Assembly: GCA_035632635.1 (NCBI GenBank)
Contig: DASQGL010000028.1
Span: 5,578 to 69,577 of the forward strand
Direction: 5' to 3'
Source of the DNA: Candidatus Limnocylindrales bacterium
Lineage (GTDB): Bacteria > Chloroflexota > Dormibacteria > CF-121
Length of the DNA stretch: 64,000 nucleotides
The position numbers were made by a program, and so were the translations under genes. Position 1 is the first letter of the stretch. Each line of letters opens with the position of its first letter. The notes beneath the pieces were generated by a model that was not told the DNA's origin, searched no databases, and saw only the letters and a program-made list of their open reading frames with translations. Positions 1 to 64,000 of this stretch are shown here, piece by piece.

Positions 1-2789
1 GGGTTGTACAGGAAGTACGCATAGGCTCGCTGCCCGGCGCGGCCAACGCGCCCGCGCAGCTGGTAGAGCTGTGCGAGACCCATCCGGTGCGCGTCGACCA
101 CGATGATCGTATTCGCGTTCGGGATGTCGAGCCCGGACTCGATGATCGTCGAACAGACCAGGACGTCCGCCTCGCCGCGCACGAAACGCTCCATGACGTC
201 CGCCAGGGTGTGCTCCGGCATCTGCCCGTGGCCGACCAGCACGCGGGCCTGCGGAACGAGCTTCTTCACCCGCTCCTCCGCCTTGCGGATGGTCTGCACC
301 CGGTTGTAGACGTAGAAGACCTGGCCGCCGCGCTGCAGCTCGCGCTGGATCACCTCGCGGATCAGGTCATCGTCGTCGGCGGTCACGAACGTCTTGATTG
401 GAAGCCGCTCTTCGGGTGGAGTCTGGATCACCGACAGGTCGCGGATGCCCGCCAGCGACATGTGCAGGGTGCGCGGGATCGGGGTCGCCGACAGCGAGAG
501 GACGTCCACCGAGGCGCGGAGCTGCTTCAGCTTCTCCTTCTGCATCACGCCAAAGCGCTGCTCCTCGTCCAGGATGACCAGCCCCAGGTCCTTGAACTGC
601 ACGTCCTTCTGCAGCAGGCGATGCGTCCCGATGACGACGTCGATCTCGCCCGTTCGGAGCCGCCGGATGATGTCGTGCGCTTCCGCGTCCGTGCGGAAGC
701 GTGAGAGCATCTCCACCCTGACCGGGAACGGCCGGAAGCGCTCCTGGAAGGTCAGATAGTGCTGCTGGGCGAGGACGGTGGTGGGCACCAGGATCGCAAC
801 CTGCTTGGAGTCCTGGACCGCCTTGAACGCCGCACGCACCGCCAGCTCGGTCTTGCCGAAACCGACGTCACCCGCCAGCAACCGGTCCATCGGGCGCGCG
901 TCCTCCATGTCCTGCTTGATCTCGGCCATCGCGCGCACCTGGTCGGTCGTCTCCTCGTAGGGGAACGATTGCTCCAGTTCCTGCTGCCAGGGACCGTCTT
1001 CGGAGAAGGCGTGTCCCTCGACGAGCTGCCGCTTCGAGTACAGGTCGAGCAGGTCGTGCGCCACTTCCTCGACCGATTCGCGCACCTTCCGCTTGGCCCG
1101 CTCCCATTCGCCGCTGCCGAGCTTGCTCAGCTTCGGGTCGGCGTCCCCCCCGCCGACGTACTTCTGGACGCGCTCGAGATGCTCCACCGGGATGTACAGC
1201 TTGTTCCCATCCGCGTACTCGAGCTGCATGTACTCGCGCAGCTCATCGGCCTCGCCCATCAGCTTCATGCCCATGAACCGCCCGATGCCGTGGTCGACGT
1301 GCACGACCAGGTCGCCGGGTTCGAAGTCCAGCGTCCAGGTGTTGGCGCGGGCACGCACGACCCCCCGCCGCACGCGCTGTCGCAGCCCGCCGAACAGATC
1401 GGTATCGCCGTAGACCTCGAGCTGCAGCGACGGGATCGTGAACCCCTGGGCGACCGGCTGGTTGCCGATGATGATCAGGCCGGGGACGATTTCCGCTTGC
1501 CGCGGCACGAACAAGCCGGCCGCCGGATAGAGGTCGCGATCTTCGAGCAGCTCTCGCAGCCGCGCGGCCTGCTGGGTGACGACCAGAATCCGTTCACCGC
1601 CGCGGGTCTGTTCCCGGACGTGATCGGTGAATGCCTCGATCCGGCCGGTGTAGGCATCGACGCTCGTGAATCCGAGGTCGACGGACCCTGGTGCTTCCGT
1701 TCGGGTGACGTCGAGCGTGCGGCGGCCCTCGATCCGCTCGCGGAGCGCGACGACCGGGACCAGCCCGGTCTCCAGGTTGCCCGGCAGCTCGCCGCGTTCG
1801 ACCTCCATGTCAACGAGTTCGATGAGCTCCCTTTCCCGATCCTCTGCCTGGGCCATGGTCCGGACGCCATCGACCGTGACCACGAGTGCGTCAGCCGGCA
1901 GGTGATCGAGAAGGGTGGGGCAGGATGGCTCGAGGTAGGCCTGAAAGCCTTCGATGCCGTCGAAGTAGGCGTTCGCCCGCAGACGCTCGATATCGCCCAG
2001 CCACTGGTCCTTCACCTCGGCCAGCGTGTCGCGAAAGTCCAGCTGCTGGAGCCGCGACGAGGCCCGGGCGATGGCCTCAGGCGTGAGGATCAACTCGGCG
2101 GCGGGAAGGACGCGAACCTCGCTGACCGGCCCGATCGAGCCCTGCGTTTCCACGTCGAACTCGCGCAGCGACTCGAGCTCGTCGCCGAAGAACTCGGCTC
2201 GAACGGGCCGCCGCACACCGGCCGGGAAGACATCGAGGATGCCGCCCCGGAGGCTGAACTCGCCCCGCTGCTGGACGAGCGGCTCCCGGCGGAAGCCAAG
2301 GGTGACCAGCTTGCGCAGGAGATCGTCGACCTGGTACTGGCTTCCCGCCTCGAGGGTGAACGACCAGGTGCGCAGGGCGGCGGCCGCCAGCGTCGGACGG
2401 GTCATCGCGATCCACGACGTGTAGACGATGAGCGGCCCTCCGCGCTCCAACGCATCGACCGCCTCCAGCCGCCGGCGCACCGTCTCTTCGTCGGGCGCCA
2501 GCCGGTCGAAGGGCAGCGTCTCGATCGCGGGAAAGACGTACGCGCGCAGGTCCGCACGGAACCAGGACTGGGTCTCGCCGAACGCCGTCTCGGGATCGCC
2601 GACGATCGCCAGCACGGGCCGTTTGGACCGATCCGCCATCCAGCTGAGCAGCACCGGCAGCGCCGGCGTGGGCAACCCATGCGCGCTGACCCTCCCCGGT
2701 TGCGACGATGGTCCCTGGGCGTGCCACCACCGCTCCAGCTCGTCGCGAGCCGGAAGGCGATCCAGCAATCCGAACAGCGTGTCACTCAC
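1..2789 (-). CDS. mfd: Transcription-repair coupling factor Mfd, with the 3' end (C-terminus) running off the window start. The start is GTG near 2789 or slightly upstream.
   Basis: Reverse-strand translation of 61-200 gives DVLVCSTIIESGLDIPNANTIIVVDAHRMGLAQLYQLRG(RVGR), helicase motifs V/VI closest to Mfd. The frame stays open for about 2.8 kb and reaches an N-terminus near 2789. It is absent from the ORF track because it is edge-truncated. Confidence 0.8.
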   Translation of the reverse strand, partial: MSDTLFGLLDRLPARDELERWWHAQGPSSQPGRVSAHGLPTPALPVLLSWMADRSKRPVLAIVGDPETAFGETQSWFRADLRAYVFPAIETLPFDRLAPDEETVRRRLEAVDALERGGPLIVYTSWIAMTRPTLAAAALRTWSFTLEAGSQYQVDDLLRKLVTLGFRREPLVQQRGEFSLRGGILDVFPAGVRRPVRAEFFGDELESLREFDVETQGSIGPVSEVRVLPAAELILTPEAIARASSRLQQLDFRDTLAEVKDQWLGDIERLRANAYFDGIEGFQAYLEPSCPTLLDHLPADALVVTVDGVRTMAQAEDRERELIELVDMEVERGELPGNLETGLVPVVALRERIEGRRTLDVTRTEAPGSVDLGFTSVDAYTGRIEAFTDHVREQTRGGERILVVTQQAARLRELLEDRDLYPAAGLFVPRQAEIVPGLIIIGNQPVAQGFTIPSLQLEVYGDTDLFGGLRQRVRRGVVRARANTWTLDFEPGDLVVHVDHGIGRFMGMKLMGEADELREYMQLEYADGNKLYIPVEHLERVQKYVGGGDADPKLSKLGSGEWERAKRKVRESVEEVAHDLLDLYSKRQLVEGHAFSEDGPWQQELEQSFPYEETTDQVRAMAEIKQDMEDARPMDRLLAGDVGFGKTELAVRAAFKAVQDSKQVAILVPTTVLAQQHYLTFQERFRPFPVRVEMLSRFRTDAEAHDIIRRLRTGEIDVVIGTHRLLQKDVQFKDLGLVILDEEQRFGVMQKEKLKQLRASVDVLSLSATPIPRTLHMSLAGIRDLSVIQTPPEERLPIKTFVTADDDDLIREVIQRELQRGGQVFYVYNRVQTIRKAEERVKKLVPQARVLVGHGQMPEHTLADVMERFVRGEADVLVCSTIIESGLDIPNANTIIVVDAHRMGLAQLYQLRGRVGRAGQRAYAYFLYN

Positions 2790-2869
2790 AGTCTTGTAGG
2801 CATGCCAAAAACCGCCCGAGACCAAACATCCGGGCGGCCCACTGAGGGTACCACGGCGTCGGCGCGCTG

Positions 2870-3325
2870 CTATGCCGGCACGGCCACCTTCTCGAGCGGG
2901 ACCACCAGGGTGGGCATCTCGGCGATCTTCCGCAGCGTCAGGAACTGCTCGGCTCCAGTCCCTCGCCACGCATGGCTGCGGTTCCACCCGACGACCATGG
3001 CGGCCGTCTCCAGATCGATCACCTGCGGATCGACGACGACCAGGCTTTCACCCTTGTGCTCGATCCGGCCGGTCCCGGCCGCGCGCAGATTCTGACACCA
3101 GTCGGTACTCTCGCCATAGGGCAGTGGCACGACGAAACCTTCGGCCGTCTCCTGGACGCGGAGCCCGGTCGCATAGGGCGTCCCCGATCGCCGGCCGACG
3201 TGATGAAGGACCGCGGCATAGGCCCTGGGCTCCGTGACGCCGCGCCGCCTGGTCCGCAGCCAGGCTGCCACACCCAGGCCCAGCGTGAGGGCGACGATCA
3301 CGCGTCGAACGACGTCCCTGTTCAT
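2870..3325 (-). CDS. DUF385 nitroreductase-family deazaflavin (F420)-dependent oxidoreductase-like protein
   Basis: ORF 2870..3355; the motif HVGRRSGTPYATGLRVQ...GESTDWCQNLRAAGTGRIE is typical of the DUF385 split-barrel family. The start is trimmed to MNRDVV with a hydrophobic N-terminus. Confidence 0.55.
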   Translation of the reverse strand: MNRDVVRRVIVALTLGLGVAAWLRTRRRGVTEPRAYAAVLHHVGRRSGTPYATGLRVQETAEGFVVPLPYGESTDWCQNLRAAGTGRIEHKGESLVVVDPQVIDLETAAMVVGWNRSHAWRGTGAEQFLTLRKIAEMPTLVVPLEKVAVPA

Positions 3326-3453
3326 GATGGCTCCTCCTGATCGGTGTGCGCCCACGTCGATTCCAGCCTCGTGCAGTCAGGCGACGCCCGCACGGGGCGC
3401 CCGGCCCCTCTGTTTTAGGACCCCTGGCGGAGCCGCGCCCGACGACGGCGTGC

Positions 3454-4830
3454 TTACGAACGCGCCCGCCTCGGCCTCTCCCGCTCGCCGGAACGGTCCG
3501 GCCCTTCCCAGCCGGCCCAGGGGTCGTAGTCGGTCTCGAGGGATTCCTGCTGGGGCCGATCGCCTTCGGGCACGTGGCGCAGGTTGACGCGAATCCGGGT
3601 CCAGGTCGTGTTTCGTCCGCGCATCGAGTCCACCATCACGTCGGCAGGCTGGAGGTGTGGCACGACCCGAGCGTGTCGCGCCTTCCACCGCTCCAGGCCG
3701 TCCTTCGCCTCGGCCTCGGTGGCGGCGCGGGCGATCTCGATCAGCGGCATCGTGGTCCGGCGGCGCCCCGTCGGCCCGACGCGCTTTCCCGGCGCCGGCG
3801 GTGGGACGATTCCCGGCCGCGCCGCCTGACCCGTCCGCCGTTTCGAGGGCTGGACGCGGGCCGGCTCGCCTTCCGCCTTGGCGAAGTGAGGCGGCCAGGG
3901 CGCGTCGCCGAAGCCCGCCGCCTCATGCTGCTCGGACAGATCGAGGAGAGCCTCGAGCGACCCGGCCGCGTCGTCGATGCCCCTGGACGGATCACCCTCC
4001 CGCGCATATCGCTCAGGCACGGTTCTCAGCGTGAACGCCTCCGGTTCGCAGGTGGGCACCTCGTCCCATCGAAGCGGCGTTGACACGCGTGCGTCCGGGA
4101 GCGGCCGCACCGAGTACTGGGACGCGATCGTGCGATCCTTGGCGTTCTGGTTGTAATCGAGGAAGACACCATGCCGTTCCTCCTTCCACCAGCGGCTGGT
4201 CGCGATATCGGGCGCACGCCGCTCCACCTCGCGGGCAACGGCGAGGGCGGCGCGCCGCACCTGCGGGAACGTCCAGCGGGGCTCGATCCGGGCATAGACG
4301 TGAAAGCCCTTGGAGCCCGAGGTCTTGGGCCAGCCGGTCAAGCCGAAGTCTTCCAGCACCTCCTTCGTCACCATGGCGACCTCGCGCGTCTGTGACCAGG
4401 GGATGCCGGGCAACGGGTCGAGATCGATCCGCAGCTCATCGGGATGGTCGAGATCGGAGGCTCGCACCGGATGCGGATTGAGATCGATGCAACCCAGGTT
4501 GATGATCCAGGCGAGCTGCGCCGCGTCACGGACGACGACCTCCTCCGCAGTTCGTCCTGAGGGAAAGGAGAGCATGACGGTCTCGACCCAGTCGGGCCGC
4601 GCCGTCGGCGCCCGCTTCTGGAAGAAGAACTCGCCCTCGGCGCCGTTCACGAATCGCTTGAGCGCCATGGGGCGCCCGTCGATACCGCGAAGCGCGCCTT
4701 CGGCGACGGCGAGGTAATAGAGAACGAGGTCGAGCTTCGTGTGCCCCGCCTTCGGAAAGAACACCTTGTCGGGATTGGTCACGGTGACCGTCCGCCCGGC
4801 GACCTCGAGTGCGACCTCCTTCTCCGGCAT
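3454..4830 (-). CDS. LigD polymerase (primase-polymerase) domain protein, stand-alone, with an Arg/Pro-rich C-terminal extension of about 170 aa
   Basis: KVFFPKAGHTKLDLVLYY and SGSKGFHVY motifs of the NHEJ LigD PolDom. There is no ligase, nuclease or Ku domain in the ORF or in adjacent genes. Confidence 0.75.
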   Translation of the reverse strand: MPEKEVALEVAGRTVTVTNPDKVFFPKAGHTKLDLVLYYLAVAEGALRGIDGRPMALKRFVNGAEGEFFFQKRAPTARPDWVETVMLSFPSGRTAEEVVVRDAAQLAWIINLGCIDLNPHPVRASDLDHPDELRIDLDPLPGIPWSQTREVAMVTKEVLEDFGLTGWPKTSGSKGFHVYARIEPRWTFPQVRRAALAVAREVERRAPDIATSRWWKEERHGVFLDYNQNAKDRTIASQYSVRPLPDARVSTPLRWDEVPTCEPEAFTLRTVPERYAREGDPSRGIDDAAGSLEALLDLSEQHEAAGFGDAPWPPHFAKAEGEPARVQPSKRRTGQAARPGIVPPPAPGKRVGPTGRRRTTMPLIEIARAATEAEAKDGLERWKARHARVVPHLQPADVMVDSMRGRNTTWTRIRVNLRHVPEGDRPQQESLETDYDPWAGWEGPDRSGERERPRRARS

Positions 4831-4921
4831 CCGTTAACGATACGGCGCTGAGCCCGTGGACGCGGTGGCGAGGCCGCTCCGCCGTGGAATACGGGCGGCC
4901 GGGCGGAGATTCTAGGTCGCA

Positions 4922-5284
4922 GTGGATGAACGAGTGCGGCAGGCCCTGAGCCGAGGCGGGGTCATCGACATCACGACCACCGGCCGGTCGAGCGGCGTGC
5001 CACGCCGCCTCGAGATCGTCCATCACAACATCGAGGATCGCCTGTACATCAGCGGCCGGCCGAGTCCGCACGAGCGCCAATGGATTCGAAACCTCCGGGA
5101 GGATGCCCGCCTCACCATCCACGTCAAGTCGCCGGTCAGAGCCGACCTCGAGGCGACGGCACGCATCATCGACCAGGAGATGGAGCGCCGGGCGGTCCTC
5201 GAGCATGTCGCGCGGGCCTGGAACGTTCAGGACGTCGAGCCGATGGTCCGTCACAGTCCATTGATCGAAGTCACGCTCGGCTGA
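4922..5284 (+). CDS. DUF385 / PPOX-class F420-dependent oxidoreductase-like protein (second copy)
   Basis: TTTGRSSGVPRRLEIVHHNIEDRLYISGRPSPHERQWIRNL matches the DUF385 family signature. Confidence 0.55.
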   Translation: MDERVRQALSRGGVIDITTTGRSSGVPRRLEIVHHNIEDRLYISGRPSPHERQWIRNLREDARLTIHVKSPVRADLEATARIIDQEMERRAVLEHVARAWNVQDVEPMVRHSPLIEVTLG

Positions 5285-5442
5285 GCGCCCGGCCTGAGGC
5301 GCGCTCTCCTCGAGCGGCTTCGGGCTCAGGTCGAAGGTCCTGCGCGCAACGGGACCCTCGCCGCGATGTAAGCGCCGTGTGGCGCCGTACCGTGTCGTTC
5401 AGGACTGCCGAGGCGGACTGAGCCGCTAAGCCTGGAGGAGAT

Positions 5443-7071
5443 ATGAGCACGATCGCGCGTCAGAGGGAGACCGCCCCCGTCCCGGAAGCCGGAGTGGCCG
5501 GCAGTCCGCCGCCGGAACAACCCGCACCGACGAAGCCGCGGCGTGGCAACGCCTGGCGGGGCGCCTTCGTCCTGCTCGCCGCGCTGGCGGTCGTCCTGGG
5601 CGCGATCCTCGGCGAAGGACCTCGGGTCACGCTCGTCCAATCGACCGGCCCGAGCTCGACCAGCGGCGGTTCGCTTGCGCCCGGCGCCGCTTTCCAGCCC
5701 ACGATGCCCACCGGGCACGTCGTCGACGTGCGCCTGGTGACCGTGGAGCTCAACCAAACCATTGCCACGGCGTCCGGGGCGCCGGTCACCTACCAGGTGT
5801 GGACGTTCAACGGCACTACGCCCGGGCCGGTGATTCGCGTCCACCTCGGGGACACGGTTCGCTTCACCCTGCACAATGCCAGCACCATCAACATGCCCCA
5901 CTCGATCGACTTCCACGCCGCGATGACGCCCTGGGCGAATCTGCCGTCCTCGGGACAGAGCGGACTCACGGGAAACTACCAGCCGGTCAATCCGGGCCAG
6001 ACGAAGACCTTCACCTGGAACGCCATGTATCCGGGCGTCTTCATGTACCACTGCGGCGTCCCACCGGTCCTTCAGCACATCGCAAACGGAATGTACGGTG
6101 CGATCGTGGTCGAGCCCACGAGCTTGCCGAAGGAGCGAGAGTTCGTGCTGGTCAACAGCGAGTATTACCTGGGTGCGCAGCCGGTCAAGGGCGTCTTCTA
6201 CGGCGACTACGCGAAGATGCTGGCAGCAACGCCAACCTTCGTGGTCTGGAACGGGGTCGCGGATCAGTACAAGGCATCTCCGCTTAGCGTCCGGCCGAAC
6301 GAGCGGTTTCGGATCTGGGTCGTGAACGCCGGGCCAACGCTGACCAGCGCGTTCCACGTGATCGGCACCATGTTCAACAGCTACGCGGATGGCAATCCCG
6401 CCAATGTCGTGTATGGCGACCAGACCTATAACATCGCTCCCGGCGGGGCGGCCATGTTCGAGCTCCAGATTCCCGATCCTGGTCTCTATCCCTTCGTGAC
6501 GCATGCCTTCGCCTACACGTCGCTGGGGGCCACTGGACTCATCCGGGTCGACCCGAAGGCGCCTGCGGCACCCGCCGCCTATCCCACCTTCGGGGACCCG
6601 TTCTCGGCAGGGGTGAAGGCGTTCACGCCGCCCGCGTCGGTCGCCTCTCTGATCGGCGGCGTCACGCCCGCGGCGAGCCCCTCCCCGTCCGCCTCCCCGT
6701 CCGCGTCGGCCTCAGCGGCGCCATCGGCCTCTCCGTCCGCGAGCGCCTCCCCCTCGGCATCGGCGGCGGCCTGCGCCCCCTCCGGCAGCACGGTCAGGGC
6801 GTCCGCGAACAACATGGCATTCAACACGGCCTGTCTCGCGGCGCCCGCCGGCAGTGCCTTCACGATCATCTTCAACAACCAGGACGCCGGGATGCCGCAC
6901 AACATCGCCATCTATACGGACTCGAGCGCCTCGCACAGCCTCTTCGTCGGCGACATCGTGACCGGCCCGGCCACGATCACCTACCATGTGCCCGCGCTCA
7001 AGCCGGGGACGTACTACTTCCGCTGCGACATCCATCCGGGACAGATGTTCGGGACCTTCGTCGTCCGCTGA
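5443..7071 (+). CDS. nirK: Copper-containing nitrite reductase NirK (two-domain multicopper oxidase) with an N-terminal membrane anchor, a Ser/Pro/Ala linker and a C-terminal cupredoxin (type-1 Cu) domain
   Basis: GGAGGAG RBS precedes the ATG. Type-1/type-2 copper ligand motifs are HNASTINMPHSIDFHAA and MYHCGVPP...H. The C-terminal domain motif YYFRCDIHPGQMFGTFVV is plastocyanin/pseudoazurin-like. Confidence 0.8.
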   Translation: MSTIARQRETAPVPEAGVAGSPPPEQPAPTKPRRGNAWRGAFVLLAALAVVLGAILGEGPRVTLVQSTGPSSTSGGSLAPGAAFQPTMPTGHVVDVRLVTVELNQTIATASGAPVTYQVWTFNGTTPGPVIRVHLGDTVRFTLHNASTINMPHSIDFHAAMTPWANLPSSGQSGLTGNYQPVNPGQTKTFTWNAMYPGVFMYHCGVPPVLQHIANGMYGAIVVEPTSLPKEREFVLVNSEYYLGAQPVKGVFYGDYAKMLAATPTFVVWNGVADQYKASPLSVRPNERFRIWVVNAGPTLTSAFHVIGTMFNSYADGNPANVVYGDQTYNIAPGGAAMFELQIPDPGLYPFVTHAFAYTSLGATGLIRVDPKAPAAPAAYPTFGDPFSAGVKAFTPPASVASLIGGVTPAASPSPSASPSASASAAPSASPSASASPSASAAACAPSGSTVRASANNMAFNTACLAAPAGSAFTIIFNNQDAGMPHNIAIYTDSSASHSLFVGDIVTGPATITYHVPALKPGTYYFRCDIHPGQMFGTFVVR

Positions 7072-7106
7072 TCGCCTCGCCGTCGATCGCGTACGCTTAG
7101 CCCGAC

Positions 7107-7439
7107 GTGGCCGGTCAATCCGGGACTTCGACGCTGCAGCGGATCGCGCTCGTATCGGTGGGCGCCTACGGCCTGGCGTTCGTCGTGATCCTGATCGGCT
7201 TTGCGGCGGGCTCCCAGCGCACGATCCTGGGCGCCGGCTTCCTGATTGGCGGCCTGGCGGTCCTGGCCAACCTCGTCTTCCGACTGCTGTGGATGTCGTC
7301 GACGCCGAAGCCGGCTCCCGCACGCCGGAAGCCGGCCCCGGCCGTCCCGGCGACCACGATCCCGGGTATCGTGACCCGGTCGGTCGCCGCGCTCGTCATG
7401 CTCTGGGTCGGAGTCAGCTTCTTGATCCGCGGCCACTGA
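7107..7439 (+). CDS. Small hypothetical membrane protein (2-3 predicted TM helices)
   Basis: ORF with strongly hydrophobic segments and GC3-rich codons; no recognisable family. Confidence 0.4.
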   Translation: MAGQSGTSTLQRIALVSVGAYGLAFVVILIGFAAGSQRTILGAGFLIGGLAVLANLVFRLLWMSSTPKPAPARRKPAPAVPATTIPGIVTRSVAALVMLWVGVSFLIRGH

Positions 7440-7719
7440 GGACGACGCCCAGGCTGCCGCCGCCGACCGCCCCGGCGATCACCCCGCAGGCCGAGTACAC
7501 CGCCAGATCGATCGCGCCGAAGGACAGGCCGCCACTGACGGCGCCGACCATCAGCGGGAAGAGCCCGCCGACCGTCAGGGCCCCCAGCGCGGTGCCCAGG
7601 ATCCCGCCGCGGACGACCTGTGCCTCAGCCGTCGGCCCTCCGATCACCTGGCTCTGCTGGTAGGCGCGGGCCGCCTCGCCGAGCCGGGTCGCGTCGCTGT
7701 ACCGAAGTTCGTTGATCAT
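7414..7719 (-). CDS. Hypothetical Gly-rich membrane protein
   Basis: A GGAGG RBS lies 7 nt upstream of the internal ATG (MINELRY...). The C-terminal half is Gly/Ala-rich hydrophobic (glycine-zipper-like). It overlaps the previous gene convergently by 26 nt. Confidence 0.4.
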   Translation of the reverse strand: MINELRYSDATRLGEAARAYQQSQVIGGPTAEAQVVRGGILGTALGALTVGGLFPLMVGAVSGGLSFGAIDLAVYSACGVIAGAVGGGSLGVVLSGRGSRS

Positions 7720-7930
7720 GATGGCTACCTCCGAAATGTCCGATGGGTTCGATCGCATGACCCCATCCTGAGACCGGCGCCCTTTCGTGACCGTGAGGCG
7801 GCGAGAAAGCCTCCCGAAAGGTTGCGGGCCGGCAGGGCAGGTCGGCCCTCAGATCAAAAGACCTATGGCCTGGCCGCTCAGCGGCGGACGCGCGCAGCCT
7901 TGAACCAGACCACAGCGAAGGAGGCTTCCC

Positions 7931-8308
7931 ATGAAGGCATTTACGGCTGATCTCAAGGAGCTGGCCGAAGAGAACGATGACTTCCGGCGCGTCGTCTTCA
8001 CCGGACAGCATTCACAGCTCGTCTTGATGGCGCTACGTCCGGGTGAGGAGATCGGGGACGAGGTCCACAGCGTGGACCAGATCCTCTATGCGGTCGACGG
8101 CGAGGCCCAGGCGATCGTCGCCGGCGATCGGTTTGCGTTCGAGAAGCACGATGTCGTCGTGGTGCCGGCCTTCCAGCGCCACAACATCGTGAACACCGGC
8201 GACGAACCGTTCAAGCTGTTCACGATCTACGCCCCGCCGGAACACCCTGCCGGCACGGTGCATCACACCAGGGCGCAGGCGATGGCAGCGGAGCTGGTCG
8301 AGGTCTAG
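7931..8308 (+). CDS. Cupin-domain protein
   Basis: A GAAGGAGG RBS precedes the ATG. Length of about 125 aa and the motif HSVDQILYAVDGEAQAIVAGDRFAF...VVVVPAF...H are typical of a cupin beta-barrel. Confidence 0.6.
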   Translation: MKAFTADLKELAEENDDFRRVVFTGQHSQLVLMALRPGEEIGDEVHSVDQILYAVDGEAQAIVAGDRFAFEKHDVVVVPAFQRHNIVNTGDEPFKLFTIYAPPEHPAGTVHHTRAQAMAAELVEV

Positions 8309-8364
8309 CGACCCCACCCCGACGCTCGTCGGCGCACCGTCCTCCGACCGGTACGCTGTGGCGC

Positions 8365-9183
8365 ATGGGCGCCGCGGACCGATGGGCTCGAGATCTCGCG
8401 GAGTGGGCGATCCCTCCCGAGATCCAGGCCCAGGCCAGCGCCTCACCCTGGGAGTTCCCGCCGGGGGCCTTCGAGCGCCGCGCCGATCGCGCCAGCCAAG
8501 CCCGGACTCCATCCGATCGCGTCGCGATGGCGGCCCTACCCGAGCGCGGAGGTGTCCTCGATGTCGGCTGCGGGGCAGGCGCGGCCTCCCTGCCGCTGGC
8601 GCGGCGGGCCGGCCTGCTGGCAGGGGTCGACGTCGATGCCCGCCTGCTCAACGAGTTTCGGACGCGCGCGGAGCGAACGGGGGTTGACGTGATCGCGATC
8701 GAGGGGCGCTGGCCCGAGGCCGCCGATCGTGCGCCGGTGGTGGACGTGGCGGTCTGTCATCACGTCGCCTACAACGTCCCCGGCCTTCCCGCATTCGTCC
8801 GCAGGCTGACCGAGCACGCGCGGGTCCGGGTGGTGCTCGAGCTGACCACGGTGCATCCCCGTGCCTACCTCAACCACCTCTGGCTGCACTTCCACGGACT
8901 GCGCCGTCCCAGCCGGCCGACGGCCGACGATGCCGAGCGGGTGCTCCGCGAGGCCGGCCTGGCGCCACATCGCGAGAACTGGATGCCGGCCGAGCCGAAC
9001 ACCTCCTTCGCCTCGATCGAGGAGGCCGTCCTCTGGACCGGCCGTGCCATATGCCTGCCGGCGGCCCGGCTGCCCGAGCTTCGATCCATGATCGAGCCGG
9101 ATCTCTCCACCGTCGATGGCGTGGTGACCCAGCCGCCCCGCCCGCGCGCGACGTTCTGGTGGCCCGGCACCGCGGGGCGATGA
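8365..9183 (+). CDS. Class I SAM-dependent methyltransferase
   Basis: VLDVGCGAG motif I and the general fold layout. Confidence 0.6.
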   Translation: MGAADRWARDLAEWAIPPEIQAQASASPWEFPPGAFERRADRASQARTPSDRVAMAALPERGGVLDVGCGAGAASLPLARRAGLLAGVDVDARLLNEFRTRAERTGVDVIAIEGRWPEAADRAPVVDVAVCHHVAYNVPGLPAFVRRLTEHARVRVVLELTTVHPRAYLNHLWLHFHGLRRPSRPTADDAERVLREAGLAPHRENWMPAEPNTSFASIEEAVLWTGRAICLPAARLPELRSMIEPDLSTVDGVVTQPPRPRATFWWPGTAGR

Positions 9184-9203
9184 AGCGCGACGCTGACCTG
9201 CGG

Positions 9204-9941
9204 TCAGGTGGTCAGCCGGCCGACGTACAACCGGACGACCTCCTCGTCGTTCAGCAGCTGGCGACCTTCGCCCTCGAGCCGGTTGCGTCCGAGGACCAGC
9301 ACGTAAGCCCATTGGGCGTGGCGCAGCGTTTCACGTGTGTTCTGCTCCACCACGAGGACCGCGACGTTGGCAGCCCGGATTTGCTCGATCTGTTCCCAGA
9401 TCAGTCCCTGAAAGCGCGGTGAGAGTCCCGCGCTCGGCTCATCGAGGATGAGGACCACCGGGTCGACCATCAGGCCGCGCGCCATCGCCAGCATCGTCCG
9501 CTGACCGCCGCTCAGGGTGTTCGCCCGGCGTCGCGATGCGGCCCGGAGGTCCGGAAACAGGGCGTAGAGCTCCTCGATCCGCTGCCCCACGCCGGAAGTC
9601 CGGATGTAGCCACCCATTTCCAGGTTCTCGTGGACGGTCAGCTCCGGGAAGACGTTGGCGACCTGGGGAACGTAGGCCACCCCCCGCCGCACCACCTTGA
9701 CAGCGGGGAGGCCCGTGACATCCTTGCCGTCCACGATCACGGTCCCGGCTGTCGGCCGGATCAGTCCAGCGATGGTCTTCAGCAGGGTCGACTTGCCGGC
9801 GCCGTTCGGCCCGACGACAGCGGTGATCGCGCCACGCCGCGCGCGAATGCTGATCCCTTCGATGATCGGGGCCCCTCCGTACCCCGCCCGGAGGCCCTCG
9901 ACCACCAGGGCCGCCCCATTCGACTCAGGCGCCGGCGTCAT
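9204..9941 (-). CDS. livF: Branched-chain amino acid ABC transporter ATP-binding protein (LivF-type)
   Basis: Walker A GPNGAGKST, signature LSGGQ, Walker B ILDEP. The start is trimmed to MTPAPES. Confidence 0.8.
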   Translation of the reverse strand: MTPAPESNGAALVVEGLRAGYGGAPIIEGISIRARRGAITAVVGPNGAGKSTLLKTIAGLIRPTAGTVIVDGKDVTGLPAVKVVRRGVAYVPQVANVFPELTVHENLEMGGYIRTSGVGQRIEELYALFPDLRAASRRRANTLSGGQRTMLAMARGLMVDPVVLILDEPSAGLSPRFQGLIWEQIEQIRAANVAVLVVEQNTRETLRHAQWAYVLVLGRNRLEGEGRQLLNDEEVVRLYVGRLTT

Positions 9942-10733
9942 CAAAACTCGGCTCCCCCAGGTAGGCATCGATGACGCTGCGGTTGGAACGCAGGGTGTCG
10001 AACGGGCCTTCGGCGATCACCCGGCCCTCCGCCATCACGACCACATGATCCGTGACGCGTTCGATGAAGGCCAGATTGTGCTCGACGACCATGACCGTGG
10101 TGCCGGCCTCGATGAAGGACGAAATCGCGGTAGCCATCCGTTCACCCAGCACCGGGTTGACGCCGCCCATCGGCTCGTCGAGGATGACGAGCGCCGGCTG
10201 GATCATTCGAATCCGAGCGAACTCGAGCAGGCGTTTCTGCCCTCCGCTCAGGTTGCCGGCTCGTTCATTGCGGAGGTGTGCCAGGCCGAATTCCACGAGA
10301 ATGGCGCGGGCCCGGTCGAGCTCGTGGATCGAGACCTGGCGCTGAGCCCGCGTGAGCCCGGCGATCGCACGCCAGAACGCCTCCCGCTCCCGGTCCCAGC
10401 GAGCCAGGGCGACATTTTCCAGCAGCGAGAGACCGGCCCACTCCCGGGGCGTCTGGAAGGTGCGGATCAATCCCAGCCGCGCGATGCGGTGCGGGGGGAG
10501 CCCCTGGATCTCGTCGGCGCCGAAGACGACCCGGCCCCGATCCGGCAGCTTGAAACCCGAGATGAGGTCGATGGCCGTGCTCTTGCCGGCGCCGTTCGGC
10601 CCGATCAGTCCGGTCACCCGGCCCTTCGGAGCCCTGAACGAGCAGCCGTCGACGGCCTTGACCCCACCGAAGTGCTTGGCCAGCCCCTCGACCGAGAGCG
10701 CGGAGGGCCCCTCCGCGGCCGCGGTGCTCACGT
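9925..10733 (-). CDS. livG: Branched-chain amino acid ABC transporter ATP-binding protein (LivG-type)
   Basis: GPNGAGKST, LSGGQKRLLEFAR and ILDEPMGGVNP motifs. The GTG start overlaps the livM stop. The longer ORF 9925..11778 is an artefactual extension in the same strand. Confidence 0.8.
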
Positions 10734-11678
10734 GGGGAGCTCCGTCCGGTCGATCAAGCGCCGCTCGGGCAGCAACCCCTGCGGGCGAAAGCGCAAGAAG
10801 AGGACGAGGATCAGGCCGATCAGGATCTCCCGCATCGCGGGCACGTAACCGGGATGATTGGGGACCTCGGGCAGGAATCGCGTCGACTCGAAGATCACCA
10901 CGATCATGAGGAAGATGCCCAGTGCGACGCCGCGGATGTTGCCCCGACCGCCGACCAGGACGGCCGAGTAGAGCACGATGGTCTCGATGGGCGACCACGC
11001 CGACGGATTGAATGCTCCGAGGTAGGCGGCGAACAGCGCTCCCGCGAACCCTGCCACCGCCGCCCCGAATACGTACGCCTTGAGCTTCATGCGGTAGATG
11101 TCCCGGCCGAAGGCGGCGGCGGCTCGCTCGTCTTCCCGCAGCGACCGGAGAGCAAGCCCGAAGCGGCTGCTCGAGACCCGCGACATCAGGGCGTAGACGG
11201 CCAAAAAGAGCACCAGGCAGAGCCCGAGCAGGAAGTATTGATAGGTCTGGTAGTCGAGGTTGAGGACATCGCCCATCGGGTCGGTCAGGCCGGCGAGCCC
11301 ATTGAAACCGTCGAAGAGCGGCACATACTGTCCGGCCATGACGTAGAGCACGTAGACCGCGCCGAGCGTCACGATCGAGAAGTAGATCCCGCGCAGATGC
11401 CGCAGCGCGATCAGGCCGACCACCAGGCCGAGCAACGCGGCCGCGATCACGGCGCCGACGACGGCCAGCGGATACGGCAGCTGCAACCCGATGATGTACT
11501 CGGCCGGAGGAATCGGCTTCCCGATGGTGAGCACGAGGGTCATGTAGGCGCCGAAGGCGACGTAGCCGTAGTAGGCGAGATCGAAATCGCCCGACCAGCC
11601 CCAGATGACGTTCAGTCCGAGCGCCATGATCCCGAAAATGGCGCCTTCGGTGAGCACCGAGGTCAGGTACTGAATCAT
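10728..11678 (-). CDS. livM: Branched-chain amino acid ABC transporter permease (LivM-type)
   Basis: Polytopic membrane protein with the LivM-like N-terminus MIQYLTSVLTEGAIFGIMALGLNVIWGW. Confidence 0.8.
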   Translation of the reverse strand: MIQYLTSVLTEGAIFGIMALGLNVIWGWSGDFDLAYYGYVAFGAYMTLVLTIGKPIPPAEYIIGLQLPYPLAVVGAVIAAALLGLVVGLIALRHLRGIYFSIVTLGAVYVLYVMAGQYVPLFDGFNGLAGLTDPMGDVLNLDYQTYQYFLLGLCLVLFLAVYALMSRVSSSRFGLALRSLREDERAAAAFGRDIYRMKLKAYVFGAAVAGFAGALFAAYLGAFNPSAWSPIETIVLYSAVLVGGRGNIRGVALGIFLMIVVIFESTRFLPEVPNHPGYVPAMREILIGLILVLFLRFRPQGLLPERRLIDRTELPT

Positions 11679-12556
11679 TCGAATACGGTCCGCCGGGCGT
11701 TGACGAACAGCCCGCGCGGGCGAAACAGGATGACGACGGCGAGGATGGCAAAGGCAAAGGCAAGCTCATAGCTGGCACTGATGTAGCCGCCCGTGAATTC
11801 GAGCACGATCCCCACGATCACGGCGCCGACCATCGTGCTGAAGGCACGCCCGAGCCCGCCCGCGACCGCCGCGGTCAGCGTGATCAGGAAGAAGCTGAAG
11901 CCGAAATAGGGGTTGAAGGTGCCCACGGACTCCGCCAGGACGAACCCCGCGTACCCGGCCACCAGCCCGGCCAGAAACCAGGTCGCCGCCGCGACCGCGC
12001 GGGTGTTGATGCCGGTGACCGCGGCCAGGTCCCGGTTTTGCGAGACGGCGCGGAGCGCCTTGCCGAATTTCGTGTGCGAGATGATCAGATAGAGGACCGC
12101 GGTGATCGCCAGCGCCGAGACGATGACGGTCAGGCCGGTGCGGGTCCACAGGAAGGGCCCGATCTGCTGGGGCGCCCCTTGGGGAATCGTATAGGCGACG
12201 TTCGCCGCCCCGAAGACGATCACGAGCGTGTTCTGAATCACGAACGACATGCCGAGCGTCGCGATGAACACGGTCAGGGTGGCGGTGCCGCGGCGCACGA
12301 AGCGGTCGACGACCAGCCAGTGCATGCCGAGCGCGATGAGGCCCCCCGCCAGGGCCGCGGCGAGCGCGCCCACCAGGGCACTTCCGGTCAGCCGGTGGAC
12401 GACAAAGGCGGCATAGGCGCCGCCGGTGAGGATCTCCCCGTGCGACAGATTGGCGACATTCGTGACGCCGTACTCCAGCGTGAAGGCGACTGCCGAAAGC
12501 GCCAGGATGGAGGCGGTCACCAGCCCGAAGCCAAGCGTCAGAAGGACTTCATGCAT
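11675..12556 (-). CDS. livH: Branched-chain amino acid ABC transporter permease (LivH-type)
   Basis: Polytopic membrane protein with N-terminus MHEVLLTLGFGLVTASILALSAVAFTLEYGVTNVANLSHGE, typical of LivH; 4-nt overlap with livM. Confidence 0.8.
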   Translation of the reverse strand: MHEVLLTLGFGLVTASILALSAVAFTLEYGVTNVANLSHGEILTGGAYAAFVVHRLTGSALVGALAAALAGGLIALGMHWLVVDRFVRRGTATLTVFIATLGMSFVIQNTLVIVFGAANVAYTIPQGAPQQIGPFLWTRTGLTVIVSALAITAVLYLIISHTKFGKALRAVSQNRDLAAVTGINTRAVAAATWFLAGLVAGYAGFVLAESVGTFNPYFGFSFFLITLTAAVAGGLGRAFSTMVGAVIVGIVLEFTGGYISASYELAFAFAILAVVILFRPRGLFVNARRTVFE

Positions 12557-12637
12557 GGTTGCTCCTTTCGCGGCCCCGCCGCGCCCGGCCGGCTGGCCAG
12601 AGCACTCTAGCAGCCGGTCGGGGCGGGCGAGTGAGCG

Positions 12638-13930
12638 TTACGGAGTTGCCGCCGCGAGTTCAGGCGCGGTCAGCACCTGCACCTGCTGTTCCTGGCCGCT
12701 CGACGCGTCGACCTGGAAGGCGCCGTAGGGGCCGAAGACGTTGTTGTACTGGTTGTAGTTGAGGTCGCCGCTCGCGCCGTCGTAGTTGATCTTGGTGCCC
12801 TTGTTGATCAGATCGAGGCACGTCTTGTAGGTGTAGCACTGCGTGCCGGGGGGATTCGTGACCTTCTTCATGTTGGCATTGATGTCGGCGCCGGCGATAC
12901 TCTGCGCCTGGTCGGCGGCCAGCGCCACGCTCACGACCGAGTCGTAGGCGTAGTTCGCGTTCGCCAGCGGTTGCTGCGAGCTGCCGAAGACGGCGTTGAA
13001 CTGCTTCGTGAACTCGTCCGCGGCCTGACCTGTCACCGACGTCCCGTAGACCGAGATCAGGTGATCATGGGCGACCGGATAGGTGACCGCCTTCAAGTAG
13101 TCGTCCCCGCCGGTCACGTCCGTCCCGATGAAGGGAATCGCGAGGTTGTCGAGCTCCTTGAAGTTCTGGAACAGGACGGCCGCGGTCGCCGCGTCCGTCT
13201 GGGTGAAGATCACGTCCGGCTTGGCGGCGATGATCTGCTGGACCTGCGTCCGGTAGGACGTCTGGTCGGGCGCCACGGTGATGTCGGCCACGACGTTGTC
13301 GCCCAGCTTCTTGGAGGTCGCCTTGAGGGGCGCGGCGAACGTTTGCGCCGCGATGTCCGAGTAGAAGAGCAACGCCTGGTTCTTGTAGCCCTTCTTGTGC
13401 GCGTAGAGCGCCATGGCGACGCTCAGCTGCGAGTCGGACGGGCTGTCCCGCCACAGCCACGGGTTCGTGTTGTGATCGAACAGAGTGCTTCCGCCCTGGA
13501 ACTCGTCGTGCACCTTGGCCGAAGTCAGGATGGGCGCATCCGCCGCGATCTCCTGCGTTTCCGGTCCGATGATCGCGGTCAGGTTGCTGGTGGCCAGCAG
13601 TTTGCGCAGCGCGGGAACGGAGTCCGCCTCATCGCACTGGGTGTCGGCGTGCTGCAGCTGGAGCTGCTGTCCCAGAATGCCACCCGCGTCGTTGATCGCC
13701 TTCATGGCGACCTGAGAGCCCTGCAGCATGGCCTGACCGAGACTGGCGAGGTTCCCGGTGAAGCAGGACAGCACCCCCATGGTCACCGGGCCGCTCGGCT
13801 TGGTTCCGCCGCTGCCGCTCGAGCTGGATCCGCCGCATGCCGACAACGCGAGCGCCGCTGCCACGCTCCCTGAGAGCACGCGCGCAAGCGAACCGTGACG
13901 GCTCCCCCCGCCTGACTGTGGACCGCCCAT
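12638..13930 (-). CDS. ABC transporter substrate-binding lipoprotein, type-I periplasmic binding protein (LivK/LivJ family)
   Basis: Lipoprotein signal peptide with lipobox LSAC, Gly/Ser linker, then a PBP1 domain (GPETQEIAAD, VIFTQTDAATAAV). Confidence 0.75.
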   Translation of the reverse strand: MGGPQSGGGSRHGSLARVLSGSVAAALALSACGGSSSSGSGGTKPSGPVTMGVLSCFTGNLASLGQAMLQGSQVAMKAINDAGGILGQQLQLQHADTQCDEADSVPALRKLLATSNLTAIIGPETQEIAADAPILTSAKVHDEFQGGSTLFDHNTNPWLWRDSPSDSQLSVAMALYAHKKGYKNQALLFYSDIAAQTFAAPLKATSKKLGDNVVADITVAPDQTSYRTQVQQIIAAKPDVIFTQTDAATAAVLFQNFKELDNLAIPFIGTDVTGGDDYLKAVTYPVAHDHLISVYGTSVTGQAADEFTKQFNAVFGSSQQPLANANYAYDSVVSVALAADQAQSIAGADINANMKKVTNPPGTQCYTYKTCLDLINKGTKINYDGASGDLNYNQYNNVFGPYGAFQVDASSGQEQQVQVLTAPELAAATP

Positions 13931-14063
13931 GCTTCCCTCCTGTGGTGCGATGCGTTGCGGGGCACGGTGCGCCCGGCGCCCCTGTTCGTGGCCAGATTAC
14001 GCAACGGCGCGACGACTGTCAATGGCTCGACCACTGAGCCAGTGAGCCTGTAGACTGGCGGCG

Positions 14064-14801
14064 ATGGGGACTTCGGCCTATCCCGGCCTGCGCCCGGTTG
14101 CGCGCAGCCGTCTCTACGAGGACCTGGGTGAGCGCCTGAGCCAGTTCGTCCGCGAGTCCGGGCTGGCGGTCGGCGATCGTTTCCCCCCGGAGCGCGAGCT
14201 CGCCCGGCTGCTCGCGGTGAGCCGGACGTCGATCCGCCAGGCGCTCGTCGTCCTCCAGGCCCAGGGGTTCGTCGAAATCCGCCACGGAGAGGGCATCTAT
14301 CTGCGTCGGGCCCGCGGATTCGGCGAGTCCCTGCCCAAGCTGCTCGAGCGCCGCCGGCGCTTGCCGGAGGTGCTCGAGGCACGGGAAGCGCTCGAGGTCA
14401 AGCTCGCCGAGCTGGCGGCCATTCGCCGGACCCGGGCCGACCTCGGGGCGATGCGAGCCGCGCTGCGGATGATGGAGAACGAGATCGGCGAAGGCAAGCT
14501 CGGGTTGGAGGGCGACGCCGCCTTCCATCACGCGATCGCCGTGGCCGCACGGAACACGGTCCTCGTCCGTCTCATCGACGAGATGGCAGAGGCCATCGAG
14601 GAAACCCGGATCGAATCTCTCTCGGAGCCGGGCCGGCCACCGCGATCGCTCGCCGCCCACCGCCGGATCATCGCCGGCATCGAGTCTGGCATTCCCGAAA
14701 AGGCGTCGCAGGCCATGCGCGCGCACCTGCGGGTGGTCGCCGACGTGTCCCTGCTTCGCTGGCAGCCTTCCGAGCCGGCCGATGGCGAAGCCGGCGTCTG
14801 A
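14064..14801 (+). CDS. GntR-family transcriptional regulator (FadR/FCD C-terminal domain)
   Basis: N-terminal winged-HTH (ERELARLLAVSRTSIRQALVVLQAQGFV) and a helical C-terminal domain. Divergent from livK, with a 133-bp shared promoter region. Confidence 0.75.
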   Translation: MGTSAYPGLRPVARSRLYEDLGERLSQFVRESGLAVGDRFPPERELARLLAVSRTSIRQALVVLQAQGFVEIRHGEGIYLRRARGFGESLPKLLERRRRLPEVLEAREALEVKLAELAAIRRTRADLGAMRAALRMMENEIGEGKLGLEGDAAFHHAIAVAARNTVLVRLIDEMAEAIEETRIESLSEPGRPPRSLAAHRRIIAGIESGIPEKASQAMRAHLRVVADVSLLRWQPSEPADGEAGV

Positions 14802-16452
14802 TCCGGGGCGCGAGCCGGCCACGCCGGCCGCGTGCGAGCGATGCGGATCGCCGCTGGACGGCCTTCGCACCTGCCCCGCCTGCTCGCACCATGCGGCGCT
14901 CGAGGCCTGGGAACGCATCGACCAGCTGGCCGATCCGGGCTCCTTTCGTGAAATGGATCGTCACCTGTGGTCCGGGGATCCCCTCGCCTTCTCGGACAGC
15001 GTGAGCTATGAGCGGCGGGTGGCGGCGGCCCAGGCGGCTACCCGGCTGCTCGACGCGGTGGTCACCGGACGCGCCCGGCTCGGCCGGATCGAGGTGGTCC
15101 TGATCGTGTTCGATTTCCGGTTCCTGGGCGGCAGCATGGGGAGCGTGGTGGGCGAGAAGGTGTGCCGGGCCTTCGACGTGGCGCGCCGGGAGAACCGACC
15201 GGCGGTCGTCGTCTCCGCGACTGGAGGCGCGCGGATCCAGGAGGGGATGCTGGCCCTGTTTCAGATGGCCCGCACCGCACTGGCCGCGGCTCGCCTCCGC
15301 GAACGAGGCGTCCCGCTGATCACCGTGATGGCCGATCCCACCATGGGCGGCGTGCTGGCCTCCTTCGCCAGCCTGGCCGACCTGATCGTCGCCGAACCAC
15401 ACGCCCGGATCTCCTTCGTCGGACCGCGGGTCCACGAGCGCGCCGGGGTCGCGGCGCCTCCCGGCAGCGCCGAGTTTGCCCTGGAGCACGGCCTGATCGA
15501 CGCCGTCGTCGAGCGGTCGCGCCTCCGCCCGTTGCTCACCTCGCTGGTGTCCATCCTCCACGCCTCCAGGATCCCCACGCCCAAGCCGGTGCTCAGCGCC
15601 GTGGTCGTGCCCGGCCTCGTCCGACGATCGGTGTGGGAAACGGTCGAGCTCGCTCGGCGCCCCGACCGGCCGAGCGGCCGGGCGGTGGCCCAGCGCATTC
15701 TGGGCGACGTCTTCGAGCTGCACGGCGACCGCGAAGGGCAGGACGACGACACCATCATGGCCGGCATCGGCCGGCTGCACGGACGAGCCGTCGCGTTCGT
15801 CGCGCAGGACCGCCACGGCCCAGGCGGCGGACGCACGCGCCCGAGCGGCTACCGCAAGGCCCAGCGCGCCTTCACCCTCGCCGAGCGCTTCCATCTGCCG
15901 CTGCTCACGTTCGTCGATTCGCCCGCCGCGGCCACGGATGCTGACTCGGAGGCGGCCGGCATCACGGCTGCCATCGCCGAATCCCTGGCACGCCTCGCCC
16001 GGCTGCGTACGCCGGTGATCAATGTCGTCCTGGGAGAGGGAGGCAGCGGGGGCGCGCTCGCGCTCTCGGTCGGTGATAGGTTGCTGATGCTGGAGCACGC
16101 CATCTTCTCGATCATCGGTCCCGAAGCCGCCTCCGCGATCCTGTACCACGATGGGACCCATGCGCAGGAGCTCGCGGCCCGCCTCAAGCTGACCGCCGCC
16201 GACCTGATGACGCTCCATCTCGTCGACCGGATCGTGCCCGAACGGCAGCCGGCCCACGAAGCCCCCGACCTGATCGCAACGGCGCTCGGCCAGGCTCTGG
16301 TCAAGGAGCTGAGACCCCTGATGGACACGTCCCTCAAGGATCTCCTCCATCATCGCGAGGCCCGGATCCGGCACGTGCGCGACGTACGGGGCCGGCTCAG
16401 CCTGTTCGTGCGCAAGTCGCCGGAGTCGGCCCGCGATGCGCGGGCGACATGA
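14782..16452 (+). CDS. Fused acetyl-CoA-carboxylase-type carboxyltransferase (AccD beta N-terminal, AccA alpha C-terminal)
   Basis: N-terminal Cys4 zinc ribbon CERCGSPL...CPACSHH typical of AccD, followed by two crotonase-fold carboxyltransferase halves (FLGGSMGSVVGEKV, VLGEGGSGGALAL). Confidence 0.75.
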   Translation: MAKPASDPGREPATPAACERCGSPLDGLRTCPACSHHAALEAWERIDQLADPGSFREMDRHLWSGDPLAFSDSVSYERRVAAAQAATRLLDAVVTGRARLGRIEVVLIVFDFRFLGGSMGSVVGEKVCRAFDVARRENRPAVVVSATGGARIQEGMLALFQMARTALAAARLRERGVPLITVMADPTMGGVLASFASLADLIVAEPHARISFVGPRVHERAGVAAPPGSAEFALEHGLIDAVVERSRLRPLLTSLVSILHASRIPTPKPVLSAVVVPGLVRRSVWETVELARRPDRPSGRAVAQRILGDVFELHGDREGQDDDTIMAGIGRLHGRAVAFVAQDRHGPGGGRTRPSGYRKAQRAFTLAERFHLPLLTFVDSPAAATDADSEAAGITAAIAESLARLARLRTPVINVVLGEGGSGGALALSVGDRLLMLEHAIFSIIGPEAASAILYHDGTHAQELAARLKLTAADLMTLHLVDRIVPERQPAHEAPDLIATALGQALVKELRPLMDTSLKDLLHHREARIRHVRDVRGRLSLFVRKSPESARDARAT

Positions 16453-17630
16453 CAGCCCCCTCCCTCCCGCTCAGCGGCATTCGGGTCCTCGATCTCAGCC
16501 ACGCGCTGGCCGGCCCGTACTGCAGCATGCTGCTGGGCGATCTGGGGGCCGAGGTGATCAAGGTCGAGCCACCGGGGTCAGGCGACCATGCACGGACGTG
16601 GGGGCCTCCGTTCGTCAACGGGGAATCGTCCTACTTCATGGCGGTCAACCGGAACAAGCGCAGCATCGTCCTGGACCTCAAGCGGCCGGCCCCGCTCGCG
16701 GCGGCGCGCGCGCTCGCCTTGCGCAGTGACGTCCTGCTCGAGAACTTCAAGCCGGGGACCGCCGCCCGCCTCGGGCTCGGCGCGGTCGAATTGCGCGCCA
16801 GCAAGCCGGCGTTGATCTACGCGTCGATCAGCGGGTACGGGCAGGGTGAACCCAGTCTCGCGGGGTATGACCAGATCGCCCAGGGGACGTCGGGCTTGAT
16901 GAGCATCACGGGCGAGCCGGATGGACTGCCGACCAAGGTCGGCGTGCCGGTGGGGGACATCACCGCCGGGATGTTCGCCGCCCATGCGATCCTCGCGGCG
17001 CTGGTCGAGCGCGGGCGCACCGGCCAGGGGAAGACGATCGACATCGCGCTGAACGACTCGCTGCTGGCACTGCTCACCTACCAGGCGGCCCGCTACTTCG
17101 TCAGCGGCACCGCGCCACCGCGAGAGGGCAACCATCACGGGACGATCGTCCCCTACGGGACCTTCGCGGTCCAGGATGGATTCATCAACCTGGCGGTCGG
17201 CTCGGATGCGCAGTTCCGCCGGTTTTGCGACGCTCTCGAGGCGCCCGAGCTGAAGGCCGAGCCTCGGTTTCAGAGCAATGCCGGGCGCCAGGCTGCCCGT
17301 GCCGCGCTGGAGGCCGAGCTCGAGCCCCGGCTGCGCCAGCGCACCCGCGCCCAGTGGCTCGAACGTCTCAGCCAGTACGGCATCCCCGCCGGTCCCATCC
17401 TGGACGTCGCGGAGGCGTTCGAGAGCCCGCTTGCGGCCGGCCGCCAGATGCGAGTCGAAATCGACCATCCGATGGCCGGCCCGATCAGCCAGGTGGGGAC
17501 GCCCTGGAAGCTGGACGGCGCCTCGAGCCCGGTGCGCTTGCCTCCGCCCGTCCTCGGTCAGCACACGGACGAGGTCTTGCGCGAGACGCTCGGCTATACG
17601 GAGGAGATGATTCAGGAGGTGAGAGGATGA
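16449..17630 (+). CDS. CoA-transferase family III (CaiB/BaiF) protein
   Basis: GIRVLDLSHALAGPYCSMLLGDLGAEVIKVE N-terminal signature; 4-nt overlap with the upstream gene. Confidence 0.8.
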   Translation: MTAPSLPLSGIRVLDLSHALAGPYCSMLLGDLGAEVIKVEPPGSGDHARTWGPPFVNGESSYFMAVNRNKRSIVLDLKRPAPLAAARALALRSDVLLENFKPGTAARLGLGAVELRASKPALIYASISGYGQGEPSLAGYDQIAQGTSGLMSITGEPDGLPTKVGVPVGDITAGMFAAHAILAALVERGRTGQGKTIDIALNDSLLALLTYQAARYFVSGTAPPREGNHHGTIVPYGTFAVQDGFINLAVGSDAQFRRFCDALEAPELKAEPRFQSNAGRQAARAALEAELEPRLRQRTRAQWLERLSQYGIPAGPILDVAEAFESPLAAGRQMRVEIDHPMAGPISQVGTPWKLDGASSPVRLPPPVLGQHTDEVLRETLGYTEEMIQEVRG

Positions 17631-18841
17631 CCGCAGCACCGCTTGCAGGCATCCGGGTTCTGGAGGTTGGCAATTACATGGCGGCCCCCTTCTGCGCCAT
17701 GCAGCTCGCCGATCTCGGCGCCGACGTCATCAAGGTCGAGAATCCGCAGGGGGGCGACGTGGTCCGGCAGCTCGGGCCGTTCGTCGCCGGGGAAAGCTCG
17801 GCGTTCATCCGCCTCAATCGAAACAAGCGGTCGCTCGCCCTCGACCTCAAGCACGACGAAGGCAAGGAGATCTTCCGGTCGCTTGCCGCTCGGGCGGACG
17901 TCATCGTCGAGAACCTCCGCCCCGGGAGCATGCGTGAGCTCGGCCTCGATGACGCTGCGCTGCGCCCGCGCAATCCCGGCCTCGTCTACGTCGCGGCGTC
18001 CGGCTTCGGGCAGGACGGTCCGCTCAAGGACCAGCCCGGCATGGACATCATGGCCCAGGCCCGGTCCGGCCTGATGAGCATCACCGGGATGCCCGGGGGC
18101 GATCCCGTGAAGGTGGGCGTCCCCGTCTGCGACCTGGTCTGCGCCCTCTATGGGGCGCTGGCGGCGGTGGCGGCCCTGTTCGCCCGGCGCGTCAGCGGCG
18201 AAGGGCAGTTCATCGACGTCTCCCTGCTCGAGTCCGGCGTGTCCCTCGCGGTCTGGGAGGCGGGCAGGTTCTTCGCCACCGGCCAGGTCCCTCAACCGCT
18301 CGGCTCCGCGCATCAGACGAACGCGCCCTACCAGGCGATCCGATCGCAGGACGGCTGGCTGACGATCGGGGCCGCCACGCAGAAGACCTGGATCGCGTTC
18401 TGCCGTGCACTCGGGCTCACGGCCCTGCTCGAGGACCCGCGATATGCGGACATGAATCAGCGCCATGAGCACCGCGAGAGTCTGATCACGGCCATCGAGC
18501 GCGTGACCGCCACGCGGCCGACCAACGCCTGGCTCGAGATCCTCGAACGTGCCGGGGTGCCATGCGCGCCCATCCTGGACTACGGCCAGGTCTTCCATGA
18601 CCCACATCTGTTGGCCCGTGGCTATTTCTGGGACGCTCCCCACCCCGCGGCGGGGGCGGTTCGCCAGCTGGGGTCGCCGATGCGGCTGTCCTCCACGCCG
18701 GTTACGCGGGGCGCCGCCGGGCCGCTACTCGGCGAGCATTCACGGTCGATCCTTGAAGAGCTCGGGTACGGGCAGGAGGAGATCGCGGGGTTCCTCTCAA
18801 GGGGCGTGGTCGGCGAGCCCGCCCAGGCGGTGTCCCGATGA
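17627..18841 (+). CDS. CoA-transferase family III (CaiB/BaiF) protein, second paralogue
   Basis: GIRVLEVGNYMAAPFCAMQLADLGADVIKVE. The true start is the internal ATG at 17627 (ATGA overlap with the previous stop), not the ORF-track start at 17225. Confidence 0.8.
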   Translation: MTAAPLAGIRVLEVGNYMAAPFCAMQLADLGADVIKVENPQGGDVVRQLGPFVAGESSAFIRLNRNKRSLALDLKHDEGKEIFRSLAARADVIVENLRPGSMRELGLDDAALRPRNPGLVYVAASGFGQDGPLKDQPGMDIMAQARSGLMSITGMPGGDPVKVGVPVCDLVCALYGALAAVAALFARRVSGEGQFIDVSLLESGVSLAVWEAGRFFATGQVPQPLGSAHQTNAPYQAIRSQDGWLTIGAATQKTWIAFCRALGLTALLEDPRYADMNQRHEHRESLITAIERVTATRPTNAWLEILERAGVPCAPILDYGQVFHDPHLLARGYFWDAPHPAAGAVRQLGSPMRLSSTPVTRGAAGPLLGEHSRSILEELGYGQEEIAGFLSRGVVGEPAQAVSR

Positions 18842-19647
18842 CGAACCCCACCCCGGACCGGAATCCGGCCGATGAGCTCCTCGCCGAGCGCCGCGGCAGC
18901 GTGCACTGGCTCACCTTCAACCGGCCGCAGGCCCGCAACGCGCTGACCTGGCGCATGTACGACCGCCTCGTCGAAGAGTGCGACGCCGTCAATCGCGATC
19001 GATCGGTGCGCGCCATGGTGCTGACCGGCGCCGGCGGCCAGGCCTTCGTGGCAGGCACGGACATCGCGCAGTTTCGGGACTTCGCCAGCGAGCGCGATGC
19101 GCTCGACTACGAAGCCCGCGGCAGCGAGGTGATGCGGGCGATCGAATCGGTTCGGGTGCCGACCATCGCGGCGATCGCGGGCGCGTGCACCGGCGCCGGA
19201 GGGGCGATTGCGGCCGCCTGCGACCTGCGCATCGCGGCCGCCTCCGCCCGCTACGGATTCCCGATCGCACGGACACTCGGGAACTGCCTGTCGATGTCGA
19301 ACTATGCTCGCGTCAGCGCGCTGGTCGGCGTCGCCCGGCTCAAGGACCTGATCTTCCGGGCTCGGCTGATGGACGCCCAGGAGATGCTCGCCGCGGGCAT
19401 GCTGATCGAGGTGACTCCGGACGAATCCTCCCTGCTCATCCGGGCCCAGGAGGTCGCTCTCGAGGTCGGCTCGCACGCCCCGCTGACGCTCTGGGCCACG
19501 AAGGAGGCGCTCCGCCGCCTTCGCGATCACACCATCCCCCCGGACGCCGACCGGGACCTGATCGTGCGCTGCTACCTGTCGCGGGACTTCAAGGAGGGCG
19601 TCGAGGCATTCCTCGCCAAGCGGAAGCCGGTCTGGACGGGCGAGTGA
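18838..19647 (+). CDS. Enoyl-CoA hydratase/isomerase (crotonase family)
   Basis: Crotonase fold with FVAGTDI, the oxyanion-hole region and the EGVEAFLAKRKPVW C-terminus; 4-nt overlap with the upstream gene. Confidence 0.8.
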   Translation: MTNPTPDRNPADELLAERRGSVHWLTFNRPQARNALTWRMYDRLVEECDAVNRDRSVRAMVLTGAGGQAFVAGTDIAQFRDFASERDALDYEARGSEVMRAIESVRVPTIAAIAGACTGAGGAIAAACDLRIAAASARYGFPIARTLGNCLSMSNYARVSALVGVARLKDLIFRARLMDAQEMLAAGMLIEVTPDESSLLIRAQEVALEVGSHAPLTLWATKEALRRLRDHTIPPDADRDLIVRCYLSRDFKEGVEAFLAKRKPVWTGE

Positions 19648-20313
19648 TCAGGAGAGCGTGACCGGGCGACCGACGATCGGCAGGTGCGCGCCGTATTGCA
19701 GCACGAGCGGGGCCAGCCGGCTCCCCTTGAGTTGCGGGCGCAGCTGCTGCTCGTACCAGGCGAGCGCCTCGGCGTACTGGCCCAGCGCCGCGAATGGAAC
19801 CGGGTGCACCGCCGCTACCGAGCTCAGCCGGGAGAGTTGACCGGGGTCGAGGAAGCCGCTCGCCTCCGGATACTGGCTCAGGAGGGTCTGGGTCGCCGCC
19901 ATCTGCGTCGACCCGATGCTCAGGGCGGTCGTGATCGGGGTCAGGACGCGGTCCGCGCCCGCCATCGCCACCAGCACGACGTAGACGATCACGCCGGCGA
20001 GCGCCCCATGGACCGCGGCGCCGACCACCTTGTCCGCCTGGCGGGCAAGCGGGAGCCGAAAGGTCGCGCCCAGGAGCGTGCGACCGACCACCCCGGTGGC
20101 CAGGCCGATGACACCGGGCAGGGCGACCAGCGCCATCGGTCGCGGGATGCTCGGCGGGAGGATCGCGTCGAGGATGGCGGGATGCCTGGCGACGATCCAG
20201 AACGTGATCAGGAAGCCGGCCTCCGCCAGCAGCGGGCCGATCAACCCCCGGCTCCACCCGAGCAGCACGCCCAGCAGGATCAGGCCGACGATGCCGACGT
20301 CGATCAGGTTCAC
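19648..20313 (-). CDS. cvpA: CvpA-family membrane protein
   Basis: About 220 aa with 4 TM helices and N-terminus MNLIDVGIVGLILLGVLLGWSRG typical of CvpA. Confidence 0.6.
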   Translation of the reverse strand: MNLIDVGIVGLILLGVLLGWSRGLIGPLLAEAGFLITFWIVARHPAILDAILPPSIPRPMALVALPGVIGLATGVVGRTLLGATFRLPLARQADKVVGAAVHGALAGVIVYVVLVAMAGADRVLTPITTALSIGSTQMAATQTLLSQYPEASGFLDPGQLSRLSSVAAVHPVPFAALGQYAEALAWYEQQLRPQLKGSRLAPLVLQYGAHLPIVGRPVTLS

Positions 20314-20388
20314 GGCGTCCCCACCCCTCTCGGCACGATGGTCGCATGGTAGCGGGTGGGCGCCGCGCTGTCCAGCGCGGTCGCGCGG

Positions 20389-21129
20389 TCAGGCGTGCGC
20401 GAAGACCAGGCTGAACTCCATCGTCACGTTGGGTTGGACGCTGACGAAGTTGGCGATGCTCGGGGGCGTCATCCCGAAGTCGGCGAAGGGGAACGCGATC
20501 GACCCGGCGACCGCGATCTGCGAGCCGCTGAGTCGGGCCTGCATCGGGATCGTCACCGACCGCGTCACGCCATGGATCGTCAGGTTGCCCACTGCCGAGA
20601 CCGTGACCGTCTGCCCGCCAGCCGCTTGGCTCGGCAGGGCGACCGGGCTCGAGAGGGTGAAGGTGGCGTTTGGATACCGGTCGCTTTCCAGCCCCATGGT
20701 GTGGATGCGCTGGTCGCGCATGGCGCGATCGCTGGTCAGGGTGCTCACGTTCACGGTAAACGCTCCGGCACTGACCTGGTAGCTGGAGCTCGTCCGGACG
20801 ATGGTGACCGAACCCTGGATGGCCGCGGTGCGCCCAACCGCGTCGGTCAACGCCGGGGCGAAGCCAAGCTGTTCGCGCACGCGGTACCCGGCCTGGGAGC
20901 CGGTCGCAACGGTCCAGACTCCGGTCGTCGCCTGGGTCGCAGCCGGCGAGGCGGACGCTGCCGTGCCAGTTGACGCGCTGGCCGAGGTCGTCGAGCCGGC
21001 GCTACTCAAGGTCAAACGGGCGGGAGAGCTTCCCCCGATCAGCACGAAATACACGAAGGCGAGTCCGACCGCGCCAAGGAGGGTGACGCCGGAGATCAGC
21101 GCGGCGAGTCGCAGTCGCATGCTGATCAT
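20389..21129 (-). CDS. YceI-family polyisoprenoid-binding protein with signal anchor and Ser/Thr/Ala-rich linker
   Basis: C-terminal beta-barrel motif IHGVTRSVTIPMQA. Confidence 0.6.
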   Translation of the reverse strand: MISMRLRLAALISGVTLLGAVGLAFVYFVLIGGSSPARLTLSSAGSTTSASASTGTAASASPAATQATTGVWTVATGSQAGYRVREQLGFAPALTDAVGRTAAIQGSVTIVRTSSSYQVSAGAFTVNVSTLTSDRAMRDQRIHTMGLESDRYPNATFTLSSPVALPSQAAGGQTVTVSAVGNLTIHGVTRSVTIPMQARLSGSQIAVAGSIAFPFADFGMTPPSIANFVSVQPNVTMEFSLVFAHA

Positions 21130-21276
21130 TGTGGCCCCGAGGACCTTTCAGAAGCGTGACGATCCTGCAAGTGGTCGTGGACTGTCACGACCCCGATCGC
21201 ATTGATCTCAACGTCCGGTGAGGGTGGACGAAGAGGGCCGCCCGATGGGCGGCCCTCTGCTGGCGGACGGAGGTGA

Positions 21277-22092
21277 CTAGCAGCGCGGCAGACCGGGGCT
21301 GAATGTGCGGACCGCCGGAGTGGTCGTGTAGTAGTCGCTGACGTACGCCCCATTGCTGAGCCGGTCCCAGATTGGGTCGCGGTTGATGACGCTCGATGAC
21401 CTCGTCTGGCAGACGATCATGATCCGTGCGCCGTTCCCAAGGAACCCGATGGTCTGAGCGCGGGTCGACGGGCCCGACCGCATGCGGAGGAAGTCGGTCG
21501 TGCGGTATGGATGGCCGGCCGTGGGGAAGAACGCCGCCACCGGCTGTGAGGGCGGCTGGGGCTGGGGCGCCGGCGCGCTTCCCGCGGGCACGAAGTGGAT
21601 GTAGCGAGGCGCCTGGGTGACGCGCGTGCCGTAGCGGAGGTAGTTCGACCAGTTGTACTCCTCGACGGTCGCGTTGGCACCGTTGACCCCGATGACGTAG
21701 GCGACATGGCCGCCCCACCAGGCGTGATCCTCACCGCCATGCCAGACGGCGATCGCACCCACGGACGGATGGGTGTCGACGACGAAGCCGACCGCTGCCG
21801 CCGCGGCATCCCAGTTTCCCCCATTGCCGAATCTGGCGGTGCGGCCGTTGGGACCGCGGAGTGCGGCGCCGTGGAAGACGACGCCGTGCTGGCTCAAACG
21901 CCAGGCGGCAAACGAGGTGCAATACCCCGTATAGAAGCCCCACGGGTCGACGATGTTCGGGCGACCCCGAAACGGATAGTCGTCCCCGCTCGCCGAAGCG
22001 GTCATCACGGGAATCCCCACCAAGAGGACCGCCGTCGAGAGGACGGCGACAAGCGTCTTCTGGACACTGAACCAGGTCGACGGAGTCTTCAT
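21277..22092 (-). CDS. Secreted CHAP-domain peptidoglycan hydrolase with C-terminal bacterial SH3 domain
   Basis: Signal peptide, CHAP catalytic Cys and His region (GYCTSFAAWRL...GHVAYV), a Pro/Gln linker, and an SH3b-like C-terminus (RMRSGPSTRAQTIGFLGNGARIMIV). Confidence 0.65.
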   Translation of the reverse strand: MKTPSTWFSVQKTLVAVLSTAVLLVGIPVMTASASGDDYPFRGRPNIVDPWGFYTGYCTSFAAWRLSQHGVVFHGAALRGPNGRTARFGNGGNWDAAAAAVGFVVDTHPSVGAIAVWHGGEDHAWWGGHVAYVIGVNGANATVEEYNWSNYLRYGTRVTQAPRYIHFVPAGSAPAPQPQPPSQPVAAFFPTAGHPYRTTDFLRMRSGPSTRAQTIGFLGNGARIMIVCQTRSSSVINRDPIWDRLSNGAYVSDYYTTTPAVRTFSPGLPRC

Positions 22093-22303
22093 CAGCCTTG
22101 TGCTCCCTCACCATCGCGCGCGTTGCGCGGTAATCCGGCTCCCCAGCCTGTGCCGGTGTAACGGCGGTCAAGGGCTGCGGTCCTTCAGGTCTGCACCGAT
22201 CGTTGACAAGCCTTTCCGCGATGCGCGCCAGGCTGTGACGAACTCGTGACGGCGGCGAACCGTCGATGCATGGCAGAGGCCGAATCCCGTTAAGCTAGCC
22301 CCC

Positions 22304-22897
22304 GTGTTTCGGCGGAAGCCACCGCCGCCGCCCTCGGACCGGTGGCTCGTGATCGGGCTCGGCAATCCCGGGCCTCAGTATGCCGGCACCCGTCACAATC
22401 TCGGTTTCCTTATCGTCGACGAGCTTGCCGCCCGCCATCGGACTTCGATCAGCACGCGAGCAGCGAAATCACTGACGGGCCGGATCCAGGTGGGATCTCG
22501 GGAGGTGATCGTGGCCAAGCCGCAGACCTTCATGAACGAGTCGGGGGCGGCCGCGAAGGCGCTCCGCGACAAATACGGCGTCCCCCTGGAGCGGACGCTG
22601 GTCGTGCACGACGAGCTCGACCTGCCATTCGGCCGCCTTCGCGTGCGGCGTGATGGAAGCGCGGCGGGCCACAACGGGGTCAAGTCCCTGATCGACGGGT
22701 ACGGCACGAAGAACTTCATTCGTTTTCGGATCGGCGTCGGGCGCCCGGTCGGCAGCGGGATGGACTACCTGCTCAGCCCGTTCACGCCCGAGGAACGCGC
22801 GGCGCTGCCGCCGATCGTCGCACACGCCGCGGACGCCGTGATCTTCGCTCTCGAGCACGGCCTCGACCGGACGATGACGGAATTCAACCGGGGTTGA
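22304..22897 (+). CDS. pth: Peptidyl-tRNA hydrolase; the true start may be downstream of 22304
   Basis: LVIGLGNPGPQYAGTRHNLGF, ...HNG and the overall Pth length. Confidence 0.8.
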   Translation: MFRRKPPPPPSDRWLVIGLGNPGPQYAGTRHNLGFLIVDELAARHRTSISTRAAKSLTGRIQVGSREVIVAKPQTFMNESGAAAKALRDKYGVPLERTLVVHDELDLPFGRLRVRRDGSAAGHNGVKSLIDGYGTKNFIRFRIGVGRPVGSGMDYLLSPFTPEERAALPPIVAHAADAVIFALEHGLDRTMTEFNRG

Positions 22898-23970
22898 GCG
22901 TGAACGGGCTCAGCTGGGTGCAAATCGGGGCCGGGTTCGCGCTGCTGCTCGTCGTCTTCGCCGACCTCTTCCAGTCGGTCGTCCTGCCCCGACCGGCGGT
23001 CAACAAGTTCGCGCTGGTGCGTTACCTGCTGCGCGGCGTGTGGCGTGCGTGGCGATGGGTGGGATCCCTGATGCGCAGCGTCGCTCGCCGAGAGGGCTGG
23101 CTGGCGGTCTTCGGACCGATCGGGGTCCTGCTCCAGTTCGGCGTCTGGGCAGCCGGCCTCGTCCTCGGCTACGCCCTCGTCTTCGACGGGCTTCGCACGC
23201 AGATGCATCCGGCGATCGATTCCTTCGGCAGCGCGCTCTACTTCTCCGCAACCACGCTCGTACCGCTCAGCTACGGCGACCTGGTTCCGATCGGGATCGC
23301 AGCGCGGGTCGTGACCATCGGCGAGAGCGCCACCGGCGTCTTCCTGGCCGCCCTGGCGATCACCCTGCTGTTCTCGCTCTACGCGGCGTTCCAGGAGCGC
23401 GAGGAGCTGGTGGTCACGCTCGACGCCATGGCGGGGGCGCCGCCCTCCGGCGTACGGATCCTGGAGACCGCCGCGGAGCACGGAATGCGCCGCGAGCTGA
23501 CCGAAACGTTCGACGAGTGGCGGCACTGGGCGGCGGCCGTCCTGGAGAGCCACCTCGCCTATCCGATCCTGCTCTTCTTTCGCTCGAGCCACGACAACGA
23601 GGCGTGGCTCAACTCGTTCGGCGCCGTCATGGACGCCGCCATCCTGGTGATCAGCACGATCGACGACGAATCCGAAGGACCCGCCCAGTTGATGCTGACC
23701 GTGGGCAACCATCTCGTCGAGGACATCTCCTGGTACTTTCGGCTGCGCGCCTCCAGGGACCCGTACGTCGAGCGCCAGGAGTTCGATGAGGCGCTCCAGC
23801 GACTCGCCCGGGCCGGCTATCACTGCCGGCGACGGGAGACTGCCTGGGAAGCGTTCGTGGCCTTGCGGGCGCGCTACGCCTTCCCGCTGAACCAGCTGGC
23901 CAAACGGCTCGCGATCATCCCGGCCCAGTGGATCGGTGACCGATCGTACCTCCCGCATCGCGAGCGATGA
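22894..23970 (+). CDS. Two-TM potassium-channel-like ion transport protein with a cytoplasmic C-terminal domain
   Basis: TM1, pore helix and a selectivity-filter-like TTLVPLSYGDL, then TM2; 4-nt overlap with pth. Confidence 0.55.
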   Translation: MSVNGLSWVQIGAGFALLLVVFADLFQSVVLPRPAVNKFALVRYLLRGVWRAWRWVGSLMRSVARREGWLAVFGPIGVLLQFGVWAAGLVLGYALVFDGLRTQMHPAIDSFGSALYFSATTLVPLSYGDLVPIGIAARVVTIGESATGVFLAALAITLLFSLYAAFQEREELVVTLDAMAGAPPSGVRILETAAEHGMRRELTETFDEWRHWAAAVLESHLAYPILLFFRSSHDNEAWLNSFGAVMDAAILVISTIDDESEGPAQLMLTVGNHLVEDISWYFRLRASRDPYVERQEFDEALQRLARAGYHCRRRETAWEAFVALRARYAFPLNQLAKRLAIIPAQWIGDRSYLPHRER

Positions 23971-25156
23971 GGGAGATGAGCACGGCGACGCCGGTGACGG
24001 CAGTCAGCGCACCGCCCACCCAGACCGCCGTACCCGGTCCCCATCGATGGGCGATCACGCCGGCAAAGACGTTGCCGAACGGCGTCGTGCCGATGAAGAT
24101 CGTCGAGTACACGCTCATCATCCTCCCCTGCATCCGATCGGGCGCGAGGATCTGGACCACCGTGTTCGTGCCAATCGAGTAGACGGCGAAGCTCCACCCG
24201 ATCACGAGTAGCACCGCGACCGCCTGCCAGAAGGTTGGGCCAATGGCGAAGAGCAGCTCGACGGCGCCAAAGAAGATGCCGGCCAGGATGATCCGGCGCG
24301 GCTCCAGCAAGGATCGGCCTGCCACCGTCATCGTCAAGGCGCCGGTGAAGGCGCCGAGCCCCTGGGCCGAGAACAGGTAACCGAGCTGATCGGCATTCGC
24401 GTGCAGCGAGACCCGAGTGAACAGCGGGAGCACGAGGGTGAAGTTCGCGCCGAAGACCGAGGCGCTCAGCAGCAGCGCGAACAGGGCGGCGAGGATAGGC
24501 TGGCGCCGGACGTAGTCCAGGCCTTCGGCGATCAGGCCGAGCGTCGTCTCGACACCGCGAGCGCGGGCGGGACGCCGGCGGATCGTGAGCAGTGCCAGGA
24601 TCACGCCCGCGTAGCTGAGGGCGTTCAACCAGAAGCACGCGGCGACGCCGCTGGACGCGATCACCAGCCCCGCGACCGCCGGACCGATGATGCGGGCCAG
24701 GTTGAAGGCCATCGAATTGAGGGCGACCGCGCTGCCCAGGTCTGCCCGGCCGACCATGCCCAGGACCGTTGCCTGCCGCGCTGGGAAGTAGAGCGCCTGG
24801 TTGATGCCCAATGCGACCGCCATGAGAAACACGATCGGCAACGTGATCACATGAGCCATGGTCAATGCGGCGTAGACGCCCGCTCCTGCCATGGAAACCG
24901 CCTGGGTGATCAGGAGCAGGTCGCGATGGACGAGCCGGTCGACGAGGGCGCCGGCGAAGAGCCCGAAGACGAGGACCGGGCCGTACTGACAGGCGCCATA
25001 GAGCGCCAGCGCCAGCGCAGAGTTGTGCGAGAGCTGGAGCACGAGCCAGGCCGCCGCCACGGATTGCATCCAGGTCCCGACGACCGAGATCGTCTGGCCG
25101 GCGTAGTAGCGGCGGAATTCCGGCGATGCGAACGCCGACGTTTGGAGAAGAGGCAA
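23915..25156 (-). CDS. MFS transporter (12 TM)
   Basis: Polytopic transporter with MFS motif-A-like GALVDR. Confidence 0.7.
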   Translation of the reverse strand: MPLLQTSAFASPEFRRYYAGQTISVVGTWMQSVAAAWLVLQLSHNSALALALYGACQYGPVLVFGLFAGALVDRLVHRDLLLITQAVSMAGAGVYAALTMAHVITLPIVFLMAVALGINQALYFPARQATVLGMVGRADLGSAVALNSMAFNLARIIGPAVAGLVIASSGVAACFWLNALSYAGVILALLTIRRRPARARGVETTLGLIAEGLDYVRRQPILAALFALLLSASVFGANFTLVLPLFTRVSLHANADQLGYLFSAQGLGAFTGALTMTVAGRSLLEPRRIILAGIFFGAVELLFAIGPTFWQAVAVLLVIGWSFAVYSIGTNTVVQILAPDRMQGRMMSVYSTIFIGTTPFGNVFAGVIAHRWGPGTAVWVGGALTAVTGVAVLISLIARDAGGTIGHRSTGPG

Positions 25157-25271
25157 CCGCGGGATTCTAGTGTGCGGCCAGGGAGTCGTGCAGCCATCGT
25201 CTCCGGCTGTGGGATCCAGGAGATCCCTCTCGCCGCCGGCGGGTTCCCGGTAGGGGCGACCGGGATCGCCT

Positions 25272-25623
25272 CTAGTAGGCCAGCCCCAGGTACTCCTCGT
25301 CTCGCACGATTCGTCCGTCGCGCACCTCGATCACGCTGCAAGATGGCTGCCGGACCGGCTGTCCCGCATCCGTGTAGCGCCACTCGCCTTCGACCACCAC
25401 GGTGGACCCGTCAGCGATGACCCGTGCGGCCGTGAAGCTGATGTCCGGCGTCTTGCGGACGGCGTCCCGGGCCAGGTGCAGGAAGGCCTCGCGTCCAAGG
25501 ATCGGCGTTGGTACGCCAGGCGTCCGGTGGACGACGTCCGGATCGAGGACCGCGGCCAGAGCATCCCAGTTGCGCCCCGCAAGCGCCGCCAGCGCGCTCA
25601 GGACGACTGCTCGCGCATCGGTC
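25272..25623 (-). CDS. SnoaL-like / NTF2-like small protein
   Basis: The GTG start overlaps the dgkA stop (GTGA). About 117 aa with an NTF2-fold-like pattern (WDALAAVLDPDVVH...GSTVVVEGEWRYT). Confidence 0.45.
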
Positions 25624-26053
25624 ACGCGAAATGCAGCAGGTGGCGTCCGAAGAGCAGGACACCGACAAGCGCCGTGCCGATCGCGGTCAGCAGGACGGCG
25701 GCTGCCGCCACGTCCTTGGCCCTTCCGATCATCGGATGCTGCTGCGGCCACGCGTAGTCGATCAAGACCTCAAGTGCCGTGTTGAACAATTCCGCCGCGA
25801 TCACGATGGCAAAGCACAGCACGAGCCCCACGAACTCGAGCGCCGTGAAGCGGAAGAGCACCGCCGCCACCAGCACGACGACCGTGACCGCGAGATGGAA
25901 GCGCAAGTTCGCCTGGGTCGCGACCGCCCAGCGCAGGCCCCGTCCGGCGTGCCGGAAGCTGTAGAGGGTGCGGCGGAAATCGAGGTGGCGCGCCCGTTCC
26001 GGGTCGCCGATTGGTTGGGCGTCGTACTCCGCGTCGCGCCGATCGCTGGTCAT
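25622..26053 (-). CDS. dgkA: Diacylglycerol kinase (prokaryotic DgkA family) / undecaprenol kinase-like
   Basis: Three TM helices and the ELFNTALE catalytic motif; 4-nt overlap with ybeY. Confidence 0.75.
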   Translation of the reverse strand: MTSDRRDAEYDAQPIGDPERARHLDFRRTLYSFRHAGRGLRWAVATQANLRFHLAVTVVVLVAAVLFRFTALEFVGLVLCFAIVIAAELFNTALEVLIDYAWPQQHPMIGRAKDVAAAAVLLTAIGTALVGVLLFGRHLLHFA

Positions 26054-26574
26054 GCGCCCTTGAGGATCTGCCGGGTCAGCGCGCTCATGGTGCGCTCCTC
26101 GGTCGGCGTCGCGTGGTCATACCCCAGCAGGTGCAGGAGTCCGTGGACCGCGAGCAGGCTGACCTCCGCATTGACCGGATGCCGGGCGGCGCGCGCTTGC
26201 ACGCGCGCGCGTTCCAGCGAGATCACGATGTCGCCGAGCCAGTGCTCGGTCCCTGGCGGCGCCTGAAACCGCTGGTCCTTCGGTTTCTCCCGCGAGGCAA
26301 AGGCCAGCACGTCCGTCGGCTCATCGAGCCCACGATATCGCCGGTTGTACTCGTGAATGTGAGCGTCGCTCGTGAGCGTGACGACCGCCAGCGCATCATC
26401 TCGGATGTTGAGCAGGCGCGCTCCTGCCTGCAGGGTGCGCTCCAGTGCCTTGAGATCGACCCCCGACGCCAGCGCCGCCGGCCCCCACCGGCTCATCTGG
26501 ACCACCACCGATCGTAATCGTAGTTCACCCTTAACCGGCGCACGCATCTCGAGCTGGCCGGTCGGGCGCGTCAT
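26050..26574 (-). CDS. ybeY: rRNA maturation endoribonuclease YbeY
   Basis: HGLLHLLGYDH zinc-binding motif. Confidence 0.85.
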   Translation of the reverse strand: MTRPTGQLEMRAPVKGELRLRSVVVQMSRWGPAALASGVDLKALERTLQAGARLLNIRDDALAVVTLTSDAHIHEYNRRYRGLDEPTDVLAFASREKPKDQRFQAPPGTEHWLGDIVISLERARVQARAARHPVNAEVSLLAVHGLLHLLGYDHATPTEERTMSALTRQILKGA

Positions 26575-26598
26575 CGCCGGCGATCAGACGGCGCCGCG

Positions 26599-26943
26599 TC
26601 AGGCGGGAAGCTGCGACTTGGCGGGCGGATGGCTCAGCCGGTCCATGCGACGACCGAGCATGCGGAGCAGGATCGTCACGATCGAGAAACCGACCCAGGT
26701 CAGGAACACGAGGTAGACCCGCTCCGATCGGCCGTCACCGCCGTAGGCAAGCGAGGTCAGGATCATCAGGAGACCGAGAAGGACCAGCTCCAACCCGCTG
26801 AGCCGAACCCTGCCGGGGGCCGCCGGTTGGACCGACGGCTTGAGGAACTCGGGCATCCGAGCGGTGCAGGCGGTGAAGGCGCCGAGGATCAGAACGACCG
26901 CGGAAATCAGGTAGAGGCCAGCCAGTGGAATCGGGAAGCTCAC
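26599..26943 (-). CDS. Small hypothetical membrane protein (3 TM) inserted between ybeY and pgpH
   Basis: Hydrophobic ORF with GC3-rich codons; no recognisable family. Confidence 0.35.
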   Translation of the reverse strand: MSFPIPLAGLYLISAVVLILGAFTACTARMPEFLKPSVQPAAPGRVRLSGLELVLLGLLMILTSLAYGGDGRSERVYLVFLTWVGFSIVTILLRMLGRRMDRLSHPPAKSQLPA

Positions 26944-27045
26944 ACTGCAGATAACGCGGCCCGGCGTGAACTCTTCGGACCCGTTTCCGCAATGTGACGA
27001 ACAACCTTACGGTTGAGATCGTTTCGCGCGCGAACGGTGACGCGG

Positions 27046-29265
27046 TCAGCGTGCGAGCGGGATCGTCTTCTCGTCGGAGTCCAGCGTCCCATCGTGGCCG
27101 CCACCCGTCGTATCCACGGCATGCCCGGCCGCCTCCCCTTCTGCGGGAGCCGCCGGGTATTCGATGCGAGCGTGATAGATGCTGACCACCATGTTGGAGA
27201 AGGCTTCTTCGATCCGGCCAAGGTCTCGGAACGAGAGATCGCACTCATCCAGCTGGCCGTCCCGAACGAAACCCTGCACCATGCGATGAACGTGCTGCCG
27301 GATCCCATCGGAGCTGCGGTCCTTGAGCGTGCGGGTCGACGCTTCCACGGTGTCCGCCATCATGACGATGGCCGCCTCCCGGCTCCGCGGACGAGGTCCC
27401 GGGTAGCGGAAGTCGTCCTCCCGCGCATCGAGCCCCTGCTCGAGCGCCTGCCGATAGAAGTACTTCTTCACGGTCGTTCCCTGGTGTTGCTGGACGATGT
27501 CCTTGATCACGGACGGGAAATGGTACTGCTCGAGGAGCTGAACCCCCTCGGTGACGTGCTGGTTCAGGATGTCCGAGCTTGTCGTGGGCGACAGGTTCTC
27601 GTGGATGTTGCCGATCTCCGCCTGGTTCTCGACGAAGAAGTGCGGACGCCGGATCTTGCCGATGTCGTGGAAGTAGCACCCCACCCGGGCGAGCACGGCG
27701 TTCGCGCCGACGGCTTCGGCAGCTGCCTCGGCGAGGTTGGCGGCAACAATGGAATGGTTGTAGGTGCCCGGAGCGGTGACCATGAGGCGTTTGAGGAGCG
27801 GGTTGTTCGGCGTCATCAGCTCGAGCAGCTTCATCGGAGTCACGACCCGCATGACCTCGCCGAGATAGGTGACGGCCCCGGCGGCGATCAGCGCCGAGAC
27901 GAGCCCACCGACCAGCGCGATGGCAGCGATCCCGAACACCTCCTCAGCGGTCTGGCGGCGCTCGATCAGGCTGAGGGCGGCAACCGTGACGAATTGCGCG
28001 CTGCCGACCAGGATGGCGGCCGGAACCCACTGCCCCTGTCGTTCCAGGCGGTGAACATAGACGGCCCCGATGGCGCCGCCGAAGAAGCCGAGCAGCGTGA
28101 GGTCGAGCAGGTTGTCGGCGATGATCCCGGTCAGCAGGCCAACCGCGAAGGCGACGATGATGCCGAGGCCCGTATCGAGGAGCGCCGCCACCAGCAGCGG
28201 CACCGCGACCATGGGCACTGCGTACTGGGCGCGTGGATCGATCGGCACGATCACCTTCGCGACGAGCACCAGGACGACCATGAGAGCGCCCAGCGTCAGC
28301 AGCTGGCGGGGATTGTGCACGATCGTCGGCCGGAACTGGAACAGATACCCCAGTGCGAGGGCGAAGAGCAGGATGACGAGAATGAAGGTCGCCAGGATCC
28401 GCGACCAGTCCGCGCGGGGCGCGAGCAGTCCGACCTGCTGCGCTTCCTCGACCTGGAACGGCGACACGAGGTCGCCGTAGCGGATGATGGTCTGCCCCTG
28501 CGCGATGGTCACGAAGACCGGGGGCACGGCCGCCTGCGCCTGTTGCCGCTTGACGATGGTTTCCTGCGGCTGGAAATTGACGCGGAGAAAATCGCGCACG
28601 AGGATGGCCACGATGGCGACCGCGGTCGGATCCAGGCGGAATGCACTCGCACGGGTCTGCGCGGTGGCCTGAGCCGTGCGCAGGGTTTCGGCCTTGATGC
28701 CGTTCGCCATCAATTCCTGCAGGAGATCGCCGGCATCCCTGAAGATGGCGGCCACCGTCGCGTCGTCGGCCTGCAGCAGGTAGGAGCGCTGCGCGTCAGT
28801 CAGCTGCGGTTCCAGCAGGCTCAGCTTGGCGAGGCGATCCGGATCGGGGCTGGTCGACTGCCGCTGCTCGGAGACCTTGACGCCCAGCGCATCGAGCGCC
28901 TGCCGCTGCTGTGCCGTGATCGCGGCGTCGAACTGATCGGGCACCTGTTTGGCTGCGATGTCGCGCGCCTCTTGCGTCTTGGTCAGGCTCTCGTACTTGA
29001 CCGAGCGCGGGGCCTGGACGTCCTGGGTCGCAACGTCTCCCGCCCGCAGGTTCAGCCGGTTCGGCAGGAAGTTCTGGGCGACCACCAGCGCGGTGATCAG
29101 CGCGATGATCAGCGTGATGGCGGCCGAGCGTGCGTAGGGAGGCCACCGCCGGGCGACCCCGATCGTGCCCAGACGCCGGCCCCGGAAGAGGTCGTCCCGG
29201 ACCCGGCGAAGGCGCTCGATCACCGCGAACCGCCGTGGCCCGAAACGGGTCCCCCTGGGTTTCAT
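27046..29265 (-). CDS. pgpH: 7TM-receptor with intracellular HD hydrolase (HDIG) domain, PgpH/YqfF family (putative cyclic-di-AMP phosphodiesterase)
   Basis: Extracellular N-terminal domain, 7 TM helices, C-terminal HD domain (YFHDIGKIRRPHFF, QHQGT). Conserved synteny rpsU-(phoH)-yqfF-ybeY-dgkA. Confidence 0.8.
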   Translation of the reverse strand: MKPRGTRFGPRRFAVIERLRRVRDDLFRGRRLGTIGVARRWPPYARSAAITLIIALITALVVAQNFLPNRLNLRAGDVATQDVQAPRSVKYESLTKTQEARDIAAKQVPDQFDAAITAQQRQALDALGVKVSEQRQSTSPDPDRLAKLSLLEPQLTDAQRSYLLQADDATVAAIFRDAGDLLQELMANGIKAETLRTAQATAQTRASAFRLDPTAVAIVAILVRDFLRVNFQPQETIVKRQQAQAAVPPVFVTIAQGQTIIRYGDLVSPFQVEEAQQVGLLAPRADWSRILATFILVILLFALALGYLFQFRPTIVHNPRQLLTLGALMVVLVLVAKVIVPIDPRAQYAVPMVAVPLLVAALLDTGLGIIVAFAVGLLTGIIADNLLDLTLLGFFGGAIGAVYVHRLERQGQWVPAAILVGSAQFVTVAALSLIERRQTAEEVFGIAAIALVGGLVSALIAAGAVTYLGEVMRVVTPMKLLELMTPNNPLLKRLMVTAPGTYNHSIVAANLAEAAAEAVGANAVLARVGCYFHDIGKIRRPHFFVENQAEIGNIHENLSPTTSSDILNQHVTEGVQLLEQYHFPSVIKDIVQQHQGTTVKKYFYRQALEQGLDAREDDFRYPGPRPRSREAAIVMMADTVEASTRTLKDRSSDGIRQHVHRMVQGFVRDGQLDECDLSFRDLGRIEEAFSNMVVSIYHARIEYPAAPAEGEAAGHAVDTTGGGHDGTLDSDEKTIPLAR

Positions 29266-29299
29266 GCGTTCACGCCGAAAACCGGCGCGCTCTGCCTAC

Positions 29300-29489
29300 C
29301 TACGCCGAGCGAGCCCGGCGTTTGCGTGCGGCAGCGATCTTCTTCTTTCGCTTGACGCTGGGCTTCTCGTAGTGTTCGCGTCGGCGCACCTCGGAGAGGA
29401 CGCCGTTCTGCTTGATCTTCTTATTGAAGCGACGAAGGGCGCTCTCGAAGGTCTCGTTCTCCCGGACCTTGATCTCGGACAACTGGTTT
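29300..29489 (-). CDS. rpsU: 30S ribosomal protein S21, probable TTG start
   Basis: [48 protein letters not shown] matches S21. A GAAGGGGG RBS lies about 10 nt upstream of the TTG. The ORF-track 113-aa version is an upstream extension. Confidence 0.8.
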
Positions 29490-29727
29490 GCACCCCCTTC
29501 GCGGCTGAGCCATGTTGCGCTGAAGTATAGGCCCGGGCAAGATGGAGTGTCAACGCGAGCTGAATTCAACTCGAATTCGGCGTCGGGGGCCGTCGCGACC
29601 GGCCCGTCACCGCCACGCAGCGTGATATCGCATTCCCGCAACGACCCCAGCCGAACTCGATGCCCGGGGCGTGCGGGATCGTTCGACTTGGAAGAGGCTT
29701 CCGCCTCGAAGGAGGTTCGGTTCCCGC

Positions 29728-30321
29728 ATGCTCACCCTGATCACGGCCTGGATCAGCGAACGCATCATCACCGTGACCACGGTGGCGGTGGTGGCCGTCG
29801 CCGCGGTCCCGACGACCCTGGTCATCGTCAACCACGGTCAGACAACCGTCACCGTGTCCCAGCAGGAACATCAGCAACAGGTGACGCTGGTTGCCGCGGT
29901 CAAGAAGGTCGGTGACGCAGCCATCACGAAGCTGACCACGGCGGAACAGGGCTGCACCGTGCAGCTCAACCAGACGATCGCGAACGCCCACCTCGCGCCC
30001 GGCCAGATCCAGCCGCAGCTGACCCAGGCGAAGACGCAGCTGCACGGCGCTGTCGCGCCACTGATCGCGGCCATCCAGAAGCATGAGGACGATTTCTCCC
30101 ACCTGAAGACCGTGACGAAGGACGAGGAACAGAACGAGGAGCACGAGATCAGCTTGATCGTGCTCACCGGCCTCGGCCAGGGTCACACGCCGGGCACGAT
30201 CACGGTGTCCTGCCAGACCGTCACGATCGAGATCCAGACCGTCATCCAGGTCATCGTGCTGGAGCAGCAGGTCAAGGTCGTCCAGGCGCCCGCCGGCAAG
30301 GGCGACCGAGACGGCGACTAG
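29728..30321 (+). CDS. Hypothetical Gln/Thr/Val-rich protein with N-terminal signal anchor
   Basis: A GGAGG RBS precedes the ATG at 29728. It is followed by a canonical intrinsic terminator, has slightly lower GC than its surroundings, and no recognisable family. Confidence 0.45.
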
Positions 30322-30339
30322 GGATTCCCTCCCCACCAC

Positions 30340-30380
30340 GAAGAGGCGGAGGCCGGGCTTCCGCCTCTTCCGGTTTTTTT
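30340..30380 (+). terminator. Rho-independent terminator
   Basis: Stem GAAGAGGCGG / CCGCCTCTTC with an 11-nt loop, followed by CGGTTTTTTT. Confidence 0.8.
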
Positions 30381-30383
30381 GAG

Positions 30384-31178
30384 CTAGCGGACGCCGGACG
30401 CGACGCCGGCCGGTTTGCGCGCCCGGATGTAGGCGCTGGCGATCTTGCCCTCGGCTGCGTCAAGCCCAGCATCGGTTGGGGCGAACGTGTGGGTGAGCTC
30501 GATGTCGATCCCCTCGAAACCGGCTGCCTCCACGGCAGCCCGGTACTCGTCGACGCGGATCGTCCCCGCGACGCACCCGGCCCAGGCGTCGAGCGACGCC
30601 TTCATACCGGCCGGCAGTGGCTCCACCTCCACCATGTCCGAGACCGCGAACCGTCCGCCCGGCTTGAGCACGCGGAACGCTTCGCGCAGCACGGCGCCCT
30701 TGTCGGCGGCCAGGTTGATGACGCAGTTGGAGATCACGACGTCGACCGCCGCGTCGGCGAGCGGGATGGCTTCCATCGTCCCTTTGAGGAAGGTCGCGTT
30801 CTGAACGCCGGACCGGGCCTGGTTCGCCCGGGCCAGCTCGAGCATCTCGTCCGTCATGTCCAGGCCGTAGGCATGGCCGCCCGGGCTGACCCGGCGGGCC
30901 GAGAGGAGCACGTCGAGGCCAGCCCCGCTGCCCAGGTCCAGCACGACCTCTCCTGCGTGCAGCTGTGCCAGCGCCGTTGGATTGCCGCAGCCCAGGCTGG
31001 CCCCGAGGCTCAATCCAAGGTCGGCAACCTCCGTCTTCGAGTAGGCCTCTTGGCCGATCGGCCCTGAGACGGCATCACTGCCCCCAGCGCAGCTCGCGTC
31101 GCAGCAGCTACCACTGCCGTTGAGTTCGATCGCCAGCTTCGCATACTTCTCGCGCACGGCGTCAGTGATGGGCTCCAT
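30384..31178 (-). CDS. arsM: Arsenite S-adenosylmethionine methyltransferase (ArsM-like)
   Basis: N-terminal Cys cluster ([10 protein letters not shown]), class I MT motif VLDLGSGAG, and conserved downstream Cys (ISNCVINL). Confidence 0.7.
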
Positions 31179-31234
31179 GGCCCCACCCTACACATTCCAT
31201 AGACAAACGTCAATGGGTTTGGTAGAGTCGAAGC

Positions 31235-31576
31235 GTGGCCGCGACAGGCATCCCCGAGCGGGCCAAAGGCGTCTGCTGCCCGCCGGCGCCGGCGCTGCCC
31301 GAGCGGCAGGTCGGTGCCACGGTCGAGGTCCTGAAGGCGCTCGCCGACCCGACGCGCCTGCAGATGGTCGGCATGCTGAAACGCGCCACCGCCCCGGTAT
31401 GCATCTGCGACTTCACCGCCGCGTTCGACTTGAGCCAACCCACGATCTCTCACCACATGAGCAAATTGCGCGAAGCCGGCCTGGTCGACGTCAGCCGCCG
31501 CGGCATCTGGGCCTACTACCGCCTGAATCCCCGGCTCGCCGAACCGGTGCGGGCCCTCCTCGACCTCGTCGGCTGA
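31235..31576 (+). CDS. arsR: ArsR/SmtB-family metalloregulatory repressor
   Basis: GTG start; HTH ALADPTRLQMVGML; Cys motifs VCC near the N-terminus and CICDF. Confidence 0.75.
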   Translation: MAATGIPERAKGVCCPPAPALPERQVGATVEVLKALADPTRLQMVGMLKRATAPVCICDFTAAFDLSQPTISHHMSKLREAGLVDVSRRGIWAYYRLNPRLAEPVRALLDLVG

Positions 31577-31578
31577 CC

Positions 31579-31971
31579 ATGGCGAACGTGCTGTTCGTCT
31601 GCCTGCACAACGCCGGCCGCTCGCAGATGAGCCAGGCGCTGTTCGAGCGAGCGGTTCGCGGCCGGCATGAGGCGCGGTCTGCCGGGACCAGCCCGGGGGA
31701 ACGCGTACATCCCGCCGTGGTCACCGCGATGCGGGAGATCGGGATCGAGCTCGGCGATCGAACCCCCGCCCCGCTGACCGAGGAGCTCTCCCGCTGGGCG
31801 GACGTGGTGGTCACCATGGGCTGCGGCGACGCGTGTCCCTACATCGCCGGCAAGCGCTATATCGATTGGGATCTGCCCGACCCTGCCGGCCGTCCGCTCG
31901 AAGACGTGCGTCGGACTCGGGACGAAATCGACCGGCGGGTTGGGGCGCTGGCGAGAGAACTCGACCGCTGA
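31579..31971 (+). CDS. arsC: Arsenate reductase, low-molecular-weight phosphotyrosine-phosphatase family (ArsC)
   Basis: N-terminal FVCLHNAGRSQM P-loop (CX5R) and a downstream Cys pair (GCGDAC). The true start is the internal ATG at 31579, not the 31120 ORF-track start. Confidence 0.8.
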   Translation: MANVLFVCLHNAGRSQMSQALFERAVRGRHEARSAGTSPGERVHPAVVTAMREIGIELGDRTPAPLTEELSRWADVVVTMGCGDACPYIAGKRYIDWDLPDPAGRPLEDVRRTRDEIDRRVGALARELDR

Positions 31972-31985
31972 CCACCCGCCCGGCG

Positions 31986-32680
31986 TGATAGAAGAGGGTG
32001 TGGCCCAGAACTGGCAGGACCCCGGCTTCGCCGAGCAATGGGACGCACGTCACCTGACCGGAAACCCGGCGCGGGCGGAGCACCTGGCGCTCCTGCGGGA
32101 GATGCTCATCGACGTGCCCCCGGGCGACGTGCTGGACCTGGGCTGCGGATCAGGGCTGGTCGCCCTGATGATCCTGCAGACCTTGCCGCAGGCCAGGCTG
32201 TTCGGGATCGACTGGTCGCCTCCCATGCTCGACCTGGCCCGCGAACGCCTGCACGGATTGGGCTCGCGCTTTCACCTGGCGGAGGGGGACCTGCGCCGGC
32301 TGGCCGAGGTGATCGCGCCCTCGGCGTGCTCGGCCGCCGTCGCGGTGCAATCCCTCCACCACCTCACGCAAGCCGAATACCGCGCCGCGGCAGGCTGGAC
32401 CTTTGAACATCTCGCCCCAGGGGCGTGGTTCGTGATCATCGATCGCCTGGCGATCCCGTCCGAGCGGCTATACACGCCGTTTCGGAGAACGCGGGCGCGA
32501 CAGGGTCAGGCGCCGAATCCGGAGCGGTGGTCCGACTACCTCGACTGGCTGGAGGCGAACGGGGACCGTCCGCTTGCCGTTCAGCAGATCCTGCCCATCC
32601 TCGAGGAGGCCGGCTTCATGGCGGCCTGCCTGGATGTCCGCGCCGATCGGGGCATGCTCGTCGCCCGCCGCCCGGGATGA
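31986..32680 (+). CDS. Class I SAM-dependent methyltransferase
   Basis: VLDLGCGSG motif; GTG start just after the arsC stop. Confidence 0.55.
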
Positions 32681-33507
32681 GGGCGAAGGAGCTCTTCCCC
32701 GACGTCTTCTCGCGGCACGCCCGCGCCTACAAGCGGCGCCAGGATGCGCTGCGCCGCCAGGGCGGCCTGCGCGCACGGACACTCCTGATCGAGGGGATCG
32801 GGGCCGGACCAGGCGACCAGGTGCTCGACCTGGCGTGCGGCCCGGGAACGCTGACCCTGCAGCTGGCGGAGCTCGTCGCACCGGATGGACAGGCGGTCGG
32901 TATCGACCTCGCGCCGGGAATGCTCGAGGTCGCGCAAGCCTCGGCGCCGGCCGGCCTCCCGGTGCGCTTCGAGCTGATGGACATCGAGGATCTGCGCTTT
33001 CCCGACGCGAGTTTCGATGCTGCCACCTGCGCGCATGGTCTCCAGTTCTGTGCCGACCTCGACCGCGCGCTCGGTCAGGCGCGGCGGGTCCTGCGCTCCG
33101 AGGCGCGGTTCGGGGCGACCGTGCCGCTCGATCGGTCGAGCAGCGTCGGCGAGGCGATCGTCTCGCGGATCGCCGGCGACCGCCTCCCGCCGGGACCGGA
33201 AACGCCCGATCGCGACCGGACCAGAGCCATCGTGAGTGATGCGAACGCCTTCCGCCTCCACGTCGAGATGGCCGGCTTTCGCAATGTCCGCGTGCAGCGT
33301 GTCCGGGAAAGCCACCGATGGGAGAACCCGGCCGAGCTGATCGACATGGCTTCGAGCTGGTGGGTGCTGGCCGAGCGGCTCGAGCAGCTCAGCCAACCGG
33401 ATCGGGAGGCTCTGCTGACTCTCGCGCGTCAGACGCTCGAAGCCCAGTACGGTGCCGGGCCGATCGAGTCCCACAGCACGTCCAGTCTTCTGTTCGCCGA
33501 CGTCTGA
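32677..33507 (+). CDS. Class I SAM-dependent methyltransferase (UbiE/COQ5-like)
   Basis: VLDLACGPG motif; the internal ATG at 32677 overlaps the upstream stop (ATGA). Confidence 0.6.
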   Translation: MRAKELFPDVFSRHARAYKRRQDALRRQGGLRARTLLIEGIGAGPGDQVLDLACGPGTLTLQLAELVAPDGQAVGIDLAPGMLEVAQASAPAGLPVRFELMDIEDLRFPDASFDAATCAHGLQFCADLDRALGQARRVLRSEARFGATVPLDRSSSVGEAIVSRIAGDRLPPGPETPDRDRTRAIVSDANAFRLHVEMAGFRNVRVQRVRESHRWENPAELIDMASSWWVLAERLEQLSQPDREALLTLARQTLEAQYGAGPIESHSTSSLLFADV

Positions 33508-33523
33508 CTCCGGGACGCCGCGG

Positions 33524-33715
33524 TTACCAGAGCTCGCCGTTCGCGAGCGCCATGTAGAGGATGGGGCCGATGCCCCAGAAGAAGCAGACCACGCCCCAGA
33601 GCAGTTTCTGCAGCCCGGTCAGATCCCGGCGTCCGGCAAGGTTGATCAGGGCCAGGACGAAGGCGATCGGGTGCAGGAAGATCGCGAGCAGCACCTCGAG
33701 GACAACCTTGCACAT
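33524..33715 (-). CDS. Small membrane protein of the PLD-nuclease N-terminal domain (PLDc_N) family
   Basis: 63 aa and two TM helices, with LLWGVVCFFWGIGPILYM matching the PLDc_N small-protein family pattern. Confidence 0.5.
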   Translation of the reverse strand: MCKVVLEVLLAIFLHPIAFVLALINLAGRRDLTGLQKLLWGVVCFFWGIGPILYMALANGELW

Positions 33716-33729
33716 GTGGAGACCGCTAT

Positions 33730-34476
33730 TTAATCATCGCGGCTCGCGATCGCCAGGATCCGCGTGCTGGACGCAAGGACCGGGCTCCCGTCCCAGTCGC
33801 CGTAAAGATCGATCCGGTTGAAGCCGGCTTGGTGCAGCATCCCCTCCAGCTCGGCCGAGCCGTACAGCCGCAGCACGTGGGTGCGCTCCTGGAATTCGCC
33901 GCGCTGCTCCACCGTCTGACGGACCCGCATTCGCCGGCCGGAGGCGTCGAGCGTGCGTTCCTCGACCACCGCGATCTTGCCCACCGCGAACCACTCCCTG
34001 GGCTCGAAGTCCCGAACCCGCCAGTCCCCGTTCAGCACTTCGAGAACCAGGCGGCCCCCCGGAGCCAGCACGCTCGCAATCCCGTTCAGCACCGCCTGGT
34101 TGTCGGCATCGTCCTCGAAGTATCCGAGCGCGGTGAACAGGTTCAGGACCAGGTCGAAGGGACCACTCGGTGGCTGGCGCATGTCACCATGTACCCATCG
34201 AAGTGACAGCCGCTCGCTTCGGGCCCGCTCGGCCGCCACGCCGAGCAGGTAGTCGGAGAGGTCGAGGCCGGTGACCTGGTACCCGCGCCGAGCCAGCTCG
34301 ATCGCGTGACGACCCTGCCCGCAGGCCTCGTCGAGGACACGCGCCGGAGGGCGCACCCGGGCGAGTCGTTCGATTCCATCGACCTCGGCGGGCGTCCGGG
34401 CCCGGAGCGTCTCGTCATAGATCGCCAGGTAGGTTTCCCCGAACCAGGTCCGCCACCACTCCGGATCCGGTTTCAC
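33730..34476 (-). CDS. Class I SAM-dependent methyltransferase
   Basis: VLDEACGQGRH motif I and LAPGGRLVLE post-I/II region. Confidence 0.6.
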   Translation of the reverse strand: MKPDPEWWRTWFGETYLAIYDETLRARTPAEVDGIERLARVRPPARVLDEACGQGRHAIELARRGYQVTGLDLSDYLLGVAAERARSERLSLRWVHGDMRQPPSGPFDLVLNLFTALGYFEDDADNQAVLNGIASVLAPGGRLVLEVLNGDWRVRDFEPREWFAVGKIAVVEERTLDASGRRMRVRQTVEQRGEFQERTHVLRLYGSAELEGMLHQAGFNRIDLYGDWDGSPVLASSTRILAIASRDD

Positions 34477-34551
34477 AACATCTATATAGGCGTTCCGCGG
34501 GTCGGATAAACTCTGATCTCACCCCGCGCATTCGGTACGAAGGGAGGGATC

Positions 34552-37068
34552 GTGAGCGCAGCGCCTCATCAGGCGAACGTCGTCGTCATCGGAGCCGGCA
34601 TCGTCGGCAACAGCATGGCCTATCACCTTGCCCGGCTGGGATGGCGGGAGATCATCCTGATCGACAAGGGCCCCCTCCCCAACCCGGGCGGTTCGACCGG
34701 CCATGCCTCCAACTTCATCTTCCTGACCGATCATTCGAAGGAGATGACGCTCTTCACCCTCGACAGCGTCAAGCAGTACAAGGACCTGGGCGTCTTCACG
34801 CAGAGCGGGGGCATCGAGGTCGCCCGCACCCAGGAACGCATGGAGGAGCTGAAGCGCCGGATGGCGTCGAGCAGGTCGTGGGGGATCGAAGCCGAGCTGG
34901 TGACGCCCGCCCAGGTCAAGGAGCTGGTCCCATTCATCAACGAGGAGATCATCCTGGGAGGCTTTTCGACCCCCGGCATCGGAACCGTCGATTCGCTGCG
35001 TGGCGGCACCCTGATGCGCGAGAAGGCGCAGGCAATGGGCGCCCTCACCGTGATGCCGATGACCGAGGTCACGGGCATCGATATCGAGCGCGGGCGGATC
35101 GGTGGCGTCCGGACGACTCGGGGCACCATCACGACGAACACCGTGGTCGTCTGCTGCGGGATCTGGAGCCCCAGAATCGCGCGGATGGCGGGGGCGTCCA
35201 TCCCGCTCAGCCCGGCCGTGCACCAGATGATCAGCGTCGGCCCAGTCCCCCTCTTCAGCGACACGGTCGGCGAGATCAAGTACCCCATCATTCGGGACAT
35301 GGACACGAACGGCTACGAGCGGCAGCACGGGAGCGACATGGAAGTCGGCTCGTATGACCACCGTCCCATCCTCTGGGACCCGGACGACATCCCCTCGATC
35401 GAGCAGGCGAAGCTGTCTCCCACCGAGCTGCCCTTCACGAAAGCGGACTTCGACGAATCCCTGGAGCACGCGCTCGAACTGATGCCCGAAATCCTGGGCG
35501 ACCCCAAGATCGGCATCCGTCACGCCATCAACGGCCTTCTCTCGCTGACCCCGGACGGCCTCCCCATCCTGGGCGAGACCCCCGAGGTGAAAGGCCTCTG
35601 GTCGGCGGCGGCGATCTGGATCAAGGAGGCGCCCGGCATCGCGCGGGCGGTCGCCGAGTGGATGACGAGCGGCGTGTCCGAGATCGATCCCTCCGGGTCC
35701 GATATCGCCCGCTTCTACGACCATCAGAAGACGCAAGCGCACATCCAGGCGCGCTCCGCCGAAGGCTTCAACAAGACCTACGGCATCGTCCATCCGCGCG
35801 AGCAATGGGCCTCGAATCGCAACGTCCGCCTGAGCCCGTTCTACGAGCGTGAGAAGGCGCTCGGTGCGGTCTTCTTCGAAACCGCCGGCTGGGAACGGCC
35901 GAACTGGTACGAGTCGAACAAGCCGCTGCTCGAGGAGTACGGCGATCGGGTGATGCCGCGGCGATACGAGTGGGAGGCGCGCTGGTGGTCGCCCATCATC
36001 AATGCGGAGCACCTGGCGATGCGGGACCGGGTCGGCCTGGTCGATCTTTCAGCCTTCGCCGTCTTCGACGTGACCGGTCCCGGCGCCCTCGCCTACATGC
36101 AGAAGATGTGCGTCGTGCAGATCAACGTCCCGCCCGGGCGGGTCGTTTATACGTCGCTGCTCAACGAGGCGGGCGGAATCAAGGCTGACCTGACCGTGAT
36201 GCGCCTGGGCGACAGCCACTTCCGCGTGGTGACCGGCGGCATGGATGGGATGCGTGACAAGAAATGGTTCACGGATCACCTGCCGGAGGACGGTTCGGCC
36301 CAGCTGAGCGACCTGACCTCGAGTTGGGCCACGGTCGGCGTCTGGGGCCCGCGCGCTCGCGACCTGGTGCAGTCGGTGACCCGGGCGGACATGTCCAACG
36401 CCGGGTTCCCCTTCGCCACCTGCCGGGCCATCGAGATCGGCCCGGTCCGCGTGATCGCGTCGCGCATCTCGTACGTGGGAGAACTCGGCTGGGAGCTCTA
36501 TGTCCCCTTCGAGCAGGGCGCGCAGGTCTGGGATCGGCTGTGGGAGGCCGGCCAGCGCCACCGCGTCGCCCCGGTCGGCATCGGCGTCTACGCCACCACC
36601 GGGCGCCTCGAGAAGTGCTATCGCGCCTACGGGAACGAGCTCGAACAGGAATTCAACCTCGTCGAATGTGGCCTCGCCCGGCCGCAGGTCAAGAAGGACG
36701 AGTTCATCGGAAAGGAGGCCTACCTGAAACAGCGCGAGGAGCCTCCGGCGATCACGCTGTGCACGCTCACCGTCGATGACAACACCTCGCGGTCGGGATT
36801 CAAGCGCTACATGCAGGGCCGTGAGCCGGTGACGACGCGGAACGGCAAGCCGCTCGTGGACCGCCACGGCCGCCGTTCCTACCTGACCAGCGCTGGATCA
36901 GGGCCCTCGATCGGTAAGACGATCTTGATGAGCTATCTGCCGCCGGAGCAGGCGAAAGTGGGCACCAAGCTCTGCATCGAGTATTTCGGCGAAGAGTACC
37001 CGGCGACCGTCGCCATTGTCGGCCCGACCCCGATCTTCGATCCCGAGAACACCCGGGTGAAGAGCTGA
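34552..37068 (+). CDS. Dimethylglycine/sarcosine dehydrogenase-family flavoprotein (FAD DAO domain fused to a GcvT-like tetrahydrofolate-binding aminomethyltransferase domain)
   Basis: GTG start; N-terminal VVVIGAGIVGNSMAYHLA Rossmann motif; about 838 aa, with the C-terminal half resembling the glycine-cleavage T-protein fold. Confidence 0.75.
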   Translation: MSAAPHQANVVVIGAGIVGNSMAYHLARLGWREIILIDKGPLPNPGGSTGHASNFIFLTDHSKEMTLFTLDSVKQYKDLGVFTQSGGIEVARTQERMEELKRRMASSRSWGIEAELVTPAQVKELVPFINEEIILGGFSTPGIGTVDSLRGGTLMREKAQAMGALTVMPMTEVTGIDIERGRIGGVRTTRGTITTNTVVVCCGIWSPRIARMAGASIPLSPAVHQMISVGPVPLFSDTVGEIKYPIIRDMDTNGYERQHGSDMEVGSYDHRPILWDPDDIPSIEQAKLSPTELPFTKADFDESLEHALELMPEILGDPKIGIRHAINGLLSLTPDGLPILGETPEVKGLWSAAAIWIKEAPGIARAVAEWMTSGVSEIDPSGSDIARFYDHQKTQAHIQARSAEGFNKTYGIVHPREQWASNRNVRLSPFYEREKALGAVFFETAGWERPNWYESNKPLLEEYGDRVMPRRYEWEARWWSPIINAEHLAMRDRVGLVDLSAFAVFDVTGPGALAYMQKMCVVQINVPPGRVVYTSLLNEAGGIKADLTVMRLGDSHFRVVTGGMDGMRDKKWFTDHLPEDGSAQLSDLTSSWATVGVWGPRARDLVQSVTRADMSNAGFPFATCRAIEIGPVRVIASRISYVGELGWELYVPFEQGAQVWDRLWEAGQRHRVAPVGIGVYATTGRLEKCYRAYGNELEQEFNLVECGLARPQVKKDEFIGKEAYLKQREEPPAITLCTLTVDDNTSRSGFKRYMQGREPVTTRNGKPLVDRHGRRSYLTSAGSGPSIGKTILMSYLPPEQAKVGTKLCIEYFGEEYPATVAIVGPTPIFDPENTRVKS

Positions 37069-37081
37069 CGGCCGTGGCCAC

Positions 37082-37846
37082 ATGAACGTCCTGGTCTGCG
37101 TCAAGCGCGTTCCCGCGACCGGGGGCCACATCGCCTTGACGGCCGACGGCCAGGATATCGACACGCGCTACCTGGGCTTCACCATCAGCCCCCACGAGGA
37201 GTGCGCCGTCGAGGAGGCGGTCCGCCTTGCCGAAACGCATGGGGGGAGCAGCACCGTGCTGACCCTCGGTCCCGAGGTCGCCACCGAGCAACTGCGAGAC
37301 GCGATGGCGATCGGCATCGATCGCGCCATCCTCCTGGAGGCCGGCCAGGGCGAGTGGGACCCGATGGCCACAGCGAACGCCATCGTCGACGCGATCAGAT
37401 CGGAGCGGGCGGCCGGCCGGGAGTACGACCTCCTTCTGTTCGGGAACGAGTCGGCGGACAGCGCCGGCTACCAGGTCGGCATCCGGGTGGCGGAGGCGCT
37501 CGATCTGCCCTGTGTGACCGGGATCAAAGCGCTCGATGTCCAGGATGGGCTGGCCTCCGTTCGGCGCCAGACCGAGTCGGGGTGGGAGACCGCACAGGTC
37601 CGCATGCCGGCGGTCCTGACGGTCAAAGAAGGGATCAACCTGCCCCGGTATCCTTCGTTGCCGGGCCGGCTCAAGGCCAAGAAGAAGGACATCGAGCGGA
37701 TCCAGCCGCGACCGCAGGACGCCGGGCTCGAGAAGGTCCGTCTCAAGCTACCGGTGATGGCGGCGCACACGGTCGAGATCCTGGGCAGCGACGGCGACGC
37801 GGCGCCGCAGGTCGTCGAGGTCCTGCGCCGGTTGCGATTGGTCTGA
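37082..37846 (+). CDS. etfB: Electron transfer flavoprotein beta subunit
   Basis: MNVLVCVKRVP N-terminal signature of EtfB/FixA. Confidence 0.85.
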   Translation: MNVLVCVKRVPATGGHIALTADGQDIDTRYLGFTISPHEECAVEEAVRLAETHGGSSTVLTLGPEVATEQLRDAMAIGIDRAILLEAGQGEWDPMATANAIVDAIRSERAAGREYDLLLFGNESADSAGYQVGIRVAEALDLPCVTGIKALDVQDGLASVRRQTESGWETAQVRMPAVLTVKEGINLPRYPSLPGRLKAKKKDIERIQPRPQDAGLEKVRLKLPVMAAHTVEILGSDGDAAPQVVEVLRRLRLV

Positions 37847-37849
37847 GCG

Positions 37850-38821
37850 ATGGTGCTGGCCTTCATCGAACACGCCGGCGCAGCGCCCACCATGCTTTCG
37901 CTCGAACTGTTGACCGCCGCGCGGCGTCTGGCGCAGGCCATGGGTGAGCCGCTGGAGGCGGTTGCGATCGGGGCAGCGGGCGCCGCGGCCGGCATCCTCA
38001 CCTCCTACGGCGTCTCCACGCTGCACGTCGTCGAGGACGCGCGTCTGCAGGAATACGCGCCTGAGGCCTACGCCAGGACCGTGGTGGACCTCGTGGATCG
38101 CCTCCATCCGTCCGTCCTCATGGGCACCGGGAGCGATCGCGGCACGGAGGTCATGGCGCACGCGGCGGCACGCATGGCCATGCCGCTGGCGGCGAACTGC
38201 ACCGAGATCGTCCCGGGCGATCCGTTCCTCGTGACCCGCCAGCGCTGGGGGGGAAGCCTGCTGGAGGAGGCGCGGCTGAAAGGCGCCGTGAAGCTGCTGA
38301 CGCTCGCGCCGCACGCGACGACCGCCGAGACAGATCCTTCCCGCACCCAGGCCGAGGTGCGCGCCTTCAGCCCAACCCTCGAGGAGAAGGACTTCCGTGT
38401 CCGCGTCATCCCCCAGGCCGCCGCGGATGAAGGCAAGATCTCGCTCGCGCAGGCTCGGGTGGTCGTTGGCGGCGGTCGCGGAGTCGGAAGCGCGCAGGGG
38501 TTTCAGGCGCTCGAAGAGCTGGCCGGCCTGCTCGGCGGCACGGTCGGGTGCTCCCGGGCCGTGACCAGTCTCGGCTGGCGTCCCCACGCGGACCAGGTCG
38601 GGCAGACCGGGACGCGGATCGCCCCCGACCTCTACATCGCGTGCGGGATCAGCGGGGCGATCCAGCACATGGTCGGCTGCCGCGCCGCCAAGCACATCCT
38701 GGCCATCAACACGGACAAGGATGCCCCGATCGTCGCCCAGGCCGACTACGCGGTCATCGGCGACGTCCACGCCGTCGTCCAGGCGGTCACCTCCGAGGTC
38801 CGCAAGCTCAAGCACAGCTGA
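37850..38821 (+). CDS. etfA: Electron transfer flavoprotein alpha subunit
   Basis: C-terminal FAD-binding region (IAPDLYIACGISGAIQHMVG) typical of EtfA/FixB. Confidence 0.85.
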   Translation: MVLAFIEHAGAAPTMLSLELLTAARRLAQAMGEPLEAVAIGAAGAAAGILTSYGVSTLHVVEDARLQEYAPEAYARTVVDLVDRLHPSVLMGTGSDRGTEVMAHAAARMAMPLAANCTEIVPGDPFLVTRQRWGGSLLEEARLKGAVKLLTLAPHATTAETDPSRTQAEVRAFSPTLEEKDFRVRVIPQAAADEGKISLAQARVVVGGGRGVGSAQGFQALEELAGLLGGTVGCSRAVTSLGWRPHADQVGQTGTRIAPDLYIACGISGAIQHMVGCRAAKHILAINTDKDAPIVAQADYAVIGDVHAVVQAVTSEVRKLKHS

Positions 38822-38900
38822 CGACGGGCGATCGTGCCGGACCGCGACCCGCCCATTCCCTCGGGTTTAAGGCGCTGGCCGCGCGAGGTATACCCGTTGC

Positions 38901-39527
38901 ATGCCTCGCCATGGACCGGTCGAAAAGCGCTCCCGCCGCGCTGGAGTCGAGCTCTCGCTGAAGGGCGCCCGCCTGCTTGCCGGCAAGAGCGGTCTGCGGC
39001 GGCGGCCACATCCCCCCGGCCCGCGGACAGCCACGCGTCGCCGCGCGACCGCCTCCGATCACCTGCGCCAGCTCCGTGAGAAGCAGAAGCTGCAGTGGTT
39101 CTACGGCGTCCGGGCCGGCCAGCTGCAGCGCTACTTCGACGCCAGCCGACGGGAGGCCGGATCCACCGGCGCCGCACTGCTGCGCCACCTGGAGCAGCGC
39201 CTGGACAACACCGTGTACCGGCTTGGACTGGCCGGCACCCGGGCCCAGGCGCGCCAGCTCGTCGGGCACGGACACGTGCAGGTCGATGGCACGCGTGTGG
39301 ACCGTCCCTCATATGCGGTCCGCCGCGGGGAGACCATCGCGATCCGGCCCGGCAGCTCCGTCGAACCGATCGTCCGGGACGCCCTCTCCCTGGGTTTCCA
39401 GGTACCGGCCTGGCTCAGCGTGGACCACGAGTCGCTGAGCGGGAAGGTGCTCCGGGACCCGGAACCGGCCGAGGTGAACGCGCCGGTCGACGTCGACCGC
39501 GTCGTCGAGTTCCTGACCCGGTACTGA
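38901..39527 (+). CDS. rpsD: 30S ribosomal protein S4
   Basis: KLQWFYGV...LDNTVYRLGLAGTRAQARQLVGHGHVQVDGTRVDRPSY matches the S4 domain. Confidence 0.85.
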   Translation: MPRHGPVEKRSRRAGVELSLKGARLLAGKSGLRRRPHPPGPRTATRRRATASDHLRQLREKQKLQWFYGVRAGQLQRYFDASRREAGSTGAALLRHLEQRLDNTVYRLGLAGTRAQARQLVGHGHVQVDGTRVDRPSYAVRRGETIAIRPGSSVEPIVRDALSLGFQVPAWLSVDHESLSGKVLRDPEPAEVNAPVDVDRVVEFLTRY

Positions 39528-39554
39528 GGAGCGGTCCTCCGCGGATCAGGAGAC

Positions 39555-39938
39555 TCAAGCCTTCGCGGACTTCAGCCAGGGGAGGGCGACGGCGAGCGGC
39601 CGCACCAGCAGCTGATACTGCTCCGGCTCCAGATGGCGGCGCGCCGTCACGCCGACCGCCGCGTCGCCCGCCGCCCGCCAGGCGGGCCCCTGGGCCCGGT
39701 CCTTGCTTCGCTCGGCGCCAGCGCTGAACACGGTCTGGAAGCGCTCCGGGCCCAGCTCATCCTGGGCGGCCCGCCGAGCAGCCTCGATCTGGGGGCCGTG
39801 GCTCAACTCCTGCCGCTCGTAGGTCCGTCCGATCAGACGCCAGGCCTCGTCGCCCAATCCGAGGATCCCCTGGTAGAAGCGGTCGACGACCGACCCGCCC
39901 GTGTCCCCCTCACCCTCGCGCGTCCAGGCCCGGGTCAT
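39555..39938 (-). CDS. Hypothetical protein
   Basis: 127-aa ORF with strongly GC3-biased codons and a protein-like composition; no family recognised. Confidence 0.35.
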   Translation of the reverse strand: MTRAWTREGEGDTGGSVVDRFYQGILGLGDEAWRLIGRTYERQELSHGPQIEAARRAAQDELGPERFQTVFSAGAERSKDRAQGPAWRAAGDAAVGVTARRHLEPEQYQLLVRPLAVALPWLKSAKA

Positions 39939-40031
39939 CCCTGCATGTTATCGCTCGATTCGGGCACTCAGGCGTCACCGGCATAACGTTCAAGCGCCCG
40001 TCGCCGTTCTGGATGCCGTGGTCGCCGCGAT

Positions 40032-40584
40032 GACGCATGCGCAACGCCGTCTGCCGGTTGCCGGATGGGCGCTGCTCGTCGCGGCCGTCACGCTCATCGC
40101 CGCGGTCGTGGAGATCGCGGGGCAACAGGCCATGCGGCAGGGCGCCGACCATCCTCAGGTCGAGATGGCGCGGCAGGCCGCCTCCCAGCTGAATGCCGGC
40201 GCGCGCCCAGCCGACGTCGTTGGAACCGGTCGGGCGGACATCGCGACCTCGCTGCAGCCGTGGTTGACGGTCACGGATCAGCACGGCGTGCCGCTCGCGT
40301 CATCCGGCGTCCTCGGAGGATTGCCGCCGATCCCGCCGTCAGGCGTCTTCGATTTCGTCCGGGCGCACGGTGAAGACCGGATCAGCTGGCAACCGGCTGC
40401 CGGGGTGCGCAGCGCGATCGCCATCGATTCCTACCGGGGCGGATTCATCGTGGCCGGCCGCTCGCTCCGCGTCGTCGAGGACGGGGAAAGCGCCTTGCTG
40501 GGCTGGGTCGTGATCTCCTGGATCGCCGCGATGGTGGTGCTGGGCGCGGGCGCGACCGTCCTTCAGCGTCGCCGCGCCGCCTGA
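40032..40584 (+). CDS. Hypothetical membrane-anchored protein (N- and C-terminal TM segments); start uncertain (40032 ATG vs 39901)
   Basis: Hydrophobic N-terminus (AGWALLVAAVTLIAAVV) and C-terminus (LLGWVVISWIAAMVVLGAG). Confidence 0.35.
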
Positions 40585-41711
40585 AAGCGATTCAGGCTGA
40601 ACAGGCTGATGTCGTGACGCGTCGACCCGTGCTCGACCAGGTCGGCCAGGATCTCGCCCACCACCGGGGCGAACTTGAACCCGTGGCCTGACAAACCGGC
40701 CGCAAACGCCACCTGCAGATGCTCCGGGTGCGCGCCGATGATGAAGTGCTCGTCCGGGCTGTTCTCGAACAGGCAGACCTTCATGGCCATCGTCGGACCG
40801 GCGGCGTCGGGGAAGTAGCGCTCGGTGAAGCTGCGCAGGATCGCCTCGTCGGCTTCATTCGGCTCACGGTCGACCCGATCGGGATCCACGCGCTGCTCGA
40901 GGTGGTGATAGCGGCCGACCTTGAAGCCCGGGACGCCGAAGACCGGCAGCCCGTAGTAGCGTCCGGCGGGGTCGTCGAACTGCCAGACCGGGCATCGCGT
41001 CCAGGCAAACAGCTCCGGGCGACGAGGCTGGAACCAGGCGACGACCTGGCGCTCGGCAGTCACGAGGCCCTGCAGGGCGTCGACCAGGTAGCCGGCCCAG
41101 GCGCCGGCCGTGACCACGAGCGCGGCGGCCTCGTACGACGCGTGAGCCGTGCGGACGTGGACCAGGTCTCCCCGCACTTCCCAGCCGACCACCGGCTCCC
41201 TCGCGTGGATCTCCGCGCCCTCCGCCTGCGCGCCCTCCACGTAGGCCACGATGCAGCGCTCCGGAAGAAGGAAGCCGGCCCGCGGCTGGACCAGCGCCAT
41301 GGTGTCAGCGGGGAACTGGAACCCTGGAAAACGGCGGCGCAGCTCCGCGCCGGTCAGGACCTCGTAGTCGAGGTCGTGCTCGTCCGCCGCGCGCCGCGCA
41401 TCCGCGAAGATCGTTCCGCCGGGTGGGCTGGCGTCGACGCACCCGGTCAGGTACAGCAACCGCTCACCGGCTCGCGCCTCCAGCTCTTCCCAGAGCTCGT
41501 AGGCGCGCCGCAGGAGCGGGACGTACGACGGGTGTTCAGAGTAGACGAGGCGGATGACGCGCGTGATGCCATGCGACGACCCCATCTCGTGGGGGATGTC
41601 GAACCGTTCCAGTCCCAGGACGCGCTTCCCTCGGCGCGCGAGGTGATAGGCGGTCGCGCTGCCCATCCCCCCGATTCCGACGATGATGACGTCGAACCGG
41701 CGCGGGCTCAG
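40563..41711 (-). CDS. Monomeric sarcosine oxidase / N-methyltryptophan oxidase (MSOX/MTOX) family flavoprotein; start codon non-canonical or disrupted
   Basis: C-terminal NSPDEHFIIGAHPEHLQVAFAAGLSGHGFKFAPVVGEILADL...FSLNRFQ is a close match to the SolA/MSOX family. The Rossmann motif RRFDVIIVGIGGMGS lies partly upstream of the first ATG at 41666. Confidence 0.7.
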   Translation of the reverse strand: MSPRRFDVIIVGIGGMGSATAYHLARRGKRVLGLERFDIPHEMGSSHGITRVIRLVYSEHPSYVPLLRRAYELWEELEARAGERLLYLTGCVDASPPGGTIFADARRAADEHDLDYEVLTGAELRRRFPGFQFPADTMALVQPRAGFLLPERCIVAYVEGAQAEGAEIHAREPVVGWEVRGDLVHVRTAHASYEAAALVVTAGAWAGYLVDALQGLVTAERQVVAWFQPRRPELFAWTRCPVWQFDDPAGRYYGLPVFGVPGFKVGRYHHLEQRVDPDRVDREPNEADEAILRSFTERYFPDAAGPTMAMKVCLFENSPDEHFIIGAHPEHLQVAFAAGLSGHGFKFAPVVGEILADLVEHGSTRHDISLFSLNRFQAARRR

Positions 41712-41982
41712 GGGTTCAGGATCTTGGAGCGGGGATTCGCGTCATCAAGCTCCTTGACGACCGCCTCGGCAACGTCGGCTGGGGTGCCCGGCCGCTCCTG
41801 TTCCTCGCTCCATTTCCAGCCGTCGAGGTAGGCGTCCATGTCGGTCGAGCCGTCCTTCATCGCGTAGGCATCGATGGCAGCCATGAAGCGGTCCGGCAGC
41901 ATGCGCTTGACCTCCGCCTGCCCGTCCCAGGCCTTCACCTGGGAGGGAATGTGTTTCCAGTACATGACCTGGTACCGCGCCA
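41708..41982 (-). CDS. Small hypothetical protein; the N-terminal extent is uncertain because the longest ORF (to 42133) collides with the MFS N-terminus
   Basis: Core sequence MYWKHIPSQVKAWDGQAEVKRMLPDRFMAAIDAYAMKDGSTDMDAYLDGWKWSEEQERP is protein-like; no family recognised. Confidence 0.3.
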
Positions 41983-42036
41983 CATCAGCATGGTAACCGC
42001 CGTACAATCGACCCGTGACCTGACGAGGCCGTCCCC

Positions 42037-43244
42037 GCCGACTCCTGAACACGGTCGCCATCCTCCTCGCGATCGAGCTTCTCGATGAGCTGGTCGACGG
42101 GGTCAAGGGAGCGGCGCTGCCGCTGATTCGCACGGACCTGCACCTCTCCTATGCGGAGATCGGCCTCTTGCTCTCGGCGCCGATCATCCTCGGCAACCTG
42201 GTCGAAGCCCCACTGGGAATCCTCGCCGATCGCGGGTGGCGGCGAAGGCTGATCCTCACGGGGGGCGCCCTGTTCGTGCTCTCCCTTGCCACGATTGCGG
42301 GCGCGCAGGCGTTCTGGATGCTGCTGGGTGGCTTCGTCCTCTTCTACCCGGCCAGCGGCGCCTTCGTGTCGCTGGCGCAGGCCAGTCTGATGGACCTGGA
42401 CCCGGCCCGGCACGAAGCCAACATGGCCCGCTGGAATTTCGTCGGGGCGCTCGGCGCGGTGACCGGTTCGCTGCTGATCGCCGGCGCGATCACCCTTCAC
42501 GCGAGCTGGCGATTCGGCTTCGCGCTGCTGGCCGGCGCCGGGCTGGCCTGCGTGCTGGAGGCCGCCCGCGTGCCCCAGCTGAGCGGGACGCCGGAGGGCG
42601 TCGGCGAGAGCCTGCGCGACAGCGTGGTCGCCGCGCTGGCGGCGCTGCGCCGGCTCGCGGTCGTGCGCTGGCTGCTGTTACTGGAGGCCGCCGACCTGAT
42701 GCTCGACGTCTTCACCGGATTCCTGGCGGTCTTCCTGGTCGACGTCGGGCACCTGTCGCCGGTGGTGGCCGCCGTCGCCGTCGGCATCCGCCTGGGCGCC
42801 GATCTGCTGGGCGGCTTGCTGGTCATCCCGCTCGTAGAACAGGTCCCGGGCAGCGTCTATCTGCGCATCAGCGCCGGTCTCATGCTCGTCCTCTATCCGG
42901 CGTTCCTGCTCACACCCTGGCTGCCGGCGCGGCTCACCATCCTGGCGCTCCTCTCACTGTGCACCGCCGGATGGTATCCGGTGTTGAAGGCCGCCGTGTT
43001 CTCGGCGATGCCCGGCCGCAGCGGCACGGTGATGTCGATCGAAGACGTGGTCGCCATGCTCGGCGGCCTCGTGCCCGCCGCACTCGGACTGATCGCCACT
43101 TCAGCCGGACTCGCCGCCGCGATGTGGCTTCTGCTGCTCAGCCCGATGCTGCTGCTTGTCGGGACGGTTGCTCGGCGACGAGAGACGTCAGGCGGTCCTC
43201 GAGCTCTCCCAGGCCCACCCAGCGAATCTCGAGGGGAAGCTTGA
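42037..43244 (+). CDS. MFS transporter; the ORF track starts at TTG 42168, but the in-frame upstream 43 codons encode TM1 and MFS motif A
   Basis: LLNTVAILLAIELLDELVDG (TM1) and GILADRGWRRRLIL (motif A G-x3-D-R-x-G-R-R) lie upstream of the first ATG/GTG/TTG in frame. Confidence 0.55.
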
Positions 43245-43752
43245 GCGTGGCCGCGATCTTGCGAGCGCGATCGATCAGCCGGGCGTTGGGGAACTGACAG
43301 AGATAGATCAGGTTCGTGTAGTTGCCGAAATACACGGCCTGCAGCTCCGGAAAGCGGTCGAGGCCGAGCCCGCGCGAGACGGCCCGGTCGAAGTTGCGCA
43401 CCAGCCAATCGGTCAGGAAGAACGTCGCCGGCTGGTTCTCCGCGAGCCGCTCGAACTCCCGGGCCCCAGCGAACATCTCATAGCAGTGCGGACCCTTCAG
43501 GCAGACCGCGCCGTAACGCGCGAGCACGGGGTCGAGGGCTCCCGCCGTGCCGCAATCGCCGTAGACGACGATGACCCGCTCGTATCGTGGCGCGATGGTG
43601 TCCAGCTTGCGCTCGATCGCCTCGACGATCTTCTTCGGATAGAAGTGGTGCAGGGCGGGAATACCGTAGATGTCGACGTCCCATCCGCGCGCGTCGACGA
43701 GCGTCTTGACCTCCCTGCCCAGCGCCCCGCAGATGATCAGCGCCGTTCTCAC
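43138..43752 (-). CDS. DUF1638-domain protein (family found almost exclusively next to corrinoid-protein/methyltransferase genes)
   Basis: MRTALIICGALGREV...VVYGDCGT pattern. It is translationally coupled to the RACo gene upstream (4-nt overlap). Confidence 0.55.
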   Translation of the reverse strand: MRTALIICGALGREVKTLVDARGWDVDIYGIPALHHFYPKKIVEAIERKLDTIAPRYERVIVVYGDCGTAGALDPVLARYGAVCLKGPHCYEMFAGAREFERLAENQPATFFLTDWLVRNFDRAVSRGLGLDRFPELQAVYFGNYTNLIYLCQFPNARLIDRARKIAATLKLPLEIRWVGLGELEDRLTSLVAEQPSRQAAASG

Positions 43753-45572
43753 AGCGTGTCGAGCTCCGGAAATTGCAGCACCGAGATGAACGAGTCGTTG
43801 AAGTCGGCTCGGGCGGAGAGCTCGACGTACTCCACCTGCTCGGGAAGGTCGAAGGCAACCTGCCGCTCGCGGAAGGAGAGCAGTGTCATCTTCGCGCCCT
43901 CGCCAGCGGTGTTGCCAACCGAGAGGATCCGGTCGACCGGCACCGGGGGCACGAGACCGATGATCCTCGCGCTCTCCGGATTCAGATAGGAGCCGAACGA
44001 GCCGCCCAAGAGCACTTCATCGAGATCCCCGGCACTGACCCCGAGTTCGTCCATGAGCACCTTGATGCCGCCCGCAATCGACCCCTTGCCAAACTGCAAT
44101 TCGCGGACGTCCTTCTGGCTCAGGTAGACGCTATCGGCGAGCAGGAAGGCGCGCACGCCGTCGACCGTGATCAGCCGATCGGAGAGTGGGTGCTCGGGGA
44201 CCTCCTCGCGGCTCCGCATCCGGCCGGACGCATCGAGCAGGCCGCACAGCCGCAACTGCGCGATCGCGTCCACGAGTCCCGACCCGCAGATACCTCTTGC
44301 GGGGACGTCGCCGCCGATGATCTGGAGCTCGACGCGATCGCCGAGCGTGACCCCCTCGATGGCACCCTCGGTGGCCCGCATCCCGCACTTGATCTGGCTG
44401 CCTTCGAAGGCGGGGCCCGCCGGGGCGGCGGTGGCCAGGATCCGTCGCGACGACCCGAGCACGATCTCACCGTTGGTGCCCACGTCGACGAAGACGCGCA
44501 GCTTCTCTTCGCGGCCCAGCCCGGTCGCGATCACGCCCGCCACGATGTCCGCGCCGACGTAGGCGCCGATCAGCGGAAGGGTCTGAACCTTGCCGTTCGG
44601 ATGGATCTCCAGCCCGGCATCCCGGGCGTCCACGTAGAGGGCGCCGTGGAAGGCCGGAGTGAACGGCACCATCGAGATCGGGGTCGGATCGATGCCCAGC
44701 AACAGGTGCAGCATGGTCGCGTTTCCAACCACGACCGCCTCGTAAACCCGATCCCGTGCGACGCCGGACTCGGAGAACAGCTCGCTCAGGATGCCGTTCA
44801 TGCTGGTCCGGATCGCCGCTTGCAGCTCGCCAAGCGCCTCCGGCCCCAGCATGGCGTGGCTGATGCGGGAGATCACGTCCGCGCCGAAGGGCGCCTGGCC
44901 GTTGAGCGTCGACCGCACGGCTTCCGCCATCCCGGTGCGGAGGTTCATCAAGGTCCCGACCACGGTCGTCGTGCCGACATCGAACGCGACCCCGTAGCAG
45001 GCATCACGCGTGTCCCCGCCTTCTACGGCGATCAGCTGGTCCCCACCCAGGACCGCGGTCACCCTGAAGTCAGATGCGCGGAGCGTCGCCGGCAGCCGGG
45101 CCAGGACGGCGACGTTCCCCTTCATGTCGAAGCCCTCAGCGGTCAGCGCGTCCTGCAGGCGCTCGATGTCGCCTCGTTGGTCGGCGAGCGTCGGCTCCTG
45201 CAGCTCCACGTACACCTTGCGCACGTTCGGATCCAGCAACACCAGCCGGTTCACGCCCATGGTCGCCGCCTTGGGCACCCGCTGCAGCTCGGGCACCAGG
45301 CAGACCGTGTCCTGATAGACCTTCGATTGGCAGCTGAGCCGCCAGCCGGCCGCGATCTCGGACTCCCGCAGCTCCTTGCGGTCGGCCGTGGTGACGTCCA
45401 GGCCGCCATCCAGCACCTGGACCTTGCACTTGCCGCAGGTCCCCCGGCCACCGCAGGTCGAGTCGATCGGGAGGCCGATCCAGTGCGCCGCACTGAAGAG
45501 GGTGGTCCCCGGCGGGACCCGCGTCACCCGGTCGTACGGCTTGTAGGTGACCTCGAGCTTCTTGGCGATCAT
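43749..45572 (-). CDS. RACo-type reductive activator of corrinoid proteins (N-terminal plant-type [2Fe-2S] ferredoxin domain followed by an ASKHA ATPase domain)
   Basis: CGGRGTCGKCKV...C ferredoxin motif, then a long ASKHA-fold region (FDVGTTTVVG, DVGTNGEIV) and about 600 aa total length. Confidence 0.7.
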   Translation of the reverse strand: MIAKKLEVTYKPYDRVTRVPPGTTLFSAAHWIGLPIDSTCGGRGTCGKCKVQVLDGGLDVTTADRKELRESEIAAGWRLSCQSKVYQDTVCLVPELQRVPKAATMGVNRLVLLDPNVRKVYVELQEPTLADQRGDIERLQDALTAEGFDMKGNVAVLARLPATLRASDFRVTAVLGGDQLIAVEGGDTRDACYGVAFDVGTTTVVGTLMNLRTGMAEAVRSTLNGQAPFGADVISRISHAMLGPEALGELQAAIRTSMNGILSELFSESGVARDRVYEAVVVGNATMLHLLLGIDPTPISMVPFTPAFHGALYVDARDAGLEIHPNGKVQTLPLIGAYVGADIVAGVIATGLGREEKLRVFVDVGTNGEIVLGSSRRILATAAPAGPAFEGSQIKCGMRATEGAIEGVTLGDRVELQIIGGDVPARGICGSGLVDAIAQLRLCGLLDASGRMRSREEVPEHPLSDRLITVDGVRAFLLADSVYLSQKDVRELQFGKGSIAGGIKVLMDELGVSAGDLDEVLLGGSFGSYLNPESARIIGLVPPVPVDRILSVGNTAGEGAKMTLLSFRERQVAFDLPEQVEYVELSARADFNDSFISVLQFPELDTL

Positions 45573-46441
45573 GGACTGACCGGGGCCGGCGCTTTCTTCT
45601 GCCGTTCGCGGAAATCCGCAATCCAGCGCATCGCGTACTCGTCGTGTCCGAGCAGCAGGTCCGACGCCAGCACCGCCATCCGGACTTCACCGATCAGCGG
45701 ATTCGTGATGGCGCAGGTCAGTCCCGCACGCATCGCAACCGGCAGCCAGGCCGCGTTCAGGGCATGCCGGTCGGGCAGACCGAACGACACGTTCGAGGCG
45801 CCACACGTCATGTTGTTGCCGAGTTCGTCCCGGATCAGCTCCATCGTGCGCAACGTGATCACTCCCGCCTGCGGGTCGGCAGCCACGGTCATGGCGATCG
45901 GATCGATGACGACATCTTCCCTTGGAATGCCGTAGTAGACGGCACGCTCGACGATCTTGCGGGCGATCTGCAGCCGCTCCTCGGGCACCATCGTGATGCC
46001 GGTCTCGTCGTTGGCCATGCCGATCACGGCGGCGCCGTGCTTGCGCACCAGTGGCAGGATGCGATCGAGTCGTTCATCCTCGGCGGTGACCGAGTTGACG
46101 AGCGCCTTGCCCTCGTAGATCGGCAGGGCCGCCTCGAGGGCCTCGACGACCGAGGAGTCGAGGCAGAGGGGGACGTCGACCACCTCGGACACCGCGCGGA
46201 TGGTGGCCACGAGCAGGGCGGGCTCGTCGATCCCGGGAACGCCGGCGTTGACGTCCAGCATCTGGGCGCCCGCCGCGACCTGCGCGACCGCATCGGCCTT
46301 GACCCGCTCCATCCGCCCCACCTTCATCTCGGCGGCGAGGACCTTGCGGCCGGTCGGATTGATGCGCTCGCCGATCATGACGAACGGGGCTGCGCCGGAA
46401 ATCACGACCTCCCTCGAGCGGGAGCGCAGGATGGTCTCCAC
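45569..46441 (-). CDS. Methyltetrahydrofolate:corrinoid methyltransferase (pterin-binding DHPS-like TIM barrel; MtgA/AcsE/MetH-MeTr-like)
   Basis: VMIGERINPTGRK pterin-binding signature and about 290 aa length. Confidence 0.7.
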   Translation of the reverse strand: METILRSRSREVVISGAAPFVMIGERINPTGRKVLAAEMKVGRMERVKADAVAQVAAGAQMLDVNAGVPGIDEPALLVATIRAVSEVVDVPLCLDSSVVEALEAALPIYEGKALVNSVTAEDERLDRILPLVRKHGAAVIGMANDETGITMVPEERLQIARKIVERAVYYGIPREDVVIDPIAMTVAADPQAGVITLRTMELIRDELGNNMTCGASNVSFGLPDRHALNAAWLPVAMRAGLTCAITNPLIGEVRMAVLASDLLLGHDEYAMRWIADFRERQKKAPAPVSP

Positions 46442-47412
46442 TAGGCGCCCTCCGGGAGCGCCGCCACGCGAACGCCCGGTCCCGGGCCGGCCGCCGGACG
46501 GGGCAGCAGGCCTGCCTCCTCGACCACCGCCAGAACGCCCTCGTCCCAGCGGATCGCGATCACATGCACGCCGCGAACGCCGGGAATCTCGCGCAGGCCA
46601 CTGACCAGTTCGACGGCAATCCGGATGCCTTCCTGTGCCTGGCGTTCCGTGGGCACACCCTCGATGCGGCGGACGATCGACTCGGGGACGAAGACGCCCG
46701 GCACTTTCTCCCTCATGAATCGAGCGCCCCGGGCGGATCGCGGGACCGCGACCGATGGAATGATGGCCACCCGCTCGAGCAAGCCGAGGTCGCGCACCCG
46801 GGCCATGAAGTCCGCCAGCCCGCGCAGGTTGAAGACGAGCTGCGTCTGGATGAACTCGGCACCGGCCTCCACTTTCTTCTGCAGCCGCGCCGGCCGAAAC
46901 GCGATTGGCGGCGCAAACGGGTTCTCGACCGCGCCGATGAAGAAGCTCGGGGGCGCGTCCAGCTTCCGCCCACTCAGATAGATGCCCCGGTCGCGCATGG
47001 TGCGGGCGATCTGGACGAGCTGTATCGAGTCGATGTCGTAGATGGAGCGCGCCTCCGGATGGTCCCCGGCGCTGACGTCGTCGCCGCTCATCATGATCAC
47101 GTTGCGGACACCGAGCGCCGCGGCGCCCAGCAGGTCCGCCTGCAGACCGAGGCGATTGCGGTCCCGGGTCGTGAGCTGCATGATCGGCTCGATGCCCGCC
47201 TCGGCCAGCAGGTGGGCCGCCGCCAGGGGCGACAGATGCACGTGGGCTCCGGTGTTGTCGGTGCAGTTGATCGCGTCGGCGTGCGCGCGCAGCCTGGACG
47301 CGCGGGCGATGGTCACCGCCGGGTCGGGGCTGTCGATGGCGGAAAGCTCCGCCGTGACCACGAACTCGCCGCGCTGAAGGAGCTCCCCCAGCCGGCTGGG
47401 CGGATGGCTCAC
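46441..47412 (-). CDS. metF: 5,10-methylenetetrahydrofolate reductase
   Basis: The GTG start overlaps the metV stop (GTGA). FVVTAELSAIDSP, TDNTGAHVH and MQLTTRDRNR motifs of MTHFR. Confidence 0.75.
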   Translation of the reverse strand: MSHPPSRLGELLQRGEFVVTAELSAIDSPDPAVTIARASRLRAHADAINCTDNTGAHVHLSPLAAAHLLAEAGIEPIMQLTTRDRNRLGLQADLLGAAALGVRNVIMMSGDDVSAGDHPEARSIYDIDSIQLVQIARTMRDRGIYLSGRKLDAPPSFFIGAVENPFAPPIAFRPARLQKKVEAGAEFIQTQLVFNLRGLADFMARVRDLGLLERVAIIPSVAVPRSARGARFMREKVPGVFVPESIVRRIEGVPTERQAQEGIRIAVELVSGLREIPGVRGVHVIAIRWDEGVLAVVEEAGLLPRPAAGPGPGVRVAALPEGA

Positions 47413-47783
47413 ATCCGATCGCCGTCCCAGCCGGCCGGCCGGCGATGGTCGCGCCCGCTGACGAGATTGATCCAGGAGGAGGTGCCCTTCAGCCGCCAGT
47501 CCACGGGCGGGTTGAGATGCTGCATGTGGTCGCGCCACAGCGGGAGGCGCCGTGATCCCTCATACGCCTTCACCCAGACGCAGGGCCGGTCGGGAAACAC
47601 CTCGCAGTTCCCGTTGGCGCGAACGCCGCCGCAAGGCCCGTTGCGCAGGTTCTTGGGACAGCGCATCGGGCAGGTCAACCCGGTCGAGTGCAGGATGCAT
47701 TGGCCGCACATCCGGCAGTCCCAGATGGCCTCCTTGAGCGGTTTCTCGAGCGCGATCACGGCCTGTTCGAGGAGAGTGCCCAT
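47409..47783 (-). CDS. metV: MetV-like zinc-ribbon protein (MTHFR C-terminal-like domain, small partner subunit of MetF in acetogen-type systems)
   Basis: Cys-rich CRMCGQCILHSTGLTCPMRCPKNLRNGPCGG pattern, located immediately upstream of and coupled to metF. Confidence 0.6.
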   Translation of the reverse strand: MGTLLEQAVIALEKPLKEAIWDCRMCGQCILHSTGLTCPMRCPKNLRNGPCGGVRANGNCEVFPDRPCVWVKAYEGSRRLPLWRDHMQHLNPPVDWRLKGTSSWINLVSGRDHRRPAGWDGDRM

Positions 47784-47790
47784 CGCCCGG

Positions 47791-48507
47791 TTACCCCTTC
47801 TTGAGCGTCTTGTCGATCAGCTCGACGGCCTGGGTCAGCGCCGCGTTCTCGGCCGCCTGCGCCGCGCCCACGATTTGCTTCGCCATCCGCGTGGCCATCG
47901 ACGCGTCAGGCGCGTAATGGTCGGCGCCGGACAGCTTCGCGTATTCCTCGGTCACGGGGGCCCCGCCAACCATGACGGCGACCTTGTCGCGCAGGCCCGC
48001 CTTCTTGAGCGCCTCGATGTTGACCTTGAACATGGGCATGGTCGTGGTCAGGAAGGCGGAGAAGCCGACGATATGCGGCTCGTGCGTCCGGACAGCCTCG
48101 ACGAACTTCTCCGGCGCGGTGTTCACGCCGAGGTCGACGACCTCGAAACCGGCGCCTTCGAGCATGATGATCACGAGATTCTTCCCGATGTCGTGGATAT
48201 CGCCCTTGACCGTCCCGATCACGTACTTCCCGATGGGTTTTGCACCGGTCTCGGCGATCAGCGGGCGGAGCAGGGTCAGGGCGCCCTGCATGGCGCGCGC
48301 CGCAATCAGCATCTCCGGCACGAAGAACTCCCCGCGCTCGAACCGGCGGCCGACCTCCTCGAGCGAGGGAATCAGCGCCTTGAAGAGGATGTCCATCGGA
48401 TCCATCTTCAAGGCGAGCGCCTCTTCGGTCAGCCGCTTGACCTCGGGGGCGTGGCCGTTGAGCGTGTGGTCGAACAGCTCCTGTCGAATCTCGTCCTCGC
48501 GACTCAT
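47791..48507 (-). CDS. Cobalamin-binding corrinoid protein (MtgC/MtmC-like)
   Basis: AGGAGG RBS; B12-binding DxHxxG motif (GDIHDIGKN) in a Rossmann-like domain after an N-terminal helical cap. The internal ATG at 48507 is the real start, not the 49392 ORF-track start. Confidence 0.8.
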   Translation of the reverse strand: MSREDEIRQELFDHTLNGHAPEVKRLTEEALALKMDPMDILFKALIPSLEEVGRRFERGEFFVPEMLIAARAMQGALTLLRPLIAETGAKPIGKYVIGTVKGDIHDIGKNLVIIMLEGAGFEVVDLGVNTAPEKFVEAVRTHEPHIVGFSAFLTTTMPMFKVNIEALKKAGLRDKVAVMVGGAPVTEEYAKLSGADHYAPDASMATRMAKQIVGAAQAAENAALTQAVELIDKTLKKG

Positions 48508-49313
48508 CCCTGGCCTCCTCCTGCCCGCACTTCCGCCGCCGCCGAATAGCCGAGCCGCTGCGAGATCGCCTCGCCGGCTTCCTTCGCCATCTCTCCCAGT
48601 TCCTGCAGGCGCTGTGGGCTGACCCGGTAGGCGGGGCCCGCGATGCTGACCGCGCCGACCACCCGACCTTCCGCTCCCTTGACGGGCGCCGCGACCGCGT
48701 TCAGGCCCACCTCCAGCTCTTCGAGCGTGAAGGCATAGCCGTCCTCGAGAACCCGCTTGAGCTGGCGTTCGAGGGTGTGGCGGTCCGTGATCGTCCGGGG
48801 CGTGAACCGCCGCAGTGGGCCCGCGAGAATCCGATCCCGCTGGGCGGCGTCCGCGTGGGCGAGGAGGACCTTCCCGTTCGAGGTGCAGTGCAGGGGGGTC
48901 TGCTTGCCGACCCAGTTCACGTTCACGACCAGGTGCGCCGCCGTGATCTGATCGATGTTCACGACCTGATCTCCCTGGAGGACCGCGAGGTTGACGGTTT
49001 CGTTGGTGCGCTCGGCGAGGTCCTCCAGGATCGCCCGCGCCGAGCGGGACAGGTCGAATTCCGCGACCACCGCGCCGGCCAGGCGGACGAGCCCGTAGCC
49101 GAGGCGGTACTTCTCGGTCAGCGGGTTCTGCTCCACGAGCCCGCGAGCCTCCAGCGTGGCGAGCAGCCGGAAGGCGGTCGATTTGTGCACCTCGAGCCGG
49201 CGAGCCAGGTCGGTCACGCCCATCTCCCGCCCGGCCGCCAAAAGGTCCAGGATCTCGAGCGCCCGGTCGAGCGACTGCACCTTTTTGTTGCGCACTCCAA
49301 AACTGGTGCTCAT
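48504..49313 (-). CDS. IclR-family transcriptional regulator
   Basis: N-terminal HTH (LDRALEILDLLAAGREMGVTDLARRLEVHKSTAFRLLATLE) and a C-terminal effector domain; 4-nt overlap with the corrinoid-protein start. Confidence 0.75.
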   Translation of the reverse strand: MSTSFGVRNKKVQSLDRALEILDLLAAGREMGVTDLARRLEVHKSTAFRLLATLEARGLVEQNPLTEKYRLGYGLVRLAGAVVAEFDLSRSARAILEDLAERTNETVNLAVLQGDQVVNIDQITAAHLVVNVNWVGKQTPLHCTSNGKVLLAHADAAQRDRILAGPLRRFTPRTITDRHTLERQLKRVLEDGYAFTLEELEVGLNAVAAPVKGAEGRVVGAVSIAGPAYRVSPQRLQELGEMAKEAGEAISQRLGYSAAAEVRAGGGQG

Positions 49314-49425
49314 AGCACAACAGTCTACGCTCCCGGTCGGCGGATGGAAAGGGGTCGCGCGCGACGCCCGCGGAGGCTGCTTCGGGCGGCATCCCGGGGT
49401 CCGCGGCGGCCCTTGACGGTGGCGT

Positions 49426-49472
49426 TAGGCCGTGCTACGTTCGGCGCGCTGATATATCAGCGATATACGGCA
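49426..49472 (+). promoter_or_regulatory. Putative sigma-70-like promoter (TTGACG -17- TACGTT) plus a perfect 12-bp palindrome CTGATATATCAG (operator candidate) upstream of the GntR gene and divergent from the IclR gene
   Basis: TTGACG at 49426-49431 and TACGTT at 49449-49454. The palindrome at 49461-49472 sits just before the AGGAGGG RBS. Confidence 0.4.
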
Positions 49473-49483
49473 GGAGGGAAGCC

Positions 49484-50201
49484 CTTGGCGAGCGAGGTCG
49501 AAGCTCGTCCGCTCGCGCGCCGGCAAGGCCTGGACCCGGCACAGCTCCGGACCGTGGTCCTGCACGGCGATTCGGCGCGGTCGCAGAGCCAGCGCGCCTA
49601 CCTCCTGATCCGGGACCAGATCGTCACCCTGAAACTCGCTCCCGGGTCGGTGATCGAGGAGGCTCGCCTGCGCGAGGATCTGCACCTGGGCCGGACCCCG
49701 ATCCGCGAGGCGCTCCAGCGGCTCGCCCACGAGAATCTCGTCTCCTTCGTCCCCCACCGGGGCACCTTCGTGACCGACATCAACATCCAGGACCTCGGCC
49801 ATCTCACCGAGGTCCGCACCGAGCTCGAGGGCTATGCGGCCCGGCTTGCGGCCGAGCGCGCCTCCGTCGCCGAGCGCGGGGCGATGGGCGCCCTGCTCAC
49901 CGAGCTGCGGAGCACGCAGTCCGCCGGGCCGCTCGCCCTGATGCAGCTCGACCAGAAGATCCACCGGCAGATCTACCGGGCAACCCGCAACGGGTTCCTG
50001 GCGGGCGTCCTCGAGCAGTACTTCAACCTGACGCTGCGGCTCTGGTTCCTGGTCCTCGACCGGGGCGTCCATCTGCGGGAAGCGGTGCAGGAGCATCGCG
50101 AAGCGCTCGAGGCAATCGTGGGAAGGGAAGCGGCGACGGCGGAGGCGATCATGCGCCGGCACGTGGTCGGTTTCGAACAGGAAGTCCGGCGGGTGCTCTG
50201 A
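49484..50201 (+). CDS. GntR-family transcriptional regulator (FadR/FCD subfamily); probable TTG start
   Basis: wHTH LLIRDQIVTLKLAPGSVIEEARLREDLHLGRTPIREALQRLAHENLV plus a helical FCD domain. Confidence 0.7.
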
Positions 50202-50226
50202 ACGAAATGGACAAGGGAGGGGTGCG

Positions 50227-51159
50227 GTGAGACTCTTCTACACGACCGATCTGCACGGATCCGAGGTCTGCTGGCGCAAGTTCCTCAATGCGGCCGCCTA
50301 CTACCGGGCGGACGTCCTGATCTGCGGGGGCGACATGACGGGCAAGGCGATGATCCCGCTCGTCGACGAGGGCGACCATTACGAGTTCGCGCTGTCCGGG
50401 CAGCATCAGCGCGTGTCCCGCGACGAGATTGCGGACGTCGAGAGCCAGATCCAGCGGCGCGGGTATTACCCCGTCCGGATGTCCTCGGCCCAGGTCGCCG
50501 AACTCGAGGCAGACCCGAAGAAGGTGCAGACCCTGTTCACCGAGCAGATGTGCAAGACCGTCGAGCGCTGGATGGACATGGCGGAAGACAAGCTCGGCAA
50601 CAGTCCGGTTCGGATCTTCGTCTCCCCCGGCAACGATGACGAGATCGAGATCGACGAGGTGATCGCCAGGTCGACCAAGGTCGAGCTCGCGGAAGGCAAA
50701 TGCATCGACATCGGCGGCTACGAGATGATCTCCTCCGGCTGGGCCAACCCCACTCCGTGGCACACCTATCGCGAGGCTCCCGAGGAAGAGCTCGCGAAGA
50801 TGATGGAGCCGATGCTCGCCCAGATCAAGCAGATGAGCCGGGCGATCTTCAACTTCCATCCGCCGCCCTACGGCACCTCGCTCGACGAGGCGCCCGCCCT
50901 CGACGCGGACCTCCGCCCCATGCACGGCGGGCGCGCACTCCGCCACGTCGGCTCGACCGCAGTGCGGGAGGCGATCGACGAGCACCAGCCAATGCTGTCG
51001 CTGCATGGCCACATCCACGAAGGCAAGGGCATCACCCGGATGGGTAAGACGCTCGCGATCAACACCGGCAGCGCGTACGAGGAAGGCATCCTGATGTCGG
51101 CGATCCTCGAGCTCGACCAGAAGAAGGGCATCAAGAATTACCAGCTGGTGTCCGGCTGA
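50227..51159 (+). CDS. Metallophosphoesterase (calcineurin-like phosphoesterase) family protein
   Basis: GTG start. TDLHG, GDMTG, GNDD and HGHIHEG motifs. Confidence 0.65.
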   Translation: MRLFYTTDLHGSEVCWRKFLNAAAYYRADVLICGGDMTGKAMIPLVDEGDHYEFALSGQHQRVSRDEIADVESQIQRRGYYPVRMSSAQVAELEADPKKVQTLFTEQMCKTVERWMDMAEDKLGNSPVRIFVSPGNDDEIEIDEVIARSTKVELAEGKCIDIGGYEMISSGWANPTPWHTYREAPEEELAKMMEPMLAQIKQMSRAIFNFHPPPYGTSLDEAPALDADLRPMHGGRALRHVGSTAVREAIDEHQPMLSLHGHIHEGKGITRMGKTLAINTGSAYEEGILMSAILELDQKKGIKNYQLVSG

Positions 51160-51235
51160 CGGATGGAGGTGATCCACACAGCGAACTCACGATAATCGGC
51201 GATCGGCGAATCAAGGAATGAATGGAGGAACGTAT

Positions 51236-52873
51236 ATGGCGACAGGGACGGCCGCACCGCCCCGACAGACCCTCTTCCTGAGGAATGCCACCGGCCTCGT
51301 GAAGGCATGGTCCGGTTTCGATGCGTTCATTTACTCGTTCATGTCGGTCAATCTCGTCGCGCTCGGTTTCGGCGCCTTCGCGTCGGCGGGGTTCATCGCC
51401 AACGGGCATATCCTCTCCGCGGTGATCATTGCCGGCATCTTCGTGACCTTCCTGGTCCTGACCTATGCCATCCTCGTCGCGGCAATGCCGCGGGCGGGCG
51501 GGGATTACACCTGGCAATCGCGCGTGCTCGGCGGCGGCGCCGCCTTCGTCCTCTCGATGACCGGCTGGTGGTTCATCCTGTGGCACTGGACGCCGATCTA
51601 CGCGGCCATCCTCAACCAGCAGGTGCTCGCTCCCCTGTCGGCGACGATCGGCCGGACCGACTGGGCGACATTCTTCAGTCCTACCACCGGTACCGGCCTG
51701 TTCGTGGCCTGCCTCGTCGTTCTCGCCTTCGTCTGCGTGTACGTGACCATGGGCATGGAGGGCTACGCCAAGATCCAGAAGTTCTGCTTCTGGCTCGGGC
51801 TGGCCGGCCTCGCGGTCATGGCCGTGCTCCTGCTCGTCAACGACCAGACCTCGATGCAGAACGCCATCAACCGTGAGGCGACGAGCATCTTCGGCTACCA
51901 GGGCAATGCCTACCAGGACACGCTCAAGGTCGCCACCAAGGCCGGATACAGCGTGACCGGCTTCAACGCCTTCTCATTCGGACCGACGCTCGCGCTCGTT
52001 CCGTTCCTTCTCTTCTATCTCCTCTGGCCCGTGTGGGGCGCGACTCTGTACGGTGAGGTGCGCGGCACCAAGGACTACCGGAGGATCTTCAACTCGATGT
52101 TCTGGGGCCTTTGGGTCACCGTGATTCTCTCCGTGGTCGTCCTGCTGCTCCTGGCCAAGACGATCGGCTGGGAGTTCTTCCAGGCAGCCGCCTACAATGC
52201 CACATTCGGGGTGGCCAATGCGCCCATTCCGATCTGGCCCCATCCGGTCATGCTCACGGGCTGGTTGGTACATAACCACGCGTTCCAGTTCATCCTGCTG
52301 GCGGTCATGAGCGTCTGGTTCTGGGGCTGGTCCGGGACGCTCTTCCTGTCCTCGACCCGTGTCATCTTCGCGGCCGCTTTCGATCGGGTTCTGCCGGAGT
52401 GGGCCGCGAATATCTCCGCCAAGCGCCGGGTGCCCTACGGGGCGCTGATCCTGATGGTGGTTCCGGCACTCGTGATCAGCGCGATCTATGCCTACGTCAA
52501 CGGCTTCAGCACGCTCGTCCTCGACGCGACGCTCGTTATCGCCATCACCTATCTCGGCACGGTGGTAGCCGCGGCCATCCTGCCCTGGCGACGGCCGACG
52601 ATCTTCACCAACTCCCCGATCGCGAAGCTACGGGTCGGCGGAGTCCCGGTGATCACGGTCGGCGCCGCGGTGGCGGGCGTCTTCCTGATCTTCAACATCG
52701 TCAAGTGGCTCGCCGATCCGACCTACGGCATCGGGCTGAGCAACCCGAAATCGATGTGGTACCTGGCCGCGATGTATGTTCTCGCCCTCGTCGTCTACGT
52801 CGCCGCATTCCTGTATCGCCGCTCGCAGGGCATCGACCTGCGCGCCATTCACCACGAGATTCCCGTCGAGTAA
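51236..52873 (+). CDS. APC-superfamily amino acid / polyamine / organocation permease
   Basis: A GGAGG RBS precedes the ATG at 51236. About 12 TM helices with APC-like topology. Confidence 0.7.
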   Translation: MATGTAAPPRQTLFLRNATGLVKAWSGFDAFIYSFMSVNLVALGFGAFASAGFIANGHILSAVIIAGIFVTFLVLTYAILVAAMPRAGGDYTWQSRVLGGGAAFVLSMTGWWFILWHWTPIYAAILNQQVLAPLSATIGRTDWATFFSPTTGTGLFVACLVVLAFVCVYVTMGMEGYAKIQKFCFWLGLAGLAVMAVLLLVNDQTSMQNAINREATSIFGYQGNAYQDTLKVATKAGYSVTGFNAFSFGPTLALVPFLLFYLLWPVWGATLYGEVRGTKDYRRIFNSMFWGLWVTVILSVVVLLLLAKTIGWEFFQAAAYNATFGVANAPIPIWPHPVMLTGWLVHNHAFQFILLAVMSVWFWGWSGTLFLSSTRVIFAAAFDRVLPEWAANISAKRRVPYGALILMVVPALVISAIYAYVNGFSTLVLDATLVIAITYLGTVVAAAILPWRRPTIFTNSPIAKLRVGGVPVITVGAAVAGVFLIFNIVKWLADPTYGIGLSNPKSMWYLAAMYVLALVVYVAAFLYRRSQGIDLRAIHHEIPVE

Positions 52874-52895
52874 CCGACTAGTATTCAGCTGACGC

Positions 52896-52929
52896 AGGCG
52901 GAGGCCGCGTCCTCCGCCTGCACTCGTCC
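52896..52929 (+). terminator. GC-rich hairpin (possible U-tract-less terminator or attenuator) between the permease and Fe-ADH genes
   Basis: GCAGGCGGAGG-ccgcgt-CCTCCGCCTGC is a perfect 11-bp stem with a 6-nt loop; there is no T-run. Confidence 0.3.
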
Positions 52930-52944
52930 AACAAGGAGGAAGGC

Positions 52945-54192
52945 GTGCTGCTCGACAGCGTTCTTCGCAGCTACCAGTCGCCGACCCGCATGGTCCATGC
53001 GATCGGCGCCATCAAGGCCCTCGGCGACGAGGTCAAGGCGCTTGGCGTGCGCCGGCCGCTCCTCGTCACCGATCAGGGCATCGTCAAAGCCGGGCTGCTC
53101 GACGAAGCGATGACGCCGCTCAAGGCGGCCGGCCTCGATCCCGTGCCGTTCGCCGAGGTGCGGGCCAACCCCGGGATCGCGCTCGTCGACCAGGGGGCGC
53201 GCGAGTACCAGACGCAGCGCTGCGACGGCCTGATCGGGATGGGCGGGGGGAGTTCGATCGATACGGCGAAGGGCATCGGGGTGGTCGCCGTGCATGGCGG
53301 CAGCATCGTCCAGTACGAGTGGGGCAAGGACCCCATTCACTCGCGGATTCCGCCGCTCGTCGCCGTGCCCACCACCGCCGGCACCGGTAGCGAGGTGACC
53401 CTCTGGGCCGTGATCACCGATCCGAATCGCAAGATCAAGTTCAACGTGGGCGGGACGCCCAACATCGCAGCGCACGTGGCGCTCATCGATCCGGCGCTCT
53501 CGGTCAACCTGCCGCCCGGCGTGACCGCGGGCACTGGAATGGATGCGCTCACCCACGCAATCGAGTGCTTCACCATGGCCTACCACCAGCCCTTCACCGA
53601 CGCAGTCGCCCTGCTCGGCATGGAGTACTGCGCGAAATGGTTGCGGATCGCGTTCTCCCAGTCGCACAACCTGGAAGCGCGCTACCACATGTCGCTGGGC
53701 GCCATGCTCGCCGGGCTGGCCTACGGCACCGATTCGGCCGGGGCGGCGCACGCGATGAGCCAGTCGGCGGGCGGCGTTCACGATGCGCCGCATGGCGCGC
53801 TCACCGGCCGCCTGCTCGCGCCCGTCATGGAATACAACTACTCCGGCGAACCGGAGCGCTTCGCTCGGATCGCGCAGGCGATGGGCGAGGATACGCATGG
53901 CCTCTCCACCTGGAAGGCGGCCGAACTCGCCGTCGACGCCGTCTACCAGCTGACCGAAGACGTCGAGATCCCGAGCTTGAACGAGCTGGGCTTTTCCGAG
54001 GAGGAGATCCCGATGCTCGCGGAAAAAGCGGAAGCCGACGCTCAAACGATCGGCAATCCGCGCGACGTCGATGCCCGCAACTATCGCCGGATCTACGCCC
54101 GGGCTTTCGAGGCCGGCCACCATCGGCATGCCGACGCGCATCACGATGGTGAGGTCGCCCACGCCGCCGAGGTCTCGCGTGTGGCGAAATAA
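52945..54192 (+). CDS. Iron-containing (type III) alcohol dehydrogenase family protein
   Basis: GTG start after an AAGGAGGAAGG RBS. GGGSSIDTAKG NAD-binding motif and Fe-ligand His residues (HAIECF...H). Confidence 0.75.
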   Translation: MLLDSVLRSYQSPTRMVHAIGAIKALGDEVKALGVRRPLLVTDQGIVKAGLLDEAMTPLKAAGLDPVPFAEVRANPGIALVDQGAREYQTQRCDGLIGMGGGSSIDTAKGIGVVAVHGGSIVQYEWGKDPIHSRIPPLVAVPTTAGTGSEVTLWAVITDPNRKIKFNVGGTPNIAAHVALIDPALSVNLPPGVTAGTGMDALTHAIECFTMAYHQPFTDAVALLGMEYCAKWLRIAFSQSHNLEARYHMSLGAMLAGLAYGTDSAGAAHAMSQSAGGVHDAPHGALTGRLLAPVMEYNYSGEPERFARIAQAMGEDTHGLSTWKAAELAVDAVYQLTEDVEIPSLNELGFSEEEIPMLAEKAEADAQTIGNPRDVDARNYRRIYARAFEAGHHRHADAHHDGEVAHAAEVSRVAK

Positions 54193-55633
54193 CCTGCCGC
54201 GGGTCAACCTGCTCAGCGACGGCGAGGTCGAGCAGATCCACGCCCAGGCCATGCTGATCCTGAGGGAGATCGGTATCGACTTCCTCCACCCGCGGGCGCT
54301 GGAGCGGTTCAAGGCCGCCGGGCTGCCGATCGAGGAGAACCGCGTCCGTTTCGAAGAAGCCTTCATCCTGGAGCAGCTCCGGCAGGTGCCGGAGAGCTTT
54401 CAGGTCCAGGCGCGGAACCCGGCGAACACGGTCACGATCGGCGAGAACTACATGGTCAACGCTCCCGTCTACGGGTGTCCCTTCATCACGGATCTCGACC
54501 GCGGGCGGCGCAACGCCACCATCGGCGATTTCACGAACTTCGACAAGTTGGCGCAGGCGACGCCGCAGATTCACTGCGCCGGCGGCACCATCGTGGAGCC
54601 GGACGACCTCCCTCAGGAAACGCGTCATCTCGACATGGTCTACTCCCACATCCGATGGACCGACAAGCCGTACATGGGTGGCGTCATCTCCGAGGAGGCC
54701 GCCCGCGATTCGATCGAGATGAGCTCGATCGTCTTCGGTGGACGCGACCGGATTGAAAAGACCCCCGCGCTTCTCGCCCTGATCAACGTCAACAGCCCGA
54801 TGCGCTTCGATGACCGGATGCTGGGCGCCCTGATGGAGTACGCGGCTGCCAACCAACCCGCCATCGTCACCCCGTTCCTCATGGCCGGGGCCATGTCCCC
54901 GATGGGTCTGGCAGGAAGCATCGCCCAGCAAACGGCAGAGGCCCTCGCCGGGATCGCTCTCATCCAGCTCGTGAGGCCGGGCGCGCCCTGCGTCTACGGC
55001 TCCTTCCTCACGAACGTCGACATGCAGTCGGGAAGCCCAGCCTTCGGTACGCCGGAATCCGCGCTCGGCATCCTGGCCAGTGCCCAGATGGCCCGCCACT
55101 ACCGGATCCCGTTCCGCGGCGGGGGCGCGCTGACCTCGTCCAAGTCCCCGGATGCCCAGGCTGCCTACGAGTCGATGATGTGCATGTGGCCGACGGTCCT
55201 CGGCGGCGTCCACTTCGTCTTGCACGCCGCCGGCTGGCTCGAGAGCGCGCTGCTGGCCTCCTACGAGAAATTCATCATCGATGTCGAGTGCCTGCGCATG
55301 TTCGAATGGATGATGACCAAAGGCATCCCGTTCGACGACGAGGGTCTGGCCATGGATGGGATCCGCGAGGTCGGACCGGGCGGCCATCATCTCGGATCCG
55401 AGCACACCATGCGGAATTACCGCACCGGCTTCTACCGGCCGCTGATCTCGTCGACCGAGAGCTTCGATCGCTGGAACCGGATGGGCGCCCGGACCGCCGA
55501 CCGGGTGGCGAATGAAAAGTGGAAGCAGATGCTGGCGGATTACAAGGACCCCGCAATCGATCCTGGGGTGGAGGAGCAATTGCAGGCGTTCATGTCCAGG
55601 CGGAAGGAGGAGATTCTGGGTGCCCGCGTCTAA
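54178..55633 (+). CDS. MttB-superfamily (trimethylamine methyltransferase-like) corrinoid methyltransferase without in-frame amber codon, consistent with a glycine betaine/quaternary-amine-type (MtgB-like) member
   Basis: GTG start (MWRNNLPRVNLLSDGEVEQIHAQ...), TIM-barrel-length protein of about 485 aa with MttB family features, and no internal UAG. It overlaps the Fe-ADH gene end by 15 nt. Confidence 0.7.
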
Positions 55634-56396
55634 GGTCACGAGCAAGCCGCTGGAAGACGTCATCGACGAGGCCCGCCGGATCGGTGAGGCTGCGGAGGCG
55701 GCCGGGCTCCAGCTGAAGCTGGTTGGCGGGGCCGCGGTTCGCCTGCATTCGGCGACCACCGAGCGTCCGCCGCTGCGCCGGCGTTACGGCGACCTGGATT
55801 TCGTGGCCTCGTCCAAGCAGCGTGGCCAGGTCCAGAAGCTGTTCGAATCGCTCGGTTACCAGGGGGACCTTCGGTTCAATACGCTGAACGGGCACCAGCG
55901 GCTGCTCTATCTCGACCCCGAAAACGGCCGGCAGGTCGACATCTTCATCGACGTGATGCGCATGTGCCACACGATCGACCTGCGATCGCGGCTCAACCAT
56001 GCCGGTCCGACCCTGACGCCAGCCGACCTGCTCCTCAGCAAGATGCAGATCTACGAGATCAACAAGAAGGACGTCGTCGACATCACGGCGCTCTTCCTCG
56101 ACCACGACATCGGGGAGGACGACAACGACCGGATCAACGCGACCTATCTCGCCGGGCTGGCAGCCGGGGAGTGGGGACTCTACCGGACGCTGCAGCTCAA
56201 CGCCGAGCGGCTGCGGGCCGCGGTCGACGACCTGGCCGTCGCGCGCGAGATCGTGCTGGAGCGGCTCGAGCGGCTTCGTGAGCGCATCGAGGACCAGCCG
56301 AAATCCCTGAAGTGGAAAGTTCGGGCCCGGGTGGGTGACCGGGTCAGCTGGTACGAACTCCCTGAGGAGGTCCGGCAGCCGTACCAGGCTGAGTAA
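55619..56396 (+). CDS. Hypothetical protein, possible nucleotidyltransferase-fold protein
   Basis: The GTG start overlaps the MttB-family gene by 15 nt. LVGGAAVRLHS...YGDLDFV resembles a minimal nucleotidyltransferase G-S/D-x-D core; the assignment is weak. Confidence 0.35.
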
Positions 56397-56423
56397 TCTC
56401 GAGGCCAGGCTGCCCGTCTCAGG

Positions 56424-58562
56424 TCAGGCTGCGCGAGCGCGCTTCTCGGCATACATCTCGCGGTCGGCGGCCGCGAGCAGCTCCTCCGCCGTGGCCCCAT
56501 CGCTCGGGTGCGCCGCGGTCCCGATCGAAACGGAGATGGGGTCTGCGCCCTCGACCGCGGTCAGGAGGGTACCGCTGATCCGCCGCGCGAGCGAGACGGC
56601 GCCGACGCGATCGACCGACGGCATCAGGATCAGGAATTCGTCGCCGCCCCAGCGGCAGACGATGTCGTCCTCTCGAAGGTTGGCGCGCAGGACATCGGCG
56701 ACGCGACGCAGGACGGCGTCTCCGCTGCGATGCCCGGCGGCGTCATTGACGCGCTTCAGCCCGTCGACGTCGAGCATGAGCACGCTGAACGCCTCCGCCG
56801 AGCTCGCCAGCCGTTCGCGCAGCTTGTCCTCGAAAGCGCGCCGGTTCCTGAGCCCGGTCAGGGAATCGGTCATGGCGCTGACCGCCAGGCTTTCGAGCAG
56901 GCGGGCATTCGCGATCGAAACCGCCGCCTGGTTGGCGAGGATCGTCAGCAGCCGGAGGTGATCGCTGCTGTATTGATGCAGCCCGATCTTCACCGTGACG
57001 AAGACGCCCACCAGCTTGTCGTGGAACGTGACAGGCACGGCCAGCATGGACTCGTCGCTGTCGCCCGTCCCCGGGACGTGCATCGCCTTGGGATGCCGCT
57101 CGGTGTCGCCGATCATGACGCCGTGCCGGGTCTCGGCCACCCACCCCGTGATCCCTTCACCCAGGCGCAGGGCCAGGCTCTCGGCAGTCACGCTCGCGTA
57201 CTCCTCCCGTTGCGTGTCGCTGAAATAGGCAGGCCGCAGCGTCACGCCGTCGTCCTGCAGGAGATAGATGCGGCACTGGTCGTAGGGAAGCAGGGTCACG
57301 ATCGTCTCTCCGATGGACTGGCAGACCTCGTGGACACCTGTGATGCTGGCCAGGCGGGCCCCGAGCTGTTCGATCGCGTCCAGGTGCCTCGTCCAGGCCT
57401 GGGCCGGCTCCGGGCGGTCGGCATGGCGGGCGACGTCGTCGGTGCCTTCGATCACGACCTCGCCACTCTCGATCACGGCGAGGAGCGCGCGCACGACCTC
57501 GGGATCGAACTGCCGGCCGGCCTGCGCGCGCAGCTCCTCCAGCCGTTGCCGCTGGGGGAGCGCGGGGCGGTAGGGGCGATCGCTCGACATCGCCTGCAAG
57601 GCGTCGCAGGCATGGATGATGCGGGCTTCGATCGGGATGTCCTTCCCTGCCAGCCGATCCGGATATCCCTCGCCATCCCAGCGCTCGTGCTCGGCGCGGA
57701 CGATCGGCCGGATCGGCGCCAGGAACGGGACCGAGGCGAGGATGCGCTCCCCGATGACCGGATGCTCGCGCATGATCGCCATCTCTTCGGGATCGAGCGG
57801 CCCCGGCTTGTTCAGGATGTAGCCCGGAATGCCGATCTTCCCGATGTCGTGCAGCAGGGCCGCGTATTCGAGGAAGCGCAGCCGATCGTCGGCAAGGCCG
57901 ACCCGCCGCCCCACGGCGCGGGCCAGCGCGGTCGTCTCGCGAGAGTGCGCCTCGGTGTGACGGTCCTTTGCATCCAGGGCCGCCGCCAGGGCCTCGATCG
58001 TCGCGAGGTACGTCTTCTCCAGCTCGCTGCGACGTTCCTCGGCGACGCGGTTCTCATCGGTGAGCATGCGGCGTACCCGGGAAGGCAGGTATGCGCCGAT
58101 CGCCATGCAGGCTACGAGCATGAGCAGCGACCGAGCGTAGAAGGCATCCCACTGGAAGACGAGCGGGACCGCCGCGCCGATCGCACCAAGCGCGGCGATG
58201 GCGGCAGTCGTCCGCCACCCCGCCAGGGAGGCGCAGAAGACCACGAGCACGAGGAAGAGGGAGGTGAGGTGAGACCGCACACCGCCGGTGAACAGGACGC
58301 TCACGGTCAGCATGCCCGTGCCGGCAACGATGACAGCCAGGAAGCGCTCCGGGGGGAATCGCTCCCAGGGCAGGAACCAGCAGAGGAAGCCTCCCAGGAA
58401 CGCCAGGCCAGCGATCACCCACTCGCCCAGGTAGTTGACCTGCAGTCCCGGCCCGAGGTAGTTGCTCGCCTGGGCCACGGCCGTCAGACCCCAGAACGCG
58501 ACGGCCGCGGTCCGGACAGCCGTCCGGTGCAGCTTGAGCGGTAGCTCGGGATGCGCGGCCAT
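56424..58562 (-). CDS. Membrane-anchored multidomain c-di-GMP signalling protein (TM region, HD-GYP phosphodiesterase domain, GAF domain, GGDEF diguanylate cyclase domain); start is one of several in-frame ATGs at 58562-58625
   Basis: HDIGKIGIP...RWDGEGYPDRLAG (HD-GYP), a GAF-like middle region, and the GGDEF motif RWGGDEFLIL. Confidence 0.7.
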   Translation of the reverse strand: MAAHPELPLKLHRTAVRTAAVAFWGLTAVAQASNYLGPGLQVNYLGEWVIAGLAFLGGFLCWFLPWERFPPERFLAVIVAGTGMLTVSVLFTGGVRSHLTSLFLVLVVFCASLAGWRTTAAIAALGAIGAAVPLVFQWDAFYARSLLMLVACMAIGAYLPSRVRRMLTDENRVAEERRSELEKTYLATIEALAAALDAKDRHTEAHSRETTALARAVGRRVGLADDRLRFLEYAALLHDIGKIGIPGYILNKPGPLDPEEMAIMREHPVIGERILASVPFLAPIRPIVRAEHERWDGEGYPDRLAGKDIPIEARIIHACDALQAMSSDRPYRPALPQRQRLEELRAQAGRQFDPEVVRALLAVIESGEVVIEGTDDVARHADRPEPAQAWTRHLDAIEQLGARLASITGVHEVCQSIGETIVTLLPYDQCRIYLLQDDGVTLRPAYFSDTQREEYASVTAESLALRLGEGITGWVAETRHGVMIGDTERHPKAMHVPGTGDSDESMLAVPVTFHDKLVGVFVTVKIGLHQYSSDHLRLLTILANQAAVSIANARLLESLAVSAMTDSLTGLRNRRAFEDKLRERLASSAEAFSVLMLDVDGLKRVNDAAGHRSGDAVLRRVADVLRANLREDDIVCRWGGDEFLILMPSVDRVGAVSLARRISGTLLTAVEGADPISVSIGTAAHPSDGATAEELLAAADREMYAEKRARAA

Positions 58563-58634
58563 GACGCTGCGTACAACGAGGTCCCCGCGACCTTCCATCG
58601 CCGGAGGGCGCAGGCCTGCCATCATGGCAAGGCG

Positions 58635-59321
58635 GTGATACGCGTATTCGTCACGAATACGGAGCTCAAGAGCGGGCAGCTCCGGCTGGACGGCGCCCGC
58701 GGCCGTCACCTGGCGCGCGTCCTCCGAGCTCATCCCGGCGAGCACGGGGTGGCGGTCGCCGACGGTCTCGAGTACCGGTTCACGATCGCGGCGATCGACG
58801 GCGACCTGGTCAGGGCGACGGTGGACGGCGTCGCCCCGGCGCAGGGAGAGCCTGGCCACCCGGTCATCCTCCTTCAGGCCCTTCTCCCGCATGGCGACTT
58901 CGACAGCGTGCTGGAAGCAGGCACCCAGGTCGGCATCACGCGTTTCATTCCCGTCACCGCGTCGCGGTCCGTCGGGCGCGCCGGGGCGGACCGCGCTGGT
59001 CGCTGGCACGCGATCGTCGAGGCGGCCGCCGCCCAGAGTCAGCGGGGCGCGATCCCGGTCGTCGATCCGCCGCGCTCACTCGCCGACGCGCTCGGCTCGA
59101 TCCGGGGGACGCGGCTCTTCGCCCTCGACCCGGACGCGGGGGCGACGCTGCCGAAGACCGGCCTCCGGGAGGCGGTGGCGATCGCGGTCGGCCCGGAAGG
59201 CGGGTGGACGGCGGAAGAGCTGGAGGCGATGGTCGCGGCCGGCGCCACCCGCGTCGGACTCGGCCCGCGCATCCTGCGCGCGCGGCTGGCCGGCGTGATT
59301 GCCGCTGCTATCCTCCTGTAG
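58635..59321 (+). CDS. rsmE: 16S rRNA (uracil1498-N3)-methyltransferase RsmE
   Basis: The N-terminal PUA-like region (VIRVFVTNTELKSGQLRLDGARGRHLARVLR) and the C-terminal SPOUT region (IAVGPEGGWTAEELEAM) both match RsmE. GTG start. Confidence 0.7.
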   Translation: MIRVFVTNTELKSGQLRLDGARGRHLARVLRAHPGEHGVAVADGLEYRFTIAAIDGDLVRATVDGVAPAQGEPGHPVILLQALLPHGDFDSVLEAGTQVGITRFIPVTASRSVGRAGADRAGRWHAIVEAAAAQSQRGAIPVVDPPRSLADALGSIRGTRLFALDPDAGATLPKTGLREAVAIAVGPEGGWTAEELEAMVAAGATRVGLGPRILRARLAGVIAAAILL

Positions 59322-60568
59322 TGCGCGTCAGCATTCAGACGCTCGGCTGCAAGGTCAACTTCGCCGAGATGCAGGACCTCGCCGACCGTCTGGGGCGTGC
59401 GGGCGTCGACGTACGGGAGGATCATCCTGATCCCGACGTCTGCGTCATCAACTCCTGCACCGTCACCGCCCAGGCCGACCGGAAGGTGCGCACCCTCGTG
59501 CACGGGATTCGCCGGCGGCATCCGCAGGCGCACGTCGTGTTGACAGGCTGTCACGTCGACAATCCGCATCCGCGCGCGTCCGCCCGTGACGCCGCCGACA
59601 TCGTCTTTCCCAACCAGCGCAAGCGTGAGATCTTCGAGTACCTGATGGCGTCGACCTCGCCGGTCAGCGGGTCGCTGCCACCCGACTCATCGGGCGCTCG
59701 GGCGTTTGGGCGGTCCCGCTATTTCTTGAAGGTGCAGGACGGTTGTAACCACCGCTGCACCTACTGCATCGTGTGGCGGACCCGGGGCAGTTCGATCAGC
59801 GAAGCCGAGTCGGATTTGCTCGAGCGCGCGCAGGCGGCGGTTCAGGCCGGCTATGGCGAGATCGTGCTGACCGGCGTCGATCTTGGCTCCTATGGCCGCG
59901 AGCGGCAATCCTCACTGGCGGACTTCCTGACGCGCCTGCTGAACACGGTGGCCCCCGCGCGGCTGCGCCTCAGCTCGATCAACGCGAACGACATCGGCCC
60001 GGCGCTCATCGACCTGCTCGGAGCGCCCGGCATCTGCCGTCACCTTCACATCCCGCTGCAGTCGGGATCCGATCGTGTGCTCAAGCGCATGGGACGGCTC
60101 TACCGCAGCGGGGATTACCTGCGGCTTGTCGGCGCCCTGCGCGCACGCATCCCGGACCTCGCCCTGACGACCGATGTGATCGTCGGCTTCCCCGGCGAGA
60201 CCGCCGACGATTTCGCGCAGACGCAGACCCTCGCCCGAGAAGCCGGATTCAGCGGGATGCACGTTTTCCGATACTCACCCCGTGCGGGCACGGCCGCGCC
60301 CCGCCTGGGTAGGCCGGCGGACGACCCGGTGGCCCGAGCGCGCAGCTCCGCGCTCCAGGCGCAAGCCGAGGCGCAGCGACGGATGTACGAGGCGCGCTTC
60401 ATCGACCGAGACCTCGACGTCGTCTGGGATCGCTCCTTCGACCATCGCATGCGCGGGTTGAGTGACACCTACATCACCGTGTTCGCGCCCCGCCGGGGTC
60501 AGATGCTCGGCGCGCTCGAGACCGTCCACGCGCTCGCCGCCTCCGACTCCGGGTTGCTCGTCGGCTGA
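59321..60568 (+). CDS. mtaB: Radical-SAM methylthiotransferase of the MiaB/RimO/MtaB family (MtaB-like)
   Basis: N-terminal MTTase domain Cys (TLGCKVN...INSCTV), radical-SAM CNHRCTYC motif and a TRAM-like C-terminus. The GTG start overlaps the rsmE stop. Confidence 0.75.
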   Translation: MRVSIQTLGCKVNFAEMQDLADRLGRAGVDVREDHPDPDVCVINSCTVTAQADRKVRTLVHGIRRRHPQAHVVLTGCHVDNPHPRASARDAADIVFPNQRKREIFEYLMASTSPVSGSLPPDSSGARAFGRSRYFLKVQDGCNHRCTYCIVWRTRGSSISEAESDLLERAQAAVQAGYGEIVLTGVDLGSYGRERQSSLADFLTRLLNTVAPARLRLSSINANDIGPALIDLLGAPGICRHLHIPLQSGSDRVLKRMGRLYRSGDYLRLVGALRARIPDLALTTDVIVGFPGETADDFAQTQTLAREAGFSGMHVFRYSPRAGTAAPRLGRPADDPVARARSSALQAQAEAQRRMYEARFIDRDLDVVWDRSFDHRMRGLSDTYITVFAPRRGQMLGALETVHALAASDSGLLVG

Positions 60569-60570
60569 CC

Positions 60571-60918
60571 ATGGCGGAGGAGTGCCTCTTCTGCAAGGTC
60601 TACGCGGGCGAGCTACCCTCCAAGGAGGTCCTCCGGGATGGCGACGTGTACGCGTTCGAAGACATCCGGCCGGTCGCCCCGGTCCACGTCCTGATCATCC
60701 CGAAACAGCACATCCCCTCCGTCCATGAGCTGCGGCCCGAGCACGGCCCGATCTGGCTGCACATGGTCCAGGTCGCAAACCGGGTCGCCGATCAGCGGGA
60801 CATCGCCGCAGATGGCTACCGGCTGGTGGTCAACTGCGGGCCGCAGGCGGGCCAGAGCGTGTATCACGTGCATCTGCACCTGCTCGGGGGCCGCTCGATG
60901 AACTGGCCGCCAGGCTAG
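60571..60918 (+). CDS. HIT-family (histidine triad) protein
   Basis: CLFC...HVHLHLLGG histidine-triad motif. Confidence 0.8.
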   Translation: MAEECLFCKVYAGELPSKEVLRDGDVYAFEDIRPVAPVHVLIIPKQHIPSVHELRPEHGPIWLHMVQVANRVADQRDIAADGYRLVVNCGPQAGQSVYHVHLHLLGGRSMNWPPG

Positions 60919-61030
60919 CTGACGCTCCCCACGAATTGGCACGGCTGTCACAGCATCGCAACAGCTTGTCGCAGGTTCACGCACGGTAGCAAGAAGGGCC
61001 GTAATCGCCGCGCGATAGCCTTCCCCCCAG

Positions 61031-61933
61031 ATGCGCTGGCCCTGGATCGCGCGGACACCAGAGAAACCTGACGAGCGGCGCCGGAGGCGCCGGGTCGGGC
61101 TGTGGCTGCTCTTCTTGGGGCTGATCGTCAGCTTCTTCATCGTGCGGGCCATCCCACCTGACTGGCAGATCGGACCCTTCCGGATCGATGAGGGAGCGAA
61201 CGCGCTCGACCCCACGGCCAGCCTGTACTTCGCGGACGATCCGCGGGCCCCCTTCTGGCTGCTGGTCCCGACGTTCAATCTTCCACCCAGGTTCTTCGCG
61301 GCACGCCCGAACCCGTCCGGCCGCCCGGTGGCCATCGCCCCGACGCGCCCGTCGTCCGGACCTTCGTCCTCGGGCAGCCCGTCGAGCTCGCCCAGCGGTT
61401 CCCCGTCGCCATCGCCGTCCTCGGGTCCATCCTCTTCCCCGTCGTCCTCCCCGAGCTCGAGCCCCTCGGCAACGCCGTCACCCTCGGGTAGCCCCACCCC
61501 GACCCCGACGCCCACCACCAGCGCCACGCCGACGCCGACCCCAACACCCACGCCCACGCCGACCCCGACGCCCACCCCGACGCCCACGCCCACCCCGAGC
61601 TTCGCGATCGTCGCCGACTCTGAGACGGTGGTCTGGAAGAAGCAGAACGACGGCCAGGGTTGCGGTGGGGTCACCACGGCCACCGGGACGTTCGCGACCA
61701 ACGGCGTCGGCGGCACCGTTCGCTACGACTGGGTCCGCAAGGACGGGAATACCGTGCGCGTGATCGCCGAGCCGCCGATCGTCGTCGCCGCCGGCGATCG
61801 CAGTGTGCACAACGTGGTCAGCGATGTCTGGGTACCGAATTCCAGCGGGAGCGAGACCCTGGTCTTCCAGTCGCCGGCCGCTCAGGCTCCCGCGACCCAG
61901 GCGATCACGAAGAGCTACGCCTGCGCCGGCTGA
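61031..61933 (+). CDS. Hypothetical membrane-anchored protein with a long Ser/Pro then (Thr-Pro)n linker and a C-terminal globular domain of about 110 aa
   Basis: N-terminal TM helix, about 90 aa of SPS/PTPT low-complexity encoded by 6-nt tandem repeats (61480-61600), and a C-terminal Cys-containing domain. Confidence 0.5.
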   Translation: MRWPWIARTPEKPDERRRRRRVGLWLLFLGLIVSFFIVRAIPPDWQIGPFRIDEGANALDPTASLYFADDPRAPFWLLVPTFNLPPRFFAARPNPSGRPVAIAPTRPSSGPSSSGSPSSSPSGSPSPSPSSGPSSSPSSSPSSSPSATPSPSGSPTPTPTPTTSATPTPTPTPTPTPTPTPTPTPTPTPSFAIVADSETVVWKKQNDGQGCGGVTTATGTFATNGVGGTVRYDWVRKDGNTVRVIAEPPIVVAAGDRSVHNVVSDVWVPNSSGSETLVFQSPAAQAPATQAITKSYACAG

Positions 61934-61946
61934 CCCCGGCCGCGAC

Positions 61947-62792
61947 TCAGGCGGCGGTTTCGGTCGCCCGGAACTCGACGATCGCCCCGTGCCCGCTCCG
62001 CTTCGCCTGATAGAGGGCGACGTCGGCGTGCGCGAGCAGGCTGTCGGGGGTCGCCCCGTCCTTCGGGAAGGTGGCCATCCCGATGCTGAAGGAGACGGAA
62101 TAGCCGCTGGCGGGCTCCACCTGCCGCATCGCATGGTAGGTGTCCTGGATGCGTTGGGCCACGACCCGGGCCCCGGCCCCGTCGGTATCCGACAGGAGCA
62201 CGACGAACTCGTCGCCGCCAAACCGGAAGACCGCGTCGCCGACTCGGACCGCTCCGCGCAGCACGCCGGCCACCTCCCGAAGCAGCTCGTTGCCGGCGCT
62301 GTGGCCAAGGTGGTCGTTCACGGCTTTGAAGCCGTCGATGTCGAGCATCAGGAGCGTCATCGCCCGGCCGGTGCGGGCCGCCGGGCCGAGCCAGGCCGGC
62401 AGTTGCTCGCGCAACGCCCGCGGATTGTAGAGTCCGGTCAGGTCGTCGATCCGGCTCATCCGTGAGAGGCGGCGCCGCTCGGCCTCCCAGCGACCGGTGA
62501 GGATCGTGGCGTAGCCGTAGATCAGCGCCCGGGAACAGACATTGATCAACAGCGGCAGGCCCGCGGCTCCGCTGAGTGCGCCGGAGATGACCGCCGCCGC
62601 GACCGCGATCAGCAGGGCGATCGGCAGTGGAAGCAGGACCGCCGCGCTCAAGGCCACCATGAAGTAGACGAGGCTGAGGTCGAGCCCGCCGGCGCCGTAC
62701 TGATCCAGGTATCCGACCGCCGCGATCGCCGCCAGCAGGCCGGTGAGCCACAGGATCCGCCGGTAGCCGAGTCCATGGGCGTCGGCCCTCAT
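61947..62792 (-). CDS. Membrane-anchored GGDEF-domain diguanylate cyclase
   Basis: The internal ATG at 62792 (MRADAHG...) precedes 3-4 TM helices and a GGDEF domain with an RxGGDEF active site (RFGGDEFVVL). The upstream part of the 61947..63200 ORF is a spurious extension. Confidence 0.7.
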   Translation of the reverse strand: MRADAHGLGYRRILWLTGLLAAIAAVGYLDQYGAGGLDLSLVYFMVALSAAVLLPLPIALLIAVAAAVISGALSGAAGLPLLINVCSRALIYGYATILTGRWEAERRRLSRMSRIDDLTGLYNPRALREQLPAWLGPAARTGRAMTLLMLDIDGFKAVNDHLGHSAGNELLREVAGVLRGAVRVGDAVFRFGGDEFVVLLSDTDGAGARVVAQRIQDTYHAMRQVEPASGYSVSFSIGMATFPKDGATPDSLLAHADVALYQAKRSGHGAIVEFRATETAA

Positions 62793-62929
62793 GTCAGGCG
62801 CGGGGACGCTCACGTCGCCTGCCCGAGGAGGCCGGACCGACTGGGAACGGCGAATCGTCTCGAAATCGTCATGAGGACGCCACCGGCATAACGGCGGGCG
62901 CCAGGTTCTTTTGCGAATTCGCGGGCGGG

Positions 62930-63412
62930 TCAGCGGCTGCGAATCCGTCCGGCCGACCCGAGTCCGAAGAGGAGCCAACCGATCAGCAGGGCGCCGCCTC
63001 CCACGGCGAGCGCCGCGCCCGGGATGGCGCAGCCCGCCACCGCCCAGGGCACCGCCAGCGCCAGGCCGCTGAGCGCTTCGCGGATCGGCACTCCGCGGTC
63101 GATCGGTGTATCGCAGGCGGCGCAGCGGCCATGCTGGGTCAGGTAGCTGAGCACGGGTATCAGCTCCCCGGGGCTGAGTCGGTGGCTGCAAACGCGGCAA
63201 TGCGAAGGCGGCCAGAGAATCGATTCGCCCCGCGGAACCCGGTCGGTCACGAGCTCGAAGAAGCTGCCGAGCGCCAGGCCGAGGGGCAGCAAGAAGACCG
63301 CCCCCACCAGGTTGCAGAGCAGCTCAGCCCACACGACACGCTTCAGGCTACCGAAGCCGAGCGAAGCAAGAAGGCCACGAGCCGCCCGGTTGCACTTGCC
63401 ATCAGCTCCCAC
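62930..63412 (-). CDS. Stand-alone prepilin-peptidase N-terminal (DiS-P-DiS zinc-binding) domain protein with no A24 peptidase domain
   Basis: TM helix, then HCRVCSHRLSPGELIPVLSYLTQHGRCAACDTPI (tetra-Cys motif of the PilD N-domain), then a second TM helix and a stop. No peptidase-A24 region follows in any frame. Confidence 0.5.
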   Translation of the reverse strand: MGADGKCNRAARGLLASLGFGSLKRVVWAELLCNLVGAVFLLPLGLALGSFFELVTDRVPRGESILWPPSHCRVCSHRLSPGELIPVLSYLTQHGRCAACDTPIDRGVPIREALSGLALAVPWAVAGCAIPGAALAVGGGALLIGWLLFGLGSAGRIRSR

Positions 63413-63469
63413 AAGTCCGCCCCGGCGCCCTCGACCGGCCCCGGCCTGGCCATCGAAGCCTACCTGCAG

Positions 63470-64000
63470 GTGCTCCTCGAGCAGGGCGCCTCGGACCTCA
63501 TCCTGTCAGCCGGCGCGCCCCCGACCATGCGCAAGGACGGCATCCTCGTCCCGATCGCCCCCCAGGCGCTGCGACCGGACCAGACCGAGCAGCTCACCCA
63601 TGAGCTCCTGAGCCCCGAACGCTGGTCGTTCTTCCTGGAGCATGGCGATCTCGACTTCTCGTTCAACTGGCAGGGGCGGGCGCGATTCCGCATCAACGCC
63701 TTCCGCCAGCGCGGATCGGTGGGCATGGTGATGCGCCTGATCCCCTACCAGGTCCCCAACTTCGACCAGCTCGGCGTTCCCCAGGTGGTCCGCGGCCTGA
63801 CGTCATTGCCGCAGGGCTTGATCCTGGTCACCGGGCCGACCGGCTCCGGCAAGTCCTCCACCCTCGCCGCGATGGTGAACGATATTCTGTCGACCAGTCC
63901 CCGCCACGTGATCACGATCGAGGATCCGATCGAATACGTCTACCGCCATCAGGTGGGAGTCGTCGAGCAGCGCGAGGTTGGGTCGGATGTCGCCTCGTTC
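63470..64000 (+). CDS. pilT: Type IV pilus retraction ATPase PilT (3' end off the window); start uncertain (GTG 63470 or further upstream)
   Basis: ASDLILSAGAPP, FSFNWQGRARFRINAFRQRG, and Walker A LILVTGPTGSGKSSTLAAMV...ITIEDPIEY. Confidence 0.8.
   Translation, partial: MLLEQGASDLILSAGAPPTMRKDGILVPIAPQALRPDQTEQLTHELLSPERWSFFLEHGDLDFSFNWQGRARFRINAFRQRGSVGMVMRLIPYQVPNFDQLGVPQVVRGLTSLPQGLILVTGPTGSGKSSTLAAMVNDILSTSPRHVITIEDPIEYVYRHQVGVVEQREVGSDVASF

Follow-up and report, generated by a model that had tools for sequence, protein, structure and literature searches.

The demethylation of glycine betaine by a corrinoid system has been described in aerobic marine Proteobacteria, in which MtgBCD and MetF2 are encoded together with co-located genes for the later demethylations (Mausz et al. 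2025, PMC12478193). Methyltransferases of the MttB family accept varied quaternary amines, among which the aromatic pair Y97/F356 discriminates (PMC13080624). For the flavoenzymes of the later steps, Augustin et al. proposed Pro/Val versus Ala/Ile as gatekeepers of oxidase and dehydrogenase activity (PMC5082570). Moreover, EtfBA proteins of the FixAB type act in mycobacteria as an ordinary ETF that works with EtfD (PMC8593149).

Here, a stretch of 64 kb (the window) from Candidatus Limnocylindrales, described as a freshwater/soil Chloroflexota genome, was analysed. The region examined in detail probably encodes, with an ETF-linked flavoprotein, the later and oxidative half of an island for the catabolism of choline and glycine betaine. 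In its corrinoid step and its co-located later demethylation genes the island resembles the MtgBCD and MetF2 system of the aerobic Proteobacteria. The original prediction had considered this design notable; as the layout was published in 2025 (PMC12478193), the window represents a further example of an already described pathway design, now in Chloroflexota.

Materials and methods

Proteins encoded in the window were compared with Pfam, NCBIfam and the PDB. A set of 80 related loci from one-genome-per-species data was used for comparison. For the genes directly downstream of the flavoprotein gene, a locus was regarded as informative if its flank measured 1.9 kb or more, which left 69.

Results and discussion

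Organization of the locus and proposed pathway

The gene content of the region is listed in Table 1; the flavoprotein, etfB, etfA and MSOX-like genes were all found at the positions given in the original prediction. The claim that the demethylases form one catabolic supra-operon had to be rejected, since the strand changes between the genes and rpsD lies among them. Signals for promoters or terminators could not be called in the window. The genes could nevertheless be co-regulated.

Table 1. Features of the island and predicted products
Feature	Position	Strand	Remarks
Predicted FAD and folate (GcvT-domain) N-methylglycine dehydrogenase	34552..37068	+	838 aa; ETF-linked GHASNF clade, DMGO/DMGDH superfamily
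etfB, ETF beta subunit	37082..37846	+	Pfam ETF 2.1e-33; 13-nt gap after flavoprotein gene
etfA, ETF alpha subunit	37850..38821	+	Pfam ETF, ETF_alpha; 3-nt gap after etfB
rpsD, ribosomal protein S4	38901..39527	+	Pfam Ribosomal_S4, S4; housekeeping, outside pathway
Conserved predicted membrane protein	39901..40584	+	Convergent with MSOX-like gene; start probably near 40060
MSOX/MTOX (monomeric sarcosine oxidase/N-methyltryptophan oxidase) family flavoprotein	40563..41711	-	Apparent CTG start
PF13769 (Virulence_fact) small protein	41708..41986	-	Pfam 2.9e-20; translationally coupled to MSOX-like gene
MFS transporter	42168..43244	+	Pfam MFS_1; same arrangement in L001
DUF1638 protein, putative corrinoid reactivation accessory	43138..43752	-	Pfam DUF1638 4.4e-26; first island gene on MSOX side
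RACo-type reductive activase of corrinoid proteins	43749..45572	-	Pfam Fer2, RACo_linker, Raco_middle, RACo_C_ter
Methyl-corrinoid:tetrahydrofolate methyltransferase, MtgA/MtgD-like, pterin-binding	45569..46441	-	Pfam Pterin_bind; NF005719 301 bits (cutoff 259)
MTHFR, MetF2-like	46441..47538	-	Pfam MTHFR 1.1e-30; analogy to MetF2 (PMC12478193)
Corrinoid (B12-binding) protein, MtgC-like	47791..48510	-	Pfam B12-binding_2, B12-binding; 239-aa version
IclR-family regulator	48504..49313	-	Pfam HTH_IclR, IclR_C; IclR regulators in 27 loci
GntR/FCD regulator	49521..50201	+	Pfam GntR, FCD; heads plus-strand choline/betaine operon
Metallophosphoesterase-like protein	50227..51159	+	Pfam
AA_permease transporter	51218..52873	+	Pfam
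GbsB-type (Fe-ADH) choline dehydrogenase	52945..54192	+	NF053866 equivalog 583 bits (cutoff 550)
Non-pyrrolysine MttB-family methyltransferase, MtgB-like (glycine betaine:corrinoid)	54071..55633	+	Start probably near 54190

Most likely, the folate-dependent flavoenzyme and its own ETF pair would remove the later methyl groups of betaine after a B12 enzyme has taken the first. In the first step, the MtgB-like and MtgC-like proteins together with the MtgA-like protein, RACo and DUF1638 would transfer the first betaine methyl group to give methyl-THF, and the MetF2-like MTHFR is expected, by analogy, to oxidise methyl-THF to methylene-THF. In the second step, dimethylglycine would be oxidised by the 838-aa enzyme, the covalently bound FAD of which would draw two electrons from the N-methyl group, while the iminium or formaldehyde equivalent would be passed to THF in the GcvT-like domain, yielding 5,10-methylene-THF. 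The reduced flavin would be re-oxidised by the dedicated EtfBA and not by O2, and the electrons would reach the respiratory chain, in many relatives via an EtfD-like Fe-S/CCG oxidoreductase. In the third step, the 838-aa enzyme may take sarcosine too, and the MSOX/MTOX-family oxidase, presumably co-transcribed with the PF13769 accessory, could plausibly provide an additional way of converting sarcosine to glycine in this lineage.

A flavoprotein of a distinct clade

The FAD and GcvT-domain gene that had been predicted is present (GC3 0.88), and the domain search of its product returned DAO (2.4e-54), FAO_M (8.9e-16), GCV_T (6.2e-75) and GCV_T_C (1.3e-9). A protein of a Ca. Limnocylindrales MAG is a 100% match. 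The earlier label DMGDH-like holds at the level of the DMGO/DMGDH superfamily but is imprecise, as the protein scored 582 bits against Arthrobacter dimethylglycine oxidase (1PJ5) and about 320 bits against mammalian DMGDH. Even this closest characterised enzyme (AgDMGO), an oxidase, shares only 38-41% identity with the clade. Judged by sequence, the 838-aa enzyme belongs to a distinct clade and is not an orthologue of DMGDH.

Equivalents of the covalent-FAD residue His48, of the dyad His225/Tyr259 and of Asp552 at the folate site are kept in the protein and in 79-80 of the 80 relatives. The motif GHASNF is invariant in the clade, whereas the oxidase has SHAPGLV; relative to the oxidase, the clade carries Ser for Pro at H+2 and Ile for Val at H+5 (75/80). 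The mapping of the proposed gatekeepers onto these positions is our own, because PMC5082570 gives no residue numbers. Literature searches found no biochemically characterised member of the GHASNF clade. The substrate may be dimethylglycine but also sarcosine or a different N-methylated amino acid, as the sequence does not show the specificity; in one haloarchaeal operon (L084) the ETF-linked type occurs together with two HAPG-type paralogs, so that the division of labour may differ.

The MSOX-like gene and the sarcosine step

The presence of an MSOX-family gene was confirmed by matches to DAO (1.3e-48) and NF008425 (461 bits, cutoff 257), and TIGR01377 was matched with 308 bits (cutoff 480). 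The protein keeps equivalents of Cys315, His45, Arg49, Arg52, Lys265, His269 and Lys348; Arg52 and Lys348 are the carboxylate-binding residues. The gene lacks an ATG, GTG or TTG upstream of the GxGxxG motif, and its end at 41711 is a CTG that overlaps the TGA of the upstream gene (CTGA; GTGA in L001, an 86%-identical relative). Between etfA and the MSOX-like gene lie rpsD, which does not occur at the corresponding position in L001, and the membrane-protein gene, the product of which gave no Pfam match and is 67% identical to L001:18761-19324 at the same relative position.

One plausible enzyme had been claimed for each of the three N-demethylations. This is supported for betaine (MtgB-like) and for the ETF-linked flavoprotein but not for the sarcosine step, for which the basis is family membership and a proximity kept in one close relative. 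None of the 80 related loci has the MSOX-like gene, which on these comparative grounds is the weak link of the betaine-to-glycine reading. It is possible, if doubtful, that the 838-aa flavoprotein alone converts dimethylglycine via sarcosine to glycine with ETF, while the MSOX-like enzyme acts outside betaine catabolism and oxidises a different amino acid, N-methylated or cyclic, such as N-methyltryptophan or pipecolate. A single amine-oxidising flavoprotein, and neither MSOX nor soxBDAG, is encoded at most of the 80 loci, the compact operons of L037 and L075 among them, although those genomes could carry sarcosine-oxidising genes elsewhere; both AgDMGO and human DMGDH oxidise sarcosine, albeit poorly (PMC5082570). 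The non-canonical start codon, the unrelated neighbourhoods of homologs with 63-66% identity and the NCBIfam name, N-methyl-L-tryptophan oxidase, point in the same direction. However, the protein resembles Bacillus MSOX (316 bits) more closely than E. coli MTOX (183 bits) and keeps Arg52 and Lys348, and its gene is coupled to that of the PF13769 protein, homologs of which are encoded in L037 and L075 within the operons that hold the corrinoid and flavoprotein genes. Judged by this context, the PF13769 protein is an accessory of corrinoid methyltransferase clusters, and the pair stays near the flavoprotein-EtfB-EtfA trio in L001.

The corrinoid system and the entry substrate

The corrinoid island begins 1.4 kb beyond the MSOX-like gene, as predicted, once the DUF1638 gene is counted. 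Its tie to the flavoprotein-ETF operon appears well supported by gene neighbourhoods: homologs of MttB, RACo or MtgA occur within 10 kb of the flavoprotein gene in 20 of the 80 loci (14 of the 40 with full flanks), and single-strand operons combine both modules in L075 (B12-DUF1638-PF13769-MtgA-RACo-MttB-flavoprotein-EtfB-EtfA) and L037 (GntR-MttB-flavoprotein-EtfB-EtfA-PF13769-RACo). Genes for MttB, B12-binding protein, RACo, DUF1638 and MTHFR recur near the trio in 12 loci each, FTHFS in 8, aldehyde dehydrogenase in 21, GMC choline dehydrogenase in 18 and OpuAC-type betaine ABC transporter parts in 15-17; neither an aldehyde dehydrogenase nor an FTHFS gene was found within the window. Fifteen loci have the GntR/FCD regulator, the gene of which often immediately precedes that of MttB or of the flavoprotein. 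The metallophosphoesterase-like and AA_permease proteins (clusters 18 and 21, in 10 and 7 loci) are 60% and 58% identical to the pair in the single-strand operon of L018 (GntR-Metallophos-AA_permease-GbsB-Aldedh-c23-flavoprotein-EtfB-EtfA-EtfD), and this pair recurs beside the flavoprotein gene elsewhere.

The pathway is likely to start from glycine betaine because the MttB-family protein (Pfam MTTB 1.2e-196) has D. hafniense MtgB (2QNE/9YCE, 470 bits) as its best PDB matches, the adjacent gene is a GbsB equivalog and the transporter and dehydrogenase neighbours recur; together with the OpuAC proteins and the GMC and aldehyde dehydrogenases, the MtgB match and GbsB indicate a choline-to-betaine route. 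It is unlikely that the substrate of the corrinoid system is instead another quaternary amine, such as proline betaine, carnitine-derived betaines or choline, and that the flavoprotein acts on its tertiary or secondary amine and not on dimethylglycine. Three of the four residues of the MtgB betaine motif (Y97, R312 and H348) are kept, but F356, one of the discriminating pair in a family of diverse substrates (PMC13080624), is replaced by Ala, with Trp at H348+4, four residues before this site, in every trio-linked MttB homolog. The MtgC models of NCBIfam were matched only below their cutoffs, and the low identity of the flavoprotein to DMGO would also suit another amine. The 533-aa ORF at 47791-49392 over-extends the MtgC-like protein, its N-terminal 300 aa having no Pfam match.

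ETF as the electron acceptor

As originally described, etfB and etfA follow the flavoprotein gene immediately. In 67 of the 69 informative loci, as in 3 of 3 contigs with closer homologs, they are the next genes downstream and share its strand; the arrangement was found in Chloroflexota, Actinomycetota, haloarchaea, Acidobacteriota and Bacteroidota, and apart from etfBA no neighbour of the flavoprotein gene is universally conserved. This supports the expectation that ETF would be the acceptor of the 838-aa enzyme.

A bifurcating or confurcating ETF of the FixAB type, through which the oxidation of the amine would be linked with NAD(H) or ferredoxin chemistry in place of simple respiratory transfer, is improbable. 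The best PDB matches of EtfA are FixB/bifurcating-type proteins (CarE 182, T. maritima EtfABCX 170, C. difficile 167 and A. fermentans 146 bits), compared with 126 and 118 bits for the canonical proteins of Paracoccus and human, and the top NCBIfam matches of EtfBA are FixA/FixB-like families, every one below cutoff. EtfB, however, does not separate the types (all PDB matches near 90 bits), and the FixAB-type EtfBA of mycobacteria is an ordinary ETF. An EtfD-like CCG/4Fe-4S gene follows etfA in 9 loci, an arrangement that matches the mycobacterial ETF oxidoreductase architecture (PMC8593149), while the window holds no EtfD gene. Moreover, the DMGDH flavin potential of -93 mV (PMC5082570) presents no obvious need for bifurcation.

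An O2-using dimethylglycine oxidase of the Arthrobacter style, with etfBA serving unrelated dehydrogenases, is very improbable even though the top-scoring characterised relative is an oxidase, given the adjacency of etfBA across several phyla and two domains and, subject to the gatekeeper mapping above, GHASNF in place of SHAPGLV.

Gene calling and sampling of relatives

Since the G+C content of the window is about 68%, its genes were called by third-position GC and then checked with Pfam and NCBIfam (see the table of features). Relatives of the 838-aa flavoprotein were collected in a one-genome-per-species scan, which gave 80 loci with identities of 52-83%. They belong to Chloroflexota, Acidobacteriota, Bacteroidota, haloarchaea and, in large number, Actinomycetota. 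Neighbouring genes in these loci were found by unbiased ORF clustering followed by Pfam annotation, and the count of adjoining etfBA genes was restricted to the 69 loci for which 1.9 kb or more of downstream sequence was available.

Features called in the window, with positions, strands and supporting matches
Feature	Position	Strand	Remarks
LigD primase-polymerase domain gene	3454-4830	-	no bearing on the finding
Multicopper oxidase/cupredoxin gene	5443-7071	+	no bearing on the finding
7TM-HD receptor-type phosphohydrolase gene	27046-29265	-	
Four SAM-dependent methyltransferase genes in a row	30384-34476		upstream of the flavoprotein gene
Flavoprotein, 838 aa	34552-37068	+	Pfam, in order: DAO (residues 10-370), FAO_M (374-428), GCV_T (430-709), GCV_T_C (758-821)
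etfB	37082-37846	+	Pfam PF01012; 13-nt gap after flavoprotein gene
etfA	37850-38821	+	Pfam PF01012 and PF00766 (ETF_alpha); 3-nt gap after etfB
rpsD	38901-39527	+	between etfA and MSOX-like gene
MSOX/MTOX-family flavoprotein (MSOX-like gene)	40563-41711	-	DAO 1.3e-48; NF008425 461 bits, cutoff 257
PF13769 'Virulence_fact' protein, ~92 aa	41708-41986	-	
DUF1638 gene	43138-43752	-	start of corrinoid island
MtgC-like gene	~47791-48510	-	
IclR regulator gene	48504-49313	-	
GntR/FCD regulator gene	~49521-50201	+	
Metallophosphoesterase-like and AA_permease genes	50227-52873	+	
MttB-family gene, longest ORF	54071-	+	real start probably near 54190
NTP_transf_5-like gene (c23)	55512-56396	+	

Layout of the window

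The flavoprotein, etfB, etfA and MSOX-like genes of the original prediction were all recovered by the gene calls and by Pfam/NCBIfam, with etfB and etfA directly behind the flavoprotein gene. The corrinoid island, which holds the putative B12-dependent betaine-demethylation genes, had been placed 1.4 kb past the MSOX-like gene, and this distance is right because the island begins at the DUF1638 gene. The idea of a single catabolic supra-operon had to be abandoned for the window: the genes form separate units on both strands, namely flavoprotein-etfBA (+), rpsD (+), the MSOX-like gene (-), the corrinoid genes (-) and the MttB block (+), with rpsD and also a conserved membrane-protein gene lying between etfA and the MSOX-like gene. 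The minus-strand block consists of IclR, MtgC-like, MTHFR, MtgA-like, RACo and DUF1638 genes, and the plus-strand block of GntR, Metallophos, AA_permease, GbsB (NF053866, 583 bits against a cutoff of 550), MttB and c23. A promoter scan of the window gave zero matches and terminator-like matches were intragenic only, so that operon boundaries were judged from spacing and strand alone.

Two ORFs were corrected by tblastn and Pfam. The long N-terminus of a 533-aa 'MtgC' ORF (47791-49392, -) is spurious and masks the IclR regulator gene in another frame, and a 245-aa ORF (49425-50162, -) is spurious and antisense to the real GntR/FCD gene. The longest MttB-family ORF runs about 120 nt into the end of the GbsB gene, to 54192, and its alignment to MtgB begins at residue 39-42. 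Synteny with an 86%-identity relative (L001) takes in the 7TM-HD phosphohydrolase gene (1987-4206 in L001) and the stretch preceding the flavoprotein gene, while the interval between etfA and the MSOX-like gene differs, with rpsD in the window and other genes in L001. One of the four SAM-dependent methyltransferases is an arsenite methyltransferase of the ArsM type (NF008823, 300 bits; cutoff 263), and methyltransferase genes flank the flavoprotein-etfB-etfA trio in L001 and L003 too. An assignment of these enzymes as glycine/sarcosine N-methyltransferases was rejected, the NCBIfam scores being far under the cutoff.

The flavoprotein represents a distinct clade of the DMGO family

The domain search found the predicted DAO and GCV_T-type domains on one polypeptide of the ~830-aa length of the family. 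The best full-length match among solved structures was Arthrobacter globiformis DMGO (EC 1.5.3.10; 1PJ5/1PJ6) with 582 bits for 1PJ5 and 38-41% identity, whereas mammalian DMGDH reached about 320 bits. The family of the predicted 'DMGDH-like' enzyme is thus retained, its DMGDH label is not, as DMGO scores higher, and 'ETF-linked DMGO-family clade' describes it better. Flavoprotein and DMGO share the four-domain architecture and a similar length (838 and 830 aa), as well as the residues of cofactor binding and catalysis. His51 is aligned with His48 of DMGO, the site of the covalent 8-alpha-FAD (His91 in human DMGDH), while His224 and Tyr255 align with the catalytic dyad His225/Tyr259 and Asp546 with the folate-site Asp552; among the relatives, Tyr255 is present in 79/80 and each of the other three in 80/80. 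The two proteins are unlike in the flavin-proximal motif and in the dedicated downstream etfBA genes found in relatives of the flavoprotein. At the covalent histidine the flavoprotein has GHASNFI, DMGO SHAPGLV and DMGDH WHAAGLT, and GHASNF(I/L) occurs in all 80 loci.

Between members with this motif from different phyla and domains (Chloroflexota, Actinomycetota, haloarchaea) the identity is 52-64%, and to DMGO it is 34-41% (34-38% by BLAST). A protein from a Candidatus Limnocylindrales MAG (Chloroflexota) matches the flavoprotein of the window at 100% identity; more than 120 further clusters at 75-89% identity to the flavoprotein come mainly from Chloroflexota metagenomes. It follows from the high identity within the group, the low identity to DMGO, the universal motif and the etfBA linkage that the GHASNF proteins are a distinct orthologous clade with a dedicated ETF as its hallmark. 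No paper characterising an ETF-linked enzyme of this clade was found in the literature, and the uncharacterised clade, together with the EtfBA (and EtfD) dedicated to it, is the most interesting residue of the analysis. On account of the identity to DMGO and of the betaine-catabolic gene neighbourhoods, the flavoprotein is predicted to oxidise dimethylglycine (or sarcosine), the C1 unit being captured in a THF-dependent manner.

Conserved linkage to etfBA and the probable electron acceptor

In 67 of the 69 loci etfB and etfA lie immediately downstream of the flavoprotein gene on the same strand, the exceptions without adjacent etfBA being L028 and L086 (Arthrobacter MAG). Three contigs of homologs, from a Limnocylindria relative, Kouleothrix and Caldilineaceae, have only the trio in common. 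Cultured organisms that carry the trio include Nocardioides panacisoli (L068) and Brevibacterium sp. RIT 803 (L081). This conserved gene order implies ETF and not O2 as the acceptor, and lends good support to the expectation that electrons are passed to ETF. It likewise speaks against the flavoprotein being an O2-using dimethylglycine oxidase beside which etfBA is a mere incidental neighbour, a reading that is very unlikely. Near the flavin the flavoprotein has HASNFI in place of the HAPGLV of DMGO. Reoxidation by O2 is more than 300 times faster in the oxidase DMGO than in human DMGDH, and flavin-proximal gatekeepers have been proposed, Pro/Val for the oxidase and Ala/Ile for the dehydrogenase (Augustin et al., PMC5082570). 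Because these positions were published without residue numbers, we infer their correspondence to H+2 (Pro to Ser) and H+5 (Val to Ile) in the GHASNF clade.

Mammalian DMGDH and SARDH (5L46/4PAA), which are ETF-dependent, resemble the flavoprotein in architecture, covalent FAD and THF-dependent C1 capture (PMC5082570), and the flavoprotein would likewise deliver its electrons to ETF. In mammals the electrons go to the general mitochondrial ETF and ETF-QO; the ETF of the present system is operon-encoded, with a protein of the EtfD-type Fe-S/CCG kind as its likely partner. EtfA is closer to FixB/bifurcating-type structures (CarE, Thermotoga maritima EtfABCX, C. difficile, A. fermentans) than to canonical Paracoccus/human ETF, and the EtfB scores favour neither the canonical nor the bifurcating subtype. 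As FixAB-type EtfBA acts in mycobacteria as an ordinary ETF with the membrane oxidoreductase EtfD (Beites et al. 2021, PMC8593149), a simple respiratory role is favoured by analogy here. Besides the FixAB-like EtfBA, the mycobacterial system has a counterpart in the CCG/4Fe-4S gene located after etfA in 9 loci, the domain make-up of which (4Fe-4S and two CCG domains) is that of mycobacterial EtfD; no EtfD-like gene was found within the 64-kb window. The clients of the mycobacterial ETF are acyl-CoA dehydrogenases, whereas the client here would be an amine dehydrogenase.

With slightly more doubt than confidence, the GHASNF clade may be read as having evolved in obligate partnership with a FixAB-type EtfBA of its own, in many cases together with an EtfD-type quinone reductase, and as the missing dimethylglycine/sarcosine dehydrogenase. 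If so, Terrabacteria and haloarchaea would fully mineralise betaine after B12-dependent (MtgB) or other first steps, and the exchanges of Pro to Ser and Val to Ile beside the covalent histidine would be a natural instance of the oxidase-to-dehydrogenase switch proposed for the family.

Gene neighbourhoods of the trio

The most frequent neighbours in the 80 loci were genes for IclR regulators (27 loci), aldehyde dehydrogenases (21), GMC oxidoreductases of the choline dehydrogenase type (18), ABC permeases (17), and OpuAC betaine-binding proteins, ABC ATPases and GntR/FCD regulators (15 each). MTHFR, MttB, B12-binding protein, RACo and DUF1638 genes were found in 12 loci each, followed by GcvT-only, CCG/4Fe-4S and metallophosphoesterase-like proteins (10 each), FTHFS (8) and AA_permease (7). 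One cluster of 20 loci without a Pfam match (cluster 5) was an artefact, an antisense ORF over etfA. Corrinoid-system genes lie within 10 kb of the trio in 20/80 loci, or in 14 of 40 if only loci with full flanks are counted. Single-strand operons combine these families directly: B12-binding, DUF1638, PF13769, MtgA-like, RACo, MttB, flavoprotein, EtfB and EtfA in L075; GntR, MttB, flavoprotein, EtfB, EtfA, PF13769 and RACo in L037; and GntR, Metallophos, AA_permease, GbsB-like, Aldedh, c23, flavoprotein, EtfB, EtfA and EtfD-like in L018. The same families are present in the window in rearranged order. The recurrent betaine and corrinoid neighbours and these operons make a strong genomic case for a function of the flavoprotein-ETF module in choline/betaine catabolism, at a stage after the MttB-family methyltransferase, and the conservation of gene order gives good support to the proposed functional tie of the module to the corrinoid betaine system.

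The metallophosphoesterase-like, AA_permease and c23 genes recur together beside flavoprotein-etfBA in several phyla (L018, L026, L044 and L048), for which uptake and processing of choline or phosphocholine is one possibility. L018 is a 258-kb contig recorded as Candidatus Micrarchaeaceae archaeon (DPANN), in which the flavoprotein-etfBA-etfD operon encodes a flavoprotein 68% identical to that of the window; its betaine genes are of kinds typical of Actinomycetota and Chloroflexota, and the contig is probably mis-binned.

The probable first demethylation and relation to the aerobic MtgBCD pathway

The MttB-family protein of the window matched Desulfitobacterium hafniense MtgB (2QNE, 9YCE) with about 470 bits, and true trimethylamine methyltransferase with about 143. 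Of the betaine-binding residues of MtgB defined by experiment (Y97, R312, H348 and F356; PMC13080624), the first three are kept, while the position of F356 is occupied by Ala and a Trp is found at H348+4. The resulting pattern H[AS]AGW recurs without exception among the trio-linked MttB homologs in which Y/R/H are kept and is a feature of the clade; perhaps the Trp serves as an alternative aromatic residue for the cation-pi contact. Betaine is the best-supported candidate substrate, not a proven one.

In the aerobic bacterium Ruegeria pomeroyi betaine is demethylated by MtgB, MtgC and MtgD, the cobalamin being reactivated by RamA and DUF1638 and methyl-H4F oxidised by MetF2 (Mausz et al. 2025, PMC12478193). 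Every family of this pathway of marine Proteobacteria occurs in the window too, i.e. an MttB-family MtgB, corrinoid protein, pterin-binding methyltransferase, RamA/RACo, DUF1638 and a MetF2-type MTHFR, and a homocysteine-binding MtgE was not seen in the window. The differences lie in the phylum (Chloroflexota here, with Actinomycetota and haloarchaea among the relatives) and in the later step, which is assigned here to the GHASNF-clade flavoprotein with dedicated EtfBA. An island with three different demethylases, considered a notable design in the original prediction, is consequently not new, as aerobic MtgBCD betaine demethylation had been described by Mausz et al. 2025 together with neighbouring genes for the later demethylations. 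The window reveals no new kind of chemistry or system and is another example of a known pathway type; within the predicted route from betaine to glycine, the ETF coupling and the corrinoid link have good support, the DMGDH label and the supra-operon fall, and the MSOX-like step is weak.

Glycine betaine is among the most abundant osmolytes and a labile N and C source in soils and waters, and its use by non-proteobacterial aerobes is poorly mapped. In a floodplain MAG study mttB/mtgB-type genes were reported in Limnocylindria and the later steps were left unanalysed (PMC11264602). The conserved flavoprotein-EtfBA module in choline/betaine neighbourhoods of Limnocylindria, many Actinomycetota and haloarchaea, frequently with the B12-dependent MtgB system, extends the 2025 picture of aerobic MtgBCD past marine Proteobacteria. 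With the trio there is also a clean marker by which dimethylglycine/sarcosine oxidation can be annotated in metagenomes; such genes are at present named merely 'FAD-dependent oxidoreductase' or 'GcvT family protein'.

The MSOX-like gene and the proposed sarcosine step

The MSOX-like product can be aligned over its whole length with Bacillus MSOX (1EL5/1ZOV, 316 bits) and Escherichia coli MTOX/SolA (2UZZ, 183 bits). It exceeds the cutoff of the NCBIfam MTOX equivalog NF008425 and remains under that of TIGR01377 (308 against 480). Its ~380-aa DAO fold keeps the covalent-FAD Cys315 and the active-site residues His45, Arg49, Arg52, Lys265, His269 and Lys348, which places it in this family, with sarcosine as a candidate substrate. 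Unlike MSOX and MTOX, the gene has an apparent CTG start (at 41711), and its association with betaine genes is confined to this lineage. No ATG, GTG or TTG occurs upstream of the GxGxxG FAD motif in its frame, and one public gene call (P0121) begins at an ATG inside the gene, so that its 367-aa product lacks the FAD motif. The CTG overlaps the stop codon (TGA) of the preceding gene (CTGA, 41708-41711, -), where L001 has GTGA (20445-20448); this could reflect coupling that tolerates a CTG start, recent loss of the start codon or an assembly error.

The MSOX-like gene is coupled to the small PF13769 gene, and in L001 the pair and an MFS gene lie ~6.8 kb from the trio. Further PF13769 genes were located in L037 (14377-14688), L075 (4902-5252) and L001 (20445-20726). 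Those of L037 and L075 lie inside corrinoid/flavoprotein operons and thereby tie the MSOX-like gene indirectly to the pathway. The PF13769 protein seems to be an accessory of B12-dependent betaine demethylation clusters that has gone unrecognised, and not a virulence factor; a literature search on PF13769 found nothing relevant.

None of the 80 loci contains an MSOX-like gene, and homologs at 63-66% identity have unrelated neighbours. An 838-aa gene near the MSOX-like homolog in L004, considered as a second link between the two enzymes, encodes an unrelated protein according to BLASTP and Pfam. The predicted role of the MSOX-like gene in the sarcosine step is accordingly upheld as to family and not as to pathway, given its absence from the 80 loci and its non-canonical start, and the assignment is plausible but weak. 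Because neither MSOX-like nor soxBDAG genes recur among the neighbours in the 80 loci, both dimethylglycine and sarcosine may be substrates of the ETF-linked enzyme in most genomes; DMGO and DMGDH act on both, inefficiently (PMC5082570).

On a plasmid of Halorientalis marina (L084, 9866-19884) three DAO-GcvT paralogs lie in one operon, in the order GHASNF-type, etfBA and two 'HAPG'-type copies resembling Arthrobacter DMGO. Labour can thus be divided among such paralogs, and the clade may act on dimethylglycine, sarcosine or another N-methyl amino acid. This operon is a natural setting in which substrate specificity and the differences between oxidase and dehydrogenase could be dissected.

Follow-up and report, generated by a model that had tools for sequence, protein, structure and literature searches.

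The question raised by this locus is what a complete corrinoid-dependent methyl-transfer gene set does in a bacterium that is neither a methanogen nor an acetogen. The host, an uncultured soil bacterium of a Dormibacteria/Chloroflexota lineage, is probably an aerobe. Within the window (the whole stretch of DNA analysed, 64 kb), the island comprises the full B12-dependent gene set for demethylating glycine betaine or choline, and we consider it likely that it operates as an aerobic-type, cobalamin-dependent glycine betaine:tetrahydrofolate methyltransferase system within a choline/betaine catabolic island.

Organization of the island

The core of the island is composed of two divergent operons separated by an intergenic region:

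43138–43752, minus strand: DUF1638 protein, last gene of its operon (PF07796, 92 bits)
43749–45572, minus strand: RACo/RamA-like ATP-dependent reductive activator (Fer2, RACo_linker, Raco_middle and RACo_C_ter, Pfam)
45569–46441, minus strand: pterin-binding methylcorrinoid:tetrahydrofolate methyltransferase (PF00809, 96 bits)
46441–47412, minus strand: MetF-type methylenetetrahydrofolate reductase, the MetF2 equivalent (PF02219, 107 bits)
47409–47783, minus strand: MetV, small Cys-rich partner of MetF (PF12225, 93 bits)
47791–48507, minus strand: MtgC-type corrinoid (cobalamin-binding) protein (PF02607 and PF02310)
48504–49313, minus strand: IclR-family regulator, first gene of its operon (HTH_IclR and IclR_C)
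49447–49462, divergent iclR/gntR intergenic region: perfect 16-bp palindrome CGCTGATATATCAGCG
49485–50201, plus strand: GntR/FCD-family regulator, divergent from iclR (annotation of relatives and NCBIfam family matches)
50227–51159, plus strand: calcineurin-type metallophosphoesterase-like protein of 310 aa (weak Metallophos matches only, Pfam)
51218–52873, plus strand: APC-superfamily permease (PF13520, 77 bits; syntenic in relatives)
52945–54192, plus strand: GbsB-type (type III, Fe) choline dehydrogenase (Fe-ADH and ADH_Fe_C)
54179–55633, plus strand: MttB-superfamily methyltransferase, non-pyrrolysine, probable MtgB (PF06253, 654 bits)
55620–56396, plus strand: 258-aa protein, last gene of its operon (weak PF14907 match only)

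The seven genes of the minus-strand operon, arranged as iclR–mtgC–metV–metF–mtgA–RACo–DUF1638, are translationally coupled. At five of the six gene junctions, the stop codon of one gene overlaps or directly adjoins the start codon of the next, through ATGA at iclR/mtgC (4 nt) and mtgA/RACo, GTGA at metV/metF and RACo/DUF1638, and a single nucleotide at metF/mtgA, while mtgC and metV are separated by 7 nt; the metF gene starts with the GTG at 47412, overlapping the metV stop by 4 nt. The corrinoid protein carries the DxHxxG motif as GDIHDIG and matched 1Y80 (188 bits) and MttC 7XCN_M (149 bits) in the PDB; among NCBIfam models it scored best against MtgC_2, a glycine-betaine corrinoid protein, with 193 bits, under the cutoff of 370. 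The pterin-binding methyltransferase, named MtgA in anaerobes and MtgD by Mausz et al. (PMC12478193), scored 301 bits against NF005719 (NCBIfam cutoff 259) and matched MeTr (2YCK, 138 bits) and D. hafniense MtgA (4O0Q/4O1E, 127 bits). The activator aligned over its full length with PDB 3ZYY (residues 6–605, 365 bits), and its N-terminal [2Fe-2S] ferredoxin domain contains the Cys motif CGGRGTCGKC...C. The DUF1638 protein is an accessory in corrinoid reactivation.

[quoted passage not shown] The coupling of metV to metF, the 4-nt coupling of the IclR gene to the corrinoid gene, and the divergent GntR gene were likewise confirmed; only the start of the MttB-family gene, placed at 54178, had to be moved to the GTG at 54179. 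Its reading of the locus as a three-component corrinoid methyl-transfer system with an activator and MetVF, serving quaternary-amine catabolism in a non-methanogen and non-acetogen, holds: the domains, the resemblance to MtgB, MeTr, and RACo proteins of known structure, the operon structure, and the conserved synteny with betaine genes agree.

The plus-strand operon is ordered gntR–phosphoesterase–permease–gbsB–mtgB, followed by the gene for the 258-aa protein, with overlaps of 14 nt at both gbsB/mtgB and the last junction. The gntR gene is read as starting at a TTG codon 7 nt downstream of a GGAGG ribosome-binding site, and its product is 71% identical to L001 GntR. The palindrome core GATATATC occurs in exactly one copy per locus in six distinct relative loci, always immediately 5′ of gntR, which makes it a candidate operator; the position of iclR is also the same in relatives. 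The phosphoesterase-like protein displays the motifs DLHG, GGD, GNDD, and GHIH, is syntenic in relatives with 79–85% identity, and might possibly free choline from a phosphoester. The APC permease, which may in fact begin at the ATG at 51236, is a candidate choline/betaine importer. GbsB passed the NCBIfam choline dehydrogenase equivalog NF053866 with 583 bits (cutoff 550). The 258-aa protein is 66% identical to the product of the gene closing the same operon in relatives, and no relative of it was found in the PDB.

Flanking genes and conservation in related genomes

The two regulators, the permease and the GbsB-like Fe-ADH, all present, had been described as completing the locus, but the island proved larger than first noted, and it also includes the following genes:

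34552–37068, plus strand: dimethylglycine/sarcosine dehydrogenase (DMGDH)-like flavoprotein with a folate-binding GcvT domain (DAO, FAO_M, GCV_T and GCV_T_C)
37082–38821, plus strand: electron transfer flavoprotein (ETF), beta (37082–37846) and alpha (37850–38821) subunits (PF01012, PF00766)
40563–41666, minus strand: flavoenzyme of the monomeric sarcosine oxidase/N-methyltryptophan oxidase family (PF01266)
41708–41965, minus strand: small PF13769 ("Virulence_fact") protein of 85 aa (72 bits; gene call from a Logan contig copy)
42168–43244, plus strand: MFS transporter (PF07690)

The DMGDH-like gene, the ETF genes, and the monomeric oxidase gene lie 2–9 kb from the operons. The oxidase scored 461 bits against NF008425 (cutoff 257) and 308 bits against soxA_mon, and belongs to an O2-using family. 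ETF probably accepts electrons from the DMGDH-like enzyme. The MFS gene is convergent with the DUF1638 gene and overlaps its 3′ end. The ETF, nirK, and F420-type neighbours mentioned in the original prediction exist but are loosely linked: the NirK-like gene (5422–7071; 181 bits, under the NCBIfam cutoff of 296) is about 36 kb from the nearest gene of the island, and a single small F420H2-quinone-reductase-family ORF (4916–5284) is at least 36 kb away.

The comparison covered the genomes of nine Dormibacterota species, an uncultured "Chloroflexia" MAG, and additional metagenome contigs, and the island is kept in at least nine Dormibacterota species. In all relative loci with upstream sequence, an Fe-ADH gene is situated 5′ of mtgB. 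Relatives also have a PF01633/PF01636 choline-kinase/APH-family gene just 5′ of the Fe-ADH gene. Every relative locus extending 3′ of mtgB bears an aldehyde dehydrogenase gene, either as the next gene or behind a DMGDH-like gene overlapping the mtgB end, so that a betaine-making enzyme lies on one side of mtgB and a dimethylglycine-consuming enzyme on the other. In contrast, no aldehyde dehydrogenase is encoded anywhere in our 64-kb window, the only one with this gene missing after mtgB, and the choline branch is therefore incomplete here, unlike in every relative. The DMGDH-like protein is 42% identical to the one encoded 3′ of mtgB in relatives; in this genome the dimethylglycine-processing genes are 12–19 kb from mtgB and not adjacent to it, which we count against the betaine reading.

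Identity of the methyltransferase and its substrate

Translated from the GTG start, the product has 484 aa and the same sequence as a MAG protein at NCBI. It matched D. hafniense MtgB (2QNE/9YCE) over its full length with 469 bits and 47% identity, and S. meliloti 4YYC with 464 bits, while true MttB reached only 144 bits; the fold match to 9YCE and 4YYC had a TM-score of 0.83 (Foldseek). This product is probably the glycine betaine:corrinoid methyltransferase MtgB. Mutagenesis and a betaine-bound crystal established Y97, R312, H348, and F356 as the betaine-binding residues of MtgB (PMC13080624), and three of these four are kept here as Y98, R313, and H349, their equivalents being invariant in 45 clade members. 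The fourth is lost, with A357 at the position of F356 and W353 at that of I352, four residues earlier, an arrangement shared by S. meliloti 4YYC (Y-R-H-W-small signature). In D. hafniense MtgB, F356L raises the Km about 800-fold (PMC13080624). An aromatic residue occurs at 352 in 39 sequences and at 356 in 50, at both in none, and at neither in 28. This mutually exclusive pattern, which mostly mirrors one deep split in the tree, gives rise to the idea that Trp at 352 could stand in for F356; the AF2 model has a pLDDT below 50 at residues 351–359, the same loop, and is thus unreliable there. In the tree, our MtgB falls in a Trp-type superclade with S. meliloti, outside the D. hafniense clade; a literature search found no biochemical assay of any Trp-type clade member.

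There is a small chance that the enzyme feeds another quaternary amine into the same corrinoid machinery, for example phosphocholine, proline betaine, carnitine, or another N-methylated compound. MtyB and MtcB share 53% identity and prefer different substrates (PMC8604678), so identity is a weak guide in a superfamily where specificity can change at identities above 50%, and position 97 is non-aromatic in other Trp-type clusters, which suggests varied substrates in the clade. F356 is not kept, but Y97, R312, and H348 all are, and the aromatic pair is reported as unconserved in MtcB, MtpB, MthB, and MtyB (PMC13080624). The kinase-family gene of the relatives recalls the MthK–MthB pairing of Eubacterium limosum, in which MthB, acting on phosphocholine, is paired with a choline kinase (PMC12155760), and the gene for the metallophosphoesterase-like protein is a conserved part of the island, but the window has no kinase gene. 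The enzymes flanking mtgB in relatives, which make betaine (choline and aldehyde dehydrogenases) and consume dimethylglycine, fit betaine specifically, and 4YYC, with the same signature, belongs to a locus assigned to betaine demethylation (PMC12478193).

Predicted pathway

Under glycine betaine demethylation, choline or betaine would be imported by the APC permease or the MFS transporter, and choline would be oxidized to betaine aldehyde by the GbsB-type dehydrogenase and then to glycine betaine by an aldehyde dehydrogenase encoded beyond the window. MtgB would demethylate glycine betaine once, placing the N-methyl group on the Co(I) of MtgC and releasing dimethylglycine, and tetrahydrofolate would then receive the methyl group of methyl-Co(III) through the pterin-binding methyltransferase. 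MetV–MetF is predicted to oxidize methyl-THF to methylene-THF for subsequent C1 oxidation or assimilation. Corrinoid oxidized to Co(II) would be re-reduced at the expense of ATP by the [2Fe-2S]/ASKHA RACo/RamA-like activator, with DUF1638 taking part in the same step. Dimethylglycine would be converted to sarcosine and glycine by the DMGDH-like flavoprotein, with electrons passing to ETF, and the sarcosine-oxidase-like enzyme. The IclR and GntR regulators, together with the conserved palindrome between the divergent operons, may control expression.

It is very improbable that the minus-strand operon serves chiefly as a split methionine synthase transferring the methyl of methyl-THF to homocysteine, with betaine demethylation secondary or absent. 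Methionine synthesis in P. inhibens and R. pomeroyi depends on the homologous MtgC, MtgD, RamA-like, and DUF1638 proteins (PMC5764234, PMC12478193), and metV–metF could work reductively, supplying methyl-THF, but the homocysteine-binding module (MtgE/Bhmt-like, PF02574) was found neither by tblastn of the 64 kb with the S. meliloti protein nor in Pfam scans covering most ORFs called in the window, and the operon is conserved together with the divergent gbsB–mtgB and betaine-pathway genes across the clade. [quoted passage not shown]

Comparison with known systems

The locus had been presented as novel, a framing that does not stand, since the same component set is already known from aerobes of marine and root-nodule origin. 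Mausz et al. (PNAS 2025) reported MtgBCD with RamA, DUF1638, and MetF2 from Ruegeria pomeroyi, an aerobe, as well as an mtg locus in Sinorhizobium meliloti in which the genes are co-localised (PMC12478193), and Price et al. found a corrinoid methyltransferase to depend on RamA-like and DUF1638 genes in P. inhibens grown aerobically (PMC5764234). The S. meliloti locus bears homologues of all seven corrinoid-operon genes, MetV included, with 32–55% identity: 50% for the corrinoid protein and for the pterin-binding methyltransferase, 46% for MetF against its MTHFR, and 55% for MetV against a protein annotated as "MTHFR C-terminal domain". The original prediction correctly noted a mismatch with canonical mtgBCA, as gene order and regulators differ from those of D. 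hafniense, but that locus is not the relevant comparator. The pathway is thus known and the host is new: what is new here is the Dormibacterota lineage, and the pairing with a GbsB-type choline dehydrogenase and the clustered layout differ too. No paper on this island in Dormibacterota was found in the literature.

We give hardly any credence to anaerobic methylotrophy of the Desulfitobacterium/acetogen style, in which betaine-derived methyl-THF would be disproportionated via the Wood–Ljungdahl or a related anaerobic pathway under anoxia: for the activator, the corrinoid protein, and the pterin-binding methyltransferase the nearest PDB proteins come from anaerobes (Carboxydothermus RACo and MeTr, Moorella 1Y80) and the MetV–MetF pair is of the acetogen type, but strictly aerobic S. 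meliloti has the same MetV–MetF, RACo-like, and DUF1638 set, the window has no CODH/ACS genes, the neighbours encode an oxidase-family sarcosine/N-methyltryptophan oxidase, an ETF-linked DMGDH-like enzyme, and a copper nitrite-reductase-like protein, MtgB groups with S. meliloti rather than D. hafniense, and Dormibacterota are reportedly aerobic soil oligotrophs. One survey of MAGs grouped Limnocylindria genes of this kind with anaerobic methylotrophy (PMC11264602). A further feature concerns the small PF13769 gene, situated 5′ of the oxidase gene here, a homologue of which lies 5′ of metV–metF in S. meliloti.

Gene Content and Organization of the Corrinoid and Divergent Operons

The window has a G+C content of 66–72% throughout, which gives rise to long spurious ORFs on both strands; the real genes were chosen by third-position GC together with HMM matches, and the Pfam/HMM scan covered most of the ORFs called across the window. 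Long antisense ORFs (e.g., 43773–45935 (+), 46564–48549 (+), and 53825–55759 (−)) showed the wrong codon-position GC, none had a Pfam match among those scanned, and they were rejected as high-GC artefacts. According to the HMM matches, the genes that the original prediction had assigned to a corrinoid methyltransferase island exist, belong to the families claimed for them, and lie at essentially the same coordinates. They fall into two divergent operons:

49313 down to 43138 (−): corrinoid operon of seven genes, encoding IclR, the corrinoid protein, MetV, MetF, the pterin methyltransferase, the RACo-type activator, and DUF1638
47791–48507 (−): mtgC, corrinoid protein
within the corrinoid operon (−): metV, encoding MetV (PF12225)
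43749–45572 (−): RACo-type activator
43138–43752 (−): DUF1638 protein
from 49485 (+): divergent operon of six genes, encoding a GntR/FCD regulator, a 310-aa protein, an APC permease, an Fe-alcohol dehydrogenase (Fe-ADH), the MttB-family protein, and a 258-aa protein
49485–50201 (+): gntR, GntR/FCD regulator, divergent from iclR
50227–51159 (+): 310-aa metallophosphoesterase-like protein
52945–54192 (+): gbsB, Fe-ADH
54179–55633 (+): mtgB, MttB-family methyltransferase
55620–56396 (+): 258-aa protein

Within the corrinoid operon, iclR and mtgC overlap at an ATGA, mtgC and metV are separated by a 7 nt gap, metV and metF share a GTGA, the metF/mtgA junction is of 1 nt, mtgA and the RACo gene overlap at an ATGA, and the RACo and DUF1638 genes at a GTGA. 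Of the six junctions, five thus have overlapping or abutting start and stop codons, which makes the seven-gene set a single translationally coupled operon. The metV-metF pair is located directly 5′ of mtgA and coupled to it, placing a dedicated MetF paralogue beside the pterin methyltransferase.

The B12-binding domain expected in the product of 47791–48507 was found as PF02607 and PF02310 (the B12-binding cap and domain), with the DxHxxG motif present as GDIHDIG. The best PDB matches of this corrinoid protein were the Moorella corrinoid protein and MttC, and it shared 50% identity with its Sinorhizobium meliloti counterpart; MtgC was its best NCBIfam model, yet with 193 bits against a cutoff of 370. 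The stand-alone pterin-binding methyltransferase (MtgA/MtgD) carries PF00809, scores above the cutoff of NF005719, and shares 50% identity with its S. meliloti homologue, its nearest PDB entries being Carboxydothermus MeTr, the folate domain of MetH, and MtgA of D. hafniense. The activator contains all four Pfam domains (Fer2, linker, middle, and ASKHA ATPase), matches RACo 3ZYY end to end over residues 6–605, and bears the plant-type [2Fe-2S] cysteines in a CX4CX2C...C motif. It is 33% identical to the S. meliloti counterpart, and, with 436 bits from the NCBIfam AcsV model against a cutoff of 800, it is not an AcsV equivalog.

The DUF1638 protein shares 40% identity with that of S. meliloti. 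Its residues Cys8, Asp66-Cys67, and His89-Cys90 were invariant among 38 aligned homologues, and this Cys/His set could bind a metal or cluster. The AF2 model (pLDDT 86.5) has a two-lobed α/β fold whose structural neighbours were generic, with no specific relative. In Phaeobacter inhibens, genetics linked DUF1638 and a RamA-like protein to corrinoid methyltransferase function in aerobic growth (PMC5764234). More speculatively, the protein might assist corrinoid reactivation in the presence of oxygen through redox chemistry or metal binding.

In the divergent operon, the Fe-ADH passes the NCBIfam GbsB choline-dehydrogenase equivalog model NF053866 with 582.8 bits against a cutoff of 550. The GTG start of mtgB at 54179 overlaps the dehydrogenase stop, and the gene for the 258-aa protein overlaps the mtgB stop by 14 nt. 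The 310-aa protein has sub-threshold Pfam matches, and all calcineurin-type motifs are visible by eye; in the relatives, it is conserved at 79–85% identity directly after gntR, and it might release choline from phosphocholine or glycerophosphocholine. For the 258-aa protein, the only match was a weak one to PF14907 (nucleotidyltransferase-like), while its homologue (256 aa in the relatives) is the conserved final gene of the gbsB-mtgB operon in all relatives. PDB sequence searches with the 310-aa and 258-aa proteins returned no solved relative for either.

Regulatory Elements

A perfect 16-bp palindrome, CGCTGATATATCAGCG, is situated at 49447–49462 in the intergenic region that iclR shares with the divergent gntR. 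The palindrome has an AT-rich core, GATATATC, which is found exactly once per locus in the relatives, whose genomes have about 68% G+C, and always just 5′ of gntR (position 1885 in locus L001, 6498 in L004, 602 in L008, 1953 in L009, 5306 in L012, and 1941 in L013). Judged from this sequence conservation, CGCTGATATATCAGCG is likely an operator, and we put it forward as a candidate. The 71 nt separating the permease stop codon from the gbsB start contain a G+C-rich hairpin, GCAGGCGGAGGCCGCGTCCTCCGCCTGC (about 52890–52920), which lacks a T tract and could serve as an mRNA-processing or attenuation element. The whole window gave no Rfam match at the gathering threshold, and hence no cobalamin (B12) riboswitch; a promoter/terminator consensus scan returned matches no more frequent than expected by chance.

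The Methyltransferase MtgB and Its Active Site

The family assignment of the proposed methyltransferase at 54178–55633 was borne out by a PF06253 match of 654 bits covering profile positions 21–499 of 500, but the start had to be moved from 54178 to a GTG at 54179, giving a 484-aa product identical to an NCBI MAG protein. Over its full length, this product matched D. hafniense MtgB (2QNE/9YCE) with 469 bits and 47% identity, and it matched S. meliloti 4YYC with 464 bits; the pyrrolysine-containing trimethylamine methyltransferase (7XCL) was matched with 144 bits and 25% identity. Likewise, the AF2 model (pTM 0.81, mean pLDDT 75) superimposed on 9YCE, 2QNE, and 4YYC with TM scores of 0.82–0.85 and on MttB 7XCL with 0.79. 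A true trimethylamine methyltransferase MttB was rejected, as the ORF is an uninterrupted 484 aa with no in-frame UAG, and the TIGR02369 score of 309 falls short of the cutoff of 525.

Mutagenesis and a betaine-bound crystal of D. hafniense MtgB assigned the betaine contacts to Y97 and F356 (cation-π) and to R312 and H348 (carboxylate) (Picking et al., JBC 2026, PMC13080624). In our alignment, Y98, R313, and H349 of the window protein correspond to Y97, R312, and H348, while A357 stands at F356 and W353 at position 352, which is Ile in D. hafniense. Y98, R313, H349, and W353 are invariant in the Dormibacteria clade, the first three as counted over 45 clade members. S. meliloti 4YYC likewise combines Trp with a small residue (Gly), so that it has the Y-R-H-W-small signature in common with the window MtgB.

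The active-site survey and the neighbour-joining (NJ) tree covered 117 sequences, namely, 114 representatives of 50%-identity clusters, the window protein (a separate cluster at 50% identity), and 2 anchors. Aromatic residues at positions 352 and 356 never occurred together: 39 sequences carried an aromatic at 352 and 50 at 356, and the remaining 28 had none at either position. The NJ tree, drawn without support values, separated a "Trp-352" superclade (the window, S. meliloti, and a Leisingera plasmid homologue) from an "aromatic-356" superclade with D. hafniense. The cluster representatives were anonymous, and among characterised or solved enzymes this placement relies on the PDB anchors D. 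hafniense MtgB, S. meliloti 4YYC, and M. barkeri MttB.

It is a real, if tentative, possibility that the Trp-type MtgB clade (the window protein, S. meliloti 4YYC, and many proteobacterial homologues) binds glycine betaine through a different aromatic cage, in which W352 replaces F356 (Gly/Ala). The mutual exclusion of aromatics at 352 and 356 is suggestive rather than strong evidence for such a rebuilt cage, because it largely reflects one deep split in the tree. An argument from helix periodicity, by which 352 and 356 would be one turn apart, was discarded: in the AF2 model, strand 7 is followed by a loop with pLDDT <50 that contains both positions. If the proposal is true, the four-residue motif proposed as the minimum for a betaine-specific MtgB would misclassify a form common in aerobes and soils, and Y97-R312-H348-W352-small356 would be a marker of aerobic betaine demethylation.

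Conserved Synteny in the Relatives

The closest MttB-family relatives (74–87% identity) are very numerous in soil metagenomes and are named Candidatus Dormibacteraeota or Chloroflexi. In a scan of GTDB species genomes, 9 Dormibacterota species and 1 "Chloroflexia" MAG were recovered at 82–85% identity, followed at 46–49% by Alphaproteobacteria and Acidimicrobiales. The labels are mixed because the rank of Dormibacterota varies: it is placed beside Chloroflexota as a sister phylum or inside it as a class (PMC10608941).

Gene order was compared, where flanks were present, across metagenome contigs and the 10 close genome loci. The conserved arrangement runs from the corrinoid operon through iclR, the divergent gntR, the 310-aa protein, the permease, and optional dimethylglycine dehydrogenase-like (DMGDH-like) and choline-kinase-family genes to the Fe-ADH, mtgB, an optional DMGDH-like gene overlapping the mtgB end, an aldehyde dehydrogenase (Aldedh), and the 256-aa protein. 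The flanking HD-GAF-GGDEF, RNA methyltransferase, and radical-SAM genes are syntenic between the window and the relatives, indicating that the island was inherited within the lineage and is not a recent import. The choline-kinase/APH-family gene (PF01633/PF01636) is located just upstream of the Fe-ADH (L001 7787–8698, L004 8049–8699, and other loci), and Aldedh was found in every relative locus reaching downstream of mtgB. In the relatives, mtgB is therefore flanked by two betaine-making enzymes and an enzyme of the dimethylglycine-demethylating type, which is the strongest argument for glycine betaine as the substrate.

The window was the only locus examined in which mtgB runs straight into the 256/258-aa gene (compare L001 11439–15439). 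It lacks the Aldedh present in every relative, the mtgB-adjacent DMGDH-like gene present in most relatives, and the kinase-family gene. With the relatives' Aldedh as the tblastn query, no match was obtained in the 64-kb window, and the loss of the betaine-aldehyde dehydrogenase from the cluster is lineage-specific.

Flanking Demethylation Genes and the Likely Substrate

Several genes on the low-coordinate side of the corrinoid operon bear on the fate of the demethylated product:

34552–37068: DMGDH-like flavoprotein with DAO-FAO_M-GCV_T-GCV_T_C architecture (dimethylglycine/sarcosine dehydrogenase type)
37082–38821: ETF β and α, directly after the DMGDH-like gene
40563–41666: monomeric sarcosine/N-methyltryptophan-oxidase-family enzyme (MSOX/MTOX; NF008425, 461 bits vs. 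cutoff 257)
41708–41965 (−): small PF13769 ("Virulence_fact") protein, upstream of the sarcosine-oxidase-like gene

The DMGDH-like protein with its ETF and the sarcosine-oxidase-like enzyme would supply both later demethylations, from dimethylglycine to glycine, and the presence of flanking genes for these two steps makes the functional island larger than originally drawn. Whereas gbsB adjoins mtgB, the DMGDH-like/ETF and MSOX-like genes are 12–19 kb away from it, and the DMGDH-like gene at 34552 is a 42%-identical paralogue of the one adjacent to mtgB in the relatives. Indirect indications, namely, the MSOX/MTOX oxidase-family gene, ETF, and the taxonomy of the relatives, suggest a probably aerobic host, although the window contains no terminal oxidase.

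Since MtyB and MtcB are 53% identical yet prefer different substrates, the assignment of a substrate calls for caution. A phosphocholine substrate, as in the MthB/MthK system (PMC12155760), would accord with the choline-kinase-family gene of the relatives and with the missing F356. We nevertheless disfavour it: no choline kinase homologue exists anywhere in the 64-kb window, the residues equivalent to Y97, R312, and H348 are conserved, and the neighbouring genes make betaine and use dimethylglycine. The comparison with Eubacterium limosum MthB-MthC-MthA and MthK (Jiang et al. 2025, PMC12155760), made by gene context, leads to the same view. In both systems, an MttB-superfamily protein, a corrinoid protein, and a THF methyltransferase occur together in a setting related to choline, and the kinase-family gene of the relatives recalls the MthK-MthB pairing; in contrast, the window has no kinase, and the functions predicted for its neighbours, namely, oxidation of choline to betaine and demethylation of dimethylglycine, favour betaine over phosphocholine.

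Comparison with Known Corrinoid Systems

The reading of the locus in the original prediction, as corrinoid-dependent demethylation for quaternary-amine catabolism, was essentially right in view of the domains, the conserved context, and homology. The accompanying suggestion that the locus was of an undescribed kind has been overtaken by the 2025 literature (Mausz et al., PMC12478193). Mausz et al. (PNAS 2025, PMC12478193) reported that the aerobic Ruegeria pomeroyi DSS-3 requires MtgC, its stand-alone corrinoid protein, and MtgD, which is a pterin-binding methyltransferase, for growth on betaine. The induced proteins were two MtgB proteins of family PF06253, the RamA-like activator, DUF1638, and an additional MetF; such genes are co-localised in S. 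meliloti and many marine bacteria (PMC12478193). The S. meliloti locus contains an ASKHA activator, a methyl-THF:cobalamin methyltransferase, an MTHFR, an MTHFR-C-terminal-domain protein, a PF13769 protein, DUF1638, a cobalamin-binding protein, and the MttB-family protein 4YYC. Every component of the window has a homologue there, and the island thus belongs to a known kind of system. The same seven families are shared, each window protein being 32–55% identical to its S. meliloti homologue, including MetV and the nearby PF13769 protein, and in both cases there is linkage to dimethylglycine and sarcosine demethylation genes. In contrast to the Mausz system, the host is a Chloroflexota/Dormibacterota soil lineage and not one of the Pseudomonadota, the corrinoid parts are all in one translationally coupled operon headed by the iclR gene, and the choline dehydrogenase is a GbsB-type Fe-alcohol dehydrogenase instead of BetA. 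Neither MtgE nor cobalamin-synthesis genes are nearby, and MtgB is only about 46% identical.

The corrinoid operon could also be read as a methionine synthase, a dual role that was shown in Ruegeria (PMC12478193). The split methionine synthase of Phaeobacter inhibens (Price et al. 2018, PMC5764234) similarly has stand-alone B12-binding and pterin-binding proteins, a ferredoxin-ASKHA activator, and DUF1638. A pure methionine-synthase role is unlikely: the 64-kb window has no homologue of the homocysteine module MtgE/Bhmt (homocysteine methyltransferase), and the set shows a conserved pairing with gbsB-mtgB, clustering with an MttB-family methyltransferase and betaine-pathway genes, in contrast to P. 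inhibens. With neighbours of the oxidase family and others linked to ETF, a precedent in S. meliloti, and the position of MtgB in the tree, an anaerobic methylotrophic role of the island is unlikely.

The MtgB-MtgC-MtgA system of Desulfitobacterium hafniense, reportedly described by Ticak and colleagues in 2014, shares its three-component chemistry with the betaine demethylation proposed here. Compared with these proteins (2QNE/9YCE, 4O1E), MtgB of the window is 47% identical and keeps the Y97/R312/H348 set, and the pterin methyltransferase matches MtgA at 127 bits. However, Ala replaces F356, Trp stands at 352, the window protein falls in the other superclade of the NJ tree, and the gene order and regulators differ. 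The host is also probably aerobic, and its methyl-THF would be oxidised and not used for anaerobic respiration. The Methanosarcina MttB-MttC pair (7XCL/7XCN) shares PF06253 and the TIM-barrel (TM 0.79), and the corrinoid protein scores 149 bits to MttC; the window MtgB differs in its 25% identity and in having no UAG/pyrrolysine, and the methyl acceptor is THF rather than coenzyme M.

Significance of the Dormibacterota Island

What is new here is the host lineage for a known system, which, as far as we found, was not previously described in Dormibacterota; our literature search returned no paper describing it there. In a MAG survey, corrinoid methyltransferase genes of Limnocylindria were filed under anaerobic methylotrophy (PMC11264602). 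Aerobic B12-dependent betaine demethylation, recently recognised in marine and rhizobial Pseudomonadota, would thereby reach a soil lineage that is abundant, uncultured, and oligotrophic, in which the island is kept in at least 9 Dormibacterota species and hundreds of soil metagenome contigs. Cobalamin supply may gate the turnover of choline/betaine osmolytes in soil, and for this isolate-free lineage, choline or betaine with B12 is a hint for cultivation. Thousands of proteins of the "trimethylamine methyltransferase family" are unannotated or misannotated. As regards mechanism, the island leaves current understanding as it is. The possible variant aromatic cage, common to other aerobic-type enzymes, is suggestive and modestly interesting on the residue comparisons, and the published betaine-binding motif does not carry over unchanged to the aerobic-type clade.

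Other Genes of the Window

The nirK gene reported as a neighbour corresponds to a NirK-like multicopper protein gene (5422–7071, +) that is present but distant from the island; its product carries an additional cupredoxin domain at the C-terminus, and its 181 bits lie below the NCBIfam equivalog cutoff of 296, which makes the name nirK tentative. As for the F420-type enzymes placed beside the island, a single small ORF of the F420H2-quinone-reductase family was found (4916–5284), likewise at a distance. Exact-sequence contig look-ups returned nothing for RACo and MtgB, and the one for DUF1638 retrieved a single match, the 6.6-kb Logan copy of this contig. Other flanking genes encode ribosomal protein S4 and an MFS transporter.

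A homologue of the PF13769 protein is situated in the S. meliloti mtg locus (L007, 7075–7377), directly 5′ of metV-metF; its recurrence beside C1/folate genes hints at an accessory role not recognised so far. Genes for class-I SAM-dependent methyltransferases are dense, with four in about 4 kb (30384–34518) beside the DMGDH-like gene and another at 8047–9183. Finally, the segment 14046–19647 is composed of genes encoding a GntR/FCD regulator, a fused acetyl-CoA-carboxylase-type carboxyltransferase, two family-III CoA-transferases, and an enoyl-CoA hydratase, and its content suggests catabolism of organic acids and CoA esters, without a connection to the island.

Follow-up and report, generated by a model that had tools for sequence, protein, structure and literature searches.

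We consider it probable that the MttB-superfamily protein encoded at this locus is the MT1 of a three-component cobalamin-dependent quaternary-amine:tetrahydrofolate system, with glycine betaine derived from choline as its most likely substrate. Protein families, gene order and the conservation of that order were observed directly, both in the window (the whole 64-kb stretch of DNA analyzed; Table 1) and in the flanks of homologous genes, and the substrate and direction of flux are proposed from them.

Table 1. Genes of the window discussed in the text, in order of position
Feature	Position	Strand	Family evidence or remarks
Dimethylglycine/sarcosine-dehydrogenase-like protein, 838 aa	34552-37068	+	DAO-FAO_M-GCV_T-GCV_T_C
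ETF beta	37082-37846	+	Pfam ETF
ETF alpha	37850-38821	+	Pfam ETF_alpha
Monomeric sarcosine oxidase / N-methyltryptophan oxidase-like flavoenzyme	40563-41711	-	PF01266
Virulence_fact domain protein	41708-42133	-	Pfam PF13769
DUF1638 protein	43138-43752	-	PF07796, 92 bits
RACo/RamA-type reductive corrinoid activator (2Fe-2S plus ASKHA ATPase)	43749-45572	-	Fer2, RACo_linker, Raco_middle, RACo_C_ter
Methyl-corrinoid:tetrahydrofolate methyltransferase (MT2; MtgA/MtgD-like)	45569-46441	-	PF00809 Pterin_bind
Methylenetetrahydrofolate reductase (MTHFR; MetF2-like)	46441-47412	-	PF02219, 107 bits
Small MTHFR-associated protein (DUF5981, 'MTHFR C-terminal')	47409-47783	-	PF12225, 93 bits
Corrinoid (B12-binding) protein, MtgC-like, 238 aa	47791-48507	-	Pfam B12-binding_2 plus B12-binding
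IclR-family regulator	48504-49313	-	Pfam HTH_IclR plus IclR_C; syntenic
GntR/FCD-family regulator	49485-50201	+	Pfam GntR plus FCD; syntenic in relatives
Cytoplasmic metallophosphoesterase-like protein, 310 aa	50227-51159	+	Motifs DLHG, GGD, GNDD, HGHIHEG
APC-superfamily permease	51218-52873	+	PF13520 AA_permease_2, 77 bits
Type-III Fe-dependent alcohol dehydrogenase (Fe-ADH), GbsB-like, 415 aa	52945-54192	+	Pfam Fe-ADH plus ADH_Fe_C
MttB-superfamily pyrrolysine-free methyltransferase (MT1; MtgB-like)	54179-55633	+	484 aa, GTG start, TAA stop
Conserved hypothetical protein, ~258 aa	55620-56396	+	Aligns with syntenic 256/257-aa proteins of relatives L001 and L005

The MttB-family gene, its start and the pyrrolysine question

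The gene is genuine and not a chance high-GC open reading frame: its product matches Pfam PF06253 at 654.1 bits (E 1e-196, cut-off 25; profile positions 21-499 of 500), its GC3 is 0.87, and it aligns over its full length with the Desulfitobacterium hafniense MtgB structure (PDB 2qne/9yce; E 1e-139, 46.6% identity). The Sinorhizobium meliloti structure 4yyc is matched at E 5e-138 and 46.4% identity, and Methanosarcina barkeri MttB (7xcl) at E 5e-41 (144 bits), with good alignment confined to residues 185-476; TIM-barrel homology was judged here from sequence alone. An earlier sequence-only reading had placed the protein among the non-pyrrolysine members of the superfamily, which proved correct: the frame is uninterrupted, with no in-frame amber codon, the codon opposite the pyrrolysine 'X' of 7xcl is CTG (Leu318), and the Pyl-type model TIGR02369 returns 309.1 bits, under its equivalog cut-off of 525. 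At the Pyl-aligned position, 118 of 121 close homologues (the protein and its 120 closest relatives) carry Leu and 3 carry Met. Its statement that nothing in the window resembles pylTSBCD was also supported, as the 64-kb window contains no tRNA (ARAGORN) and no Rfam match at gathering score, and no PylS/PylB/PylC/PylD-type Pfam family occurs among the ~60 window ORFs scanned, in which the sole radical-SAM protein is MiaB-like (UPF0004 plus Radical_SAM domains). Within the trimethylamine-methyltransferase family, the protein is an unexceptional member that lacks pyrrolysine.

Source databases mostly name this protein 'trimethylamine--corrinoid protein Co-methyltransferase'. A genuine trimethylamine methyltransferase, whether Pyl-independent or served by pyl genes elsewhere in the genome, would agree with that name and with the shared Pfam family, but is extremely unlikely in view of the Leu codon in place of a UAG, the shortfall against TIGR02369, an alignment with M. 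barkeri MttB that is good over residues 185-476 only, the lack of tRNA-Pyl in the window and of pyl genes among its scanned ORFs, and the inactivity on trimethylamine of D. hafniense MtgB, to which the protein is 46.6% identical.

That the GTG start is nested in the Fe-ADH gene had been recognized correctly, but the details required correction. Translation from 54178, the position first given, runs off-frame with 4 stops; the in-frame GTG is at 54179, the product has 484 residues plus TAA (not 485), and the gene shares 14 nt (not 15) with the Fe-ADH gene, whose TAA stop occupies 54190-54192. The frame stays open in the 5' direction as far as an ATG at 54071, which would give 520 aa. We placed the start at 54179 because 77 of the 121 close homologues are 484 aa long, at least 112 of them begin with MW or VW, the homologous position in 21 other ADH-bearing subgroup loci is a start codon (ATG in 20, GTG in L008), and a GAGG motif lies 6 nt 5' of the GTG. 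The 14-nt overlap is lineage-specific, occurring in 2 of 23 subgroup loci; in 20 others the ADH stop lies 0-4 bases before the MttB start, and the junction was unreadable in one. Such nesting is ordinary translational coupling without special significance, and genes of the MttB superfamily as a rule lack an amber codon (PMC13080624), so that the two features first singled out at this gene are present without being remarkable.

Gene neighborhood, conservation and a proposed route

On the plus strand, the operon begins with the GntR/FCD regulator gene (TTG start after GGAGG) and ends with a conserved hypothetical gene that shares its first 14 nt with the 3' end of MttB and starts at a GTG preceded by the Shine-Dalgarno sequence AGGAGGAG; the only family match of the latter's product is a sub-threshold one to PF14907. 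The APC permease, which passes no NCBIfam model, is syntenic in the closest subgroup of relatives (subgroup A; 58-81% identity for the permease) and is a candidate importer of the substrate or a precursor. For the Fe-ADH, the suggested kinship with the choline dehydrogenase GbsB was borne out by the NCBI equivalog model NF053866 (CholDhdGbsBBac), which it passes at 582.8 bits (cut-off 550; profile positions 9-392 of 392), with ErcA as the next-best model at 326.6. The protein carries the GGGSxxD and D/H metal motifs, and its C-terminal tail departs from relatives past residue ~391.

The pairing of Fe-ADH and MttB is conserved: in subgroup A (78-87% identity), the ADH gene lies directly upstream of MttB in 23 of 23 loci. 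Of the 21 other subgroup-A loci that reach far enough, 20 (all but L008) have an aldehyde dehydrogenase gene downstream of the pair; none was found in the window or in its nearest relative. DAO-GCV_T genes, encoding dimethylglycine/sarcosine-dehydrogenase-like proteins, also flank the pair in relatives. This wider context suggests the choline to betaine to dimethylglycine flux that had been thought conceivable for the gene pair. The pair alone cannot make betaine, since a search of the window at E 1e-5 detected no aldehyde dehydrogenase gene, and this incomplete choline-to-betaine conversion within the window counts against the betaine scheme. In a sister subgroup (B; 73-77% identity, identical pocket signature), no ADH, kinase or phosphoesterase gene was found within the flanks examined, and the MttB gene adjoins an ABC importer gene and the corrinoid set seen at the present locus, suggesting that the substrate can also be imported as such.

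The remaining machinery of a complete B12-dependent methyl-transfer cluster is encoded 6-11 kb upstream of MttB on the opposite strand (43138-48507), placing MT1, the corrinoid protein and the tetrahydrofolate methyltransferase all within 10 kb of each other. The sequence-only reading had overlooked this corrinoid protein, tetrahydrofolate methyltransferase, MTHFR, activase and DUF1638 protein. The corrinoid operon is headed by the IclR regulator gene, divergent from the plus-strand operon. Its corrinoid protein has the DxHxxG (GDIHDIG), SxL and GG motifs, and its top NCBIfam match is the glycine-betaine-specific MtgC_2 (193 bits, under the cut-off of 370). MT2 passes NF005719 (300.8 bits, cut-off 259), and the RACo activator has an AcsV-like match of 436 bits, under the cut-off of 800. 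The MTHFR, which covers just the reductase half of a bifunctional model, probably starts at GTG 47412, judging by comparison with a 317-aa homologue in L004. The scanned ORFs of the window include no homocysteine-binding MtgE (pfam02574). DUF1638 has been proposed as an accessory of corrinoid reactivation in split MetH / MtgBCD systems (PMC12478193), and the Virulence_fact gene adjoins DUF1638 in nearly all subgroup-B loci. Farther upstream, the dimethylglycine/sarcosine-dehydrogenase-like protein shares 42% identity with the DAO-GCV_T protein encoded after MttB in relatives. The sarcosine-oxidase-like (MSOX/SolA-like) protein scores 461 bits against NF008425 (cut-off 257) and is a candidate for the conversion of sarcosine to glycine; its start is uncertain, with an FAD motif lying 5' of the first canonical start.

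With these components, glycine betaine demethylation could proceed as follows. The GbsB-like Fe-ADH, translationally coupled to MT1, would convert choline to betaine aldehyde, and the aldehyde dehydrogenase step would have to be encoded elsewhere in the genome. MT1 would bind glycine betaine in its predicted TIM-barrel pocket, with R313 and H349 on the carboxylate and Y98 and W353 on the trimethylammonium group, and would move one methyl onto the Co(I) corrinoid protein, from which the pterin-binding MT2 would hand it to tetrahydrofolate. Methyl-tetrahydrofolate may then be oxidized to methylene-tetrahydrofolate by the MTHFR with the DUF5981 protein, while RACo and DUF1638 would re-reduce oxidized corrinoid. 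Dimethylglycine would finally be taken to glycine by the DMGDH-like enzyme with ETF, and then by the sarcosine-oxidase-like enzyme, all encoded 13-20 kb upstream.

This scheme gives no role to the conserved metallophosphoesterase-like gene or to the Choline_kinase/APH-family gene found immediately upstream of ADH in many relatives. The metallophosphoesterase-like protein matches Pfam Metallophos_3 weakly (26 bits, cut-off 28.2) and is 81-90% identical in subgroup-A loci with enough flank to include it. Both genes would find a place in an alternative, MthB-like route through phosphocholine, in which a kinase acts first, demethylation yields dimethylaminoethanol phosphate, which the metallophosphoesterase-like protein dephosphorylates, and Fe-ADH with aldehyde dehydrogenase leads to dimethylglycine, bypassing betaine. 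There is precedent in Eubacterium limosum MthB, which demethylates phosphocholine, not choline, together with a kinase (PMC12155760) and in which R312 is also kept (PMC13080624). The phosphoesterase-like gene is as conserved as ADH and MttB, and every gene of the large L001 operon would gain a role. We nevertheless regard the route as improbable. The ADH-MttB pair occurs without the kinase gene in L008, L020 and L021, all subgroup-B loci lack this gene despite their identical pocket signature, and none was detected in the window at E 1e-5 (tblastn with the L001 kinase-like protein as query). Where present, the kinase belongs to the APH/choline-kinase family and passes no choline-kinase model (best match GntI, 200 versus 357 bits), unlike MthK, described as serine-kinase related (PMC12155760). 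Finally, Y97 is conserved here and reportedly not in MthB, which was compared by description (PMC13080624). That the ADH-linked subgroup, which comes from soil Chloroflexota/Dormibacterota, acts on phosphocholine or another choline derivative instead of glycine betaine is likewise improbable; if true, it would represent oxygen-tolerant, B12-dependent choline degradation that bypasses betaine.

Substrate pocket and placement in the family

The preferred substrate, glycine betaine, can be evaluated against the MtgB pocket, in which R312 and H348 bind the carboxylate, Y97 and F356 provide cation-pi contacts, and an F356L change raised Km ~800-fold (PMC13080624). The corresponding residues here were read directly from the alignment (Y98, R313, H349, W353 and A357): MtgB Y97, R312 and H348 are retained as Y98, R313 and H349, i.e., three of four betaine-binding residues, and this triad is near-invariant in the 121 close homologues, with R313 and H349 each present in 120. 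The fourth site, F356, a validated betaine-binding residue, is Ala357, which counts against the betaine scheme; a Trp (W353) stands four residues earlier, one helical turn away. In a separate set of 121 diverse family members, 37 combine W at 353 with a small residue at 357, 51 lack the W and have an aromatic residue, and none has both. This covariation, together with helix periodicity, is consistent with W353 providing the cation-pi contact that F356 makes in MtgB, and the W353/small-357 'aromatic swap' might be a distinct pocket architecture common to a large, biochemically uncharacterized W-type branch that includes 4YYC. In a crude neighbor-joining tree without bootstrap, the protein groups with S. 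meliloti 4yyc in this branch and apart from the branch of MtgB. Residue 98 is variable within the W-type branch, which therefore probably holds several specificities.

Biochemical proof exists for two MtgBs, those of D. hafniense and M. vulcani, which share 65% identity (PMC6855144). At 46.6% identity to the former and on another tree branch, the protein does not group with them as an ortholog, which likewise argues against the betaine scheme. A different carboxylated quaternary amine, such as proline betaine, carnitine, gamma-butyrobetaine or an undescribed one, might be processed by the same corrinoid system, with the ADH being unrelated or preparatory. At least six specificities are recorded in the superfamily and are not yet readable from sequence (PMC13080624, PMC12155760), as many as seven paralogues, believed to differ in substrate, occur in R. 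pomeroyi-type genomes (PMC12478193), and, besides the tree placement and missing F356, position 98 is different in the nearest neighbors among representatives of 50%-identity clusters. We still judge another amine rather unlikely: the genes that travel with MttB belong to choline, betaine, dimethylglycine and sarcosine metabolism, no carnitine or proline-betaine catabolism genes were seen in the window or the relatives' flanks, and the betaine-contacting Y-R-H triad is kept.

Related systems and biological significance

In favor of glycine betaine, and by analogy, the locus has the make-up of the MtgBCD/MetF2/RamA/DUF1638 system already known for glycine betaine in aerobic bacteria. In aerobic Ruegeria pomeroyi, growth on glycine betaine induces or requires these proteins, the MtgB assignment itself coming from proteomic induction and not from knock-outs or assays of pfam06253 proteins (PMC12478193). 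Strain DSS-3 shares with the present locus a pfam06253 MT1, a pfam02310 corrinoid protein, a pfam00809 MT2, an MTHFR paralogue, RamA/RACo and DUF1638, and such systems have dimethylglycine/sarcosine steps nearby in many marine genomes (PMC12478193), as here. Unlike this marine Pseudomonadota with scattered genes, the present organism is a soil Chloroflexota (Limnocylindrales) with clustered genes, for which we infer an oxygen-tolerant lifestyle. In R. pomeroyi, MtgE (pfam02574) shares MtgC/MtgD for methionine, whereas none occurs among the scanned window ORFs, and choline is oxidized by BetA/BetB in place of a GbsB-type Fe-ADH, the two systems being likened by component list.

The D. hafniense system (MtgB, DSY3156, 2QNE/9YCE; MtgC; MtgA) resembles the present one in full-length MT1 homology, Leu at the Pyl site, the Y97/R312/H348 triad, and a nearby corrinoid protein, tetrahydrofolate methyltransferase and activase. 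It differs in having F356 where we find Ala plus a Trp four residues earlier, in occupying the other major branch of the crude tree, and in belonging to an anaerobe that uses the methyl group for respiration. S. meliloti 4YYC, a 'putative trimethylamine methyltransferase' by name, shares the HAAGWLE loop and the Y-R-H-W signature; it has Gly instead of Ala at the F356 position, and its N-terminus is ~40 residues longer. E. limosum MthB/MthK likewise combine MttB-superfamily choline catabolism with a corrinoid protein and tetrahydrofolate methyltransferase, and a kinase-like gene occurs in some of our relatives. However, the E. limosum system has a kinase where none was detected in the window (tblastn, E 1e-5), an ADH is present here and an aldehyde dehydrogenase in relatives, and E. 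limosum excretes dimethylaminoethanol, whereas this locus carries dimethylglycine and sarcosine enzymes. M. barkeri MttB (7XCL) shares superfamily, fold and an alignable C-terminal two thirds, and differs in its UAG-encoded pyrrolysine at the position of Leu318, with TIGR02369 failed and no pyl genes nearby here. Finally, Bacillus subtilis GbsB is akin to the ADH in model score and motifs, although gbsB is paired in Bacillus with gbsA (betaine-aldehyde dehydrogenase) for osmoprotectant synthesis; its counterpart here adjoins the gene of a probable demethylase and would serve catabolism.

A testable residue rule follows from the covariation of W353 with the F356 position and could help annotate thousands of MttB homologues labeled 'trimethylamine methyltransferase'. 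If the glycine betaine reading is true, abundant uncultured soil lineages (Limnocylindria, Dormibacterota) would degrade choline and glycine betaine by a B12-dependent methyltransferase, in place of the routes through an oxygenase (GbcAB) or BHMT that are generally presumed in aerobes. A pathway only recently recognized in marine bacteria would then extend to soils, and a cobalamin demand would be added to soil carbon and nitrogen turnover.

A real gene with a corrected start and without pyrrolysine

The MttB homologue is a real gene despite the ~68% G+C content of the window, which produces long chance ORFs in all six frames. Its frame has a third-position GC of 0.87 and scores 654 bits against Pfam PF06253 (MTTB), its whole length is matched by structures of Desulfitobacterium hafniense MtgB in a sequence search (E 1e-139), and its product is 100% identical to the NCBI entry [quoted passage not shown]. 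The sequence-only reading had placed this gene at 54178-55633, with a 485-aa product and a GTG start 15 nt inside the 3' end of the upstream type-III Fe-alcohol dehydrogenase (ADH) gene. While the MttB-family frame itself held up, its start was off by one (translation from 54178 runs into 4 stops): the in-frame GTG lies at 54179, the product is 484 aa, and the overlap, as measured against the ADH stop TAA (54190-54192), is 14 nt. Among the window methyltransferase and its 120 closest homologues, 77 of 121 sequences are 484 aa long and at least 112 begin with MW or VW. The position homologous to 54179 is ATG in 20 and GTG in one (L008) of 21 other loci of the subgroup with an upstream ADH (subgroup A), and a GAGG motif lies 6 nt 5' of the window GTG. 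The methyltransferase start is 54179. The frame is open upstream as far as ATG 54071; the 520-aa version from that codon was dropped on homologue lengths and the conserved ATG/GTG position.

The start nested within the ADH gene is indeed present, but it proved unremarkable. Among the 23 subgroup-A loci listed, the combination of GTG start, GGAGG/GAGG motif, 14-nt overlap and diverged ADH C-terminal tail is confined to the window and L008, and 20 of the 23 have 0–4 intervening bases between the ADH stop and an ATG start (in the remaining locus, L015, the start could not be read). The overlap amounts to ordinary translational coupling, acquired within a single sub-lineage, and has no further significance.

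The frame contains no amber codon, and its assignment to the non-pyrrolysine MttB relatives was borne out: Leu318 (codon CTG) aligns with the pyrrolysine "X" of Methanosarcina barkeri MttB (7xcl), this position is Leu or Met in 121/121 close homologues, and the protein scores 309 bits against the Pyl-type equivalog TIGR02369, vs a cut-off of 525. Likewise, nothing like pylTSBCD was found in the 64-kb window, i.e., no tRNA gene, no Rfam family at gathering score, and no Pfam match to the PylS, PylB, PylC or PylD families among the ~60 ORFs scanned, which cover all but a few small ones. Since non-Pyl members are the norm in the MttB superfamily (PMC13080624), the missing pyrrolysine is unsurprising. 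A trimethylamine methyltransferase working without it seems hardly credible.

Two divergent operons and their counterparts in relatives

Divergent from the ADH–methyltransferase operon, we detected a complete corrinoid methyl-transfer operon that had been overlooked in the sequence-only reading (Table). In NCBIfam, its corrinoid protein comes closest to MtgC, the corrinoid protein for glycine betaine, although below that model's cut-off. The small PF13769 protein accompanies DUF1638 in the window and in nearly all loci listed for the sister group without ADH (subgroup B), which suggests that this "Virulence_fact" protein is not a virulence factor but a so far unrecognised component assisting corrinoid methyltransferase systems. 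In the adjacent SolA-like gene, the FAD-binding motif RRFDVIIVGIGGMG lies upstream of the first canonical start (ATG 41666), and the sole start-like codon there is CTG 41711-41709, which forms an overlapping "CTGA" with the TGA stop of the Virulence_fact ORF before it. Translation may begin at a non-canonical codon here, or the assembly may be in error. Three separate class-I SAM-dependent methyltransferase genes are located just upstream of the dimethylglycine-dehydrogenase-like gene.

Table. Features of the window at and around the methyltransferase locus
Feature	Coordinates	Strand	Remarks
LigD primase-polymerase domain protein	3454-4830	minus	unrelated to the methyltransferase locus
Multicopper-oxidase/cupredoxin fusion protein	5443-7071	plus	unrelated to the methyltransferase locus
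Class-I SAM-dependent methyltransferases	30384-31178, 31940-32680, 33730-34476		three separate genes
DAO-FAO_M-GCV_T protein	34552-37068		838 aa; dimethylglycine/sarcosine dehydrogenase type
ETF beta and alpha subunits	37082-38821		
Monomeric-sarcosine-oxidase/SolA-like flavoenzyme	40563-41711	minus	passes NF008425
Virulence_fact-domain protein	41708-42133	minus	PF13769
DUF1638 protein	43138-43752	minus	
RACo reductive activase	43749-45572	minus	
Pterin-binding methyl-corrinoid:THF methyltransferase (MT2)	45569-46441	minus	passes NF005719, 300.8 vs 259
MTHFR	46441-47412	minus	
DUF5981 protein	47409-47783	minus	small, MTHFR-associated
Corrinoid protein	47791-48507	minus	B12-binding_2 and B12-binding domains; motifs DxHxxG, SxL, GG
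IclR regulator	48504-49313	minus	
GntR/FCD regulator	49485-50201	plus	first gene of the plus-strand operon
Metallophosphoesterase-like protein	50227-51159	plus	310 aa; motifs DLHG, GGD, GNDD, HGHIHEG
APC permease	51218-52873	plus	
Fe-ADH	52945-54192	plus	passes NF053866
MttB homologue	54179-55633	plus	
Conserved hypothetical protein	55620-56396	plus	~258 aa; last gene of the operon
HD-GYP/GAF/GGDEF signalling protein	56424-59009	minus	
Second GGDEF protein	61947-63200	minus	

Within the plus-strand operon, the ADH scores 582.8 bits against NF053866 (GbsB-type choline dehydrogenase; cut-off 550), which confirms the family membership initially proposed. The terminal hypothetical gene begins at GTG 55620 after AGGAGGAG. 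It shares 14 nt with the 3' end of the methyltransferase gene, exactly as many as are shared at the ADH/methyltransferase junction. The metallophosphoesterase-like protein, predicted to be cytoplasmic, is 81–90% identical across subgroup-A loci, a degree of conservation that matches the ADH and the methyltransferase. Its substrate may be phosphocholine or glycerophosphocholine, from which it would free choline, or a demethylated product that still carries the phosphate. PDB searches with the 310-aa and ~256-aa conserved proteins returned marginal matches only, promoter and terminator scans of 49.2–56.6 kb were uninformative, and tblastn with the relatives' proteins identified neither an aldehyde dehydrogenase nor a choline-kinase homologue in the window.

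Relatives carrying close homologues were sampled at one genome per GTDB species (at least 58 loci), and complemented by loci obtained through identical-protein look-ups. All of the sampled loci listed belong to MAGs obtained from soil or sediment, most of which bear the label Dormibacterota or Chloroflexi. Together with the added loci, they split into two groups. Subgroup A (at least 23 loci including the window; 484 aa, 78–87% identity to the window methyltransferase) has an Fe-ADH directly upstream of the methyltransferase in all loci listed, frequently one or two DAO-GCV_T genes, in many loci a Choline_kinase/APH-family gene, and, for 20 of the 21 other loci reaching far enough among the matches listed, an aldehyde dehydrogenase 1.5–4 kb downstream, the exception being L008. 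Larger operons, in which the ADH–methyltransferase pair is surrounded by two DAO-GCV_T genes, a Choline_kinase/APH gene and an aldehyde dehydrogenase, were observed in L001 (5362-8698, 11439-15439), L004, L009-L021 and L064. The window shares with L008, its closest relative among the matches listed (87%), a reduced form without aldehyde dehydrogenase, kinase or flanking DAO-GCV_T genes. Subgroup B (at least about 35 loci, L006 and L023-L061; 479–482 aa, 73–77% identity) showed no ADH within the flanks examined, and its methyltransferase genes neighbour an FchA-like cyclohydrolase-domain gene, Virulence_fact, DUF1638, RACo, Pterin_bind (MT2), corrinoid protein and IclR genes, and a PotD-type ABC importer. 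No MAG among the matches listed had both subgroups.

Six loci (L012, L026, L036, L039, L051 and L065) encode methyltransferases 63–82% identical to that of the window in MAGs labelled Acidoferrum, Verrucomicrobiia, Nitrosopolaris, Micrarchaeaceae or Nitrosotalea, and the longer of these loci also have the window-type gene neighbourhood; the odd labels probably reflect binning contamination, not transfer between phyla. Downstream, the operon adjoins the gene of a large HD-GYP/GAF/GGDEF signalling protein, which keeps this place in every long subgroup-A locus listed, with a second GGDEF protein 3 kb beyond it.

Substrate pocket and phylogeny

Among characterised enzymes, D. hafniense MtgB is the nearest (46.6% identity), and the uncharacterised Sinorhizobium meliloti 4YYC is about as close (46.4%); the nearest 50%-identity cluster representatives carried no useful function names, and literature searches on Dormibacterota/Chloroflexota MttB function and on 4YYC returned nothing relevant. 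In MtgB, mutagenesis and a liganded structure published in 2026 identified Y97 and F356 (cation–π) and R312 and H348 (carboxylate) as glycine-betaine binders (PMC13080624). The alignment and sequence-level pocket inspection proposed earlier gave a partial match: Y97, R312 and H348 are kept as Y98, R313 and H349, but F356 aligns with Ala357. Four residues before this alanine, the window methyltransferase has W353 where MtgB has Ile, within a loop reading HAAGWLESAL in the window protein, HTAGILQYFM in MtgB and HAAGWLEGGL in 4YYC. Across 121 sequences, largely 50%-identity cluster representatives, 37 combine W at position 353 with a small residue at 357, 51 combine a residue other than W with an aromatic at 357, and none has both W and an aromatic. 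Because these positions covary and stand at i and i+4 in an apparent helix after the strand ending at H348, we infer that W353 would supply the second cation–π partner in place of F356. A crude neighbor-joining tree without bootstrap placed the window protein and 4YYC in a 51-member branch with all 38 W-type sequences, and MtgB outside. Since this branch excludes MtgB, and since identity between the two proven MtgBs reaches 65% (PMC6855144), the window methyltransferase is not a strict ortholog of the biochemically defined MtgB.

Probable substrate and relation to known systems

Glycine betaine is the most likely substrate, a case made mainly from context: the ADH passes NF053866 as a GbsB-type choline dehydrogenase, relatives carry an aldehyde dehydrogenase along with dimethylglycine/sarcosine-type enzymes, and the window itself encodes downstream enzymes of these types. 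These same genes lend support to the flux from choline through betaine to dimethylglycine that had been considered conceivable. In subgroup B, the pocket residues are unchanged but the genes alongside include only an importer, so that the substrate would also be available directly. As specificity in the MttB superfamily is not yet readable from sequence, another carboxylated quaternary amine may be used instead, which we consider unlikely.

The most interesting alternative, although decidedly improbable, is a phosphocholine route, in which demethylation would parallel the MthB/MthK phosphocholine system of Eubacterium limosum (PMC12155760), and the ADH and aldehyde dehydrogenase would turn dimethylaminoethanol into dimethylglycine. 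Such a route would provide roles for the conserved metallophosphoesterase-like gene and for the kinase-like gene of many relatives. However, among the loci listed this kinase is missing from the window, L008, L020, L021 and all of subgroup B, it belongs to another family than MthK and passes no choline-kinase model, and the window methyltransferase keeps the equivalent of MtgB Y97. No NCBIfam equivalog cut-off is reached by the aldehyde dehydrogenase, kinase or DAO-GCV_T proteins of the relatives (BADH 401 vs 668; GntI 200 vs 357), which thus do not separate the betaine from the phosphocholine route.

Cobalamin-dependent glycine-betaine demethylation was described in 2025 in the aerobic marine bacterium Ruegeria pomeroyi, in which knock-outs of mtgC and mtgD abolished growth on betaine, and pfam06253 proteins, MetF2, RamA and DUF1638 were induced on betaine, choline and carnitine (PMC12478193). 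Both systems include a pfam06253 substrate-specific methyltransferase (MT1), a pfam02310 corrinoid protein, a pfam00809 THF methyltransferase, a dedicated MTHFR, a RamA/RACo activator and DUF1638. They differ in their front end, an Fe-ADH in the window but BetA/BetB in R. pomeroyi. A link to methionine synthesis is characteristic of the R. pomeroyi system; among the window ORFs scanned, no MtgE-type homocysteine-binding module was found. Because the R. pomeroyi study covers marine Pseudomonadota and does not mention Chloroflexota (PMC12478193), the window locus would extend this known type of system to a new phylum and a new habitat.

Overall, the initial interpretation is supported, and can be considerably extended by the corrinoid operon and choline/betaine genes around the methyltransferase. 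Judged from gene content, this pyrrolysine-free MttB-family methyltransferase appears to lie inside a B12-dependent, full MtgBCD-type island for methyl transfer and choline/betaine catabolism. It has the features expected for a system of known type, with modest novelty in its host lineage, in its pairing with a GbsB-type ADH, which is strictly conserved, and in the putative W353/F356 aromatic swap.
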